This document shows positions 1 through 64,000 of a DNA stretch of 64,000 nucleotides, piece by piece. The notes beneath the pieces were generated by a model. That model saw only the letters and a program-made list of their open reading frames with translations. It had not been told where the DNA came from and made no database searches. Both the position numbers and the translations under genes were made by a program. The DNA is from Haplodiscus bocki. Taxonomy: Eukaryota. Within the stretch, counting starts at the first letter, position 1. Every line of letters begins with the position of its first letter. The stretch spans positions 53,754,001-53,818,000 of the forward strand of contig OZ296650.1 in assembly GCA_965655095.1 (NCBI GenBank). Direction: 5' to 3'.

Positions 1-158
1 TTACTCGTGAGGACGGGTTGCCTTGGGATCAAGCAGACCAATCTTCATCTTCTAGTGAAGGTCCCAAAACCCAGAGACAAATTAGGTGGATCTATCCTGT
101 CAGAGGAGTACCACAGAGCTCTCTGGGTGAAGAGAGTCCTCTCATTATCGAGTGCGAG
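1..158 (+). CDS. CFAP47: CFAP47 internal coding exon (5' end outside window)
   Basis: Frame from base 3 reads TREDGLPWDQ...IRWIYPVRGVPQSSLGEESPLIIECE, then GT donor at 159 (phase 0). Resembles the recalled CFAP47 C-terminal region (WIYPIxGxPQ...VIQC). Confidence 0.85.
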
Positions 159-475
159 GTATGGGCCATCTGGGCAACTTGATAAAATATAATTACGTGA
201 TGCTATTTGGTCCTATTTTGAAAGTTTCTGAAAAATTGCAACCGATTTCAACTTGACAATTTTTGTGATAGGTTGCGACTGCATTTAAAGATATTCTTAA
301 ATTAGCATCGCTATCTTTTAATGCAGTTTTCGACCGTTTTCAACAAAAAAAATTCCACTGTTAACGCATGAAATCTACTGTAATTGAAGCACTTTTCCTT
401 TCGAATAATGTAGAAGACAATTTTGGGAAATCCTAGTTTTATTTGAACGTGCAGTATGATTAGTTCTGATTAAAG

Positions 476-641
476 GCACGAAACCGAATTGAAGAGCGAG
501 TGGAAGTGGTTTTGACTGGAGTGGTTGCCTCAGGCTCCTCTGCTTCTAAAAGAAAGAATCTTTCCAGTTACCAACAAGAAGTGGCTGACTCATCCAAACC
601 AGGCGCACCCCACACCCCGGATGGAATTCTTGTGTCTGAAA
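476..641 (+). CDS. CFAP47: CFAP47 coding exon
   Basis: taaag acceptor; ARNRIEERVEVVLTGVV...DGILVSE; GTTAGT donor at 642. Phase 0 in and phase 1 out, matching the neighbouring exons. Confidence 0.8.
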
Positions 642-1012
642 GTTAGTTGCGCCATATTTCCATCATTTTTCTAGAAGTAATTATTCATCTACTAAGTAGA
701 TGAAAATAAAATCCGTGTTTTTAGTGTCTGAAAATTCTGTATTTTGGTTCAAGAAGATTTTGAACTGCCTGAATTGTTGTACCACTTCTAAATATAAAAT
801 AACGTGCTCTATTGTTTCAAAATTTTACATCGTGAATCCTAATTAGTGTTCAAATAATAAATTTTCCAATGCTGGAAGGTTTCAGTGAAGCAAGGTTTGT
901 TTAGCAGGAGGTTCTAAAGTAGCGCGAATCCAAAGCTGTCAGAAAATTAATATACTTAGATGAAACATTGTGAAAAGATTTTTGGAAAATCAATGACATT
1001 CTTTTTTTTCAG

Positions 1013-1184
1013 CAAATACACTGGCGAAAGAATTCAACTACGAGCTGGTGTACATTAGCGATGAGAGCAAACGTATACTTGAGAAGATCATCGCAATCAG
1101 CTTGGTGAAGAAAGACAAAGATGCAAAAACGGGTTTGGTGAAGCTGCTCTTCAACGCCATTTTCAGACCTGAACGGCCTCTGAG
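1013..1184 (+). CDS. CFAP47: CFAP47 coding exon
   Basis: ttttttttcag acceptor; TNTLAKEFNYELVYISDESKRILEKIIAISLVKK...LFNAIFRPERPL; GTAATT donor. Phase 1 in, phase 2 out. Confidence 0.88.
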
Positions 1185-1261
1185 GTAATTGCGACTGATA
1201 ACTATGACGTAAACCATAAATCTCTGACATGAATTAGGAATTAAATGATGCCCTGATTTAG

Positions 1262-1423
1262 GGAAACTATCTTCCTGGTTATAACTGCTGCTACTGGTGG
1301 GGTTTGGAAATTTCCGATGCACTTGAATGCCTCACAACCTCCCATTGATGACTCTATAGTAATCAAAGCCACCGGTCTCGAGAAAACATCTCAAGTGTCT
1401 TTCAGATTGTTCAGCAAGACGAA
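1262..1423 (+). CDS. CFAP47: CFAP47 coding exon
   Basis: Follows a 77-bp intron; ETIFLVITAATGGVWKFPMHLNASQPPIDDSIVIKATGLEKTSQVSFRL matches the CFAP47 'GGIWKFP...DDVIxIxGxGL' motif; GTACGA donor. Confidence 0.9.
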
Positions 1424-1494
1424 GTACGAATTATAACTTTCTTAAAGCATTTGATTCTTTATGAAATGCTTCATCGCTTTTTCTCGTTTTTCAG

Positions 1495-1669
1495 TCAATG
1501 TGAAAGCTTCAAGGCTTTCTTTTCGGAGAATTCTGATCCGAAAGCACTCCGAGTGAAACCAACATCTGGTCAGCTGATGCCAGATAATTCCAGTGATGGA
1601 ACTCTGTTTACCATTAGCTTCAAGCCTTCTAGTTACGGAAAAAATTACCACGCAACTCTTGTTGTTCAA
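1495..1669 (+). CDS. CFAP47: CFAP47 coding exon
   Basis: Follows a 71-bp intron; ttttcag acceptor; QCESFKAFFSENSDPKALRVKPTSGQLMP...GTLFTISFKPSSYGKNYHATLVVQ (cf. CFAP47 VKPQAGELLP...GTLITVGFKP..Y...YKATLVIQ); GTTAGT donor. Confidence 0.92.
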
Positions 1670-2159
1670 GTTAGTGAACATGGTTCATTGTAGTCGAACA
1701 TGCTTCATCCTACATTATGAGAAATATATACTTCAACCGGAAATTTCTTTTGTGGTCAATTGATTTATTCATAGACTTCTATAATACTACGAAAGAGTTT
1801 TCCAGTCGGGGGACAGTCACCATTTACACTTGATTGATTTTATGTAAGAACATTGGGAGTTTCAAAATTGGAAGCCGTGGTGAACGCCCCATTTCTAGTG
1901 GCAATTTTTGTATGGCATTTGGTGTATGTAACGCTGTAACAATCGATTAAAACAGCAAACTTTTCTACAATTTAGTCAGTGCGTGTAAACAAGCACAACT
2001 ACTGCCGTGTCCTTTCGTCTTTTTTCAAGACCATGTCGAATTTTCCGCTCTTCTGGAGCTGCTACTATTGCTCTAAATGATCACTACACCTTACATGTAC
2101 TATGTTTGAGGCACAGTTATTCCTGGGCTCTCAATTATCTGCCGTTTCGAATATCCGCC

Positions 2160-2680
2160 ATTTTCGCTAAATTATTCTATTGAGCTGGAGTAAATGAATA
2201 CCAATCTCGATTTTACGCGTTCAACGAAATGATCAGGTTTTTTGGTCCTCGAATGGGCGCCAATCGATTATCTGCAGCCTTCGCTAAATTATGCCTTCTT
2301 GCTGCTGTAAATAACCGGCAAACTCGATTGCATGCCAACGTCCACAAACTGATTTTACTTCTTTAATCTTTTGTTCTTCACAATAAATTGTCGAACTCAG
2401 GACAATTCTCGGTTAGCCAACGTCCTCGATTGTCCGCCCAAAAAATACTGGAGCAAAGTCAAGGGATTGCTGCATTCCTTTAGCATTTTAGGCGAAAAAT
2501 ACAAATAACAAAAAAGTTTTGTGATACCCCTTAGTTATCCGTCACTTATCCACCACTTGAATATCTTCCACTCTCGCCAACTTACCGTGGATGCTTTTTG
2601 GCCGAAGTAAATAAACACCGAACTCAATTAAACGCCAACTTCGACAAACTGATTCTACTTGTTCTTTAAAATAAGATGAT
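2160..2680. repeat. Degenerate repeated units within the 4-kb CFAP47 intron
   Basis: Three diverged copies of a gtaaat(a/g)aa...aa(a/t)ctc(g/a)att motif at ~2190, ~2308 and ~2607; the last two continue with gccaac..cacaaactgatt.tactt. Confidence 0.45.
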
Positions 2681-5600
2681 CCAACGCAGGCCCATTCTCT
2701 CCGTCAACGTCCAAAACATGCTACAAAAATGCTGGCAGAAAAATGAGGCATGGTTGTAGTCTCCTTTAGTATATGGATGGAGGCGACTTGGGCTATTCGC
2801 GGCTTGTTGGTGTTATTTTAGTCGGCTGGGAAAGATTTTTACTGAGAATTCCAACTGTTACAAGACTTTTTGAGACCGCAAACAAAGCTCACACTATTTA
2901 AGTTTCTGCTAACTCTTATCTCAAACTTTCCTAGACTTGCACTGACATTCAGTAGAAGGTACCAAACGACGTCCAAGAAAACCTATACAAGAATTTCGCA
3001 AAGTCAAATACCAAACCATTTCGTTAATTTCCTTTTCCAAATGGTCTGAAATGAAATGCAAAAATGACTTTATTGTGAAATTTGTCATTTCATAAAATTT
3101 GGACCAACTTTTTTTGTCGTTTTGACTTTTCGTCACGCATCATTTTTATTTTCAGTCGTAATATATTACGAAACAAAGTTATCAACTCAGTATGTAGAGT
3201 TTTTTCTCCGGTGATTTGCCAATTCTAGCTCCAAATGTTCTCCTGGACGCGTAGAAATTGTTTTTGCAACACCAGCCAACTTTTTTTTGCTCAAAGCCCG
3301 AATGGAATTCTTAATTTTTCCATTTTGTCAAAGAAACACTGCTCAAAATGTTCCTCTAGACGCTATTGAAATCAGATCCGAGAATGAAAGTTTCTATCCA
3401 AAATTGCACTTACTGTGCTCAGAGTGAGCTTCCTCGCACCCGAGGGTTTATACGTTTTTCTTGAAGCTTTCAGCAATTTCAATTTTGAGCTATTTCTAAC
3501 CCACTGTCGCCAAAAAGTATCGCAGCGCTGCTGCGCGCGCTCTTTACCCACGTCTACCCACACACATTTATGCACAGTTTTTCGAAGCACTCGAAAATGG
3601 CTAGTTTTTTTGCAAAATTTCCCAGGCAGTTTAAAATTGGACGTAAAATTCCCTTGGGTAAGACGTAAAAGACATGATTCCACCGTGGGTATGTCAATTT
3701 TTTCTGACAAGGCAAAGTTTTTCAAAATAACAATGTGTCCCCTCCGGAAATTCTCAACCTTCCGTGCAAGTTATTTTTGCCGCTCTCCAGTTTAGCTACA
3801 TGTTCACTTCTACTATGCGGATCTTTTAGATGCCTCTAATCTTTCTGAATGCTCGAGGAATTTTGAGACTTTGCAAAACAAGATTCAAGAGTTTACACAA
3901 ATACATTGAAAGTCGATTTGACCATACGAGAGCTATATTTAAGCTGGCAAGCTGCCGGCTATTATGGTCGACCTACATTTTGTTTGTCGTATCGTTCACA
4001 ACTCGCCTTTGCTGCCAATTGCATTCCTTCTTATTACTTGTAGTGTGGTAGTTTGATCACGTGTTTCCAGATTGTGATCACATGATCATTGGAATCGTAG
4101 ACGCAATCACTTGTTTTTCTGCGACATTTTGATTTTGACTACTCTAGAAAACACCGGTAAATGAAATGAAATATTCGTTGACATAAACACCAGTAGTGCA
4201 CTCCTTCCTTTTTTCGCAGTTTTTGAGGTTTTTCGCAGATTTTTGACAGAAAATCTTCGGAAGTTTTTCTTTGCATTTTGCGTCAAACTCTCGGTTTCGA
4301 TAACTTTTTGTGTGATACCTTCGCAAGGACAGCGTTGGCTTTTGTGTGAATTGAGGTAGTGTTGCTTCGTTTCAGGTTATAAAAAAACTCAGTCGCCAGC
4401 TTCGCGAAGCTTCCGCTTCGCTTCTGTGTAACACTTGCGCATGCATTATATCTCAGGCTTCTGCCACTTTTTTCCGATCCAACCACAGCTCGCATTTTTT
4501 CCGAGATACTAATGCTCCGAGATTTTGTTCATGCGTTTTCGTTTTATCGCAAAAATTTGTTCACTCACATGGCGGGCGCGCTGTTTTTTCGAATGTGCGT
4601 ACTTGCCGGCAACGTATTTTTCCTAATTAATAGGTGAATCAAAATTGCAACACCGATAGCGTTTCTCTGTTTGTAAATCTGTTATCTTGTTTATATGATT
4701 TTATTAACTTGTTCGATCGCCAGTATTCCTATTAACGTGGCTCCTTCAAAAATTGATTTTTTTTTGGAATTTATGTTAACGTGAGTGTTATGAAGCACAG
4801 CTTCGCCTCTGCGTCAATTATTCGGGGTAAATTTATAGCAGCAAAAATGTAAAGCATGGTTGAAAACCAACAATAACGGAAAAATCTACGGTTTCCTGTC
4901 TTGAAAAATATCTGAATCAATAAACCTCAGCTTAGATGAAGAAGTTTAAACTGCAATTCATTGAGTAAAGTAAATGTCTGAAATTGAAATCTTGAAAATT
5001 TGCGCAATTTTAGATATTTTAGGCGACTTATAGCAAAATTCGCAAAAAAAATGTGGGGTTAACGATTACGCAATCAGCTTTTGAATAATCCATTACGAAT
5101 GAATATTCGAGCATCCAATCGTGTTTGTTTCACCTCTACAACAGTTACTAATCAATTTTCACTCAATTTGGTTTTTTCGTATACATGAATGCTTTATCTC
5201 TTCAACTTAATGATTTTTAATGAAAAGTGTCTGACTGTTCCAGAAGCTTCACCATGTACTCGACGAAGCACTCAAATTGATCAGAGTTCAAATGTTCTGG
5301 AATGGTACATTATTTTTCAAACTGTTAGCGCTACAGGCCTCCTGCGCTTTTAATTTTTGAAACAACTTTAGACCTTCGGTCTAAAATTTTCTCGTTATAC
5401 CTCGTACATATACCAAAAATTCGATTTTTTCGGAAGGCATGTACCAAAATTTTTTGACCTAATATTTTCCCCAGGCAGTGTATATTGTACCAAAGAGTCC
5501 GTGTACTTAATTTTTGGCAGTGAAATAAAATTCTAGCAAAAGTATAGTATAGTAAAGTTACTATATTTATTTATAGTAACCATCGATATTATGGTCATAC

Positions 5601-5683
5601 AAGTGGAGCTGACTTGGGCCTTTCCCGCCTTTTAAAATTAACTTAAACTATTATCCTCACAAAAATTTATTCAATATTTCTAG

Positions 5684-6010
5684 ACCAAAAGCTGTCACTG
5701 GTCGTATACAATAATGGGCTCGATTCCTGATTATAACCCCCCACAAGCATCTACGAGCACAGCAATACAGTTGGTGTCCTCCCAGAATGCCCAGGCTGCA
5801 TCAGCCAGAGATAGAGAAAAGGCGGAAGAGGGGGGCGAGAACAGGTACCGAAACTTCATCAGAGAAAACTTGCGATTGGATACTACAGCAGCTAGCAGCC
5901 CCATCAAGGGTAGAAACGTGTGCATTGGTAGATCAAACTCAACCGGATACAACTCAGCTGGTCACGCTAACCCACCTAATGGTCGCAATAGAGGTCTAAA
6001 CTTATTGTAA
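5684..6010 (+). CDS. CFAP47: CFAP47 terminal coding exon
   Basis: tttctag acceptor, phase 0; TKSCHWSYTIMGSIPDYNPP...RNFIRENLRLDTTAASSPIKG (cf. CFAP47 C-terminus NFVREN.KL..TGVSS.IKG); TAA stop at 6008-6010. Confidence 0.9.
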   Translation, partial: TKSCHWSYTIMGSIPDYNPPQASTSTAIQLVSSQNAQAASARDREKAEEGGENRYRNFIRENLRLDTTAASSPIKGRNVCIGRSNSTGYNSAGHANPPNGRNRGLNLL

Positions 6011-9000
6011 AACGTATAAAGTATAAATAGTGTCAAATATGTGTAAATATGGAGAAATAAGAGGGACAATTTTCCTTGAATTGATCTTTGGAAAGTGACT
6101 TAAAAGTTTCTGTATCGGATCATGCGCAACTGGGTCGTTTTTTTATTTTTGACAGTTACGCAAAAAATTTTGCCAACAATGAACTCATTGACATAAGATG
6201 AAACTTAAGCGAACTATTTGAGTCTCGCTCAGTCCTGGGACCTCATGAGATACGAAAGACTCGATGGATTTCATTATGATTTTACTAAAAGATAATCTGT
6301 ATCTAAGTTTCTTATATGTTAACTGTTGCTTAGATATTGAGTATTTGCCAACGTTCTTTACTTTGTTTGTACTACCACTTTAGGTAAATTGCCTGTCTCG
6401 ATTTCCTAAATCAATCCTCTTCATAAAAAGCAATTGAGTGGTTGAGTGCCAACCAAAATTTACTTCTTTGTTTGAATGATTGCGAAGTTTCACTAAAAAG
6501 ACGCAGGTAAAGTTGACTTCGATGACCGTTGTTGAATGGTTCCGCAAGTACAGTCATGTTCCGCAAGTAAAATCATGCGTAAAATGCTTGAAGTATAACA
6601 AGGAATACTTTTTGGGCGTTAGAACGAACATCAAGTGTTCCTCAAAATTTTTCATTCCACTTTATCGCTGTTCGATAGAAAACGTAGTTTTTACAACACA
6701 AAACCTTCCTAATAGTTCACAAAGTGGCCCCTTTTGAGCCGATAATTCACTTTCTGATCAGCTATGTGTTTAAGCTTGTTCTGAACTCGAGCCTGAACGT
6801 CATGCCTGTATGAAAGGATATGAGATATCTACATATCTCTAAAATTACGCATATAATGAGCCATTTTTGTTACTAACATCTTAATGCAAGTTCTGTAGCC
6901 ACAAATCACATGAAAGTATAAATGCAACTATGTACTATAACTTCTCTTCTCCCCTGTTATGACCGAGATTATGTTTTAGGAAAACAACAAAATGTTTTAT
7001 CTAGAAAGTATTGCTGAGCTTATAGAGCTCTCTATCCATCTCACACCAAAGTGCTGAAACAAGTCCGTGAAAATGACATTCCGATAAAGGCTCAAATATG
7101 CTATAACAGACGTAAAAGACCCCAGTAAGCTCCAACGGGAACACGAACGCCACTGCAAGTGCCCTCTGTAGCGGAAAGACAGACAGAACTGTAAATGAAC
7201 CGGAATACATTTTCTCTGGAAAACATCGGTTTGATGCTCTCACTCCACTAGTCTATTCTGCGCAACATAAAACTAAAGCCTCATTGAGAAGAGAATATTC
7301 ATTAGCTTATAAACTATGACAGAGTAGATTAATGTACAATACAAATTTCTCGGTCTACATCCGAGCGGTGTGAACTACTTAAGGCTCCCTAGCAAGTAGC
7401 TGAAATTTCATCGGCTGTCATGCATGTGATGAAAACCTTTTTTATTGACAGCTACATTAATTTTTTCTAAGCTATTTTAGACTTTAGTGTTTTTCGAAGG
7501 GCTAAAAAGCACAACCCAGCTTCGATGTTTAAATTAAAATTCATCAGTTTTCTTCAAATATAATGTAAAAACTCGTTTTAAAGTGCATAACTACCGAACT
7601 ACATTATTTGCATTGAAGTAACTGAGCTGCATCTTTTAAGAATACAACTGAGTTCATCTCATTTACTAAACTGACGCTAACTAAAAAGCAATGGCACTTA
7701 CAGTATATTAGAATCGTTTGATTTTGCAAAATGATGAACTCTATTGAAAAATGAAATCGCTGGCACTTAACACAATGTAGAGGCATGACCGTCGTGAAAG
7801 CAGTAAAACATGTCATATTTATCGAGTATTCAACCCATGCGAGTAATCTACCGATATTTTTGTTGTAGTTTATTTATTTTCCGCTATATTAGATTTAGGC
7901 AAACTTATTGCCTTAAATTTGCATAAATATCTTTTTGGATGGCTATAGCCACCAGTTGCAGTGGATTTGAGTTCACACCCTAATTAATTAGCATGGCAGC
8001 TGACGATTCAATGACTGGTCGCCAGTTGTAAGTTTTGGTCTTGCCATCGGTCACGTGACAAAACAACTCCGCCAAGACCCAACGCAAGTTTAGTGCGATC
8101 AGTTGAACTTGAACCACGCTCACATACGCTAGCCCTACTGTTAACAGAACCTCACACGCACTGCCTTCATTGATCCTGTCGTCGATAAATTCACATTTTT
8201 TGAGCAGAACCATATCTTAGATCGCATTGAACAACACATTAAAATTTCACCTGAGTTCGTGTGAACATAATTCAAGTACCAAACATGTATGCTAACTTTT
8301 GACGCGGTCCTAGAATTAGGAAACGGAACGAAGTACGAAAGCATACTGATATCAACATGAGTGATAGCAATATTTCTGAAACCAACCCATCATGAGCGAC
8401 AAAGAGAAGGACGTTTACAAGGAATCCGAAGCACGCATGTTAACTCAGGAAGAAGTGCACGAGATTATCAGAATATATATTGTTCCCCTGACTAAACTGT
8501 TAGAGGATTTGATTTGGTTCATCCAAATCTTTCCTTAAGGGCAAGTACCATTGCTAGTTCTACCCCAGTCGGTCCCTTGCCCGACACCGAGGGCAAATTG
8601 GTTTTCGTTGGACGGCCTTTCAACAGGAATTGGAACGAAAACACTTCAAATTGACGTGAATGCTCCGCTAGCAAAAATGAAGAATGGTCTGTTCACATTT
8701 TCGTTTCTTGTTCAAAACTCGGAAACTCTTGGTGCTGTAAGATGTTTCCTCTGAGTTTAAATCCATGGATTGAGTGGACCGGTAGATAAAGGCCACTTCA
8801 GGACGATAATCAATCCGGGAACGATGCTTGTTTGGTTCCTTTTTTCGATGTTCATGTTCCAGGCTGTTCCCGGAACTTTCCCCCTTGTACATGGACGTGC
8901 GGATTTAGAAAAAATTCGCCAGTTTTACCCAGATCACCCAGAGTTCGGCTCTTTCTCCTACTGAACTCCTAAGATACCTTCTTTGTTACCCTACCCTCAG

Positions 9001-10269
9001 TCTTTTTTGACATTTGAGTGATGTACTCCCTGTTTTTTGGGAACAGCTAAGTTTCGTTAAGGGCTGTTCTTTCTTGATTATCTCTAGCATTTGCTGCCAA
9101 CTTCCTTTTTGTTCCCCAAGGTTGCCATGTTGAACGGAAATTGTGGAACACTGTTGAAGACTGAATTGGTTTTTTTGAAATTTTCCAACTCTGGAAAACA
9201 GAATGTGGTTGACTTGGTACTAAAAAATCATAGAAAGACGACTAGTAACAAACGGTAGTTATTTATGATGGTTTAGCACTTTCATTTCTCATATTTATAC
9301 CTTTTACTTGGTGGGAAACATAGTTGTTTACGCAGCAAGTGAGGGTACAAAGCAGGGAAAAGCACTTTAATCATAATTTTTAACAAGGAGAAGTGGCGAC
9401 GCTGGCGGGAAATGAACTCCTTTCCATCCTCTTCTTTCCTCATACGCCGCGTCTTTCCTATCTTTTGACGGAAAATGTACGGGCCTATTCCGTCGGAAAT
9501 GGACATCAAAGTGCTGTTTTCCGCGCCGACACGAAAAAAAATTGATAAAAATCATACATTGAACGGTTTCCATGATTGGATCATTATCAAAATATTGTAT
9601 TAATTAATTCAAGTAACAGATAAATTTACTAGAAACTTACCATGAGTATTTCAGACTTTGAATAGGAGAGAAAACGTGCTGGCTCAATAAAGTTCTAGAT
9701 CATATTTAGGAATTAACTAACTGAAAAGTCGGCAAAAACCTAGCCCCCCTCTGGGGGATATAATTAACATGGTGGTATTCATTTTCTCGAGTATTTGCTG
9801 ATCAATTTCAAATTTCGTCCAAAGATCTCGCTAATTTACCAATTACAGCTTGAAATCACGGCTTCTGATTAGTCCGAATTTCATGCGAAATCACGGCGTG
9901 AATTAATGCGACCCCTGCTTCATATCACCAATATCGCACAAAGGTAATATAAGCAGCTTGAAAATCGCTCTAATGTAAATTATTGATGTTTTCATATTTC
10001 GGACACCAATGGTGTCAGATGGACGATGTTATCGACAACTGGCGTTGATTGCTTACCAATTTTATTCTATTACCAACAACTTTTGTTAAACCATGACAAC
10101 ACGACTGAATCTATAGCAACGTAATAACTACATGATAAAACCGCAGGCTGACGAATTCAATTAGAATCCTCGATGAAATCAATTAGTGCGAAAAATAATG
10201 GTGCGAGGAAAAAATCTGCGTATTTTCGGTAGTGGCAAAACTTCAGGTCCAGATTTCACCGTCAAATAA

Positions 10270-10417
10270 TGACTTCCAAAAATTTCATGAGAACAAATGA
10301 TGTTCAAGCTGTTTATTGACATTTTATATTTAAGCATAGGAGCTGACTTCTAAAAATTTCATGAGAACAAATGATGTTGAAGCTGTTTATTGACATTTTA
10401 TATTTAAGCATAGGAGC
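10270..10417 (+). repeat. Tandem duplication, 2 x 74 bp
   Basis: tgacttc(c/t)aaaaatttcatgagaac...taagcataggagc at 10270-10343 and 10344-10417, with 2 mismatches. Confidence 0.95.
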
Positions 10418-13400
10418 ATCGTTTCAGATCTAATTTCTAAATTCAGATGCAATTCTTGCAATTTTGTCCGACTGATGAGCAATAATTTGTTATTTGCTGA
10501 GCTTAAATGCAATAGAAAAGATTATAGCGACAAAAAACACCGGAAGTTTCTGCTATTTCACGTATGTCAGAAGATTTTCGGAAACTTCCTCAACCTAAAT
10601 ACAGAAACAGTATCTTAGATTGGTTGCAGTAAACAGACAATGTTTATCAATCGTGTCTTGCTGCTCATCACATCCAATATGGACGCAAAATAACGACATA
10701 CTAGTCTGCGTCTCACTGATTGAAACAATCCAAGCTGAACTGAAGTAAATGTTTTGAGATAATAAACTAAACATAAATGAAAGAAAAAATAGTGGAACCT
10801 AGAACTCTCATGATACGTACCTAAACTAAAATAGCTGCTCGAAGTTGGCTTTGAAACCCCCTATATGGACCATTTTGAAAAAACACTCAGTGCTCAAAAG
10901 TTTAAACAAAAATTTACTTGAAATGTTTTCTTCAACAATGCAAAATTGTTTTATACTATGCGCTTGTCATTTTCCGGGAATTTTTCATTCAACTATAAAA
11001 ATGACACGCTGGCAAAAAACGAATTTGTTCAAAAGAAACATACAGGGGTCGCTGTTGGACTGCGATATATTCTGTCAAAGTCGCGCACAAAAAATTGATC
11101 AAACATACAACAAATAACTTTTACTAAGTACCCTTGTTGATGAGAAAAATCTCGACGGAAACATTGTCGAAGGAATTCAATCCGGTAACTTTAGACAATT
11201 AATAGTTTGAAAAACGACAAAGTTGTGAATGGAATTTTTCAAACTTTAGGCCTATCAAATTTCTAATGTGGGGAAGAAAATAGAAGCTTGTTGACTATAA
11301 AAGTCATCTTAAAGTACAAAGCTGTCAATTCCGACGAAAAAAAGAAACGAAACCTGTGTTTTTGGAAAAAGATGGGTTGAAATCTCGAGATTTGTCTACA
11401 CTGATACCACTGTCATTTTCGGCCAATCAATATTCCAATTCCGATGTAGAGAACAAAATTCATGATATTTGGAAAATAGTAGTCTGCTTCCAGTAAAAAG
11501 TTTTCGATTGACACGTTCAAGGCAAAAATTAGCACGTAGAGCTGAAGAATTATGACTTGGATAATCGAGGCATGTAAAGACAAATAGCCCGTTCTGGAAG
11601 TTCCGGTCCAACAAGATTTCACTGCACGTGTGCAAATCAAGGCTTCCCATTGAATTTTCCAACGCAATTAGAAAGTTTAAGAATGAGATCCTGAAGGAAG
11701 AAATCAAAGTAGTTTTAGCAAACACGAGTTTTGAAAATCAGATGGGGCCATATTAAAAATAGTTCTGGAATTTTTGGACTATCAGCAAGCCTCCAATCGA
11801 GGAATTGAAAAATCTATTTTAAAGCTCTTCAAAAAGTAGGAACCTTACAAATGTGTCCTTCATGGGAAAAGACACGCTTGTAGTTGAGCTGAAAATGAAA
11901 TCGATCAATACCATTGGGGCTTGAGCATTCTCGACTACCAGATTTCAGACGCAAGAATTAAACATCACTCATTCCAATCGAAAAGCCCGAAAAGAAGAAC
12001 GCTTCATATTCAGATCCTGAAGTACAAAATTAGGCCAGGGGTTAAGGAGAACAGTGGATTGGAGTATCGAAATTATGTCAAAGTTCATAGCAGTTCTTTT
12101 TTTTCAACTATCAAAGTTTGAACACCAGAAAAAATGACTTTAAAAATGAAGTTTTTCTCCACGACCCAAAGATTGTTGCATCAGACCCTAATGAAAGATT
12201 TCCACTTTTTTGTGGAGAAATAACAATTTGAAAATTGAAGTAAGAGGTTATTAAAAGTAAAAACATTTTCGAGCAAATTGTGATTTTTAAGATTCCGATG
12301 CAAACAACAGAAAGGATAGTTTTTTTAAGAAGACATGCTTTTACAAGTATGATGTTTTCAGTTGAGATGATGAAAATCTTTCAGATGATGAAAACCTTTC
12401 CGCCAGTTATGGAGATTTAAAGAATTGATTCTCGGAGGGGATCAAAAATGATAGCACATTCCGGGTTTTTGGATTGTCAAAAACTTGAAACAAACATGAA
12501 GTCAAACGCTCTTTCAAAAACATAATCCTGTAGAAGTTTAAAGTTTCGTTTGTGTCGTTGACGGAAATAATCAGAAATGTAGTTACGGAGAAACGGCAGA
12601 CTGATTGTAGCCATCAATTAACGTCAAAGCACTCTTTAGAGCTTTTCGAGTAACAGGAGTATAAAACTGAGGATTGCAAACAGTTTTTTTCAGAATCTAT
12701 TCCCACAGATGTGAAAGTGTGGATTGAAACATTGATGGAAAAAATCAAAATTGTAGTTGGGGAGATTCATCAGCTTGATTAGGGAGATGAATCAATATTA
12801 AAAGTATATTTCGGAAATTTTGTGTTTTCGTGCGTCTGACGCAAAGAATACAATCGAAAGTTTGTTAATCGACGTCTTGCAAGACCTCGATGAGAAAATT
12901 TTCTTTGTTGAGATGACATTTGCGTTTGAAAAACGAGATGAATCAAGGTTCAAAGGTTTTTTTGAAATGCTTGAAACTCCGATGCAGGGAACAACATCTA
13001 TAACTTTCCACAGATTTGGTTTGCCACAAGGTAAAAACCTCCGTCTGAGACCCCGGCCAAAAGAATCAAACCAGCTGTCACAGAGAAAATTAGGTTTGAA
13101 GATTGAGATCACTCAGTAAGCAAAGCATTTTTAGGAAGTTTCGGAAAAACAAGACTTTGATGAACGCATCAAAAACGAAGATTTTTCGATCAACTTGCCC
13201 TTACAAAAGGAATTTCGATCGAAACTTATGTCGAACATATTAACCATGTAGATGCGGAGAAACATGAGTTTCAAGATCGAGATTAACCGAAATTACTTGC
13301 AAATTTTGATTTTCGAACTATTAGATTTTGATGCAAGGAACAAAATGAATGAACTTTCAAGCGAATCGTTATTTACAAGTGTAAGTAGTTTAATTGAGAC

Positions 13401-16400
13401 ATTGATAGAAGAAACGGAAGCTGTAGTTACGTAGAAATTTGACTTCGACAAACGCCTTGAAAAAAATTGTTCTGTCTCTATAATACTTTTCCGTAATTTT
13501 GGAGGCTGGGAGAACCATGGGATGAAAAAGTAGTTTGTCGATGTAAGGAGCCCAATCCTTTCTTTCAGTGGAAAGAAGTTATATTAACCCTTTATCTGGT
13601 CTGATTTCATCTCTTTTCAAGCATACATGGGTTTGTAACGGTGAAGATTTCATTTTTTTTTCGTTTCTGTTTTTGATGTAGCATTCCGTGGAAAGTTGAA
13701 AGCTTTTGCAAAAAAATCTGGAATCTCTTAACTAACGTTTTGTACTTTCAATCGCCTTCTCGTTTTTAACAGAAAGTTTCTTCATTTTCATAAATTTTCC
13801 TCTACTTTCTCATAAGCATCAAGTAATCTTTTATTACAAAAAGACCTTTATGATGGATTTAACGCTATTTTCTGTAGTGGAATTTCAATCTAATCCATTA
13901 ATCTTTCTATCAGTCAATTTTTTTTCTTTCAGGCAGTTCGTAAGGTTTTTGCCTAAAATCCTCACCGATTTCTTTATTCTCACTTCAAATCTGTTTATGC
14001 TTCAAATAAAATATCATCATCATCACCAACCGCTTGGACTTGAGTTGTTGCTTTTTCATCTTTCTTGTATGCACAAGAAGTTTCAGAGTTAAATTTACCA
14101 AATTTATCTTGTAAATTACGCTTTGGTGAGATTTCGAATTAAAACACACTTCATACAAGCTAAACCTAACTTTTAAAAATCAATTACGAGGATATAGACA
14201 AAAAAGGAAAAACAATAGAATGTTTTTGATAAAATATCACTCAGAAATTCGTTCTAACGCGCTAGACATGGATTTTTTTTCCAGCTTTTATGTTTTTGTC
14301 ACTGTTTTGTCAGTTATAGTTTTTTACGGTAGCCTTCCTTGAATAAGAATCAAACTGAATTTTAGTATCTATCGTGTATATTCCGTCTGAAAAAATTGGG
14401 AAAGAAATTACTTCAGTGATGCATTTTGTGCTTTTAGCAGAAATCATGAATGTCACGCAGTTTTTTTGTAGCAGGCTTTTGAGCGTCTTTATTAGTACAT
14501 TAAGACGTTGTCATCGAAGATAAATATCTTTTGTTGTAAAGCTTTCCAAAGCTTTGCAAACCTTTTTCAATAACATAACATCCAATTTACCTTGTTTTTT
14601 TCCAGAAAATGACGTTTTTTGACATATTCTAAGGGTTGCCAACAAATTAGCTCGTTTTTCCTTCCAAATTGGGTTCTTTTGGTGTATCTGAATGAATCAA
14701 GAGAACTTGTTTCAAAACCTCTACAAATGAGTTGTCCCAATTTTTTTTCAATTTTGCTGTTTAATTGTTTCCACTTCAAGACCTCAACTGTTTTTGCTCA
14801 AAGTTTTTTTCGTTTTCTTGGCTTTTTTTCGTTAAATGGCCTAAATTAACGAAAAACAATCCGAAAAAGGTTCACTTGGAGCATGTGGTTCTGTACGATT
14901 TGATTTTCCTAAACTAAGTCTCAGCTATAAAAATCTCTCAAAATCTATGCATTTTCCAGCCTTGGTTTTCACAGTTGTACTTTTTCAAAATCACCAACTC
15001 AAATTCAGCCATCAACGTGCTCGCAGTTTGTTGAAGGTCATTCTATGTGAAAAAAGATCGCCTTGAATTTTTTTGCTCCTTAAACTTGCAGGCTAAAATC
15101 TGATAAAAACTCAAAGCGTTTGTTTTTTTTGTCGAAATTCAAATCAACTGTTCTCAATTACTTTCTTGCGATCTTCATCCATCAACTTTTCTGTCATTTA
15201 CTATAATTACGTGAACGGATAGTCAACACAAAAATTTTTGCATTTCGGTTTTTGCAACGGACAGCGTTTTAACCAAACCAGCAACAACTTCATTACGTAG
15301 AATTGTCTTTGATACTCAAACTGTTTTTTCAAAACTACCAGCTAAGATTTCTCCACCGAGTTTTAACTTGGCCGTATCAAACCTGTTGAATTTCTTGCAG
15401 AAATATCGTCTACGGTTAAAGTTGTCTCGTCGAAAACTTCATGCACGGCAGCCAAAAAAACTAAAAAGCGGAAATTTTTTTCTCAAAGTTCAAACCTGCA
15501 AAGCTCCGAAAATACCGACCGAAATTTTTTCATGAAATATACATTCAGGGAAATCATACCAAACAAAAACTTTAACTCAACATATCCTGCATTTCGTTGC
15601 TGGCAAGAGAAACCTGACAGGTCGACTATGCCAATTGTTTCACGATTTTGGAAATTGTTCTTTTATACCAGCTCTTTTTCTGCTCAGACAACCGCCAAGC
15701 ATTCTTCAAGCAGGATGTCAATTGATACATTTCTTTTGGCAAAAGGTCCTTCAAAAACTATTATCTCTGAAAATTGTCCTGCCATCGGAAATCTTTTAGC
15801 TGAAAACACCAAAACGTGCCTGTATGATTGACTTCTGAGGAATATCAACCCTAATGTTCTCCCAACGTACAGGCTGCATTGTTTCTATCATTCTGTCAAC
15901 CCACGTTTGTCTTTCAAATATCAACTCGACTTACAAAACTTTTGTTTGGTTCCCAGTAATTCAAACTTAATTGTTGGAAATCGCCGACAAGAGCCGCAGT
16001 CACTCTGCAATAATTTTTGTGGAAGTGCAAAAGAGGAAAAAAATCGACAATACAACAAACGATGTTCATTAATTTTTGAGCTAAAAATTGTTGATTGACT
16101 TTTTGTTGCAAGAAATCAAGCCGGTCAATATGAAAATTTGAGAGTTTGAATCTGGAGAAAGTAAGGAATTAACTTGTGATTTTTACTACTTTCAGACCAT
16201 AAAGTTTCCGATTTTTGTATAGAACCCATTTGTTTTTTATCACAGACCCCTTTTCCGAATAGAAGCTGTACTTTAAAACTATTCTGAAAAAAGTTGCACC
16301 AAAAAGTATGAACAAATTAGAAGGAATATCGAAATGTGTTGATAAATAAACCGCAATCGATCACATATAGAATATGAAGCTTCGAAGGCAAAGATCAAGA

Positions 16401-19400
16401 TGGAAAAATGTTCTGTTGAGTGGTCTTCCCCACTTAAAAGGACGTTGATTTGAGTCAATCTCGGAAAAAGTGGAGCTGGTTAATAGGTAGAAATGTAGTT
16501 TTGAATGTCCTTAGATGCCAGTAATATCAGGAATTTTATCAGGTTTTGCTAATTCAAGTTTGCGGCCAAAGAAAAAACCGATGACTTTCTCGTCACATAA
16601 GTGCTGCACCAACAAGAAGTTACTGGCTGGGCATTTAGTGGGGGAGGTCAAGAAAGTAACTATGGCGAAATAAGCACTAAAAAACAAGTTACTTCAAAAT
16701 TTGAAACCTTTTTTGAACCTTTTTAACTTTTTGTCTCTTCACGCCAGAAACAATTTTGACGAAATTTCTCAGCCGGGCTAAAAAAAACGATTGAGACAAT
16801 GATGGAAAAATTTAGGCAGTAGCAAAGAACACGCACTTTGAATTCGAGTTATATCAAAAAAAATTAACTGGCAGTTTCATAACCTCGGCGTTCCGGAAAA
16901 AACATTTTGAGCGATGTTCTTCCAGTTCAGAAGTGTTTTGCTGGTAAAATTTTCGATTGAGACCACTTTGATGCAAATCAGGTTGGTAGTTTTGTTAGAA
17001 GTGAGCTAGTGTTCCGATTTCTATAATTTTATACGGTCTTTTTTGGCATTTTTCAACTGTCAAGTTTGTGGAAAAAAATGTTTTTCGAAGAATTCACCTC
17101 CAGGAAAAAACCGTTGATTGAGACTTTTGCAGCAAGAACGAAACATGTGCTGCTGAGAAAAACCGTGATGTTGACTGTCCATGTAAGTCAAAAGTAACTG
17201 GAAACTTCGGAGATTTCAACTTTTGAAGATTCCCCCCAAGAAACAACGGCAAATGTTGTTTGGTTGCATGATCTTCAACAAAAAAGAAGCTGCTGACTCG
17301 GACGTCAATGGAAGAGATCAAGCCATTAGTGATGAAAAAAAATGAACTTGAAATGCTTGATTGTTCGAAAATTATATAATTTTTGCATATTTCAAACTCT
17401 CAGGTTTCCCACGCATAGGAGTAAAACGACTGTGTTTCCAACCGTTTGGTTCTCAAGTGGTCAAAGGCTGCTAATGCTGGAGGAATTGAAGCCAACTGTT
17501 GCAGAGAAATACGATTTTTCAAAGTTAAAATTGAAATTATTTTAACAGCAACAACTTTTTTGGCATCTCTGTACTATCAAGATTCCGACGCAACGCACAA
17601 AATTGATGACACTTTTTTGCAAAGCCCTTTTCAAGTGAGTTATTGTTGGCGGAGACCTTGGCGGATGTAATCATGAAACAGCTTTTGCTTGAAATGAGCC
17701 TGACACGCAATTTTTTAAAATTGAACGGATTTTTGTGCTATCCTGAGCCTATCGGAATACACACGCAAAAAAAACATCTGGTTTCTATAGTAAGTAGTCC
17801 ACTTGTCTTCAAGTCCCTGACTGTTGGCTGAGATCTTCCTGAAGGTTATGAAACAAACATGTGGAGCAAAAAACAATGAAATGACTTTGAAAACGATATA
17901 CGTCAACATTATTAGCAACTTTTAGACTTTTAGGATTGCAGCGGAGTGAATGCAACTGATTTTTTTTCTAATTGGAACACCTCTCTACCTGTGAAAAGTT
18001 TCCATTTAGAACCATGATGATAAAAAGTAACCAACTTTTTTCGGGGAAAGTGAATTTCTTCATCAAGTAAACAGTTTTGCATTTTGGTTTTCACGGAATG
18101 CGGGATAAAAAACTAGGTGTTCCAATAAATTCATTTTGAAGTAGGAAAGTTTTTTTTAGAAAATAAAGGTAAAATTTTTGTATAGGAGTAGTGATTTCCA
18201 AGCTGAAAAAGGATTTTCCAAGCATAATGTGAAAAAAACCCCGAAAAAAATGAAAAATGATAAGTTTTGCTAGGTTAAACACTGAAGACAAAAGTAAAAA
18301 ACAGCAAAAAATTTTCCCGCTTTTCTGCAAAAAACATCGTTAAAAATGGCAGAACAGATGCGACAGGTTGCGGACAAATCCAACATTGAGTTTTGGGAAT
18401 TAAGATGTAGTATAAAACCATTAGGAAAGTTTAAAATAATCAAAAAGTTGAAAAGCCTCTAAATTTTCCCAGTTTTCACCAAACTCATAAGAAAACCTCA
18501 ACACTTGTTTCTTGAGTCATATGTTCAGAAGGACATTTTGAGCGAAAAATATGCCGAACAGAAAAGAATCAGAAACTTTCTTTTCGACCGTCGCGCATTT
18601 TTCCCGCCTACAGTCCAAAATATTTGGAATAATCCGACATAATTCCATATGTAGCGATAAGCTGTTTTCACTCTAAACTATCACTAAAACTACTGTCACT
18701 AAAACTTTTCTAAATATTAGCTTTAGGAAAAATGGTGGGAAGCTTGGAAGAGAGTTCACGGGCACACCAAGCGAGAGATAACGCTGAATGGTGAAATCAC
18801 CACAAAAAATTGCACTGATTGAATTAAAATTTTCCCGTTTTGTACTTGGTTGTAGAACTGGAAAAAAGCCCTTCAGTTCATATTAAATTCTTTAGGAACT
18901 GACACATATGAGATTGGTACGTCAATTATTGCAACATGAACATGTCAACATGTACTTGGCATTTAAAAGAGTTATACGTCACCAAGTGTCAAGTGTCTTG
19001 CCCTCATGAAGGAGATTATAACTATTTACAAGTCCCCAAAAAATTGTACGTTTATGTTAGTCTATGTTAGAACCTTTTTTGAACTAAAATATTTTTGCAA
19101 GCTGTAGGCTAGTCACTCATAGATGTATAAAGAGTTATTAGTTCCCCTATCCGAGTTGTACAAAAATTGAACACTATTCAATCAAAGTTAAACTTCGGAA
19201 AAAAGTGTTGAAAAGAACTTATCGACAAAAAACAAGCAACCAGAAGGCATCTAAAACAACTAAATACCTTCTGTTGGAAGCGAGTTTCAGTCACACATGC
19301 TTTATGTGCTTTTTTAACCTTCAGTGACTGCTTAACTTCCATAGAGAAGCTTTTTAGAAAAATCTGTGAGAAACGCTATGCTGAACTAATTTTCGTTTGA

Positions 19401-22400
19401 CACAAATCGATTGATAACCTGACCGATGAAAGAAGATGTTGCGTGAATTGAGATGAAAGAATCAATTTGCTATGCAGCTGTTCTCATCATTTTCTGTCGA
19501 AGCCGATGAACAGCGATTAATGTAGTCCACATGAAAAGGCATTTTTTGTCATCAAACTTTTGGAAGCCTTGTGATTTGAATTGACTCCTAATTTGATCCT
19601 TCGGATTAACGATTGACGGAAAAGGATGTTTGTTCTTCATACTCTAGTAACACGGAAGATAAAACTTTGACTTCCATCGAATACTGGTAACACTGCTGAT
19701 GAAACTAAATAAAATTTAAAAGATTCAATCATTTAGAATCGGTTGAAGCATCGCACATTCAATTGGGACAGCCGCATAACATAAATATAACTTTGAGGAT
19801 GTTTTGTCCAGACTCCTTTTTTGAGCACTTTTTCCCATAATTTTCATCGTTCTATGCTGGAAACGACAGAGGTTGCCACTGCGATAATTATTAATCCGTA
19901 CGCATCCATAGAGTTTGTGTTTACCACCTTGGATGTCTCATGATTTAATCGCCATTTTTGAATTAATTTTTCTATTTCCCGAAGATAGTAAAATTTGGGT
20001 CATAACATCGGTGACCTGACACGTGTTTTCGTTGCTACCACTTGGCTAACACGTAAACACGCAACCAGCAAAATGAGAAAAGTTGTCACTACGGATTTGG
20101 TGGTAGAGATTATTTCATATCACCCAGAATACTTACTGGAAGCCTTTATTTCTTCACTCTGTAAATACTATCGATCAGCTCTTAATATTACAATTCATTC
20201 ATTTTTGAAAACAAGCAGCACTAACCGCTATTTACTCAAATCTTTATTTTAAGTCCTAAAACTTCTATGTTGTCATTCGCAGTACTTAATTGACTCAGAC
20301 ACAGAATCTAATACGTTCGTAAGATTTTACTAAGGACAAGGGCTGGGTACATGGAAAAGACAGGAGTTCAAACAGAAAACCAAGATCAGAACTCTTGAGT
20401 CTGAAGTAGAAGTAGTCTATCACACGAGCAGTTAGAGGAACTCATCCGTCAGCAAATCGATGCGTTGACTAATAAATTAGCTGTAATGAGCGAGTTGTTT
20501 TGAAAGTTAGATTCGGACCCCAACAAGCGAATCTGTTGGTATGGAATGAGAAATACCATCACTCCGTGACCAAGATCATCGGCTGGCATTAACGAACAAC
20601 TTGCAGCGCTCTGTAAGTCTCAATACTCAGCAGACTTTAAAAAAAGTAAATTGACACTTAAAAACATATATATATTTTTATTTTTTTTGTATTAATATAC
20701 AAAGGGAAGAAAAACTTCTTGTTTGTTACGCAGTTTTAAGCAAAACGAACGTCACGTACACAAGAAAAACACTAGTTTAAACGAAAAACGTTTTTGAGAG
20801 CTGAAGAGGGACAAGAACCCGGCATGGAGCGATTCTTAAATTGTTACTAAAAATAGTTTCAGTGCAACGACTCCGGAAATTTATAAATCAAAAGTGGCAA
20901 AGGCTTCTGGGGAGAAAACAGCTAGAAACCGTTCAATCATCGTTACCCTAGCTTAGTACACTTTGAAGATGACTTCAATGCTTCAAAAATTTCTGCTTTT
21001 TTAAAACATTGCTACAAGAAAACTGAGTACTCACACTTCCAATCAAAATCTTTGTTCCGCATGCAAGAAGAGCAATTTTTTTTGTCTTATCCTGTAAAAA
21101 CGTATCAAAAAACTTGTCTGAAAAATAGTGGCTTAAGAATGCCGAAAATGTCTCCAGGAGGTCTTCAGTTTTCTTCACTAATTGTGAGTTTACGTCAAAT
21201 ACACGTTCAACAAATACAAAACGAAGACTAAAAACGCCTTTGAACATGTGTGATCACATGGATCAGTGATAGGAGCAGGCGTTCCATGCCTTGCAGTGGG
21301 CAAAAAAGTCCTGATTTGCGTTCAAATTTGGGGTACTGGTGTAGAAGTTTTGGGCACTAAAATTTTCCGTAGACCATCGTGCTTCAATATTACCAACGGA
21401 TTGCTGTCTACTAAGAGCAAGGGTTGAAACAATTGTTTCCTTCAACCAACCTTTTGCTCCAGACAATTTGTCCGCAAAACGTTTTCTTTTATTTACAAGT
21501 GTTGATTGGGAATTTTTACTCGTTCTCTGTGATGAAAACTCAAAATTATCTTCATTCCGACTTGAAAAAGAGAAAGTTTGGACGTCGTGTATTCTTTCCA
21601 TCAATGCTTTTTTTCAGAGTTTCGAATCTCAAAGTTTTCGATTTTACCTTCCATATGATTGTTTTCTACTTCTGTGTCTGGAAGTAAAACCCGTTGAATT
21701 GGCCATTTATCCTGTCTTAGGAAGTCTTGTGGAGAAATAACCTTCGAGTTAATTTTTGGATTAAGCAGACGAAAATTTGAGTTTAGTGGAAAAGTATCTT
21801 AGCCACTAATTGTACAAAAACTTTAGAACGAACACTGGAAATAGCAAAATTTGTGGTTTTTTGGGGAAAAAAAGGGTTCCTAAAGAAAAAGCATTAAATT
21901 TCACAAAATCGCTAAATTTGCAAGTTTTTGGTAGAATGCGTATCAATTGGTAATGTTTCTCAAAAATGTGTTGTCGGAGAGTTTCTTTTGGCTAGAAATC
22001 AGAACACTTTTAAAGGACTAAAATTTTGAAAATATATTGAAAAAACAGAGTATTCTGGAAGAAAAAAAAATTGTAAACGAAAATAAGAGAGCGCGAAACA
22101 TGCCGGTGCAAGCCGGCAGAAAAAAAAGTGTAACAAACTGCTAATGTCCTGTGCCTTCATTAAATTAGGTTGAGGCTCTGACTGTAAAACGAAACTCTTC
22201 CGCTTTCGCAATTCAACGATTACCTCTACTGGTGAAATTACGAAGTGTCTTTCACATGTTTGGATGTTTTTTCCGCTTCTTGCCAGATTCCCGTTGAGTC
22301 AGATCTGCCATTGCTGGCTAGTTAGAGACAAACCCTCAGATAAAAAAGAACGCCCAATGGATTTTGCCACATCCCAGCAACCTTCAAACGAACAATGACA

Positions 22401-23759
22401 AAAGCTTTGAAAAGTGTTGCTCCACAAGTACGTAGTCTCAATATGTAATACTTCAATGCTGTTGCTTTTTCAGTAACCACTTGCAGTGATCTGACAGAGT
22501 TTGTCCGCTCCAACAAGTTGGGTTAAAATTTCAATCCTAGCACCAACAAAATTATTTAAAAAAATAAACGCAATACGCATAAAGGAATGGAAAGTGGACA
22601 AAGCTAATAATTACCCTGACTTTGAAGCAACCGATACCATTCCTAAGTGCCCTGACTACATCCTCCCAACTGCATGGAAGTACGGAGTTGTCTAGGATCA
22701 ACTTATTTTGATGGGGAGTTCAACACTCACTATATAGCAAAAGTGGAAATCAACAAAATTTTTTGCGTGGTCAGAAAAAGCTCATGCCGCCTTTGGTTAA
22801 ACCAATTGAGCTCTATTTTGAGCTTGTCCCGGGTTTGCACCCAAAAATCAAAGATTGTTCTCCTTTTTGAAAGGTGTATATCATGCGGCCATTTTTGGAA
22901 ACATCCATCAATAGCAACCCTGGAAAAACTACAGAAAACCTAGCCTCATTTGTTATGGAAGCTGGAATTTGAGCGAGGGCGAAAGAAGATACAAAGCACC
23001 ACAAGCTCAAAAAAAATTTTCATCTACCCTGTTCAAAAAAGATGTTCCTTCTTTGGTAGACCGAAGTTCAACCATCGACTGGGAAAAACACACCGCTTGG
23101 CTAAAAGCTCAAGTTATAGACAACGGAAGAATTACTTGATGGGACCAAAACCATATTGAAATGAAGCACCAAGACTGAACGAAACATCGAAACACTGTTG
23201 AACGCAGCAGGAAATCCTAATTCTGCCAACAACGCAAATATCGCCTGCGCGAGCAAACTTTAGTACTAGGAAGAGTTTCCATTTAGTTCAAAATTATTTT
23301 AGAACGACGGGTTTCCTACATACTGAAAGCTGATTGTCACTGAAATGCAAAAGAGCTGCTCATTGTTGAATTGCTAAAATTTTTTTCTCATCTCTGCCCA
23401 GTGCTGCTTCTTCATTTCTTTCGATGGGAGGTGCCTGAGCAAAAACACCAAACTTGGAAGTCAAGTCAACTGATGGAGTGAATTAAATGAGATGGCATAA
23501 AACAACCAAACTCATAGACAACGAAAATTGCACGAGGTTACGATGTTGTGGGTTTACAGAAAACCCAGACTGCTCACAGCCTAATTCAAGCAACTCAGCT
23601 GATGATGGTTGGTTTCAACAAAAAACTGGAAAAACAGAAGAATAACTTCGCGCAGTCAGGAGGAAGGCGAAGCGCTAAAACCGCAGAGGAGGAACCACGT
23701 TGCTAAAAACATCGAGACACTCTTTTCCTCAACGAAAACATTCAAAACAACAGTATCCC

Positions 23760-24330
23760 AAAGGTCTCATTGTCCTTACCCAGTTGCAGAAAGCCGAATT
23801 ACTGCTGGTTGCGTACGATGAAATCTAATATCAAGGAGCACACAGTGCTTCTCAACATAATATTGAAAACTTCGAAGGGCCGGATTGCACGACACAGTTA
23901 CTAATTTAGTGTCTCGTTATCATTTTTCACACTAATTGAAAATTCTGCATCCAAATCAATTTCCCGTTGGAATCGGTCAAGTTGAACTCATCCAGCTAAC
24001 TTTTGTAAATGGACTTTTTTTAAGGTTGCCAAAGAAACACGGGTAACGCCAAATTGTTCGTCATGATCGACCATTTCTTAAAATTTGTTCAGGATGGTGC
24101 ATGTAAATATAACGTTGATCAAGAGGGCTTTGATTATTTGAGAAAAAATACTTTCTCTTTCACCATACAGATCTTCACCCCATGTCTAGCCTAGCAACGG
24201 ACCAAGATATTTTTTGAATCTAAAACAAACTTTCTTGCCAGCAAACTTCGGCACTCAAGATGTTTCCAGTCCTAAACATCCACGACAGAACGATTTGGCC
24301 TAGAGAAAAAAACTAAACACTCCTCAATGA
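23760..24330 (+). mobile_element. Highly decayed Ty3/Gypsy-like integrase remnant
   Basis: Broken frames give MDF(F)...GNAKLFVMIDHFLKFVQ (~24009-24092) and SSPKHPRQNDLA*RK (~24265-24309), matching the rve motifs LVxxDxFSKF and SSPYHPQxNGxAER. No LTRs identified. Confidence 0.55.
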
Positions 24331-27300
24331 ATTCCATTTTGGTCTCAGAAATTTTCGGGAAGGGATTCAGGGAAAAGATGTCGAAGAAGTGTTGTGTTCA
24401 AATGTCCAGTTAGTATTAGGTCAGGTGTCACACCAAATTTTCTTCCATAACTAGTTCCGCCGGGCAATTTTTTACAAAGTTCTTGAAATAGTTTGCGTTT
24501 TAAGCCGGTTCATTCCCAAAAAACATTCAAGAAACTCATTCCCACTTGGCGGGTTGACTAATTGTCACCTACACACATCAAAAGGGAGTATTGTACCTGC
24601 TTTTCATAGCCTTTGAACAAATAAATTTCAATCTTCACAGCAGTTCTGTTTAGATGTTTCTCAAAGTGGGAAAAACTACAATAATCTTTTCTGCTGACGA
24701 AAGTGGATCCGATGAGCATGCAGATTTCTCTGGAAACGTAAACTCCGGCTGTTAAGAGCATTTTCCGTGTCTGCTTCTGAACAAATTGTCTTCACGATCA
24801 AACTCAAAATTCGCGGGGACTCAACTCCATAAGTATGCCAGTATAAAATTCAGGAGTTCTGACATTGAGTCCGATGAATTTGACGCAGACATCTCTTGAG
24901 ACAAATCAGGAAAAATCTTTTGTGCTCACTTTCTTCTTTAAGTCAGAACAACCGAGAAAAGTTGAGTAGCATGAAAGTCAATTTTCGTCAGACTTTATTG
25001 TTTCAGATCACGAGCAGTCTACACGAATGGAGCCACAGATCTAACTGCGGCTTCGCCGAACGATTATGCGGCTCAGAAGGCCAAAATTTCCCTCTCAATC
25101 ATCAGAGCCAAAAAACTAGCGGCCGATCGGATGAATTCGAAACAAGCAACTTCACAGTTAGCCAGAGGACTTCTCTGGAACGAAAATAGTTTGACATCGG
25201 AATTGTCTGATCGACATATAAACCAATGAAAATAAAAACCTTTCCGATGCCAAAAACTTTCCAAACATAAAACCGATGAGGTTTGCGAAGATCCGTGAGC
25301 GTTGGCGGGATTATCGATTGTTCTTAGTTGGTGGAAGTTATTTTAGAATTTTACTGAACTTGCCGTAGATTTTTTGAAGGAATGTCACGATTCACTGAAG
25401 CAGGACATGATTATGCTCGAGGAGCACCCTGAGCTAGAAAAAGAACAGTCATGTTCTGTAATAGAACCCAACCCTATCCAAAGTAGCTTTTTATTTGACA
25501 CCGGAAAAACACTTGAACAATGAGGAAGAATTTTGCCAGTTTTCCTCTGCTTCAATGAAGCAGAAGCCATTCTAAATTAACCAAACCTAACTCAACAAAT
25601 TATCAAGCCCTTCAACAGTGATTGCGAAATTTTTTGATGTAAGCCCGAAAACAAACCAAGTGAAAAGAAACAAACTGCCTAAAATTTGCCTACACAAGAG
25701 AGCAACACACTAGATTTTGGCGGATTAACCAAACAACAGCAAACGGCCAAACAAACGGAAATTCAGTCAAAGAACAACCTGATTTTTTACTTTTGGGAGA
25801 AGTACAAGTATAATATGGACAAAGAAAGTGGGTTTTTGGCGTTCATTTGAAAAAAAAAGGCAAGAAGGAGTACCTCTGGACCATTGTAGCTGCTCTTCGG
25901 CTTGTCGCCGCAGATCATAAATTGTGTGGTCTGCGCTTCCCAGATCTGTACGATTGTCTACTCTAAGCATTTTCTCGGTAGGAATCCGGTTAAAAATTAC
26001 GGAACAATGGATCTTTCAGTTAAAAACCCCGTTAATCTAAGCAAAACCTCTTGCATGAATGCTCTCACTAATAGCTGTGGACTTGTTGATCTATTCAGAT
26101 CCTTGCTGAGCATGCTAAAATTAGCAAAAAAATTCAACAAATAGATTTTGATCCACCAGTAGGATAAAAGTTGCACATAGAAACACCTACCCATTGCCGG
26201 CGCTCAAAACGTGAACCGTCCTTTTTTAGTACCGGTTTTATAACTGAAGTCCCAGACCCTGTAATTTATAAACCTGTACACCTCAGAGGAAATGAAGGTG
26301 TAACGAATTTTTTACCAGAGTGAAAATGAAGGGAGAAACTTTTTCATCGACCTTCGTATCCTTGTTAAAAATCTTTTCCGATTTTCGCTCCTACGGGACC
26401 AACAACTTATGTGTCCTTGCACACCTTGAAAAAGGACTAAAGAACTCTTTCGCTGACGTTTTCCATAACAGCTCGTTCTTCAATTAGAAAATAAAGCACC
26501 AGACTTTGGTCTTAAAAACTTATCAGTTCTTTTTTCATTTTGACCTTGATTTTTAACGAGAAGACAGCTGCAATTCATTCTACATGTTGTCCTTAGTGAT
26601 ACAGCTTTTAACTACTCCGTTTGCGCAAACTAATTGCTTGTTATTAAATAACACTGAAGTCATCCTATCAAGTGGTCGAGAAAATTTTTAAAGCCAAACC
26701 TCAATCCTAAATCTAGCTTAAGCCTGTGTTCTATGTTTTCAGGAATGAGTTACATTTTGTGAACACCGCTCAGGAGAACACACTTCTGTACGGAAGTACC
26801 TGTCCGCTTCACTTTCTTTTTGACCACGTTAGAGCTCGCGTCTGTGGAAAAGATAACGGAAACAGACCCTGCAAGGGATGGACACTGCCCAATTTGGTGC
26901 AAACTTGTTCACAAAAACTGACTACCTTCCGTTAGGAAACGTACAGATTCCGCAGGCTCTGGCAACTCCAAATATCCACCCGAAACATTCCCTGCGGTAC
27001 TCAATGGCCATAAATGAACCACTGTGATGCGCTTTAGGAAGTCGTTCGAGCAGTTCGATTGAGACGTACCACGATAGAGACCACTACCTCTATTCCTCAT
27101 ATGCGGATCCTTCTTTTGTTGAATGAAAGTGAAACCACCATCGAACGCCGATGGCACATCAATAACTGATTCCCAATAAAAAAGCAGTCTTTAGAAATGA
27201 CTTTTTCTACAAATCTCTTCTCTACTTGTTACCAATACAGTGGAAGTTTCACTACTCTAAATCCTTCCGCAAAAGCTTGCTAACAAACTATTAGATCAAG

Positions 27301-29549
27301 TTTTGCTTTTTCACCGATACGAAGTTAAAGAAGTTTTTCCCAAATTCTTAAAGTTCAGCATAAATATGGACAGAGCTGTATTGTCGGGTAGCTGACACAG
27401 AAATCCGAGCCTGCAATTCAAAATTTCTTCACCAGTCCAAATCACTGGCAGCAACACGACTTCATGTTGCCAATGCGATTTCCATGAACTTCACCATTGA
27501 GACCTTCAGAGAATTTTTTCTGCGAAGATTTTGTCCACCTTTGCTCAATGCAACAGAGGTTTGGCCCTGACCGTAGGCTAAAACTTGAGACCAACGCTTC
27601 ATTTACCAGCTGGCATTGACAATTTCCAAGTTGTTGCAAAAAAACTATCGAACTTGATCTGACAAAACAAAGCAAAAAGCACTGATTATGAAGATGATTG
27701 GTGGAAATTACATCTGGCCATACAGTTGGCTCTCAAGCAACTTGCACTGTCTGCAGCTAGCAAAGTATTACGGAGTTCGGAAAAATTCTTCGCTAATTAC
27801 CTTGGGTTCAAAAATAGATGTCTGCATTTGAATGAGATTATGAGAAACTGAATAAAACTATTGAGTGAGGTGTCGCAAATAGTGAAAGTATAAGTTGTAA
27901 GAAGAAAAACAGTTTTAACCTGACTGTTTTATGCACGACCGTCATCTTTTGAATGGGTGAAAGTTTTCATTAGCTGCTTTAAACGGTTCACTAGCATTTT
28001 TCTTTAATGAATTAAGACTGAAAACGTGATCGTCCGTTGACTGGAACGCTGTCATGCTAAAACCAACGGTGGGAAAGAGCTCAGAAGGTGTGATGGCCGG
28101 TTGTGCTTTTCGGTAAACAATTCATTGCAATTTTAGCTAGAAATCTACTGACAAGTGTTGACAGTTACTAAACAAGTCAATGCGAGCTGATTTTCTGAAA
28201 ACAAACAAGAACACAATGATGCCCCGTACGAGCCTGATCGCGAAATCATGCAAAAACTAGCCAGCATTGTTCTGAAAACATAGTACTAGAAAGTTTCGAG
28301 CCTTTTAGCGCAATAGTTTTTCGCCACCATCTTTTTGTTTACATCTCGAGAAAATAGATGTCATTCCTGAAATTCAATTTTCTGCGTTCTTGAGCATTTG
28401 TGGGAGACCGATAGGCTAGGGAGAGGAATACGAACTCTAAAAATAGCCATCAGCTGCAGTACGAATGTAACAGGATACAAGCAGCAGAATGCAAAATAAA
28501 TGTTCAAGCATGATGCAAGTTTGCCCAAACTGGCAATTAAAAGTGTGAAAATAAAAATAAAACTCTTCCGCAGAGTTAAGTATTGTCGCAGAGCATGTTG
28601 TAGTTAGAAGAGAGAGGTTGAAATTTCAAAAATTGATTGGTTCTCATCTTCAGCTAGCTCTAAGCAGAGCGTGACTAACACTCCATTAAAGCAGCAACGG
28701 CCGAGCTTCAATTGTTTTGTTAACAAACAGAACGAGTCTTTCGGGCTTTTATCTCCCTATTTTCGTTGCCTTGCTGGCTCCGCAAACAAAGATTGCGTAA
28801 GTTCAATAGCAAGGACTTTATGAGCGATGAAAAGGAAATAGAAAATGAAATATTCAATTATTCAGTCTATCGAGGGAAAGTAAAAGCATTCAAGTGAAAT
28901 GGAAAGGAAACAGCGCAATTTGGGGACTGAGTCATGTCTGACTGCAAGCGATAAAAATGGGAACTAGGGAGGAATCATTGTCTATTCCATAAACTTTTTA
29001 AAAAGCAGTTACTAAAGAAAAATTGCTTACAATTTCTGATTTAATGTTCGTCCGCTTATAACTTTTCTAATCGCTTTTTGTATATAGCCCCAAATATCAA
29101 CTATCCTCTTGTTCAGGAGATTACGAAAATAAAAAGAAAAACTTCATATTCGAAAAAATTGGGAATTACCCAACTTGTAAAATATCCCGTGTAAAAGGAT
29201 ATTAACGATGACTTGACTAAAAATTGATCATAAAATTTCACAAAATCATCAAGATGAATCAAGTTCATCCAGAATACAAAATATAAAAAAGCCCCTAAAG
29301 CAAAAAAAGAATACGTTATTAAACTAAACTAAGAACCCAAAAGACAATTTAATAGCTAAAAAACCAGAAATGTTTATCTGGAATAATTTGAAGTGAGGTT
29401 GAGTAATTTGGTTGAATATAATTTTTTGTTTGGTGCTAGGAATGAGACTTTATTCTCTGAAATTTCTAGCACTGTATTTTTTTACAAGGATAAGGTTTTC
29501 GTTAGCTTTTGCTTTTTTTGTTAAGTTTATGTCATAAATAATATTTTAG

Positions 29550-29885
29550 CCTTTTTTCTACACTCAGTAACTGGCAGTTCGCCGTCTACTGGTTGAAACT
29601 TAGATTTCTTCTTTTGCTCAGGCTTGAGCCGTTGACTGGCGATATACATGAGTTTTTATTTTAGAAATATAGTTCGTTTAGGCTTTTACATACACTCAGT
29701 ACTTGCGTTAGCGTAGCAACTGGTTGAAGTAGCCTATTTTCCCCACTTTTCTAAACCGTGAATAAATCTCCGGATATATTGGCGGGGTTTGATTTATTTT
29801 AAGTTTTATCTAAGACTCAGGTAAAAGCTCGTTTCTAGCGGCGACCTGGTGTTTTTCTCTTATTTCCTTTTCCTGCAACCGGGAT
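29550..29885. repeat. Degenerate ~130-bp tandem units
   Basis: A recurring (t)acactcag...ctggtt/ctggtg...ttt(c)...ccg block at ~29559, ~29691 and ~29813. Confidence 0.4.
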
Positions 29886-30399
29886 TTTTGTTTAGCGGAA
29901 TTTATGGGAAGGATTCACTAAAAGAGCATAAAGATTGATCAGAGAGATACACTCATTCTGGACTAGAACACTTTTTAACTAACGGATACCGTTGATGCAG
30001 TCTGGTGATCTGCGTGTCGTTCTGGGACTCTCCTCTTTTAAATCTGACTTGCAATGGAACTGAACAGGGTATTTCAAATTAGTACGAAGAAATTTGTTTC
30101 TTTTGGATGTTGCAAAAGGGACGGTTTCTGCACATTCAATCCGTACTTGAGATTATAAAACAAGTTCTAAAATACCACGGAAGCAGACGAGGTGAGATTT
30201 GCTGTATGTAACGTGAATTCTTTTTCTAGGAACCTCGTGATGGTTGTGCTTTTTGAGATTCGCTCTTGCTTCAGAACCCGAGCTCGTCAGCGGAATCCGC
30301 ACACGCTAACACCGAAGCTAGCGTTAATGGACACGGTTTGGACTCCAGTGGCAGGAGTGTAGAATGAGTGAGCAGAAAAAAAGAATATTTCTTAGTCAG

Positions 30400-30570
30400 A
30401 GCGGAAATGGGACTTAACACATTTTTGTGGACTTGGAATGGGACTCAGAAATTTTTCGTCCAGGCAGAGCAAAGAGAAGAGAGAAATTTGACTTGGATTT
30501 GTTTTGTCCGAAGAGAAGAGGGAAGAGGAATTGGACTCAGAAAATTTTTTTCAAGGGAAGGAAATGGAGA
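30400..30570. repeat. Degenerate short purine-rich tandem repeat
   Basis: Repeated gaa(a/t)(t/g)ggact(c/t)a/gg...ttttt units separated by gagaagag runs. Confidence 0.4.
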
Positions 30571-33049
30571 AAGGGAGTAAAGTAATGCAAGTCAGAAGAG
30601 AAGTGAGGAGTCCCGTCCGTTAGGCGGGAAGGAAAATATTGATCGAGTCCGTTTCCCAGATTGACTCCAAAATAACAAAACGCTGCCATTTTTTGCAACC
30701 AATAAAAAATCGGCTTGTACCAAGCATGTTGGCAGCCGGAGCTCATAGGAAAATAGCTCCCGTTAGAAATTTTTGTAAGACTTTTTGTCCAACTCCAATG
30801 GTTTTTTTTTATTCCATCAGCTTTTTTTCTATCTCATTCTCATTCAGCCCCTCAAAAAAGGTTAGCTTTAAATAATTAATCGTGTTCTAATTAAATAACG
30901 TTTAAGCGTTATGTATAACGCGAAGGTAGCATCTCTTCTGAAATAATCCGGGACGTTTTCCGAGCATTTCTTCAATTAAAGTTTTAGGCTTGAGTAAATT
31001 GACAGTTTTTGAATTTTTTATGTTTTTCATCAGATTCCATTGTAATAGTTTTTACATCAATTTATATGGTACTATTATCCACCATGGCCATTTATGAACG
31101 GAACTTGATCCACACAATGGGTGATTTTTTTAAATTCAGTTGCCATTTGAGATATGTGTTTGAGTTTTAATGACCCGGATCAGAGCAAATTTGCCGTAGA
31201 TAGCCACTGAATTATTAGATCAGTTACTTAAAACCAGAGTTACATAAACTTTTAATGTCAAAAAAACTATTTTTTCCAAAAATGGCGCAAGTAAGCAAAT
31301 TTTTCGTGGAAACTGGAAAAATTGATGAAAATTTCGAAGAAATTAGCTACCGAGTTAATGGTTGTCTCTGAAAATTTGATGATAGAGAACTCAATTTTCA
31401 ATAATGTATGCATGGCTCGCTTGAAAATGCCACTGAGGTTTTGGCTGGGCGTTCGAACTCTTAGATTTTTATGACAATTTTCAAAGATACACGAAAGACT
31501 CCAGAAGCATGTATTCCGTTCGCTCCAGTTCTGCTTGAAAAAAAAACCACGCGCAATCAATGAGTTTTTCTTTAGAATCTCTCCCTTGAAGAGTTCCCAA
31601 TACTTTTTGGCTCAAACTGATCCTGAAATCGCTCCTGTACCCAAAACGTTGCCTTCGCATTTTTTAGATTATCTATTGTATTACAACTCCTGCCTTCAAT
31701 CTGTTCCAACCTGAAGTTGGTCTGAGTTACGCAAGTGGTGTTTTTTGCCGGCAAAACTACTGAGCATTAACCTATCTTTGAGCAACTTGAAATACTTTTG
31801 TGATTACATATTAGCTCGTATATGACACCAGCAATAAAAAGTTTATTCGACCATAAAAAAGGAAAACTCTCCATGCACTTAGATCAACTAGAGCTGCCCG
31901 AGAGCCGAGTGGAGCCACAAATCGCTGTTTATGGCTGGAGGTCCCTTGTCGGCTCCCATGATAATATGTGGGATCAGTGTTTTAAGAGAGGGTTTTGAAA
32001 AAGCATTCGGTTTTTGGCACTGTTTTCCGTGCTGGTTTCTGGGTGGCTGCCGACAACTTTTGGCTAAAGACCGCAGCAGTGTATAATAATTGGGAAAGAC
32101 ATTTGGCATTGTATTAGTAGGCGCTCTAGGGTTTTCCAAAGTATAAGGATACTATTTGGGATTTCCAAATATTTTCTGGCAGTCTGCGACTATTTCCTTC
32201 CCAAAAACCGACTTTTTCCAAAAAATTATATGGCACACTCGTCGTGGGCCGCCGTCCCCGGCAGTAGTTTATTACAGCTAAAGATATTTTTTTTGCGGGT
32301 GCGACTATTTTTCATGCTTGTCGACACTGATTTGCTGTGTCAATTAATGTTCGCAACGTTATAATGTCAGATTTTTTGAAAATTTTCTTCTTCAGGTGTT
32401 ACCTTCGGTTCGCCGTTTGTAATAAGGTAACACAATTGCTTCAAGACACACAATGCAAATTGATCAATTGATAACAAAACAGCATGGAAATTACCAGCTG
32501 TCCAGATTTCAAGATGCCTTTATGTGGTTAACTGTGGTACCGCGACATTTTAACCTCAGAAAAACTAGAAATCCCTGAATTGAAACCTAAACTTTCCACA
32601 ATTTTATCTCCCGTTACGATGATCACCATTACCGCTCTTGATAATTGGTTCGGAAAAAAGGCCAAAAACATAGTTGCTAAGGTGGTTAGCGCAAGGTTCG
32701 CTAAAGGTACCCAATCTCTTGATTAAATCATTGACCACCTGCCTATGCAAAGCCAGGGAGCGTCAAACAAAAATCGCACAGATTGGGCAGAGATCAACGA
32801 AGAGATAACAGCGGAGGTTCAAGGTAACTATCATAGCTTCAAAAAAATTTAGCTGAAAGACAATGTTTTTTCTCCACAAAAAAGTCAAAGAACGCCAGTC
32901 GCTGTTTGACATACGCCATGTCAGAGCAGCAGGCTTCCAGAACTTACAATTGGGTAATAAGTAGAGAAAAACAACTCTGAAAACAGAAAAATTTCCCAAA
33001 AAAGCCGTGTTTCTCAATAATTTTTCCCAAAAGACACGACAAAAAGGTT

Positions 33050-34034
33050 TTTCTCATATATCCGTGGTGACAAGACAACTTAAGAGACGCTGAGGGTTTT
33101 AGGACACGCACACATGAGGCAGTTTTCCCGGTCTCTGATCCGCAAGAAAATATCGCAAAGTGTAAAAAGAAATAAGAAACAACTAAAAAAACTGTGGACT
33201 GATTTTACTTTACATGGACTCCAGGATAAGGTTGTGTCATTGATAAGCTCTGAACAAAGAAGCAAATGCTCTTTAGTTACCAAAAAATATTTTCGTTGCG
33301 CTTTCTTTTGTCAGTAGTGCTTCTTTAGCTTGTCTCATCAGTCGTGTCTTTGATTTGTTAGTTGCCGCTGTGGATTGGTTTTTCCCGGAACATGGATCTT
33401 CTTCTATATATGATAAATCAACAAATCATTTTTGGCCTCAAAGGCACTGATAAGACAAAAGAACCGTTTAACTACATAAATTTAAATAACAAAGGAGTCT
33501 GGAATAATGTAAAATACAACTGCGATTTTCTGAAAATTCCTGAAGGAGTATCTCTGTTTGTGCTTCCGGGTGGTCGAGCTAAATCATGGCAATTTGCTTT
33601 GAAAATTGATGAAAAACTCCTGACATACCAGACTTATGTTTCAATGGAATGTGCAGAAGGACAAGGTAGTCAATTTTAATTTTCTTCGTATACATTACAA
33701 CGTTTAGCTAAATATCCAAGTAACTCGTCTCAGGCCCTTGAAAAAACTTCAAACAAGACCGACTGTTACTTTGAAGAAATCAAACATGGTTTGGCACAGA
33801 AGCTTTCTCAAAAAGGAAGACTCTGGGAAATTAAATCTCGACTGTCTGCTTGGCTGCAAAAGTTTTCGGCGCCTACTTTGACATACCTTTGGTTCAAGTA
33901 AACAAACTGTTGATAATCAGACCTGTACTCGTTGCTAAATCAGCCAGTGATTTATCTATCTCCAAAAGAAAATTTTTGATAGACAACAAGTAGCAGTATA
34001 AATTGCATGTTTTGTGATGAGAAGAAAGTTTTGT
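33050..34034 (+). pseudogene. Decayed ORF of unknown family (copy A), truncated by the assembly gap
   Basis: Broken frames LSFVSSASLACLISRVFDLLVAAVDWFFPEHGS and VWNNVKYNCDFLKIPEGVSLFVLPGGRAKSWQFALKIDEKLLTYQTYVSMECAEGQGSQF align by eye with the - strand ORF interrupted by the Polinton. Confidence 0.6.
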
Positions 34035-34234
34035 NNNNNNNNNNNNNNNNNNNNNNNNNNNNNNNNNNNNNNNNNNNNNNNNNNNNNNNNNNNNNNNNNN
34101 NNNNNNNNNNNNNNNNNNNNNNNNNNNNNNNNNNNNNNNNNNNNNNNNNNNNNNNNNNNNNNNNNNNNNNNNNNNNNNNNNNNNNNNNNNNNNNNNNNNN
34201 NNNNNNNNNNNNNNNNNNNNNNNNNNNNNNNNNN
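34035..34234. other. Assembly (scaffold) gap of 200 N
   Basis: A run of exactly 200 N; the round size suggests a placeholder gap. Confidence 0.99.
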
Positions 34235-37200
34235 CTGATTCAAACGTACCAGACACGAAAGTTCTCTACTTCTTCTAGCTAGAATCATCAGCATACAGCG
34301 AGAAGATCGTAGAAGCAATGCTTCGAAAGTCCCTTTGGGGCAATTGAATATTAACCGTAAAGTAGAATGTTTCCACAAAGCAAAACAAACCCACTTTTTA
34401 CTGCTATACATTTTGTCATAAATTCACACTCTTATTTTAACCACCAAATCAGTGATAAAATACTAAGCGGGGTTGCCATCTTCAAGTTTTATCAGAACTC
34501 TGTTCAATTTCGCCAAAAAACACAACCATTGTTTAAACTGTTTTCACGAAACAATAAACAAACAGCTCACGTTTTCACGGCAAGAAGAAAACGTGTTTTT
34601 ACTAATCAAGCTAGCAAAGTACAGACACGGAAAAAGCAAGATAAAAGCTGCTTTGACCACAGATTTTGATTTTTTCTTACACCAAAGCAAATCCCAGTTT
34701 ATACTAATAACTGTTGAATATTGCCTGAATATTCTCAAAAATGGTGCAGTGTCCTATTTCAAAGTAATTTGAGGGAACTACGGACATGAAGAGAATTCAG
34801 CTTTGCAGTCGTCAGAAAATCAAATAACTAGCTCAGTACAGGGTCCAACTGAGTATCTCTTCTGGCATTGTTAAAAGTTTTTTTTTGCTATTTGAGTAGT
34901 ACACTTTTCACAGGTAACATTTTCGTTTCCGTTGATGAAAGACGTTTAAGTACGGAGTTTTCAATGGAAGTTCCTGTAACAAACGTTGTGGTAGTAGCAA
35001 TCGGACTCTATCAAAGTGAAAATCATGAAGGAACCTAAAATTAGCAAGTTTTCTTCAGCATTTCATACCATAGATGAACTGACTCTTAAAATCTGGTTTA
35101 CACTGACGTGAAAGAAATTGCCACTCAGTTTTTTATTCGTCAAAACCGAAACTTGTTTTTTGGTGACAACAAATTGTTGAAAAGGCAAACGAGGTGGGAC
35201 AAGTTACGCTGTCAGAGTGGGAGCCTGTATGAGACATTTAACCAAGCTGAACATTTTTCTGCTGCAGTTTTTCAGGGTAATTTCCTATCAAGTGTCACTC
35301 AAATTTGCAGAGGCAACAAGAAAATATTCGTGTGTAATAATTTTACTGTACAGTTTATATCAATGTAACATCCTCATGCAATATAGTAACTAACAAAACA
35401 GCCGATTTGAAGAACACAATGAAGCTTTTAAAGCCCAGACCACATATGAAAAGAAAATCAGAGAAGATAACAAAATGATGAATTTGTAACTATGGTATCG
35501 ACAAAAATAAAACACCGCTCCCAAGTCGGCAGTTTGTGCGACGTTTGACTCCGAAAATCAAAGCAAGGAATCCTTAGGTCGGAGTTCAACTAGATAAATG
35601 CTTTGGTTTTCCACCATGTCAACGTAGACTCCAAGAGGCAGTATTGTTCAAAAATTTGGTCGTCGAATCTTTTTTCAGCTGCTATTTGTGAAAAATGTAC
35701 CAATAATATCATTCAAAAATCTTAAGGAGGACAGAAGTTGTTGACGACGGTAGACATGCAAATATCACAAAACTTCGCAAAAGCAACTGTTTACTGCACA
35801 CGTCGGAGGCAAAAAAGGTCCAATAACATTGAAATTTTGGATTTGATTGCACACAAGATTTACACAAAGACAATTATTTGAAGTGTTTAACAACAAAACG
35901 TTTTTCCAGCGTAGGAACTACAGTTTTCTGCAAACTGAACAAAAAACTTCCAGCTGTGCTCAGCTCGTTGCAAGAGCAAGTGTGGGTTTCTGTTTCTACT
36001 TTAGAAGGTTCATATTTGTCTAAACCATGGAGTGTAAACAAGACCATTGCTGCAACCCAGAGAACGGAAATAAGATTTATGCAAATGACCCAGAACAAAA
36101 AACCGTCAATACGACACTTGTTCGGGCTCTACTGTTCATTTATATGGTCAAATTGAAGACGTAAAAAACTTGAGTTTGGGACCTAATGACCAATAGACTG
36201 CTTTATAGGGACATATTACCATCAATTGACCAAAAAACGATAAATAACTTGGACGTGGCGCCAATTGAAATTCTAAGGAGCACACGAAGACTTTTCTCCT
36301 AACAATGTAGGTGTCACTTGTAGGTGCTATTTTAATTGAAATACAATCGCATTCATGACCATATAATGACGATGGCTCCATAACAGGCAATCACATAACA
36401 CTCTCTCAGTTTTCATTGAATCAGTTCTTAGGAAGGTGACCAGATAAACATTTGTGCTGTTTGTCATCTGAGCTCAGTTGTTAAGCATTGTGTTAAAATA
36501 GGGTGCAAAGCCGGTCCTTCTTTGATCTTAGACCCACGGTGATAAGCCCTTGAAAATGTTGAGCACTTTCTTTTTTGTACAAAGGAAGGTTATTTTCCTG
36601 CAATGGATGAAGTTATGTTAAGGGTGGGGACAGTTATGGTAACACTGATGTGGGTTTGAGCTCTAAATAACTTAGAATCTTCCTTTCGATGAAGCATCGG
36701 CATTTCTGTTTACTGCCGAAACCGGGGCAAGTCAGGTTCGTACCCATTTTTGAAAAATTCAGATTCTTGTGGGATTCAATTTCTTTGCATTGGTCTCCTA
36801 TCTAAACGCTTTTTCCACCTCATCCAGAGTGCTGTAGTATGAGAAGCACTGTTGATCTGTCAGCAGTCACTGTTCAAATCGCTTTGTCCATAGGCAAAAT
36901 GGAAAGTGTCTGTTTTCATAAAGTTAGTGGCTTCCAGTTGATAAGCGAAAAGGCGTGTGTTGCAATTTTTTGTTGTAGATGTAGTGATTCAATCCAAAAC
37001 ACATAGTATCATTTAAAATCCGCTCGGTACTACCACTCTTCTTCATTTATGGCCACTGAAACAATCAGTCAGTCACAATTTGGAAAACAATCTGTGATTC
37101 AGTTCGTTGAACAGATTTTTCTCAACCTGTCAAAATTTGAATCCGACAAAATAAAACGCTTCAGAATCCAATTCTGGTGTCCGCAGTTATCTGTGATTTT

Positions 37201-37399
37201 GTATCAAAATTTTACAAATTGTCATATTGTTAGACTTTGGACGTTTCTGATGTATGATTTTGAACAGAATGTGGTTAAACAAACAAGTTTTTGCGTTTTC
37301 TTCCGTGTAGACATATGTTTGCCTTTTTAGTGCTTTTCAAAACAGCAGGTTTTTGTCACAGGACATTTATTCAATGAAAACAGAAACTGATTAAAAAAA

Positions 37400-37550
37400 A
37401 CTCAAAGTGTAAGATTTCGAATCAAACTTCCTAAAAAGTTACAGAAATCCTTCAAAAACTACACAAGGTGTCAGATTTAATATCAAAATATTTACAGCAC
37501 CTCAGATTTTGAGCCAACACAATTGCAACTTGTGAGATCTGGGTCGTACT
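37400..37550 (+). repeat. Degenerate ~30-bp repeat resembling the Polinton internal array
   Basis: gtgtaagatttcgaatcaaa, acaaggtgtcagatttaatatcaaaa, acagcacctcagattttgagccaa and acttgtgagatctg resemble the (ac/cg)..gtcagattttgaatcaaaa units at 50985-51530. Confidence 0.55.
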
Positions 37551-40500
37551 TCCATTGCAGTTCCTCGTTTTGCCGTAAGAAAAAAGCAATCTTTTCACAA
37601 AAAGGACAACTCCCAAACAGGTTGGCATTGTTTTACAAATTGTTCAGCCGCTAACACCGCGAAATGTTGCAACCTGTTCTCGAGATTGCAAGGGTTTACA
37701 CTAACTTCGTTTTTTATCGAAGTTGCACCTTGTACAAGTATTTGCTACGGTCGTGAAAGCGTGAGCCCAACAACTCGAGGACTGGTGGGAAAACAAACTG
37801 TGCCGTTCTTGAATTTTCTCTTGAGGTATTGCTTCTATATCTTTGCTGTTGACTAAGAAAATCAAAGCAAAAAAACAGTTTTCCAATTCTTTTTTGACTA
37901 ATTGACCCCGCTGCACCAACAATTGCATCTTGATTGGTGTTGCAATGATCAACAAAACTGTGACAAGAACCGCACTAAGACCAAACGAAAACAGTTGTTG
38001 AGCACGGAAAAACACAAACCATCTTTACGACACTGGCAAAACTTCTGAAAATTTAAGTGGAATAATCTGAACAAAAAACTGGCAGGAAGAAATTTATTTT
38101 TTTGGTACTGTGACCGATTGGAAGACTGGCTGTTCTCTGTGGCGCCGATGAACATTCGAGTGAAAACCTCAAATACTTCTTTTGCTCTTTCCGTTGACGG
38201 TTTTTCGGAAGTCTGTGATCAGTTCGGGGAAGGATGGAAACAATCAAAGGTAAGTAAACTTGCTGATTTTTTAGTGTTTCGTTTGCATCGGAAGTGATAC
38301 CGTCTCGAATCAGAACCTAAAGAAATGTTATATAGAAAACATTTCAACTCATACAATCTGATCGATGAATCAAAAAGAGTTTGCGCAGAGTTGTTTTTCC
38401 AGCCAACAGTTCCTCCTCTGATGTGAAAAATCTTTCCTCTTGTATCTGTCCGGGGGCTTTAGCGTTGACTGGGGAGATAGTTGAGCCCTGGAAGAAAGGA
38501 ATGATCTTTGATTTTTCAATATTTGGCAAACACCAAGGTGTTTATTTGTAGAGTTTCAGGTAGAAGTAGAACAAGTCTCTCCGAACTGTAAAGTAGAAGA
38601 GTCAGAATCAACTTGAAGAGACCATCTCAAGTGTTTTCCGTCAATGACCGCAGCTGTCAAATGTCTTCTATTGAGGAGAAGTGAAATTGGCGGTTTTTTT
38701 GTTCAAGTAAGCGGCAAAGGAGCAAAATTCTAGCTGTGGTCTTTTTCCTAGGGGCTTCAACCTGGAGAAACTCAAGAAATGTCTTGTGACTTCCTTTTAA
38801 GGAGGCAAAATCCTTAAATGGTCAATCAAACAGTTGTTTTTTGGAAGACAAAAGCAGTTGCCGATGATGACACCCCCAGTTTAGGAAAAAAAACTTTTTG
38901 CTTATGCGTCACCGTTCCTTCCAGCAGTACTTACCGTTTGATTTTTCATTTTTGGGTCGATTGATGGGATTATGTCTGTATGAAAATGTCCATTTGACAT
39001 CAAGTATCAGAACCAAAATTGAATATAATCTTTTTGACTCCATGAGAGAACAAGATACCCTGCAGACTTCTCGTACTGACGCTTTCTTGTCCACGGTCAT
39101 TTGCACAAATACTCTTTCGTTTCTTTGTGTTGCAGTAATGATGTTGCTTAGCTGACATGGTTTAGGCGGAGTTGAATCTAATCGACTCGAAAAGAGAAAA
39201 ACAGTTTTCAAAATTTGCTCAATCAAAAATTTGTGCACATGTGGTAGCTTTTTTTAGGTTGTATGAATCTGAAGTGACTATTCTGGAAAAACGCCCTGTG
39301 GTTATATACCTCAAATAAATCACTTCCTGTAATTTTTTTGTGCGATCAAGTATAGTTTCTCATTGTCAAGAGTTCTTTTCCGGCATTCCACGTCTGCAGT
39401 GAACAGTTGCTTTTGTGGAGTCTTGCAATGTTTCCCAGACTAACGTCGTTGAGGCCCCCGGACCTCTTTTTGATTTTTAAATGAAGTGGATGTTACTTTT
39501 TTCCCCGATATCAGCAGAAGAGTTGTTCGATGACCAAAAACTTGAACAGTGCTGTGTTTTGGCGTGTACGTTCGCAAGGTAGAAGACCCAATCAGTTTTC
39601 AACCTGTAACGTGAAGTTTCATTGCTCTGATTGTAAGATTAACATGTCGCACAACCTGTCAACGTGATGGTTGTGTTTTACACGAGTCGATACCAAAGAT
39701 ACATAAAAGTCAATCTAAAATATACTGCAAGAACTCTCAGGGTAAAACATTGGCGTATTTTTGCTTATACAGCAGAAACTTGAAGTCTCTCCAGGAAACC
39801 ATTTTTTGACAACTACAATTACAGAATAAAAACGTTTGCTCCAGTGATATGGTTCGAAAAAGAGTTCAATTGTTGCAGGGGCGAACTCAGTATTACATTA
39901 GAAACTGAACAAAAATTTATGACGGACTAGTCTTGACATTAGGACATTGAAAGAGTTGGTGTATTGACACTACCGTTTTTCCAACTAATCCATATCCGGC
40001 AGAAACAATATGGGATCACCTTCTATCCAATCAAATGTCTTTGACCGTTTCAAATGTGTCATGGAAGTCTAAATTTTAGACGCTTCATTGTGTCCATCAA
40101 AAACGGGTGCAATCTCATGTTCAAAGGTGAGATCTTAGCATCTGCACTGAAATTATTGATCAGTAAAGAGAAGAAGAAGTCTGCCTCCATAATTATTTAT
40201 TCACCTACCGACATACCTACATACGAACCGTAAGCTAACATTCTTTTCCTTGCATTTCGATGACTGGATTGAAACTTAAGTTTTTTTCGCACAATTTTAC
40301 ACCTGTTGGGGAACCTGTAGGAGCAAAAAAAGCTCAGCAGGGATATCATTTTATCAGTTTTGACATGAAAAACAAACACGGAACTTTGTATCATAGCAAT
40401 AGTTTTCAAAACTTCATTTGCAACAAAAAGTTTTGAATGTGTGGTCTAGTGATTGGAATCTTTATGACGGTCATCAAGTTGGCTGCTTTGTTTAAAACTA

Positions 40501-40999
40501 GCACCCACGTGGGCGGCTCCGGTTCTCTTGAACTCTAAGTTATATGTTTACTTGGAAGTTATTTCTTGTTGCTTCTGCAATTTTCATTGACACTTGATAC
40601 GGAAGTACCTGGGGAAGTTCCCCGTGAAAGTTGTTCCTTTTGGTTAATTTTTTCGTACAGGCCCTCGTTTTCTCCGCGTACCATGTCTTCCCTGGTTAAT
40701 CCTTTCAAACAATATGATTTCAGTTGAAATCGAGTTCCAGTTTTGAAAACTATATTTGGGTACTTTTGTAAAAGTTTTCTACTTCAAGGTAGAAGGCTGT
40801 TTCGTCGTGTTTAGGCCATTTCATTCATGGACAGGATACCTTTAAAACTACTACGCTGTTGTAATACTGAGACTTGCTATTACGTCAAAAGCAGGCCTCA
40901 CTTTTCGCTCCCTTTTTTCCCAAAACTCTTTCTTCACTAGTGCAAATCAATATGGAAGTTCTCTAGTTGCTAAAAAATTATAGTTTTGTTCCACAATTC

Positions 41000-42133
41000 A
41001 GATTCCTGTTCCGTATCTGACCATCGTCACCTGAAACGACTTGTTGCTTTGAAGACTGTAGCAAAAAAAATCGGCAAGTTAAGGGACGTTCTGTTCAATT
41101 ATCAGTTTGCTCATTGTTTCTATAACTTGTTCAAATTCAGACTCATTGCAAGCATGTGGACAGAAGAGGGGCAATATTTCGTTATCGTGGAGAGAGCTGT
41201 TAGTTTTATTCGAAACTTCACATTAGCTGAGGAAATGAAACATATTGCTAAGTAAAATCTTCTGAAGAAGCTTTTCAGGATACTGAAATCTTTTTTTTTC
41301 AGAGAACACAAACCGCAAAAAAAGGAACAGAGATTAGCTGAAACGCATTGCATACATCGGGCAAACTTAATTCTGAACAGATTGCGCGGAAGTCAGTGAA
41401 AAATTCCGACAACTTTTGAACGGCAAAACCAAGTTTTTTTCAAAATTTTTTTTCATCACGTACCACTCGAAGTACAATGCAATTTGTCTCTGTTGAAATT
41501 GTTAACCTTGAACGGATATTTCACCATCTGTTTTGTCAACCAGTACATGTTTGCTTTTCAACAGTTTCCTCAGACATGAACCAAAGGCATGCGAGAATGA
41601 TTTCTGAAAAGTCTTTGGGACCACCAGACAGTACTGAACATAAATCCAAGCCCTTTCTTTTCCGACACAAGCTCTCCGCAGAAATTTAACTGATTTTTTC
41701 AAGTATCTCTGGGCATTAATTGAAGTTTTTTTTTAAGCTAGTGACGCATCAGCTGAACATTCATCTGAAAAACAAGGAATATACGGAAAAAAATTCACGT
41801 TTGGCTTTTATGTTTTTCCGAATTTTCCATCAAAACACAGACCGGGTATGTCAAGAAAGCTTTATCAAACATCAAAACAAAATGCCAAGATTCAGGCCGA
41901 CAACTGAAAACGAAAGCATACGACCATACTTCCTTTGCAAGTTTAACAATGTCGTAGTTGTATCTTACAGTTTTCTTGACTCATCTGATATTTTTTTTGT
42001 AGTTAAACCGTTACTTTGTCATATCGGTGTCTTGGTACATAGAATCAATGCCAGATTGTCATTTTTGTAAGCAGAATCATGTTTCAGAAAATCTAAAAGG
42101 GCAACAAAGCAATCAGTGAAATAATTGATCAGA
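41000..42133 (-). pseudogene. Decayed ORF of unknown family (copy B), 3' part, interrupted by the Polinton
   Basis: - strand reads CLINYFTDCFVALLDFLKHDSAYKND...VKKTVRYNYDIVKLAKEVWSYAFVFSCRPESWHFVLMFDKAFLTYPVCVLMENSEKHKSQT; homologous to copy A. The 3' boundary is approximate. Confidence 0.6.
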
Positions 42134-42139
42134 CAGTTC
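42134..42139 (+). repeat. Left target-site duplication CAGTTC
   Basis: An identical 6-mer flanks both element ends (42134-42139 and 59667-59672); 6-bp TSDs are typical of Polintons. Confidence 0.97.
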
Positions 42140-42800
42140 AGTAGTAAGAGTGTGAGCTGAGGTGAGCAGGGGGCCTGAGGACTCTAATGTATTAGGATAA
42201 GCTACAGCTAGCCGACTCTAGCCGAGAACCGAGAAGGGTCCTCACTCTAGCCGAGAGCTCTCGGTTGACGTAATACTCAACCCGGGCGACGTAATGCTCT
42301 GTTCTGATTGGCTGACGACTCGGGTTACGTAAAACTCGATTCTGATTGGCTGCCGAGAGCCGAGGGTGTTTGGCTCGGATGATATAATACTCGATCCTGA
42401 TTGGCTGCCGAGTCGTGTCGGTTCAATTTTTTAGGATATGGAGCCGAAAGCCGAGTCAAGGTTTTAAGGTAGGCGATGCATGTAATAAGATATGGAGCCG
42501 AGAGCCGATAGTCGAGTCAATGTAAAAACATAGGTAAAGCATGTCTTAAGATAGGGATGCATGTATTAAGAAACGCAAAGGGAATCAGTAATGTATAAGC
42601 ATAGGCTATAGTTCGTCTCATTGTATAAAGATATGGAATGACTCTTTTTCGGCAGTGTGCGACAATTTTCGGTACTGTGCGACTTTTTCGAAAAAAAAAA
42701 TGAGAAGTTTTTGGGTGCCCAGCGCCCGCGCGTATAATTATTACGCCTGCGGATAAATATTCCACCTACGCATAAATATTACGTCTGCGGATACTAATAT
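42140..42800 (+). repeat. Left terminal inverted repeat (~650 bp)
   Basis: AGTAGTAAGAGTGTGAGCTGAGGTGAGCAGGGGG... is the reverse complement of 59025-59666, ~85% identical over the first 100 bp by manual count. The inner boundary is approximate. Confidence 0.95.
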
Positions 42801-42904
42801 GACTTAAGGCTATGTCAAACTTTGTGTAATAGTTCGAAAAAGTTAATTAAACTCTATAAAAATGGACAAAAACATGATATAAACTGCACATTTACATGAA
42901 AAGA

Positions 42905-43297
42905 TTACGTGTAATTACTTTCAAAAGAGAGTACATTAACATCGTGAACCCCTGTAGTTTGTTCCTGTTGATACTTGAAGAGATGAAAAGCTGCATATAT
43001 TGTATAAAAGCCGCATACACTTGGGTGAGACTGTAGGGTGCTGGCATCATCTGTTTGTAGTGCTGCTTGAGAAAACTGTACCCTTTACATCCAAGAGATT
43101 CTGCAAGATATAACTCGTGTCGGAAATTTGCAATCATGATCCAATGTTCACCCTGCATATTGCTGGGTTGCGTGTTGATAATAGCAAAAGTGTCATTATC
43201 AAGAGTTGGAACACAGTCTGAAGGAAACGAACCGTGGTACCGAAATTTGAGCAGAGAGACACGACTGATAATTTTTTGTCAGAGCAAAATTCTTCAT
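42905..43297 (-). pseudogene. Adenain-like (C5) cysteine maturation protease, frameshifted
   Basis: Joined frames give FRYHGSFPSDCVPTLDNDTFAIINTQPSNMQGEHWIMIA...LYLAESLG...LQSHPSVCGFYTIY, with catalytic His (EHW), an acidic residue, Gln and Cys (VCG). Confidence 0.9.
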
Positions 43298-43299
43298 TC

Positions 43300-44625
43300 T
43301 TACACATTCTTTCCAACAACACCAAACTTGTCAACTGCAACCGACGACATTAGTTCACCCAATACAATGAGTTCAGTAACGTTTTCAAGAGGTTGGGTAA
43401 TTTTTAGTTCCAGTCTCAGGGGTTCGCCAACAAGCAGAAGATAGTGACAATTTTCAGTAGCGTCTTGCATTGAAGTCAAGTCAAACACCAGCGGATAGTG
43501 ATTTTCTGAAATCATCAATGGAGATTGAGGGAATATCATCCTGAAAGTTCATTGCTTTCATGGTAGTCACATACAGACGACAATTGTCAGCAGTATCAAA
43601 ATTTACAAATGGCTGTCCGCTTCCGAGTATTCTAATTTCTCTGAGATCAAATTGTTGATACCAGAAAGGGTTTTCAGTAAAAGAACCAGTGAAGGCAGAG
43701 TTTGTGTTCATTGCAATCGCGACTCGACGAATGGGAGCATTGTTGAAAATGTTTTTTTGGTTGATTTGGTTTTGTCTCACAGGTATGATGAATGTCTATG
43801 CCAAAGTCTTCAATTAATTGTATTCTACAGGAGCATAAGCGAACATGTCCGTTCTCTTTTGTGATAATCATCCTTGAGAGCAATATGACGAGTGTCAAGA
43901 GAACAAGCCACCATTCCAAGACTGAAATTGGGGTTGTCGCTTATCATGTAGAAATTGGGTCTAGCTCTTATTAGTCGCAGCCTAACTTTCATGTTTGGAT
44001 AGAGTAGTTCAGAAGTTGAGAAAAAGTCCATCCCCAAATTGCCATACAACATGAAACCGTCGGGTCTATTTGGCAGTTTCATTCTCCTTGTAAAAAAAGG
44101 ATCAGGTAAGGGGTTACTGATATCCTCAGGATCCTGTTCATAGTCATAGCCTTCACAATGCAAAACTCCCTTGTATTCAGAGATAACTGCCTTAAAAATG
44201 TTTGAAGTGTAAGACATGTGTGCATAGAGTCCATTGGAAATGTAAATCTGCTGATTGTTGAGGTACACTGCAACATTTGAAAACATTAAATGCACTATGC
44301 TGTTTACATAGGTAACTGGAGCTACTTCTTCCTCTTCTTCGTCATCGCCTGTTTCAGTGAAAACAACAGACTGATCTTTGTGCTCCTTTTCTTTTCTTGA
44401 CTCTCGTATGTATCGTAAACACGTCCTTTGACAAATTTGAGCTTCATTGCCAAAAAAGACTATCTCAAATCAACGTAATACTTCCGATCCGTTTGAAATT
44501 CAAATTCTTTGCAGCTTTCATCAAGTAAGGTAGTTGGATAAATTTCTTGCTCATGCGAAGACGGGACATCGCCGACAAATGGGATTTTCCCTCCAAGATT
44601 TCCAGACACTGCCACAAAAAGTTGG
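43300..44625 (-). pseudogene. Double jelly-roll major capsid protein (Polinton/adintovirus hexon-like), fragmented
   Basis: Consecutive fragments EIYPTTLLDESCKEFEFQTDRKYYVDLR, MFSNVAVYLNNQQI..SNGLYAH, LLYPNMKVRLRLIRARPNF, NIFNNAPIRRVAIAMNTNSAFTGSFTENPFWYQQFDL and VFDLTSMQDA...LRLELKITQPLENVTELIVLGE match the Polinton MCP pattern. Confidence 0.88.
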
Positions 44626-44816
44626 TACCGAAAATTGTTTTTTGACATGATCAACGAGAAATGTTTGTAAAAATGTCTCTTTGCGACCGACTGGATTGTT
44701 TATTAGATTTTGTTGGATTGAATCTCTTCTGTTTGCTACCTCCCAACTGGCTGTGGCTCCCTTCACCTAACTGTTTTCTTAGAGTCTGTCTTCCCACACT
44801 CTTTGCAGCTGTCTTG
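44626..44816 (-). pseudogene. 3' remnant of a small basic (putative core) protein gene
   Basis: KTAAKSVGRQTLRKQLGEG... lies immediately upstream of MCP, a position usually held by a small basic protein. Its 5' part was lost at the duplication junction. Confidence 0.5.
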
Positions 44817-45063
44817 AATGTTCTTCTCAGTTAGCTCTTTATCTAGTACAATCAAAGACATACTGCTTCAAAAGTCGACAAAGTTGAAAATGGAGGGTAG
44901 AAAGAGTTTTACGTAAAGGCAAAAGAATAGTCCAGTCACGTAACCAAGCAAACATGAATTTGGTCCTCGTACAATCATATGGCAGTAGCCTGGACCTTTA
45001 CCACTATGTGATCGAACTGCTCCAGCAGCATCGTGTAATATTGCATGCAGTCTGAATACTTTC
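44817..45063 (+). repeat. Internal direct duplication (247 bp), acceptor copy
   Basis: Matches 48278-48524 (offset 3461) with 5 mismatches and no indels. Confidence 0.97.
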
Positions 45064-45257
45064 TCGTCGAAACACTTGAATTTCCGCTGCGTTAAATTTT
45101 GGTACATTGATGGGTAGGACATTTCTGATATTGAAACCTCCCATTGCCCCTCCAAGATTACTTGCTCTGGTAAAAAGTTTGTGAAAGAACTGAGTGTATT
45201 GTCTGGAAGCAATTCTCCAGAAGCCTTAGAAACCAACTCTATTGTAAACGAATCCAT
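44868..45257 (-). CDS. Chimeric ORF: minor capsid (penton-like) N-terminus fused in frame to the C-terminus of the 'LHAILHD' gene
   Basis: MDSFTIELVSKASGELLPDNTLSSFTNFLPEQVILEGQWEVSISEMSYP is the typical Polinton minor-capsid start. From ~KVFRLHAILHDAAG onward the sequence is the duplicated 48329-48524 segment. Confidence 0.8.
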   Translation of the reverse strand: MDSFTIELVSKASGELLPDNTLSSFTNFLPEQVILEGQWEVSISEMSYPSMYQNLTQRKFKCFDEKVFRLHAILHDAAGAVRSHSGKGPGYCHMIVRGPNSCLLGYVTGLFFCLYVKLFLPSIFNFVDF

Positions 45258-45273
45258 CGTAAAATGACTTCAA

Positions 45274-46160
45274 TCACCTTTTCTGACAAAATTTGCCTTG
45301 AATAACCTCGCCTTGCTCATCCTTGATTGTGTAAGCTGGTGGTTTTTTTGTTGCAATTGCTACAATTCCAGAATCTTGTCGTGTAAACTGCGGCTTGTAA
45401 CCTTTGCGAAAAAGCAAGTCAAACTTTGAGATTCGCACTCTGTCACCAATTTTGAATGTAGGTTTCTTGAATTCTCGTAAATGTTTACTGTAAAGAATAG
45501 ACATAAAGTAGCAATTCTTTACGGTATTGGGTCTCATATCTATGGAACTGTTTCTTCTAGAGTTTAAGGTAGTGATAAAAGGAGATAGTTTGTGTATATA
45601 CTTGTACCCACAGTCTTCCATGTAACGGTAAAGAATATTTTTTTGGGATCGTATTGTACGTTCAGCAAAAGCAGCCTTAGTCTCACTCATTGTAGAGTGA
45701 ACTTGTATCCCATAGGCGGCACAAACCTTTTTAAAGGACCCACCAAATTCTGTTCCCTTGTCAACCCAAATGTTTTTTGGTCGACTCCTTTTTGTAATCA
45801 AGGATGAAAAGGCTTTCACAGTTTCTTGAGAATCTTCTGTTTTCATTCCCTTAGCATTTACAGTTCTATCACTCAGGTCTTGACGAACTAGTAAATAATT
45901 TACACCGTTAGTCGCTTTTGCCAATTTATCAACGTCAGTAAGATCCATGCACCAAATTTCGTTTCTGAATTTAGCAAAAGCCCTCAATTTCACGAATTTT
46001 CGTGCTGCCAAAGTATATTTTTTATTAGAATCCTTAGAATGTGAAACTGTCTAACATTTGATACTGGTAACCTGTTATCTCTTGCCAAGTTGCGTACAAA
46101 ACCGTAAGCACCAGCACCTTGCGTGTACAGTCTTTGCAGCTTCTGACGGTCATACTCTGA
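45274..46160 (-). pseudogene. Retroviral-like (RVE, DDE) integrase of the Polinton
   Basis: EIWCMDL (D), WVDKGTEF (D), KAAFAERTIR (E), then FKIGDRVRISK..FRKGYKPQFT. The N-terminal LQRLYTQG..AYG part is in another frame (frameshift ~46010-46050). Confidence 0.93.
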
Positions 46161-46559
46161 AAATGACCCAGCTTCCTCTATCTTTAGCTTTGGCATTCTG
46201 GTTAAAAACTAGAGAGGGTAATATTCCAGCAACGTCGAGTCAAGTAAAGTAAATTTATCGAACTTCTGGGTTTTTTCGACGCAAATGTAAAGTAAAGTCT
46301 GAGATTAACACACCAGTATCAAAACCATCCAAAATTTTTGTTTGCGAAATTGAAAACTTGATGCGACAACGAGATAAAATCTTGTCTGTTAGGGGTCTGC
46401 TTTGCCAAACAGTTTCTTGTTAATGTCTCTCTTTAGAGAATCAATTTGGTACGTGATAGGTTGTTCAGATTTTGAGTTTGGAAGTTCCTGCTTTGTAACA
46501 GATTGCTCAGTTACACTCTTGTTATACACAGAAGCTGGGACAAGATCACACTGCTCCAT
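46150..46559 (-). pseudogene. Polinton hypothetical protein upstream of the integrase
   Basis: MEQCDLVPASVYNKS...ILDGFDTGVLISDF...NAKAKDRGSWVIF with internal stops and a frameshift; tightly packed between neighbouring genes. Confidence 0.55.
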
Positions 46560-46560
46560 A

Positions 46561-46860
46561 TTAAGACAAATGACGGGAGGTGTCATGACTGCTATTAGTT
46601 GCAATTTTTCTTCTGACGACAGAACGTTTCTTCTTTGTTTCCAAATTGTTCTTTTGGGCAATGGTAGCCAAACGTCGTCTTGAAACTTTACCACGTGATG
46701 TCTTTTTATGGCAGGCAACTTTCCTTTTATTAAATTCACTATGCATTCGCATAGAAACCGGATAAACTCTTGTGGAAAAGACTGAAGAAAGTGGCTTTTG
46801 CATTTGCGGGAAAACAATTGGAACACCTGGAGAGGAAGGAGGTTTTGTGTGTTCATCGTC
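46561..46860 (-). pseudogene. Conserved small Polinton/adintovirus protein (xxCECxxNxxxG motif)
   Basis: FIRFLCECIVNLIKGKLPAIKR...KQRRNVL resembles the small basic ORF recalled to follow the ATPase in Polintons; overlaps the ATPase 3' region. Confidence 0.55.
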
Positions 46861-47510
46861 CAAAGTCCTTAAATGTTTTGAACAACCGGGAATATAAACT
46901 TTTGAGAGAATAGATCCACTGTTTGTGCAGTAACGTAATCTTTCATCTGTCCGCGGCGACAAATCAATCAACAAATGACCAAATAGAACAGACGTTGCAG
47001 CTCGATACCAGTCAACTAACTCTGATCCAAGACCCAACTGTGTGCTAAGGGTAGTTACTTTCTTTACGTCACGGGGAGATTTGAAGAGAACAATGTGAGT
47101 GTTTTGTAACTCAACATCTCTTCCTAGTTTGCTCTGGTGAAAAGGTTGTGTTTAATGTAGATTGTGCTGAGACCCCGATGTCGCCCAACGGTGGCAATGT
47201 CAACAAAGGCTTCTGAATTACAAATCTCCTCACAAGAATCGTCAAATATTAACAAGTATTTCGTGTCATTGTTTTCCAACGAATCAAAAAATTCAAAGTT
47301 TACTCTTTGCACAAACTCGAGATTTTCAAATTTTTTTTGTATAACATCGTAGAGAGGTTGGGAATGTTGATAGAAAAATTATATCTTGTCAAACTTTGGT
47401 TGAAATGTTCCAATTTTCAGCCAATTGTAATTAGGCTGCGATTTCCCATTTTCGGAAGGGCCAACCAATGAATTAGAGACTCGATTCTTTGTAGAAATTA
47501 ACTTGTTCAT
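46561..47510 (-). pseudogene. A32/FtsK-HerA family genome-packaging ATPase
   Basis: MNKLISTKNR...LVGPSENGKSQ (Walker A), YLLIFDDS (Walker B), GRHRGLSTIYIKHNLF (Arg finger and sensor), then THIVLFKSPRD...GHLLIDLSP; one stop and one frameshift. Confidence 0.93.
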
Positions 47511-47767
47511 CGCCTTGGTGAGGGTAAAATGTATCCTGCCGCACTGCACAAATTTCCAACCCTAACAGTTGATTCGTCACAAGTTTCTGAGAGGTGAGTT
47601 TTTCAGAAGAATCCAAAGATGATCAACAAAATAACAAAACGTTGGGACAGAAACACAAACAGCGATCTGGAACAGGTTTGTCCCAAACAGGCCCAAGATT
47701 TTTTCTCTTGATTGTTGTCGTCAAAGACATTTTCACCTAAAATAATGTTACGTTCTTGATCAGTCAT
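47507..47767 (-). pseudogene. Small membrane protein (W-x-C...Q...C...G-x-x-LPxP type)
   Basis: MTDQERNII...SWACLGQTCSRSLFVFLSQRFVILLIIFGFF*...CDESTVRVGNLCSAAGYILPSPRR; its stop overlaps the ATPase start (ATGA). Confidence 0.65.
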
Positions 47768-47859
47768 CTGTTTCCTAAGCTATATTTCTCAATTTGAATG
47801 CTATAGAAAATCATGTCGAGTTAAAGAATTAAATTAGTAGTAAACACGAAGGCAATAAA

Positions 47860-48322
47860 CACGTACAAAAACAATATTGCATAGCCCATTCTCCGTACAG
47901 CTTTGCTTTCCTCTCGGCACAGTGATGCCTTGTTTTGTGTCGGAAAATTTTACTAGAGCAGATCCACAAACTGTCCGTTTTGACAGGACCTTGAATTTTT
48001 GGGCAACCAGAGTCATCCAAATTTTCTACATTTTGTCCGAGAAGACTGGTCGACAGCCTAAATTTTCCAAGTTCTTCAGCAAACACTTCTGCATTCATTA
48101 CTTTTATGTCGTAAAAGACACCAAACAACTTATCATAATCCAGCTTTCCACTACTCCACGCAATTCCATGTAGATTACTTGTGTTCCATTTTGTCTGTTT
48201 ATTGGTTTAAACGTCTTTGGTGGGCCAAATGAAAATCCTTGTACAAATCCAGCAATAAAAAGTACCAATTCTTAACTAATGTTCTTCTCAGTTAGCTCTT
48301 TATCTAGTAAAATCAAAGACAT
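47860..48322 (-). pseudogene. Putative DnaQ/DEDD-like exonuclease-fold accessory protein
   Basis: MSLILLDKELTEKNI..ELVLF...FSFGPP, LHGIAWSSGKLDY, NVENLDDSGCPKI and HCAERKAKLYGEW across shifted frames; resembles a family recalled from Polintons. Confidence 0.5.
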
Positions 48323-48524
48323 ACTGCTTCAAAAGTCGACAAAGTTGAAAATGGAGGGTAGAAAGAGTTTTACGTAAAGGCAGAAGAATAGTCCAGTCAC
48401 GTAACCAAGCAAACATGAATTTGGTCCTCGTCCAATCATATGGTAGTAGCCTGGACCGTTACCACTATGTGATCGAACTGCTCCAGCAGCATCGTGTAAT
48501 ATTGCATGCAGTCTGAATACTTTC
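48278..48524 (+). repeat. Internal direct duplication (247 bp), donor copy
   Basis: In native context, spanning the end of the LHAILHD gene and the start of the exonuclease-like gene; copied at 44817-45063. Confidence 0.97.
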
Positions 48525-48733
48525 GACTAACGAAAAAAAAGAGTCCAAATAAGAGTTTCCATAACAATGAGTCCACCAAAGTTAAATTTTTGGTCCATCT
48601 CACGTAAAAAAAGACTAGAAACCCAAAAGAAACACGCGCTTCGAAATAGGTTTTTGTGAACACTATTGTGTTCAAATGACATTTTTGATTCCGGGTACAA
48701 TAAAAAAACGCTAATTAAAAAGAGAACATCCAT
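48329..48733 (-). pseudogene. Small accessory protein with an HxxLHD motif (possibly PLA2/DUF1353-like)
   Basis: ...FGGLI...*SKVFRLHAILHDAAGAVRSHSGNGPGYYHMIGRGPNSCLLGYVTGL...VDF*, with an internal stop. The family call is inferred from the HD motif only. Confidence 0.45.
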
Positions 48734-48750
48734 TCTTGACTGAGCTTGTT

Positions 48751-49035
48751 TTAATTATGAACAGTTGCTTCATCCAATACAATGCACTGCTTGTAGAAAA
48801 TGTCAATGTAGCTCAAGAGGTACACGCGCTTAGCAAGAAGCTTTTTGTATTCAATGAACTTTAAATCCATTTCAGTATCCTTGAGATACGTGTTGTTTCG
48901 ATAGCGGTAAACGACAATGTTCACCTTGTCTGTATCAGTTTGAAAAATGATGCATACTTCTCTTCTACCATTTAAAATTGTCCCATTTAAACAAGAAATT
49001 TCATCTTTTGAATCATTCCTTTCAATATCTGGCAT
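48751..49035 (-). CDS. Intact 94-aa accessory ORF with a PC4-like beta-beta-alpha signature
   Basis: ATG-initiated and uninterrupted; VNIVVYRYRNNTYLKDTEMDLKFIEYKKLLAKRVYLLSYID. Confidence 0.6.
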   Translation of the reverse strand: MPDIERNDSKDEISCLNGTILNGRREVCIIFQTDTDKVNIVVYRYRNNTYLKDTEMDLKFIEYKKLLAKRVYLLSYIDIFYKQCIVLDEATVHN

Positions 49036-49228
49036 TTGTTGAGTTTTTACCAGAGTTAGCGTAGATTTTTGGGAGAAACTTCTTTTCTAAGTAAAACATG
49101 ATACAGTCCCAGTTTTGTTTTGAACTTGAGGAAGAAGTTTTTATTATCTCCAAGAAACTGAGAGTTCCAAGTCATCTTGATTTGAATGAAAAGAGCAATT
49201 GATTGGAGTAAATAGTTGCAATTACTTT

Positions 49229-49809
49229 TTACAAAGCATTACAAATAGGTTGGTTAGCAAATACTTTATCATACACTGACTTCATGACGTCAAGAAGACA
49301 TACAAATTCCTTAAGTTTACAGTTGATATACACAATTTGCTTAAATTTTTCTTCCTGCGCCTTCCGTCCAAATAGACGAACTTGGGCATAGAAGTTTTGA
49401 GAGTTGTCCACCTTGTATCGCAGCAGTGTTACACAAATCCTTCTCTTTAGACAATCCACAACGTCAATCACCTTGTTACCAAGCTTGAGTTAATCCTCCA
49501 TGTCTTTGGACAGTGTAGATTGAAGCACTGGCGACAAATTTTGTCCCCTGAGAAAGTTGTCTGCTGCAACAACTAGTTGGTTTCTTTGTCGAATAAACTG
49601 GCTGAAATCAGCTTCTCCCATTGAAAAGTTTTGCCTCAGTTGAAATTTTGCGTTTTTGTTTTTTATCTTGAACACTTTTAGTTTAATATCCAAGTAGTTG
49701 GAACTTTTTTGGTCCAAGAAAATCGTCCAAATCTGTCTTGACCTTTGCCAAAGTCCACATAGTCGGTACAAATTAGCTTGTCCAAGGTTTCTGTAAGGTT
49801 GTAGGCCAT
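49229..49809 (-). pseudogene. Accessory protein with two tandem PC4/PurA-like repeats
   Basis: MAYNLTETLDKLICTDYVDFGK...YLDIKLKVFK...FQLRQNFSMGEADFSQFIRQRNQLV and YAQVRLFGRKAQEEKFKQIVYINCKLKEFVCLLDVM; one frameshift and one stop. Confidence 0.55.
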
Positions 49810-49972
49810 GACCAAACGAGATAGAATGTTGGTAGCTGAAAGTTATTTTAGTGAATAATAGTTAAAGAATGATTTTGGAGATTCATTTCGTTACTTTTAT
49901 ACGCATTTTTTTGATCATTGTGAAGTGACTTTTCCATAAAAGGAGATTCTTTCCTTTGTCGGTCATTGTCGC

Positions 49973-50607
49973 ATGACATTTTCATTTATGGAACATCTTT
50001 CCTTTTTTGATCGGTTTGTACAGAAAGTAAAAGTATCTTGTTTTTTCAGATGCATTTTGTCAACCTTTATCGCAGTAGAAAGGAGCTTCGGTGGAAGGGA
50101 GCTTGCGTACGGGAGGCAAGATGGCAGCCATTGTGTTACAATCAATCCACAGTTTTTACGCAAAAATTTCAGAGGAAACTCTCTTTGTTTCTGCAAATAC
50201 ATATGAAAAAGACATTTTCTGTAAAGACTACTGCATTGCCCATCACAACAACAAGACGTGTTTTTTACCCGCTTGTAAATGTCATATTGTACTACTTGGA
50301 AACGTTCAAGAGCTACTAAAGAAGTTCGATACATTTTGCTTCACCTATCAACACGTGGACTGCTTGTATACACTTTTCAAGTATCGATTCTTTGTAAAAG
50401 AAGATACAAGTGTTTGATAACGTACAACGAGCAGTTGACTTTCATCAAAGAAACAAGAGAGTGGACAGAACGCCGAGCATTGCAAAAAAGAGGCTCTTAA
50501 GGAAAAGGTACAAAACGCATTTACTCAGTTCTTTTCAAAAAACCAGAAGAGCGCAGACCAGTGGCTCAGTGTTTGCAGAAAGAATTGAAAAAAATGACTC
50601 AAATTGA
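49973..50607 (+). pseudogene. Fragmented hypothetical accessory ORF(s), Cys/His-rich
   Basis: Overlapping + strand ORFs (FCKDYCIAHHNNKTCFLPACKCH...) inside the element; no family recognised. Confidence 0.35.
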
Positions 50608-50699
50608 ATTGGAACTAATAAAATTTGTAGATTGTTTTCTTGATGGTCATGGTAATTATGATATTAAGTTAGTATCTTTTAAAATAAAATCTTTGTAAA

Positions 50700-50880
50700 C
50701 TAACCGTTTTTCGAATTCCAAAGAGACTTGTACAAATCAATTGGTAGTGCAAACGATATAGTCATCACACCCATCAAGAACGCAATTGCTATAAAGAATG
50801 CAATAACCAAAAAGATAATACCAAACGTGAGACAAACACATGCTACAGACTCGTAAAAAATTTTTACCCCAAGCCAACGT
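50700..50880 (-). CDS. Possible small hydrophobic (membrane) protein
   Basis: VACVCLTFGIIFLVIAFFIAIAFLMGVMTISFAL is a long hydrophobic stretch in an open frame; the start codon is unclear. Confidence 0.35.
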
Positions 50881-50954
50881 CTTTCTCTAACTAGTTGTCC
50901 TTTGATGGTTGTAGCACTTTGACAATAAGTCAGCGAGAATCTGAGGGGACGACT

Positions 50955-51535
50955 TTGAAAAGCAGATTTCAAAACAAATTTTTAACAACGTGTCAGATTT
51001 TAAATGTGATTTTTCACAAGGCGTTACATTTTAAAACAAAAAGTTTGCAACAAAAAGTTTTTCTAAGAAGCACAATTTTGACGAAAAAATATTTTTAAAA
51101 AGCACGATTCTGAAGAAAAAGATGTTTTTAAAAAGCACGATTTTGAATTAAAAAAAATTTAAAGCAGATTCTGAAAAAACTTTTTGCACACAAAAAATCA
51201 CGTTTTGATTCTTTTTACCCCGTAAGATGTGCAAATTTTGCGTTTTACGTGCAATTTTAAAAAGCACGTTTTAGAAGGAAAAGTTTTTTCTTAAAAGCAT
51301 GATTTTGAAGAAGAAAAATTGTTTGAAAAGCACGATTTCAAAAAAAAAATTATTTCTAAAAAGCATGATTTTGAAGGAAAACGTTTTTGTAAAAAGCAAG
51401 ATTTTCAATTAAAATGTTTTCGTCTTGTCAGATTTTGAATCAAAATTTTTTCGTCTTGTCTGATTTTAGAACCAAACTTTTCGTCTTGTCAGGTTTTAGA
51501 ACAAATTTTTTACAACGCGTCAGATTTTGAACAAT
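50955..51535 (+). repeat. Internal tandem array of ~30-33-bp A/T-tract units
   Basis: About ten AAAAGCA(C/T)GATTTTGAA-type units, plus (CGTCTT/CAACGC)GTCAGATTTT(G/A) units at 50985 and 51421-51530. Confidence 0.85.
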
Positions 51536-51882
51536 TTACCTAAGTCCACCACATGTACTTTTCACAACGTTGTCTTTTCTATAACCATGTACAGTTACAG
51601 CCTACAATCTCCTCGTCAACTAGATTATAGCACTCTCCACCGTTCAAACAATACTTTTTGTACCCTTTTTCGCAAGGACTTTCGCTTTTGATTTCGCTGT
51701 GATGTCCCACTTTCTATTCTGAAGTTACTTGATATATGCAAAAACCAATTGCTGCTAATAGTAAAGCTTCAACGAATAATACAGTTTTAATCTGAGACAT
51801 GTCTGACTAGTTTTTGAAAAAGTTTATTATAAAATGAAACACGTTAAATATAATTTAAATCAAAACACAAACACAGTAAAAC

Positions 51883-52458
51883 TCATCGAAACAATTTTCT
51901 AAAAACATAATCGGGTACATTTTCTGTTCTTGCTCGAAAAGCGCGACTTTTCTGCAGCCTGGGAGGTTCCATGGGTCTGACAGACTCGGGTGTTGATGAA
52001 GGAGCATTCTCTTTGTCTTCCTGTTCATCCAACACAATGAGGTTTTCAACTGATCCCTCCATAAATAAATCGTCAAAGATTGTTGGAGAGAAAGGGGTGT
52101 CTATGCCTGGTCTGAACACTGCGTCCAACTCCAATTGTGAATTCTCCCAGTTGAATTCTATGTCTTCGAGATCCGACACTTGATAATTGCTGGTATCCAA
52201 GTCTTGAGCCCCCACACTGGACAGTACTTCTTCTCTCATTTCAATTGTTCCCTCTTGGTTGGGAGTAATTAGAACTCGCGCTAGGTGGTTGTTCAAAAAG
52301 ACTTGTCTTTGAGACAAGAGCAATTGCCAGGCTGCTAGGGGTATTTCATGTGAGCTGATTGTTATTTTTTGGTTGAGATCATTTACTGCAATAGTAACAG
52401 AGTCGGGACTAAAATCGAGAGTCCACTGGATTCCGTCGTTTGAGACTGAGAAGATCAT
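51883..52458 (-). CDS. Intact 191-aa accessory ORF: N-terminal beta/alpha domain plus acidic, disordered tail
   Basis: ATG to TGA uninterrupted; VTIAVNDLNQKITISSHEIPLAAWQLLLSQRQVFL followed by a D/E-rich region (VSDLEDIEFNWENSQLELD...FDDLFME). Confidence 0.75.
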   Translation of the reverse strand: MIFSVSNDGIQWTLDFSPDSVTIAVNDLNQKITISSHEIPLAAWQLLLSQRQVFLNNHLARVLITPNQEGTIEMREEVLSSVGAQDLDTSNYQVSDLEDIEFNWENSQLELDAVFRPGIDTPFSPTIFDDLFMEGSVENLIVLDEQEDKENAPSSTPESVRPMEPPRLQKSRAFRARTENVPDYVFRKLFR

Positions 52459-52599
52459 GATTTTTTCTGTAAGTTAGCTGAAGGTTGAATAAAGTTGGCT
52501 GGTTGACAAAAGGTTGAAATTGAATAAAAAGGTTTGAAAAATGAAAATGTTGCTCAAATCATCAGCCAATAGGAAACGGATACGTTTCTTCCACATTTG

Positions 52600-53176
52600 G
52601 ACTCATTTCAACCTTTTTTGTTGCAGGTGACTGTGGTTGGTGGGGAATTGTTCCGAGAAAAAACCTTAATGAACATTTCTTTGTCGGGTAACATCTTTTT
52701 TAGCAAAGAAAAAGCGCGTTTTGTCTGTTTGTGTCGTCTTAATGTGCTCTTGTAACATAAAATGAACTTTGTGAACAAACAACCAGGCTCCACACTTTCC
52801 ACAACCATAAATGGATCTTGGTGTTGTTACATAACCGCAAAGAGGTTCGCATTCCTCTCTGTTCGAAAAATACTTGGCAGGACAAAAGACATCTCCAATA
52901 ACTTTCTGAATTGGGTTTGGGCTCTCTTCAAAAATGTAAACGCTTTTGACCAAGCGACAAGTAAAATGAGTTTGTTTGTTCTTCGAAAAGAATATTGCGC
53001 ACCTGACACACAGACGCGCAATGCGGTCATTGACAATCGGTTCTGCCGGGAGATTCAAAAGTCTTTTTGTGCGGGCAAAGTTTACCCGAACACTTTGTAT
53101 TTGGACAATACACGTTCCCAATGAGAATAAAAGTGCTATTGTCATACCCACAATCTGGAGTGCTTGCGCTGCACAT
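52600..53176 (-). pseudogene. Cys-rich protein with two zinc-ribbon-like units
   Basis: IGNVYCPNTKCSGKLC...CQ*PHC and IGDVFCPAK...LCG...YGCGKCGAW lie in successive frames. Confidence 0.45.
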
Positions 53177-53795
53177 TGTATTTGCTCTCAAAAATGTCAC
53201 ACTTGTAAGCAACAAAAAATCATTTCTTGTAGATATGTTTGATTTCGCGGTAACCCAGGTTGACAACTTCTGTAAGAATGAATTGATCACCGTATTGTTC
53301 AAACTTTTCGATGGAAAATGCGCAAGTCTTGTTCTTTTCAAACCGGAACGATAATCGAAATTGTCTGTTCAAATGGTCAACTGTATCCTTGTAACAATGA
53401 CCGAAAAGTTTGTCTTTTCCTTTTGTAAACCCAATCTCAATTCTAGGTTTGGGTAATGGAATCTGCGGTACTTTGTTGGCTTAATCAAAAGCTTGGAGAA
53501 ATTCACCCAAACTGTCGAGTAGAGACTCAATTCGTTTTTCGGAAGTGCTGACTTCTTCCTTGAGAACAAATCGTTGCTGTAACTTTGAATCGCAAAAATG
53601 AAACACTTTGAATGCAGAAGACTTTTTGTTGGATCCTTTGCCAACTCGAAAGTATCGGTGGTGGGACTGTGAAATGTCCGAATTGTTGTAACAAAAGTAA
53701 CTATCAACGTCGGTTTCGTCCAAAAATTCTTCTGGTATTTCCTCGTTTACTGAATAAAGTTTGCACAAGCTCGAAATTTGCTTTTTGGAACACAT
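53175..53795 (-). pseudogene. Accessory protein with two tandem PC4/PurA-like repeats
   Basis: A single frame with two in-frame stops: ...AFKVFHFCDSKLQQRFVLKEEVSTSEKRIESLLDSLGEFLQAFD*...CAFSIEKFEQYGDQFILTEVVNLGYREIKHIYKK*. Confidence 0.55.
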
Positions 53796-54125
53796 CAACT
53801 GATTATAAATGAAAACAGATTGTAGAATGAAAAGTGGTGTAGCGGTAAAAATAATGCTGATTTGTCAAGGAATTTGATTTGAACAATGACAACACTTTTG
53901 TCCAACCAGATTCCTGTACTGCAACTTTGTCTAATAAATTGTGAAACTGTGGCGGTTGAAAGTTTTGATCAATTTTTGCCGGTGAATACTAGAAATTTCT
54001 AGAACAATCCATAAACAGGTACTTTTAACTACTACGCTAATTGTGCGGTAAACAAAAGGTATATCTTTCATAGGTTGATTGACAATTGAGATTAAGACTC
54101 TTTTGTTCAACTTGAATATTTTTCG

Positions 54126-54290
54126 CAGACTAAGCGTCTACTTAACAGGGGGAAATTTTTGCGCTTGATTAAATTTCTCAGACAGTCTTTCTACTTATCT
54201 GGGGGAATTTTTCCACTTGAGTAGTTTTATCAGACAGTGTGTCTATTTATCGGGGGTACTTGTTTACTTCCCTCAGACAAACTGTCACCT
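54126..54290 (+). promoter_or_regulatory. ~53-bp tandem repeats in the divergent intergenic region upstream of pPolB
   Basis: CAGAC..(G/T)TCTA(C/T)TTA..GGGGG units start at 54126, 54179 and 54231, with a partial unit at 54274. The regulatory role is inferred from position only. Confidence 0.5.
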
Positions 54291-54568
54291 TGTCGGGAGA
54301 TTAAAGCTTTTTTAATTACGTTGTCAGATGTTACGTCTAAACATGGAGGAAATGATTCACAGCTCATGCGGTATTTATTTTTGAAGTAAGTCTTGCCTTT
54401 TATGGTTGCTCTTTCATTTTATGGAATTTTCTGGAGTTTTCTTGTGATTGAGCAATATAATATAAAAATACTTGCTACAAAACTTTAACCATTATCTCTT
54501 TTGCAATGCGAAAATCAAGTAGGTAAAGTTGTTACGTTAATTTTCAGATTATTTTGTATATTACTAAA

Positions 54569-57500
54569 ATGCCTGCTCTGGATCGAAATGTTAAAATTAC
54601 TTGCGGAAATTGTGGAACTTCAGTAACGAAGAAAAATTTATTTCGACACAAGAAAAATTGTTCAGCTGGTACATTGTATTGTTCAAAATGTGCCAATTTC
54701 TTTACAAAATCAAGGGATGATTTAAATTATCTTATTGCCAAAAAACACAGTGTTCCAAGACCTTCAAAAACATACAAGTGTAAACTATGTTATGCAGAAT
54801 TTCCCGGTTTTTATGCTTCACGTCAACACACAAACACTCAACGGGGAACACAAATTGGATTCGGAGTGGGCAATATTGATGTGGAGGATATAGTGGGAAA
54901 TATTGACGATCAAATATTGGGAGAGGAATTGGAATCTTGCAAACACATTTTGACACATACTGAAATGAAGAATGGAAGACACTGAGTCTTCAACTTTCCC
55001 CTGTCATCCTTTGACATTTCTTTGCTCATCAATAAACTGGATTATGTATTCAAAAAGCTGAAATGTGCTGCAAAAGTTAACATTGCATTTGGATTCGTTC
55101 TGAAAAATATTGAGGATGGAATGTGCAGATACTTTTATGCTCACGAGAACAATACGGCTATGGAAAAATCGAAACTTGTGTGTACACCTGACAATATTGC
55201 CAACCTGAAAAAGAAATTACAGAAAATGGATACTTTTGATCTTCGCACACGAGAGAGAGCCAATACAAAATGGAATTTTTACAAACTAACAAATGTGCCA
55301 GTTTTTGCAGAGCTACTCAAAAATATACCCATGGGTTGCAAAGATGCAGTCATACCTGAACCACTTTCGAGAACTTGTAATGTGAATTGGCTTACTTTTG
55401 AGAGAACTAGGAGTGAACCCTACAATAACAATCTTTGTCTTTTCAGAGCAGTTGCTCTGCACTTATTTGGTAACGAGAGATTGGGGGGGAAACATCCGAA
55501 ATCTTCAACATTTTCTTGAACATTTGTGGCGATGGAGATCCATCAACGTTCCAGGGTGTTCAAATGACTGATATTCCGAAAGTGGAGGAGAAGTTGCAAC
55601 TCAAATTTTTCCTTTACGACATTGATTTTGTGGATGGAGAGCTGATTGGGGAACTAGCACGAAGAAGTATTCAAAAGTTTGAAAAGAGCGTCAAACTTTT
55701 ACGTTATAACAATCACATTTGTTACGTCAGCGATATCAACTCCTTATTCAATTTTTTTCGCTGCAGCACATGTGACACAATCTTTTCAGAGACTGGAAAT
55801 TTGAAGCGATTTTTGATTACATGTAGCAAGCGAGTCAAGCACATTTACCCAAAGAATGTATACTAGTTAAGAGAAACTCTCTTTGAAAAGTTGGATTCTT
55901 TCAAAATTCAAAACAGAGAAGATCAGAAGCTGTTCAAAAACTTGGCCAATTTTGATTTCAAATCCGTTTGCGTTAAAGACGAGACGTATAAAGAAACTGA
56001 AACTACAAAATGGATTGGAAGACATGTCCCTATATCAGTCTCAGTTTCGTCAAACCTAACACCAGAACCCATTTTTCTTTGCAATTCAGATCCTCTGCAC
56101 CTTGTACCTTCTTTTATCAGAACCCTTGAAGGCTTGGCAACGCAAAGCGAAGCACAAATGAAATTAAAATTTATTGAAGTAGAGATCGCAATCAACATTA
56201 AACTATCTAGTGTCTTGGAACAACTCAACCAAAGACACAGTCGAAGAGATTGAGTCATTGATTTCGAAGACGACGAGTTTTTCAACGACACTGCGGACGA
56301 GAAAGAGTTGTCTTCTCAGTTCCTCCAATGCAGAAAAACGAACTAATTGATTTGAAGGAACACTTTGAGCGTTATTGTAACACGTTGCCAGTTTATGGTT
56401 TTAACAGTGCAAAATACGATATCAATTTGATGAAGTCGGATCTGTTGCCAATTCTTGTAACGAACGACAAATTGAACCAACAGTTATCAAAAAAGCTGAT
56501 CAGTTTGTTTCCTTCAAGTTAGGTGATGTCCAGTTACTTGATATTTTGAACTTCCTTGGTGGGGCCACTAGTCTTGACTCGTTGTTCCTCAAAGCTTACA
56601 AAACAGTTGAAACTAAAGGCTTTTTCCCCTATGAGTGGTTCAACAATCCCGAAAAGTTGAACAAGAATGAACTACCTGCATACGATTCCTTCTTTAGCAA
56701 ACTGCTTAATATTAATCTTCTCGAGAAAGATTATAACGACTTTGAAAACCTCAGTAATAGTGGTTTATCGAAAGAGCAAGCAGTATGCAAGTTACGACTG
56801 AAAAAGATACCTCCAACAGGTGATGAAAATTACTCATTTTTGCAGAGCATCTGGGTGAGCGAAAGAATGAAATCTTTCAAAGACTTTCATATGAAGTACA
56901 ATAACAAGGATGTTGTTCCAACTCTAGAAGCAATTCAGAAAATGATTGAATTTTACCACCAAAAGGAGATTGATATGTTAAAGTGGGGTTGTACTTTACC
57001 TAATTTGGCAATCATTTGCCTGCATAAATCAACAGACTCAAAGTTTTATCTTTTTACTGAAAGCGACAAAGACTTGTTGGAGAAGATGCGTGAAGATTTG
57101 GTTGGTGGTCCCTCCGTTGTATTTACACGCAAAGCAGTGGTTGACGAAACTTTTATCCGCAAATCAACGGATTTGTGCAAGTCACTTGTCGGCATAGACG
57201 CAAACCAACTCTATCCCTTTTCGATGTGTCAACCAATGCCTACTGGATTGTATGCAAGTTAGAATTATGAAATAGAATGTCAAAAGTTCTGGCCTCGACA
57301 GAACAAAACACGCTCTTTTGAAATAATGGTCCTTTCTTATTTTCAACAATCTCGTCCGGAGTGTAAGATTGAAAGCAATGTTGCAACTGGTAGACAAAAG
57401 GAGATTGATTGATGCAATCTGTTACCAATGTAACACTGTCTTTGAAGCAATGGGCTGTTATTTCCACTACTGTTCATGCCAAGAAGGTCGCCCGTCATTG

Positions 57501-58908
57501 ATTGACAACGAAATTATGAGAGGCATAAGAAAGAGGGAACAAGACCAAATGCGCAAAGATTATAGCCAACAGAAAGGATACAAAACTATTGGAATGTGGG
57601 AGTGCAAGTGTTGGGGATTATACCGAACTGATGCAACAGTAAAAAATCATCATCGAGCAAATTTCCCCTATGAACGGCCTCTCAGCGAAGAACAACTCAG
57701 GCAAGAGATTATGAGTGGGAGGCTGTTTGGTTAGGTTCAATGCCACCTCAAAGTTCCTGAACACCTGGAGGCATACTTTGCCAATCCCAATTTTCAAAAG
57801 TACTGTTGTAAGTAGAATTTATATCGGAGGTTTGATGAAAGAATATGGAGAAAAAAAATGGGATTATGTCACAACCCAGAAGAATGCTCATATCAAGCTT
57901 CCACCTAAAGAATGGAACTATCATCAATCCCTTACTATGATATTACTTGCATCTGGGGCTTGAAGGTACAAAAGTTCAACAATTCTTCAGTATACTCCCA
58001 AGAAGTGTTTCAATAGCTTTGTGCAGTCTGCCATCAATGCTCGAAGATAAAGAGATGAAAATCCCAACTCAAGCGTAGTGGCTGAAACAATGAAATTTTT
58101 AGCAAACAGTTCCTACGGATAGCAGATCATAGATCGGAGTCGACATACTGTGACAAAGTAGTTGAACGATGAAAAGACTCACAGTGCAATTAATAGTGAA
58201 CTTTTCAAACAACTTAACTTCATCAATGATTAATTGTAAGAGGTTGAACTTGTCAAGTCAGAAATTGAGCACCGAGAACAAATCATTGTCGGTTTCTTCA
58301 TTTTGCAATATGCCAAACTCAGAATGTTGGAGCTTTATCATAACCTCTTTAAAAAGTTTTGCGATACCGAAAAGTATGAAGAGCTTGAAAAGGATACCGA
58401 CTCTCTATTTTTACCTCTGTCGGAAGACAACTTAGAAGACAATATTCTCCCAAAAAAAAGAAACGAATGGGAAGCAATACGTTCGCGAGACTGTACTGAT
58501 AGCTTCACTGCGAATGCAACAAATGACTTCTTCCCAAGAACATGTTGTACTGCTCAGAAGAAGCATGATAAGAGGGAGCCGGGACCATTTAAAGAAGAAT
58601 TCAGGTATTCAGAAATGTTGTGCTTGTGTTGCAAAACCTATTGTTGCTACGATCGAAAGAGTAACAAGTACAAATTCAGTAGCAAGGGACTCAATAAAAG
58701 AACTCTGGAAGACTGTGGAGATGGACCCATGTCAAAGTATCGCAAAGTGTTAGAAGAGGCAGCCAACGTTACTTCAACCAGCAGAGGGTTTCAAAAAATG
58801 AAACATAGCGTTGCAACCTACGAACAGACAAAACAGGGATTGTCCTATTTCTACCCAAAACGTCTTGTAGAAGAAGATGGAATACATACTGAACCATTAG
58901 ATTTATAA
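54569..58908 (+). pseudogene. polB: Protein-primed B-family DNA polymerase (pPolB) polyprotein, fragmented
   Basis: N-terminal C2H2-type zinc fingers; NNNLCLFRAV...YNNHICY (OTU-like Cys/His); ExoI NFDFKS, ExoII GFNSAKYD, ExoIII YNNKDV; motif A DANQLYP; motif B KFLANSSYG (~58095-58120); motif C DTDS; KGL. Many stops and frameshifts. Confidence 0.95.
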
Positions 58909-59024
58909 ACTTTTCTTTCAATGCGGTCTTGTAGTTTTATACATTCTATTTATCTTTACCTTGTCCGCTTGTAATTCCATACATTCGAATTAACTTTTTA
59001 AACTTTTTACACAATCTTTTTACA

Positions 59025-59666
59025 TAACATCGAACCGCACACGTAATAAAATATCCGCAGGCGTATTGTTTATCCTCGCGGGCGGTGGGCACCCAAAAAA
59101 ATTTGAAACCTTTTTGAAAAAGTCTCACAGTACCGAAAATTAACGCACAATGCCGAAAAAGGGTCTTTCCATATCTTTATACATTGAGACGAACTATAGC
59201 CTATGCTTATACATTACCGATCTCCTTTGCGTTTCTTGATACATGCATCCCTATCTTATTACATGCATTACCTATCTTAATACATTGACTCGAATTTCGG
59301 CTCTCGGCTCCATATCTTGAAACATGCATCGCCCATCTTAATACATTGAGTCGGCTTTCGGCTCCTTATCCTTACACATTGAACCGACATGACTCGGCAG
59401 CCAATCAGAATCGAGTATTACGTCACCCGAGTCAAACACCCTCGGCTCTCGGCAGCCAATCAGAATCGAGTACTACGTAACGCGAGTCGTCAGCTAATCA
59501 GACTCGAGCATAACGTCACCGGAATCGAGTCTTACGTCACCCCAGAGCTCTCGGCTAGGGGTGAGGATCCTTCTCGGTTTTCGGCTCGAGTCGGCTTGCA
59601 ATAGCCAACCTTAATACATTAGGGTCCTCAAGCCCCCTGCTCACCTTAGCTCACACTCTTACTTCT
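59025..59666 (-). repeat. Right terminal inverted repeat (~640 bp)
   Basis: Ends ...CCCCCTGCTCACCTTAGCTCACACTCTTACTTCT, the reverse complement of the left end. Confidence 0.95.
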
Positions 59667-59672
59667 CAGTTC
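59667..59672 (+). repeat. Right target-site duplication CAGTTC
   Basis: Identical to 42134-42139. Confidence 0.97.
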
Positions 59673-60055
59673 AAGGAAGCAACACCGGTGAAAAAAAAAG
59701 ACCAAATTTCAGATTTTTGGGTGAACATTTGCCATTTGTCTACTCTGTAAGGAAACGGAAGAATCAAATCACTTCATTAAGCGTATCAAAGACAAAAATT
59801 GTCACGGAGATTATGTAAACTGTGAATACGGGCACGTAAGCATTGTCAGATGCACTGCATTGCACTTCATGCTTATAAAAACAATACGCTCATTTGGCGA
59901 TAGTCACAAATTTGAGCGCCAGTGACCTGACCATAATAAAACTGGCAAAAGACAAACACATACAGCAAAGATTTTTTTGCTTGTGTTGATTCAAAACAAA
60001 CTGTCCTGCGCTCAATTAGATGATGGAAAAAGTGTTTCTTTTGTTCTGAAGACAT
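59673..60055 (-). pseudogene. Decayed ORF of unknown family (copy B), 5' part
   Basis: ...DKWQMFTQKSEIWSFFFTGVASLN continues in frame into CLINYFTD at 42133 once the Polinton and one TSD are removed. Confidence 0.55.
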
Positions 60056-60479
60056 CGGAACTTGGGGTTGAAATGAGGCATGTCGTGGATAAATATTCAG
60101 TAGGGAGCCAATATTCTCCAGGGGTTTCTCCAGTCAAAAAAGTGGTTCAGCAAGTCGTCGAAACTCAGGAGCACTTTTTGAATTGAGGAGCAGCAGAGTC
60201 AGCAATGTCCAAGCGAACTGCCAGATTTCTTCAAATCACTGCCAGCAGTACTGCAAAACCGGAGTGGAGACATCTAAACACAAAAAGCGTACAGCTTGCT
60301 GGAGAAGAATAATGCAATCAGTTCAGTGCTGAAACTATTTGGTGAAGGTTTCCTTAACAGTGAAGGTGATTTTTACTTCGATAATAATAGTCTTTTTGTT
60401 TCGAGGGTCAAAAAATTAGTGGAAATGGAAGAACCAGGCAACGAAGCAGACAAAATATTCTACAAAATCTCAGTAGCAC

Positions 60480-62240
60480 CCAATGTGATATGAACGATAG
60501 CTATAAAAAGCTGAGCAACCTAAAAAAATCAGACATTCCTGAGAAAATGGTTGACCCTATAAAGCAAACAGTGATTGGATTCCCTGCTATTTCAAATGCC
60601 TTCAACAAGTTTTTTGTTTCAGTGTCCAACGCGTCCGACAACCATATCAATGGTTTCACAGATACCGAACTGAAGGAAATTGAAATTTCGGTTGAAATGG
60701 CAAAAGAGTTTCTGAATGCATGAAGTGATGGATTTGGCCCTGACCTCAAACCTGGTCAAGTAATACGAAAATGATCAAACAGTCTTTCCATCCACTTCAA
60801 CAACTTAGTGGCTTTTATGAGGGAAGCTGGCGTTTATCCGACTTCATGGGACCAAACTATCATTAATCTTTTTTTCAAGCATGCTCCGAAAGCTGGGATT
60901 ACAAATTATCCCCCCCATTGCATCTCTCTCAAAACTATCATTAGCATCAGAAAAAATCATTTATGCTACTGTCTCCAAGCACCTGCAGAACATATTATCT
61001 TCCCATTTTTTGGTTTTTCGAAGGTCTAGATCATGGACTATTCCACAACTTTTTTTCGATGAAAGTTTCGGATGGATTCATTGTATTGAAAAACCATATG
61101 CTATATATTCGGATATATCTACAGCCTACGATCAGGGAGATCACTCTATTCTCTTCCAAAACATACAGCGTTTGGGCTTGGGTGTGTCACTACAAAAAGT
61201 GGTTGCTTCTAGCCTGCGAAACCGAGTGCAACAAGTAAAAAGTAAAAGAGTTATCTTTCTGACGAGTTATCGATCACCCGTGGAGTCCCACAAGTCTCAA
61301 TGCTTGGTAAAATTTTCTTTCTTGCATTCATTAACGACGTCCCGGAGTACCGTAATTGCCACTCTTGTGTTTTTGCTGATGACCTAAAGCTAGCTAGTTT
61401 TTCCCCATTTGATCTCAAAAACGATTAATTGTCACTACTTATAAGAAGCAATGAGAGCAAACCTTCATTCAACTTCGGAAAAACAAAGCTATTTTTTTTC
61501 ACCAAATTTAGCGCTAATTGTGATCATCCAGTCCTGTTTAAAGGGTGTGAGATGTTTATTAACAATGGGAGTGTCCGGGATCTAGGTGTTTCCCCAAAAT
61601 TAACGTGAACCAGCCATGTGAATAAAAACTTTTCAATTTTCTTCAAACGATTTGCAATGCTACGACGAAACTTACCAAGAACTTTAAACCCCGTTACTAA
61701 ATATATTTTGTGTACATCTGACCTGCGCCAACTTATGCTTCAGGTGTCTTGCACCTAAACGAAAGTGACTTGAGAAAACTACCGAGCCGAGAGAATGTGT
61801 TTCAAGTGGGTGGATCACAGGCTGTCCTAACATCAACTTTTCCAAAAATAACAGCTGGTAATAATTTCACTGGCGCTACAATTGCAGGACCTACTGCTGT
61901 TCAACAACTTGACTTTCGGACGTGACGACTTCCCCATCTGGAACTACCTGTATCTCACTCAACGTAACCAAAGCTACGAACTGAGAACCAACTACTCAGA
62001 TACCTTCACAACAAACCCCACATGATTAAAAATGACGAGTGCTTTTTCTTTCGTTGTAGTAAAATCGACGCCAATTTTGTGTACCAGAAAAAAGTCTGAA
62101 GCTTCCAAGCCATTCCAAAAAACTCGATTTGGAATTGAAAAAAAAGTCTGGAATTATTATATAATTACCCATGAAGACAGTGGCTGCAGAGTGTTCTTAA
62201 AATGTGCTTGTTAAGAAAAGAAAGAAAGAAAGAAAGACTT
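60480..62240 (+). mobile_element. 5'-truncated, decayed non-LTR retrotransposon (CR1/L2-like LINE RT)
   Basis: NAFNKFFVSV, GPD, GVYPTSW, NYPPIASLSKLSLASEKII, AIYSDISTAYDQGDH, GVPQ.SMLG, FINDVP and FADDLKL; Cys-containing C-terminus ending at 62214, followed by (GAAA)n. Confidence 0.9.
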
Positions 62241-62753
62241 TTTTTCCACTTGGGCATCTTAAATGACATATACACTCGAAAGAAGAAATATCCTGCATAT
62301 GCACTTGTAGAGGACCCTCTATAAGGTCTTAACGTTTTCGAGAGAGGACCCGAAAGCTCCAAAGCTATATAGAAGCATTTGTTAAATTAGTTTCTCAGAC
62401 TTCGAAATGTGAGTTCAACTAGTGTCTCAGGGCAGCTGCTGTTTTTCGCTTCTCTCACCTTATGCATTAGTTGGTTTTCTGACCATTGAAGTATGTTATC
62501 GGTAGAGTAATAATTTGCGATGAATCATTTCATTACTTTTGATTCGCGGTTTTTTATAGACTGCTCCTCTCGCAAGTTCGAAGTACGAAGATGGTTGAAG
62601 GCACCGCTACTTACACTCCTCGTTTCATGAACAGTAAAGCGTTTCTTATAGAAGCTGTTAATAAAACCGGAGCAGTTTTATCCGCGCACTGATTCAAGAC
62701 AGAATGTAGGAAGCTCCATAGCGTACAACTACAACACATTCAAAAGCCCTATT

Positions 62754-62775
62754 TATATATATATATATATATATA
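62754..62775. repeat. (TA)11 microsatellite, probable 3' tail of the - strand LINE
   Basis: A perfect TA run directly abutting the LINE 3' UTR. Confidence 0.85.
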
Positions 62776-64000
62776 CTGAATTTACGCCCAAAGCGAGGGG
62801 ACTGCTCCCATTAAATGAGTTCATTGATAACAGTTTACGTTGTTGTTGCTCTTGAAATATCTGTCGAATCAGGTTTCAATAATTTATGCATTCATGATCA
62901 TCTGTCTTCTGTGGATGCTCCTACACGTTACACATAGGCAAACAGTGCCATGAGCAGATGTTGTTTTCTTGATTTTGTTCAACAAGCTTTTTCCACATTT
63001 GGGTAAGTAATTTCTTTTTGATATTTTCATTGTCGGTGATGTTCAAGTGTTTGGAAAGGACATTAGCTCGATAACAAGCACGATAAAAAAAATTGTCACG
63101 TAATAATTCACAGGATATTTGAGGTAAGTAGAACTGTATTTCATTTCGCCCATATTTCATAACAATATTGGAATCAAAATTTACATCATATTTGTGTGTA
63201 ACAATACCCGATAACAGAATAATTTCTTTCATCTCCATGAAATATGTCAAAGGCAAAATTTGCAGGTGAGATAATCTGTCCTTGTAGGAATCTAAATAGC
63301 ACATCCATTTGGTGAATTTCTTATTGAAGGCCTCTAGAGCTCTGACATCCATTCTTGATAACGAATAACACTCTGATGCATAGAGAAGTTGGGGGATAAT
63401 TGTACTCTTGTACAAGAGAAGTTTTGATTATTGCGAAATAGATTTGCTGACATTTCTCTTCAACATCTGGAATGTTTTGTTTGCCTTTGCAAGCTTAGTT
63501 TCTATATGAGCAGTCCATTGAGGTTGTTACTTACCACCAGACCCAGGTCAGTATTTCGAGTACACTCAGCAATTTCCTCAGAGTATATTTCAGGTGAAAA
63601 ATTTAGCTGTCCCTTGAGCAAGAGATAGTGACATTTCCTCGAGTTGAAAAGTAAAAAGCGGGTTTCACTCCAAATTTGCAAGCTCATGAGGTCGTTTTTG
63701 AGAAGAAATGATTGAGAGCAGGATCTGATTTATAGACCAGATAGGTCGTCGGCAAAAAGATATGCATATAAATAGAGCAATTCATTTGGTAAGTCATCGA
63801 TGTAGATAATGAAGCAAACAAGACCAATAAGGGTACCTTGTGCTACACCGCAATTGATTTTTTCCACTTTTGAAGTGGCGTTATTGATTTTCACCAATAT
63901 TTTCCTGTCTGTAATGTATGATGTAAGCAGTGAGTAAAATTTTGAGGATAACCCAAGTCGCTGGAGCTTTTTCATCAGAATTACATGGTCTATGCTATCA
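62776..64000 (-). mobile_element. 3' part of a non-LTR retrotransposon (CR1/L2-like LINE RT), running off the window
   Basis: DSIDHVILMKKL, CGVAQGTLIG, IYIDDLP, YLFADDL, FNSRKC, DLGLVVS, LYKSTIIPQLLYASE and YKDRLSHLQILPL; stop at 62921, short 3' UTR and TA tail. Confidence 0.92.

Follow-up and report, generated by a model that had tools for sequence, protein, structure and literature searches.

Two similar stretches in a 64,000-nucleotide segment of the Haplodiscus bocki genome (hereafter the window) are very probably the two mirrored arms of a single old and decayed Polinton derivative of palindromic build, and with equal confidence we read the window as containing this derivative with a complete Polinton, roughly threefold younger, nested in it. 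This reading is based on the collinearity of the old element with a family of Polinton derivatives, the palindromic build of that family, the termini and target site duplications (TSDs) of its members, the sister relationship of the two arms, the absence of codon bias, and the nested younger Polinton. The initial annotation had taken the stretches for two copies of a multi-copy gene; phylogenetic trees (100/100) instead identify them as two arms of one element.

Structure of the Inverted Repeat

The two annotated stretches align as DNA (33331–34031 with 42135–41442) far better than shuffled controls, as had been anticipated, with a score of 445 against 57.5 ± 10.9 and a maximum of 94.5 in 60 shuffles; blastn between them gives 63% identity (E 8e-60). 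The similarity had been described as one of proteins. However, translated matches appear in all six frames, and the annotated frame (E 4e-8, 39%; core peptide pair 40% identical over 80 columns) is surpassed by another plus-strand frame (E 7e-13, 48%) and by a minus-strand frame (E 5e-11, 44%). The quoted peptides do occur in the frames given for them, but frame changes and stops lie along the annotated reading path.

The homology had been ended at 34034. It continues in 35140–35452, which matches 40746–40432, and in 35485–36458, which matches 39703–38721 (64–65%), and the annotated region is only the outer part of an inverted repeat of ~3.3 kb (33180–36470 versus 38710–42139 plus 59673–59850). 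Arm identity is 63–66% overall and the K2P distance is 0.45–0.49. The arms are unequal, since 37455–38700 is absent from arm A and part of the polymerase 5′ region is absent from arm B. Positions 33050–33180, the first 130 bp of the annotated interval, belong to an unrelated ~520-bp repeat that occurs at 67–73% identity in 29 of 29 other loci among the matches listed. Across the site occupied by the nested Polinton, the match of 33180–33326 to 59852–59673 stops exactly at the target duplication, as proposed, but it is weak, although in register (score 52 against 31.5 ± 4.9, maximum 55, in 60 shuffles and 33.5 ± 4.2, maximum 45, in a second set of 40). The profile of the spacer that makes up this part of the arms (spacer X), which was built without the window copies, has no match at 59673–59852; the arm B spacer may possibly reach ~60060.

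Judging from the order of parts in the old locus C4e, the scaffold gap likely conceals the portion of arm A that matches 41440–40875, and its true length is probably greater than 200 bp. Among the pieces listed, a 1410-bp short-read contig covers 33330–34034 by its first 705 letters only. Doubt had been raised about orientation across this gap; both of its sides map in the same order and on the same strand onto related elements, which supports the inverted arrangement.

The nested element confirms the Polinton insertion of the initial annotation. It is bounded by the 6-bp target duplication CAGTTC (42134–42139 and 59667–59672), has TIRs that are 86% alike over 617 bp (K2P 0.147) and AGT-type ends, with one substitution in the end motif at the right terminus, and is bridged at both junctions by short-read contigs. 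Pfam matches to DNA_pol_B_2 (E 1.9e-8), rve (E 1.6e-8), and Peptidase_C5 (E 0.005, under the curated cut-off) provide the combination of pPolB, rve integrase, and adenovirus-type protease by which Polinton/Maverick elements are recognized. A packaging ATPase or capsid gene has no direct Pfam match in the window; the nested DNA is 82–87% identical to copies that match Pox_A32.

Table 1. Features of the old element and its surroundings in the window.
Feature	Position	Strand	Evidence or remark
Inner part of Polinton TIR, left end of old element	31962..32340	+	nhmmer TIR profile, E 1.1e-8
Spacer X of arm A, start	32289..32646	+	X profile, E 2.8e-28
High-copy interspersed repeat (~520 bp), unrelated, inserted into arm A	32660..33180
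Spacer X of arm A, annotated plus-strand copy, without coding signal	33180..34034	+	X profile at 33250–33819, E 1.7e-21
Scaffold gap	34035..34234
Polinton polymerase 5′ region homolog	34706..35091	+	62% over ~390 bp to young derivatives, E 1e-25; their segment matches window 54712–54173
Arm A inner part, common to old-type copies only	35140..36470	+	Matches in C2393, C396, C4e, C12e, C5e
Central region, ending in 31–33-bp tandem repeats	36466..37540		Repeats also internal to complete Polintons (window ~50930–51530)
Arm B inner part	37455..40746	-	Partner of 37455–38700 no longer in arm A
Decayed homolog of a conserved Polinton ORF that spans 226 aa in young copies	40884..41312	+	tblastn E 9e-12; HMM E 4.5e-13; codon-phase z = 3.5
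Spacer X of arm B, annotated minus-strand copy, reaching nested Polinton	41442..42139	-	63% to 33331–34031; X profile, E 1.9e-17
Decayed complete-type Polinton, the younger insertion in arm B	42140..59666
Spacer X of arm B, continuation past nested Polinton	59673..59852	-
Decayed non-LTR retrotransposon RT region adjoining truncated right end	60200..61900	+	RVT_1 E 0.029, under curated cut-off; RT-like motifs visible

Identity and Coding Capacity of the Old Element

The initial annotation was right to suspect a large virus-type mobile element of older date; it considered that element unidentified. Matches to the TIR profile (E 1e-8), the spacer profile (E 3e-28, 2e-21, and 2e-17), and the remnant of the 226-aa Polinton ORF (E 5e-13) identify it as a Polinton derivative. 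The TIR profile was built from 28 other Polinton ends, and pairwise comparison of the same segment gives 66% over 357 columns (score 100.5 against 46.7 ± 7.3 in shuffles). The ORF remnant lies on the strand opposite to the annotated frame and at the same position in C4e and C396. The polymerase 5′ homolog includes a weak zinc-finger remnant (minus strand, 34936–34844; tblastn only E 0.099). By profile and pairwise comparison, the left side of the old element retains only the inner TIR and the right side nothing, and no outer termini or TSD are recognizable; its status as a single element therefore rests on the order of parts and on the trees. The parts of the old element (~31960–60060) have homologs in Polinton derivatives and follow the same order there, and the inverted arms are mutually closest. 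The retrotransposon beyond its truncated right end may be of CR1/L2 type.

No core replication, integration, or capsid gene was found in the arms by a Pfam scan, which yielded no match at the curated cut-off, or by HMMs of 50 ORF clusters from fetched Polinton loci. Arm sequence had no match in Rfam and arm queries no usable match in an Atlas protein search. A LINE endonuclease on the opposite strand was considered as the identity of the arms and lacks Pfam support, and the idea that spacer X derives from a capsid or polymerase gene by decay was dropped, with no tblastn or HMM match.

The codon-phase test gives p = 0.96 for the annotated region and p = 0.87 for the inner arms, compared with p = 0.001 for the polymerase control; with many copies the z values are -1.4, -0.2, and 0.4, compared with 42 for the control. 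Indels between the window copies are multiples of three in only 2 of 11 cases. Stops in spacer X are shared in every frame, among eight young subfamilies as well as among 11 copies, and none of its frames is depleted of stops over the 11 copies, unlike the polymerase control, in a test limited by register drift. Six sites in the annotated frame carry stops in at least 3 of the 10 other copies, four of them in the majority. The divergence carries no codon signal, and the selection that had been proposed to accompany it finds no support. The annotated peptides and a 114-aa inner frame had no homolog in searches of 5.8 billion proteins, 1.84 billion proteins, and viral contigs, which are weak negatives for decayed queries. 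The claim of a new protein family falls away; none was demonstrated.

An accessory gene of the master Polinton that died before or within the non-autonomous lineage could have left spacer X as its relic, an explanation compatible with the palindromic derivative that we nevertheless regard as unlikely. Such a gene would accord with an open stretch of 105 codons at 33362–33676, with the five other old copies, which share no stop in the annotated frame (none is common to three of the five; stop frequency 0.036 against 0.024–0.057 in the other frames), a point that also counts against the palindromic reading, and with the accessory gene that the elements carry elsewhere (see below); past selection would also be masked by neutral decay after insertion. 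The stop sites in the other copies, the lack of stop depletion, and the failed homolog searches speak against it, as does the antisense frame, in which stops among the old copies are fewer still. Nothing supports a decayed ORF in spacer X, yet a remote ancestor may have had one, since inserted copies degrade neutrally and no stop in this frame is common to the old ones. In the arm B inner part, a register with fewer shared stops hints weakly at a former ORF.

A Family of Palindromic Polinton Derivatives

Arm A shares its order of parts with a family of non-autonomous Polinton derivatives that is present in high copy number in the same genome and whose arms consist of Polinton-internal parts in the order inner TIR, non-coding spacer (the annotated region), polymerase 5′ region, and central 31-bp repeats. 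The tile map of arm A is collinear on four young derivatives, and the order is repeated in mid-age loci and in C4e. The derivatives, too, are palindromes; they measure 13–17 kb, have Polinton termini flanked by 6-bp target duplications, and in many cases contain no gap. Young members (12.8–17.1 kb, with uncertain gap sizes) have an AGT-type end motif, long TIRs, and a 6-bp TSD, and share with Polintons a homologous TIR, a protease stub, the polymerase 5′ region, and internal ORFs; they lack genes for integrase, ATPase, capsid, and polymerase. Young copies also carry a 222-aa ORF that falls in no known family and has 1044 database relatives. Its dN/dS values among three genome copies (0.083/0.147, 0.115/0.187, and 0.089/0.082) indicate weak or absent constraint. 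A 120-sequence HMM of this ORF matches nothing in the window, and we rejected homology of the inner arm to it.

Seven of the 10 young loci sampled were plus/minus pairs, all with kilobase inverted arms at 91–99.6% identity. Their TSDs are identical over 6 bp in four and match at 5 of 6 positions in one; another matches after an extra ACT, and the last has an inverted flank. Among eight mid-age pairs, seven list arms of at least 900 bp at 87–96%, and in the remaining one both termini are present together with a TSD; seven of the eight are without an assembly gap. The arrangement of two arms about the shared central repeats is present in 15 young and mid-age pairs, with exact TSDs in five, and arm identity forms an age series in one genome from 99% down to 65% in the window. 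Some young examples may be misassembled, given the 200-N gap at the center of six of the seven youngest palindromes and the one inverted flank. In the tree of the inner region, arms from the same locus group at 100/100 in three of three multi-arm loci, and the window arms are sisters at 100/100 in this tree and in that of spacer X.

These data bear on whether the arms could be two separate old derivatives of one subfamily lying head to head, or the outcome of an inverted local duplication after insertion. We consider this improbable, given that the same layout recurs in the 15 pairs and that arms group per locus as sisters. It would fit the missing outer termini and TSD, the unequal arms, and the three arm copies in each of C2393 and C396, where rearrangement on a local scale or gene conversion has therefore been at work as well; Polintons moreover cluster in one another (4 of 28 ends versus 0 of 86 background flanks; Fisher p = 0.003). 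As a separate matter, target-site specificity of Polintons for the old unit was rejected, as none of 28 other ends has that unit in its 1.5-kb flank, short repeats aside, and in the second case, C2393, it lies ~520 bp from the Polinton. The initial reading, in which a large unidentified element or virus left a protein family in several copies that diverged under selection and was hit by a Polinton by chance, has in its favor the 40% identity over 80 aligned residues and is refuted by the codon-phase test with its working positive control, in keeping with the six-frame similarity, the indel lengths, and the Polinton context.

Origin and Significance of the Palindromes

We posit that the palindromic derivatives likely proliferated parasitically on enzymes that complete Polintons supply, given that they have Polinton ends but lack genes for integrase, ATPase, capsid, and polymerase. 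In the course of protein-primed strand-displacement replication, a nascent strand may fold back or switch template near the central 31-bp repeats. The product would hold one end in two copies and lack the other half; it would retain both origins and the integrase sites, and could be copied and integrated in trans. Its arms would be identical at birth and later drift apart neutrally, to the K2P distance given above in the case of the window. A younger complete Polinton later inserted into the right arm. Far more tentatively, and with considerable doubt, we speculate that the family is a long-lived germ-line lineage of snap-back defective polintovirus genomes that arose by fold-back, are near unit length, depend on complete Polintons for packaging and integration, carry the 222-aa ORF as an accessory gene, and would restrain their helper via long hairpin RNA or competition for the polymerase; the old element in the window would be among its oldest fossils.

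What stands is a class of Polinton parasite defined by its structure, for which a single genome preserves an age series. If the palindromes are fold-back products, they are fossil evidence of the Polinton replication mode and of a size constraint, which would point to packaging. In practical terms, palindrome arms mimic diverged gene paralogs, and assemblers collapse or gap them.

Comparison with Known Systems

Non-autonomous Polintons exist in Repbase. Giant palindromic ones did not turn up in the literature searched, mostly at the level of titles, and families of this kind may be present in repeat libraries. As far as described in the portions of two reports consulted (PMC8097293; PMC4028283), Polinton/Maverick elements share with the young palindromes AGT-type ends, long TIRs, and a 6-bp TSD, and intact vertebrate elements measure ~17 kb, a length that the palindromes approach. 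Maverick virions had not been observed at the time of the former report (PMC8097293, same portions). Unlike these elements, the whole element here is a palindrome with one end present twice, lacks ORFs for integrase, ATPase, capsid, and polymerase, and contains a non-coding spacer, to which young copies add the 222-aa ORF. Snapback or defective interfering genomes of DNA viruses such as AAV, to the extent covered in PMC8235507, are likewise self-complementary, derived from one parental end, and, as is likely for the palindromes, helper-dependent; in contrast, the palindromes are integrated in the germ line, have been amplified over a long time, are known from assembled DNA and short-read contigs, and have a parent that replicates by protein priming rather than hairpin priming. 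Foldback-type transposons (Drosophila FB and Galileo, following the part of PMC3573991 used here) have very long inverted arms and internal tandem repeats in common with the palindromes, whereas the latter have Polinton ends and a 6-bp TSD, with no P-type or other cut-and-paste transposase at the curated Pfam cut-off.

Identification of the inverted repeat

The match that the initial annotation reported between a plus-strand copy (approximately 33180–34034) and a minus-strand copy (42139–41442) is the outer portion of a larger inverted repeat, composed of a left arm (arm A, interrupted by the scaffold gap at 34035–34234) and a right arm (arm B). Arm A, tiled on four Polinton-ended elements, is collinear with them through the inner TIR, the spacer that follows it (spacer X, which covers the reported match), the polymerase 5′ region, a central region, and 31-bp repeats. 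Of the profiles made without the window copies, the TIR profile matches arm A and the spacer profile matches both arms (see table). Only one protein remnant is clear, that of a Polinton ORF (40884–41312); it lies on the strand opposite the proposed reading frame, and the old loci C4e and C396 have it at the equivalent position. Based on profile matches and collinearity, the earlier guess of an older mobile element was right in kind, and we conclude from sequence comparison that the inverted repeat represents an old copy within a family of palindromic, non-autonomous Polintons. The arm orientation had been considered uncertain across the scaffold gap; the assembled orientation is supported because the order of parts on both sides agrees with that on related elements.

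Features of the old element in the window
Feature	Position	Orientation	Evidence
Inner TIR	31962–32340		TIR profile, E 1e-8
Spacer X	32289–32646		spacer profile, E 3e-28
Unrelated inserted repeat, ~520 bp, high-copy	32660–33180		
Spacer X	33250–33819		spacer profile, E 2e-21
Inverted-repeat pair	35140–35452 / 40746–40432	inverted	DNA comparison within window
Inverted-repeat pair	35485–36458 / 39703–38721	inverted	DNA comparison within window
Spacer X	42137–41676		spacer profile, E 2e-17

Copies of the inserted ~520-bp repeat, spaced ~1.6 kb apart, also form a long tandem array on contig C4 (G000:C4:32.18–32.26 Mb). Contig C2393, located when an inner frame was used to query the genome, has the same arms and arrangement as the window, and its outer part matches sequence inside other Polinton-ended elements. 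At L249/L250 (G000:C396), old-type inner-arm sequence directly adjoins a divergent polymerase gene with 60% identity at the DNA level, which suggests that in an older complete lineage the inner-arm region was formerly located downstream of pPolB.

Coding potential

The reported peptides are present, the core pair being 40% identical, and the DNA match of 33331–34031 to 42135–41442 is far above chance (score 445 versus 57.5 ± 10.9 for shuffled controls). On the far side of the nested Polinton the match continues weakly, in register with the TSD. The similarity is not specific to the protein level: matches occur in all six frames, and the proposed frame is not the best. Codon-phase tests on ungapped blocks show no bias either here (p = 0.96) or in the inner arms (p = 0.87), whereas polymerase genes of comparable divergence give p = 0.001, and a many-copy test (9–11 copies per region) gives z = −1.4, −0.2, and 0.4 versus 42 for the polymerase control. 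Two of 11 indels are divisible by three, stops interrupt the frame at six sites in at least three of 10 other copies, no stop-depleted frame was found in spacer X across copies, and no homolog was found in Pfam or protein/sequence databases. The original observation thus holds in part: the DNA match is real, but its interpretation as a protein family is not supported. Counting against our reading, the shared stops are mostly contributed by a younger clade; in this frame no stop is common to the five other old copies (0.036 stops per codon versus 0.024–0.057 in other frames). Because these old copies share no stop and neutral post-insertion decay would erase a selection signal, a remote master copy may have held an ORF.

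Outside the reported copies, in the inner arm at 37455–38700 (minus strand), one register has five shared stops (frequency 0.028) versus 11–15 in the others among 10 old copies. This pattern, fainter in a second analysis, only weakly suggests a decayed gene there.

The nested Polinton and the history of the locus

The Polinton insertion in arm B is confirmed at 42140–59666, with 617-bp TIRs (86%), a CAGTTC duplication, and ORFs that match protease, integrase, and pPolB families. Short-read contigs bridge both junctions and cover both arms at low depth (two samples from one study, from one of which the assembly may derive). TIR divergence is K2P 0.147 versus 0.45–0.49 between the old arms; the old arms came first and the nested Polinton later. 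Within it, a 247-bp direct repeat (98%; 44817–45063 and 48278–48524) flanks the integrase region, with copies 3.46 kb apart.

Same-locus arms group at 100/100 for the window, C396, and C2393 in an inner-region tree (10 rows; C2e, too short, was omitted), as does the window pair in a spacer tree (11 rows). For the window locus alone, two derivatives inserted head-to-head are possible, because the outer termini of its old element are lost. The window arms differ by 35% and so cannot be an assembly duplicate.

Polinton ends (L092–L118, L120) abut other Polinton DNA in 4 of 28 cases versus 0 of 86 background flanks picked around other repeats (Fisher p = 0.003), and further nested cases are the window, C2393, and C5a. 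This clustering could reflect a preference for such targets, or survival of insertions where they are tolerated. Nearby, a second decayed RT element (62900–64000, minus strand; RVT_1 E 3.4e-7) faces the one at 60200–61900.

The palindromic family

Of the 40 candidates scored in a young-spacer search, 39 matched over nearly the full length, and many of the matches form inward-facing pairs. Ten loci were examined: all seven pairs are palindromic (arm identity 91–99.6%), with identical TSDs in four, near-identical in two, and an inverted flank in one; a 200-N gap occupies the centre of six, and one is gapless. The three unpaired loci have partial arms (75–85%) in one case and none or a short arm in two. 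Seven of eight mid-age pairs have long arms (87–96%), the remaining one has both termini and a TSD, and seven of the eight lack an assembly gap. Among six old-type loci, two have inverted arms and one a full single arm. Elements with both ends span 12.8–17.1 kb. The palindromic derivatives keep a protease stub; integrase, ATPase, capsid, and polymerase ORFs were sought in them and are absent.

Otherwise gene-poor young palindromes encode a 222-aa ORF (e.g., L125:4848–5597, plus strand) with 1044 database relatives, the best 120 of which are 77–98% identical and nearly all 222 aa. It matches nothing in Pfam or Atlas, and dN/dS among three copies indicates only weak constraint.

At L126/L127 (G000:C6:55.82–55.84 Mb), the left half is of the normal type and carries integrase and ATPase, but in place of the right half there is one derivative arm without polymerase; such an intermediate may be a stage between complete and palindromic elements.

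Origin and comparison with known systems

Full-text literature searches turned up no whole-element Polinton palindromes, nor did passages of PMC3014272, bioRxiv 2024.01.15.575659, PMC8097293, PMC6431247, and PMC4028283, but repeat libraries or supplements may hold such elements. The structure and homology of the palindromic derivatives are established; as to origin, a fold-back or template switch in protein-primed strand displacement would yield a two-ended palindrome, which complete Polintons could copy and integrate in trans. A role of the end motif in protein priming is discussed for Polintons in PMC8097293. As an analogy for the two-ended palindrome, we offer the snapback genomes described in PMC8235507.

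Follow-up and report, generated by a model that had tools for sequence, protein, structure and literature searches.

The window analyzed here is a stretch of 64,000 nt from Haplodiscus bocki (assembly GCA_965655095.1, contig OZ296650.1, positions 53,754,001-53,818,000, forward strand). It contains an element at positions 42134-59672, including the target-site duplications (TSDs); the element itself is 17,527 bp long and has the canonical gene order of a Polinton (Table 1). It is a virus-like Polinton (Maverick) of the class Polintoviricetes, order Amphintovirales, and its 616-bp terminal inverted repeats (TIRs), with AGTAGT at the left, agree with the definition of Polintons by long TIRs and (AG)n or (AGT)2 ends.

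Table 1. Features of the element, in positions of the window
Feature	Positions	Strand	Remarks
Left TSD	42134..42139		CAGTTC
Left TIR	42140..42755	+	616 bp; terminus AGTAGT; contains sub-repeats of 38/55 bp and ~60 bp
Adenain-type maturation protease	42910..43297	-	PF00770 E 0.005; frameshifted; 131 aa in open copies
Putative major capsid protein, type Y	43303..44639	-	broken by 3 stops and 5 frame-shifting gaps; open copies encode 450 aa
Core gene, 3' remnant	44654..44818	-	53/120 codons left
247-bp duplicate of 48278-48524	44817..45063		98% identical; short shared letters at both joints
Presumed minor capsid gene, 5' remnant	45057..45257	-	67/267 codons left
rve (retroviral-type) integrase	45263..46196	-	PF00665 E 1.6e-08, 35.2 bits (cut-off 32.6); frameshifted
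Conserved ~134-aa ORF	46153..46559	-	broken
~100-aa ORF overlapping ATPase 3' end	46569..46856	-	no lesion seen
A32/FtsK-type packaging ATPase	46570..47510	-	PF04665 E 0.003 here, 1.4e-4 in open copy; broken
Accessory 1, ~151 aa	47873..48322	-	broken
Accessory 2, 134 aa	48332..48733	-	broken
Accessory 3, 138 aa	48754..49175	-	frameshifted
Accessory 4, 193 aa, predicted to bind nucleic acid with a tandem Pur-alpha/PC4/Whirly fold	49232..49809	-	broken
Accessory 5, 197 aa	50121..50694	+	frameshifted
Array of 33-bp and 31-bp repeats	50982..51528		between two convergent genes; retained in gene-less derivative element
Accessory 6, 191 aa, acidic C-terminal half	51889..52458	-	no lesion seen
Accessory 7, ~32-bp remnant of 131-135-aa zinc-ribbon gene	52663..52694	-	~300 bp deleted
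Accessory 8, 166 aa, with two zinc-ribbon repeats; paralog of accessory 7	52677..53164	-	broken; hhalign 97-99.9% probability
Accessory 9, 208 aa, of type Y (90% vs 66%)	53172..53795	-	broken
pPolB, protein-primed family-B DNA polymerase	54569..58905	+	PF03175 E 1.9e-08, 34.1 bits (cut-off 25.8)
W-type polymerase tract	55150..59026	+	left junction zone ~55150-55750; right end ~58950-59030
Right TIR	59052..59666	-	end AGAAGT (one change)
Right TSD	59667..59672		CAGTTC

The two TIR arms are 86.2% identical (82 of 614 sites differ; JC distance ~0.147, or 0.074 per arm). An earlier sequence-only reading had described ~650-bp TIRs of ~85% identity with AGTAGT termini; the identity and the left terminus stand, whereas the arms are shorter and the right terminus carries one change. 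Among sibling copies, AGTAGT is found at most ends. The TSD given in that reading is exact on both sides, for which the chance of a random 6-mer match is 3.5e-4; in 21 other copies tried by script, the TSD of the respective copy was exact in 11, mismatched in 3 and unresolved in 7. Both host-element junctions are spanned by contigs of public runs (left, X1; right, X1 and X2), and no empty-site joint was found among 15 of 64 joints in public-run contigs. The contig depths summed at these joints do not give copy numbers and did not enter the analysis.

The order and strands of the genes are as previously described, from the protease to the ATPase on the minus strand, followed by the accessory block and by pPolB on the plus strand. 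Pfam supports the integrase and pPolB, and more weakly the protease and ATPase, whose matches (PF00770, E 0.003-0.005; PF04665, E 1.4e-4 to 3e-3) lie slightly below the curated cut-offs, at the expected places. We infer the major capsid role from position and from homology to 'F54H12.2-like' proteins, which we take to be the Maverick capsid; Pfam, PHROG, NCBIfam and PDB sequence searches with this protein gave no match, and a literature search for F54H12.2 found nothing. The core gene is presumably pVII-like. The minor capsid gene is so labeled as our assumption, from its position; other copies carry a 267-aa ORF at the usual place, for which profile searches gave no match. The polymerase (~1,450 aa in open copies) contains 11 stops and 16 frame-shifting gaps in this copy, and carries N-terminal C2H2 zinc fingers and a VSR-like insert (residues 916-1014; TIGR00632 at E 0.003, far below the cut-off, and PDB entries 1vsr/1cw0 at E 0.4-0.6, with the motif aligned). 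An OTU domain may also be present, to judge by a Cys motif (residue 287 in an open copy). Poxvirus-style late promoters were not found, with no TAAATG start in the 18 gene classes scanned at 42 loci; TAAAATG/TAAAAATG occurred only at the protease (11 of 18, made by the upstream stop) and the core gene (7 of 18).

The accessory block, put at ~6.5 kb in the sequence-only reading, indeed comprises ~5.9 kb of genes and extends over 6.7 kb up to the polymerase start. None of its nine proteins was named at cut-off by Pfam, PHROGs or NCBIfam, and a first Atlas search was blank. Accessory 1 is presumably DEDD-exonuclease-like, as judged by motif; profile and PDB searches with it gave no match. The model of accessory 4, built from an open copy (pLDDT 78; a single-sequence fold with pLDDT 46 was discarded), folds like Pur-alpha/PC4 (Foldseek E 1.4e-05; 3k44, Z 13.7, rmsd 3.4, 142 aligned; Atlas lead PC4, 0.82), and nucleic-acid binding is predicted; a search for Pfam PC4 gave no match. 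The suggestion that the 138-, 191-, 193- and 208-aa accessory proteins are all PC4-like is unsupported except for the 193-aa protein, as no pair exceeded 20% probability in profile comparison.

Lesions and age of the copy

In total, 16 of the 18 genes are broken or truncated, and the copy is not a coding-intact provirus. The terms "complete" and "full virion module", used for it previously, do not apply: the 247-bp duplicate replaces ~830 bp, i.e., three quarters of the minor capsid gene and half of the core gene, and all seven old copies that cover this site have ~830 other bases in place of the duplicate. A second loss, of ~300 bp at ~52660, removed nearly the entire zinc-ribbon gene. The read support for the first deletion joint is one exact 57-nt contig, under the 31-letter bar, and an assembly error at 44817-45063 may be involved.

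The description of the copy as an old, dead insertion is borne out by its broken genes and by the divergence between the TIRs, which per arm is similar to the terminal branches of the copy (0.062-0.089). CpG-driven decay was considered and rejected, with only 6 of 36 TIR transitions in CpG context. After insertion, which would have been effected by the rve integrase with a 6-bp duplication, the copy may have decayed neutrally by ~7% per lineage, and most of the minor capsid gene was perhaps lost later by a microhomology-guided template switch.

Young relatives, selection and genome load

Intact copies, recommended as an object of search in the sequence-only reading, are represented by many young relatives, whose genes are open and which carry all nine accessory genes of this element. 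Young copies with every accessory gene open occur in the clade, and the accessory block is found in young copies of both capsid types (Y, that of the present copy, and W). Among the best 94 capsid matches, 82 are without a stop. Between young Y and W copies, dN/dS was 0.06-0.25 for the 14 genes with measurable dS, and the accessory block is likewise under purifying selection; between sub-lineages, the values were 0.06 for the capsid, 0.06 for the minor capsid and 0.12 for the protease. Such strong purifying selection on the capsid genes suggests that the family spread at least partly in virions. Multiplication of the clade only inside the germline nucleus, as a transposon and without virions, is unlikely, if far from negligible. 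Derivatives that lack genes but share the TIRs and have 6-bp TSDs are common (3 of 120 stretches) and speak for mobilization in trans, and in IMG/VR no related free viral contig was found (18 pattern matches to a related capsid, none confirmed); the low ratios for the virion genes and the preponderance of open capsids argue against this course.

The clade covers 12.0% of the bases in 120 evenly spaced 10-kb chromosome stretches (bootstrap 7.0-17.5%; 0 in reversed controls), an estimate in which Polinton families of greater distance are counted (the share is 7.8% at ≥80% identity) and unplaced contigs are left out. The first 80 stretches gave 13.7% and the second 40 stretches 8.6%, and 5% of the bootstraps fell below 7.8%. 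A Polinton share of ~12% of the chromosomes likely exceeds any reported for an animal. Extrapolation from the sample yields ~8,400 capsid genes (3,600-16,500); the first-look candidate counts (17,327, 15,632 and 15,525) are not copy numbers and were kept out of the estimate.

Type Y capsid and ends with a type W polymerase core

The capsid gene of the copy is 90-91% identical to that of 11 young Y-capsid copies, versus 75-77% for 7 W copies. In contrast, the 3' core of its polymerase is 91% identical to that of the same 7 W copies, versus 75-76% for polymerase type B and 68-69% for types C and D. The accessory genes and ends are of type Y: the TIRs align over ~570-720 nt with those of Y-capsid copies, versus just ~100-230 nt with those of W-capsid copies, and these alignment lengths rule out, for this copy, that TIRs move with the polymerase core. 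Along the copy, the proportion of W-like states at B/W diagnostic sites rises from 34 of 129 to 159 of 186 (chi2 112), and the capsid and polymerase trees of 24 copies are each rejected by the other alignment (AU p ~3e-05 both ways). The left junction is graded and partly common to non-hybrid copies (L210-L226), and the zinc-finger part of the polymerase is just 84% identical to B copies.

The same switch, together with a Y-type upstream gene (90-93% vs 66-69%), was observed in 11 of 29 other loci examined, which are dispersed, old and 89-94% identical to each other; two hybrid copies were typed across the capsid itself. The presence of the same junction in 11 other old copies indicates that the recombinant was mobile. 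No young member of the hybrid lineage was found among the best 40 of 3,777 candidates, the best other copy being 89% identical, and the young B and W copies are descendants, not parents, of the hybrid. One capsid type is paired with four polymerase types, which are 73-84% identical in protein.

A hybrid origin by recombination between the Y and W sub-lineages is likely on this sequence evidence. In the explanation that we consider well favored, the locus holds a dead, internally deleted Polinton insertion whose W-type polymerase core and Y-type ends, capsid and accessory genes were likely brought together by homologous recombination, in a hybrid that afterwards multiplied. The W lineage would be the donor and a Y-type genome the recipient of ~3.5 kb of W-type polymerase. 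Copies of the element, replicating or integrated and present by the thousand at 70-99% identity in one nucleus, would have exchanged segments. As established for Polintons in general, the element would have been replicated from its TIR ends, by protein-primed strand-displacement synthesis. The catalytic core of the polymerase would be exchangeable, and its zinc-finger and terminal-protein end may have remained linked to the TIR type it belongs to.

The direction of transfer rests on matching distances, in trees without an outgroup root: Y and W capsids are 79% identical, close to the 77-80% for B and W polymerases, which would be expected if the W polymerase were native to the W capsid. The reverse swap, in which the lineage of this copy supplied the W-capsid lineage with its polymerase core, is improbable. 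In its favor, the unrooted polymerase tree places this copy and another (o3) immediately outside the tight cluster of young W copies, and the core is 98-100% identical among these young copies, a pattern that a recent sweep would leave. In addition to the matching distances, most Y-capsid copies examined carry a B, C or D polymerase, and the zinc-finger end and upstream gene of the hybrid are Y/B-like.

A homing route has been suggested for polisuvirus replicases (10.64898/2026.10.13.758929). Here, the VSR-like nuclease would act as a homing endonuclease, driving the core into other Polintons by cut-and-convert; the exchanged tract includes the insert, and separate junctions or patches occur in L025, L209, L017 and L230. 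We nevertheless rate this as quite improbable: the insert motif is also found in B- and D-type polymerases (PHROG endonuclease match, PF18741 match), leaving no empty allele, and an accessory segment without a nuclease is likewise common to Y and W (83-88% identical). A complete provirus of a rare, distinct lineage marked by its accessory block is hardly credible, since, despite both TIRs, the exact TSD, remnants of all 18 genes and the lack of a named capsid relative above 36% among ten distant clusters looked up, the minor capsid gene, the core gene and a zinc-ribbon gene have lost large parts of their sequence, the same block occurs in young copies of both capsid types and the clade is very abundant.

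Beyond the preferred hybrid origin of this copy, a broader proposition seems to us evenly balanced: that ~8,000 or more copies, occupying about one eighth of the chromosomes, form one recombining and recently active gene pool, the largest Polinton population so far observed in an animal. In this pool, the polymerase cores that work with one capsid module, four or more in number, would be interchangeable, and the zinc-finger/terminal-protein end would remain bound to its TIR type. If so, the clade would provide a natural recombination map of origin recognition by the polymerase, and the most promising source for the virion of an animal Polinton, which has never been isolated.

Comparison with other Polintons

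Animal Polintons have (AGT)2 ends and a 6-bp TSD (PMC8097293), and the 'adintoviruses' of Starrett et al. (PMC8502044) are animal Polintons/Mavericks. The H. bocki family shares with them pPolB, the rve integrase, packaging ATPase, adenain protease and capsid genes, and its PF03175-positive polymerase would fit the Alpha adintovirus class. The capsid is 34-36% identical to 'uncharacterized/F54H12.2-like' proteins of Convolutriloba macropyga and 24% to one of a fish. Of the earlier suggestion of a distinctive and possibly undescribed lineage, the second part is upheld in that the family seems undescribed, with its nearest named capsid at this distance. The accessory block is less exotic than proposed, as accessory 4 is of predicted Pur-alpha/PC4 type with a structural look-alike in a protein of a described Drosophila adintovirus (rank 45, E 5e-3).

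The thousands of copies in H. bocki contrast with the median of eight in vertebrates (PMC8097293). Massive proliferation in an invertebrate genome is shared with the coral expansions, which reach at most 1,724 regions, 2,802 capsid hits and ~7.8% of a genome (PMC11131425), whereas in H. bocki ~8,400 capsid genes and 12% were estimated, by a different method, from one closely knit clade. In the protist Trichomonas vaginalis, Mavericks constitute 27-54% of the genome, with 4,841 capsid genes (PMC10120064); as in H. bocki, they are a leading genome component with capsid genes in the thousands, although the share is higher and the capsid genes are fewer than the H. bocki point estimate. If the load holds up, Polintons would be a main driver of genome size in H. 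bocki.

The single copy is an ordinary fossil, of value as a sample of a large population. In animals, the copy number of Polintons is mostly low, and views on virion formation and the exchange of replication modules have so far been drawn from deep trees. Here, one assembly offers copies by the thousand and of graded age, together with hybrids that can be dated and junctions within the polymerase gene. It would allow direct measurement of the recombination rate, of where the tracts end, of how closely the polymerase N-terminus is tied to the TIR, and of selection on the capsid genes.

Polymerase swaps are already known from nematode Polintons, and it is the scale in H. bocki that seems unusual. 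In the nematodes, different polymerases occur in otherwise near-identical elements of one genome (Jeong et al., 10.1101/2023.08.22.554363); pPolB1 and pPolB2 share 16% identity, and replacement affects the entire gene. In H. bocki, by contrast, the types are much closer, the hybrid junction is located within the gene, and one hybrid lineage comprises at least 12 copies. The VSR-like insert of the H. bocki polymerase may correspond to the VSR nuclease insert in the marine nematode and mollusc pPolB2 of Jeong et al.

Structure and decay of the window copy

The element under study is a Polinton (Maverick) copy, flanked at each end by an exact copy of the CAGTTC target-site duplication (TSD), as the sequence-only reading had claimed. 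Of the AGTAGT termini proposed there, the left one stands, whereas the right end reads AGAAGT. The terminal inverted repeats (TIRs), read as ~650 bp and ~85% identical, do show 86.2% identity, but over an alignment of 616 bp. The left host-element junction is spanned by contigs of X1 and the right one by contigs of X1 and X2 (two public sequencing runs), with a few point differences; the insertion is thus not confined to this assembly. Gene order and strands were as first described, with protease, major capsid, core, minor capsid, integrase, two small ORFs and ATPase on the minus strand and polymerase on the plus strand. In Pfam searches the integrase and the protein-primed polymerase scored above cut-offs, and the protease and ATPase slightly below. 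The capsid labels are putative, derived from position and from homology to proteins annotated as 'F54H12.2-like', which we take to be Maverick capsids; the capsid genes had no profile or solved-structure matches. The element works like a Polinton and, by the features tested, is one.

The window copy is a decayed, deleted hybrid. The complete provirus with a full virion module that had been proposed is contradicted by the loss of most of the minor capsid gene and over half of the core gene (67 of 267 and 53 of 120 codons remain), and by stops, frame-shifting gaps or truncations, relative to open copies, in 16 of the 18 genes. The polymerase carries 11 stops and 16 frame-shifting gaps, the gap counts being approximate, as read from BLAST alignments. 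A second gap, of ~300 bp, takes out nearly the whole of one zinc-ribbon gene. At the site of the duplicated segment (see table), ~830 other bases are present in all seven old copies covering it, and the deletion joint is absent from every fetched locus. Run contigs of other copies end exactly at 44817-44818 and 45062-45063, and the left joint is crossed by one exact 57-nt contig, short of the bridging threshold. Short runs of letters are shared at the two joints and suggest that the replacement arose by a template switch, which the divergence of the duplicate (2%, versus 14% between the TIRs) would place long after insertion. Between the TIR arms, 82 of 614 sites differ (JC ~0.147, or 0.074 per arm, as divergence only, with no year scale), in agreement with terminal branches of 0.062-0.089; together with the 16 broken genes, this upholds the reading of an old insertion.

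Little sign of CpG decay was seen in the TIRs, where 6 of 36 transitions were in CpG context and transversions (46) exceeded transitions, or in a sample of 80 stretches (CpG observed/expected, 0.89).

Features of the window, with positions in nucleotides unless marked kb
Feature	Position	Remarks
Polinton copy	42140-59666	17,527 bp
Duplicated segment at deletion	44817-45063	98% copy of 48278-48524
W tract of polymerase	~55.15-55.75 kb to ~58.95-59.03 kb	Sliding comparison
Candidate further exchange tracts, accessory block	47740-48900; ~50540-50700	82-91% to W-capsid copies, versus 65-80% over rest of element
33/31-bp array	50982-51528	
Old nested inverted pairs, left of element	33441-42033	Three pairs, 67-69%
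Pair 1	33441-33649 / 41825-42033	
Pair 2	35140-35323 / 40562-40746	
Pair 3	35485-36245 / 38941-39703	
Assembly gap (N)	near 34000-34200	

Hybrid make-up of the copy

The window copy is a hybrid of two capsid sub-lineages, Y and W. For the capsid gene, identity is 90-91% with 11 young Y-capsid copies, against 75-77% with seven W-capsid copies. In the 3' core of the polymerase it is 91% with these seven W copies, 75-76% with polymerase type B and 68-69% with C and D; the zinc-finger end is 84% identical to B and 70-71% to W. Among 24 copies, the capsid and polymerase alignments each reject the other's tree (AU p ~3e-05).

When the junction was used to retrieve 29 other loci, 11 of these had the same switch together with a Y-type upstream gene; the twelve hybrids are 89-94% alike, so that the hybrid lineage itself spread, in a single old wave. 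There was more than one exchange, since two loci (L025 and L209) switch at different positions and a third (L017) carries a B patch within its W tract. Because L210-L226 have B cores, yet share with the window copy a W-like patch at 55.25-55.5 kb, the junction is given as a zone rather than a point. Polymerases B, C and D all occur with a single capsid type (94-100%) in the young copies; the four polymerase types are 73-84% identical in protein.

Motif positions, set against the domain order given in PMC11161782, would place the junction zone in the polymerase region that holds the terminal-protein and vOTU domains. The TIRs were not carried along with the polymerase core, and the would-be priming part may thus have kept to its own TIR type, as suggested by a single hybrid lineage that is well sampled; simple linkage could have had the same effect.

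Nematode Polintons are reported to have had the polymerase replaced within one genome (10.1101/2023.08.22.554363), and capsid/polymerase reassortment has been described in adintoviruses (PMC8502044) and in polisuviruses at large (10.64898/2026.10.13.758929). In print, no precedent was found for a dozen dated copies that record an intra-polymerase junction between close types. A VSR-like insert in the polymerase, with weak scores, may point to the marine pPolB2 group. Among named capsids the nearest come from the acoel Convolutriloba macropyga, no more than a hint of the host's affinity.

Sibling copies and accessory genes

Interest is carried by the population behind the copy, not by the single copy. 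The TIR search gave 42 matches from 40 scored out of 5,292 candidates; the copies compared, in separate stretches, comprised 10 old, 8 young and 10 chosen by polymerase. Of 21 pairs of ends, 11 have an exact six-base TSD and 3 a mismatched one, with 7 left undecided. With a closely related capsid taken from the protein collection as query, 94 scored places in the genome matched at 97-100%, 82 of them stop-free; these places top a list of 17,327 first-look candidates and are therefore biased towards young copies.

The gene order is retained in young copies, most of which have all nine accessory ORFs (between ATPase and polymerase) open; in several, the TIRs are 95-100% identical. Between young Y- and W-capsid copies, dS was unsaturated in 14 of 16 genes, eight accessory genes included, and dN/dS in these 14 was 0.06-0.25, so that the accessory block is genuine coding sequence. 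Accessory 4 (193 aa) was modelled as found in an open copy (alignment of 28 rows, pLDDT 78, pTM 0.75), and the model matched repeats I-II of Pur-alpha (Foldseek E 1.4e-05; VIA Z 13.7, rmsd 3.4, 142 aligned) ahead of Whirly and PC4 proteins, and also a Drosophila adintovirus protein in BFVD. On this modelled fold, accessory 4 likely assists strand-displacement replication by binding single strands. Three related zinc-ribbon repeats are spread over two accessory genes; no names were given to accessory genes other than these two and accessory 4, and the 'DEDD-like' accessory label is our presumptive motif reading.

W-capsid copies (L152/L153) have one zinc-ribbon gene (134 aa), versus two (131 and 166 aa) in Y-capsid copies (L045). 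TIR identity between copies is 72-79%, versus 85-92% for genes, with internal repeats shuffled; over the outer ~100 bp, TIRs of all types remain similar. In L032-L067 and L151-L156, genes are closely packed (gaps of 2-20 bases, or overlaps) with no TATA-like motif, and several gene starts are preceded by pyrimidine tracts ending in AG, which give the impression that they could be splice acceptors of polycistronic transcripts. Poxvirus-type promoters, looked for at the gene starts, are absent from this family.

Genomic load and derivative elements

The load was estimated from BLASTN or TBLASTN matches to the clade in 120 evenly spaced 10-kb stretches over the twelve chromosomes. The clade made up 12.0% of sampled bases (bootstrap 7.0-17.5%), 11.5% by DNA alone and 7.8% (3.9-12.5%) at at least 80% identity; taken separately, the first 80 stretches yield 13.7% and the remaining 40 yield 8.6%. 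More than 1 kb of clade sequence was found in 21 stretches, and reversed sequences, used as control, gave no matches. Capsid genes in 8 of the 120 stretches correspond to ~8,400 loci (Poisson 3,600-16,500), or ~6,900 by bases. More distant Polinton families (capsid 34-56%, polymerase down to 21%) were also sampled, at L077, L098, L104, L145 and L182.

No precedent for an animal Polinton load of this size was found in print, and none higher in the literature searched, subscription papers being outside its scope. Published reports give up to 2,802 capsid hits and ~7.8% in corals, termed the largest number in metazoans (PMC11131425), 4.5% Maverick in the acoel Praesagittifera naikaiensis (PMC6451197), a median of eight in vertebrates (PMC8097293), 0.3% in the rice weevil (PMC8576890), 0.83% on average in Ensifera (PMC11539627), 1,672 copies in the soldier fly (10.64898/2026.07.10.737754) and 27-54% in Trichomonas (PMC10120064); a large Maverick expansion reported in a preprint for the nut weevil (10.64898/2026.07.14.738529), with figures in its supplement, lies outside this comparison. 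A record for an animal is likely, and only likely because 5% of bootstraps fell below 7.8% and methods differ between studies.

A 15-kb element (L021/L022, G000:C6:106653112-106668128) lacks Polinton genes yet carries family TIRs (93% identical) flanked by an exact 6-bp TSD, as well as the 33/31-bp array, which may be a cis signal; its two arms, of ~7.5 kb each, repeat one another in inverted orientation (94%). Its interior recurred in 3 of the 120 stretches, at >2 kb each, and the gene-less derivative family is therefore common. Wnt matches at three loci, absent from 14 control genomes, mark the host as an animal. No further Wnt loci were found in the genome search, and one of the three (L148, G000:C3:31196892-31197824) covers 286 profile positions in a single open frame. 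At G000:C1:163.13-163.19 Mb (L240-L256), a tandem array of ~2.03-kb units, 97.7% identical between neighbours and each uniting the 3' end of the polymerase with a portion of the TIR, is a satellite born from a Polinton end.
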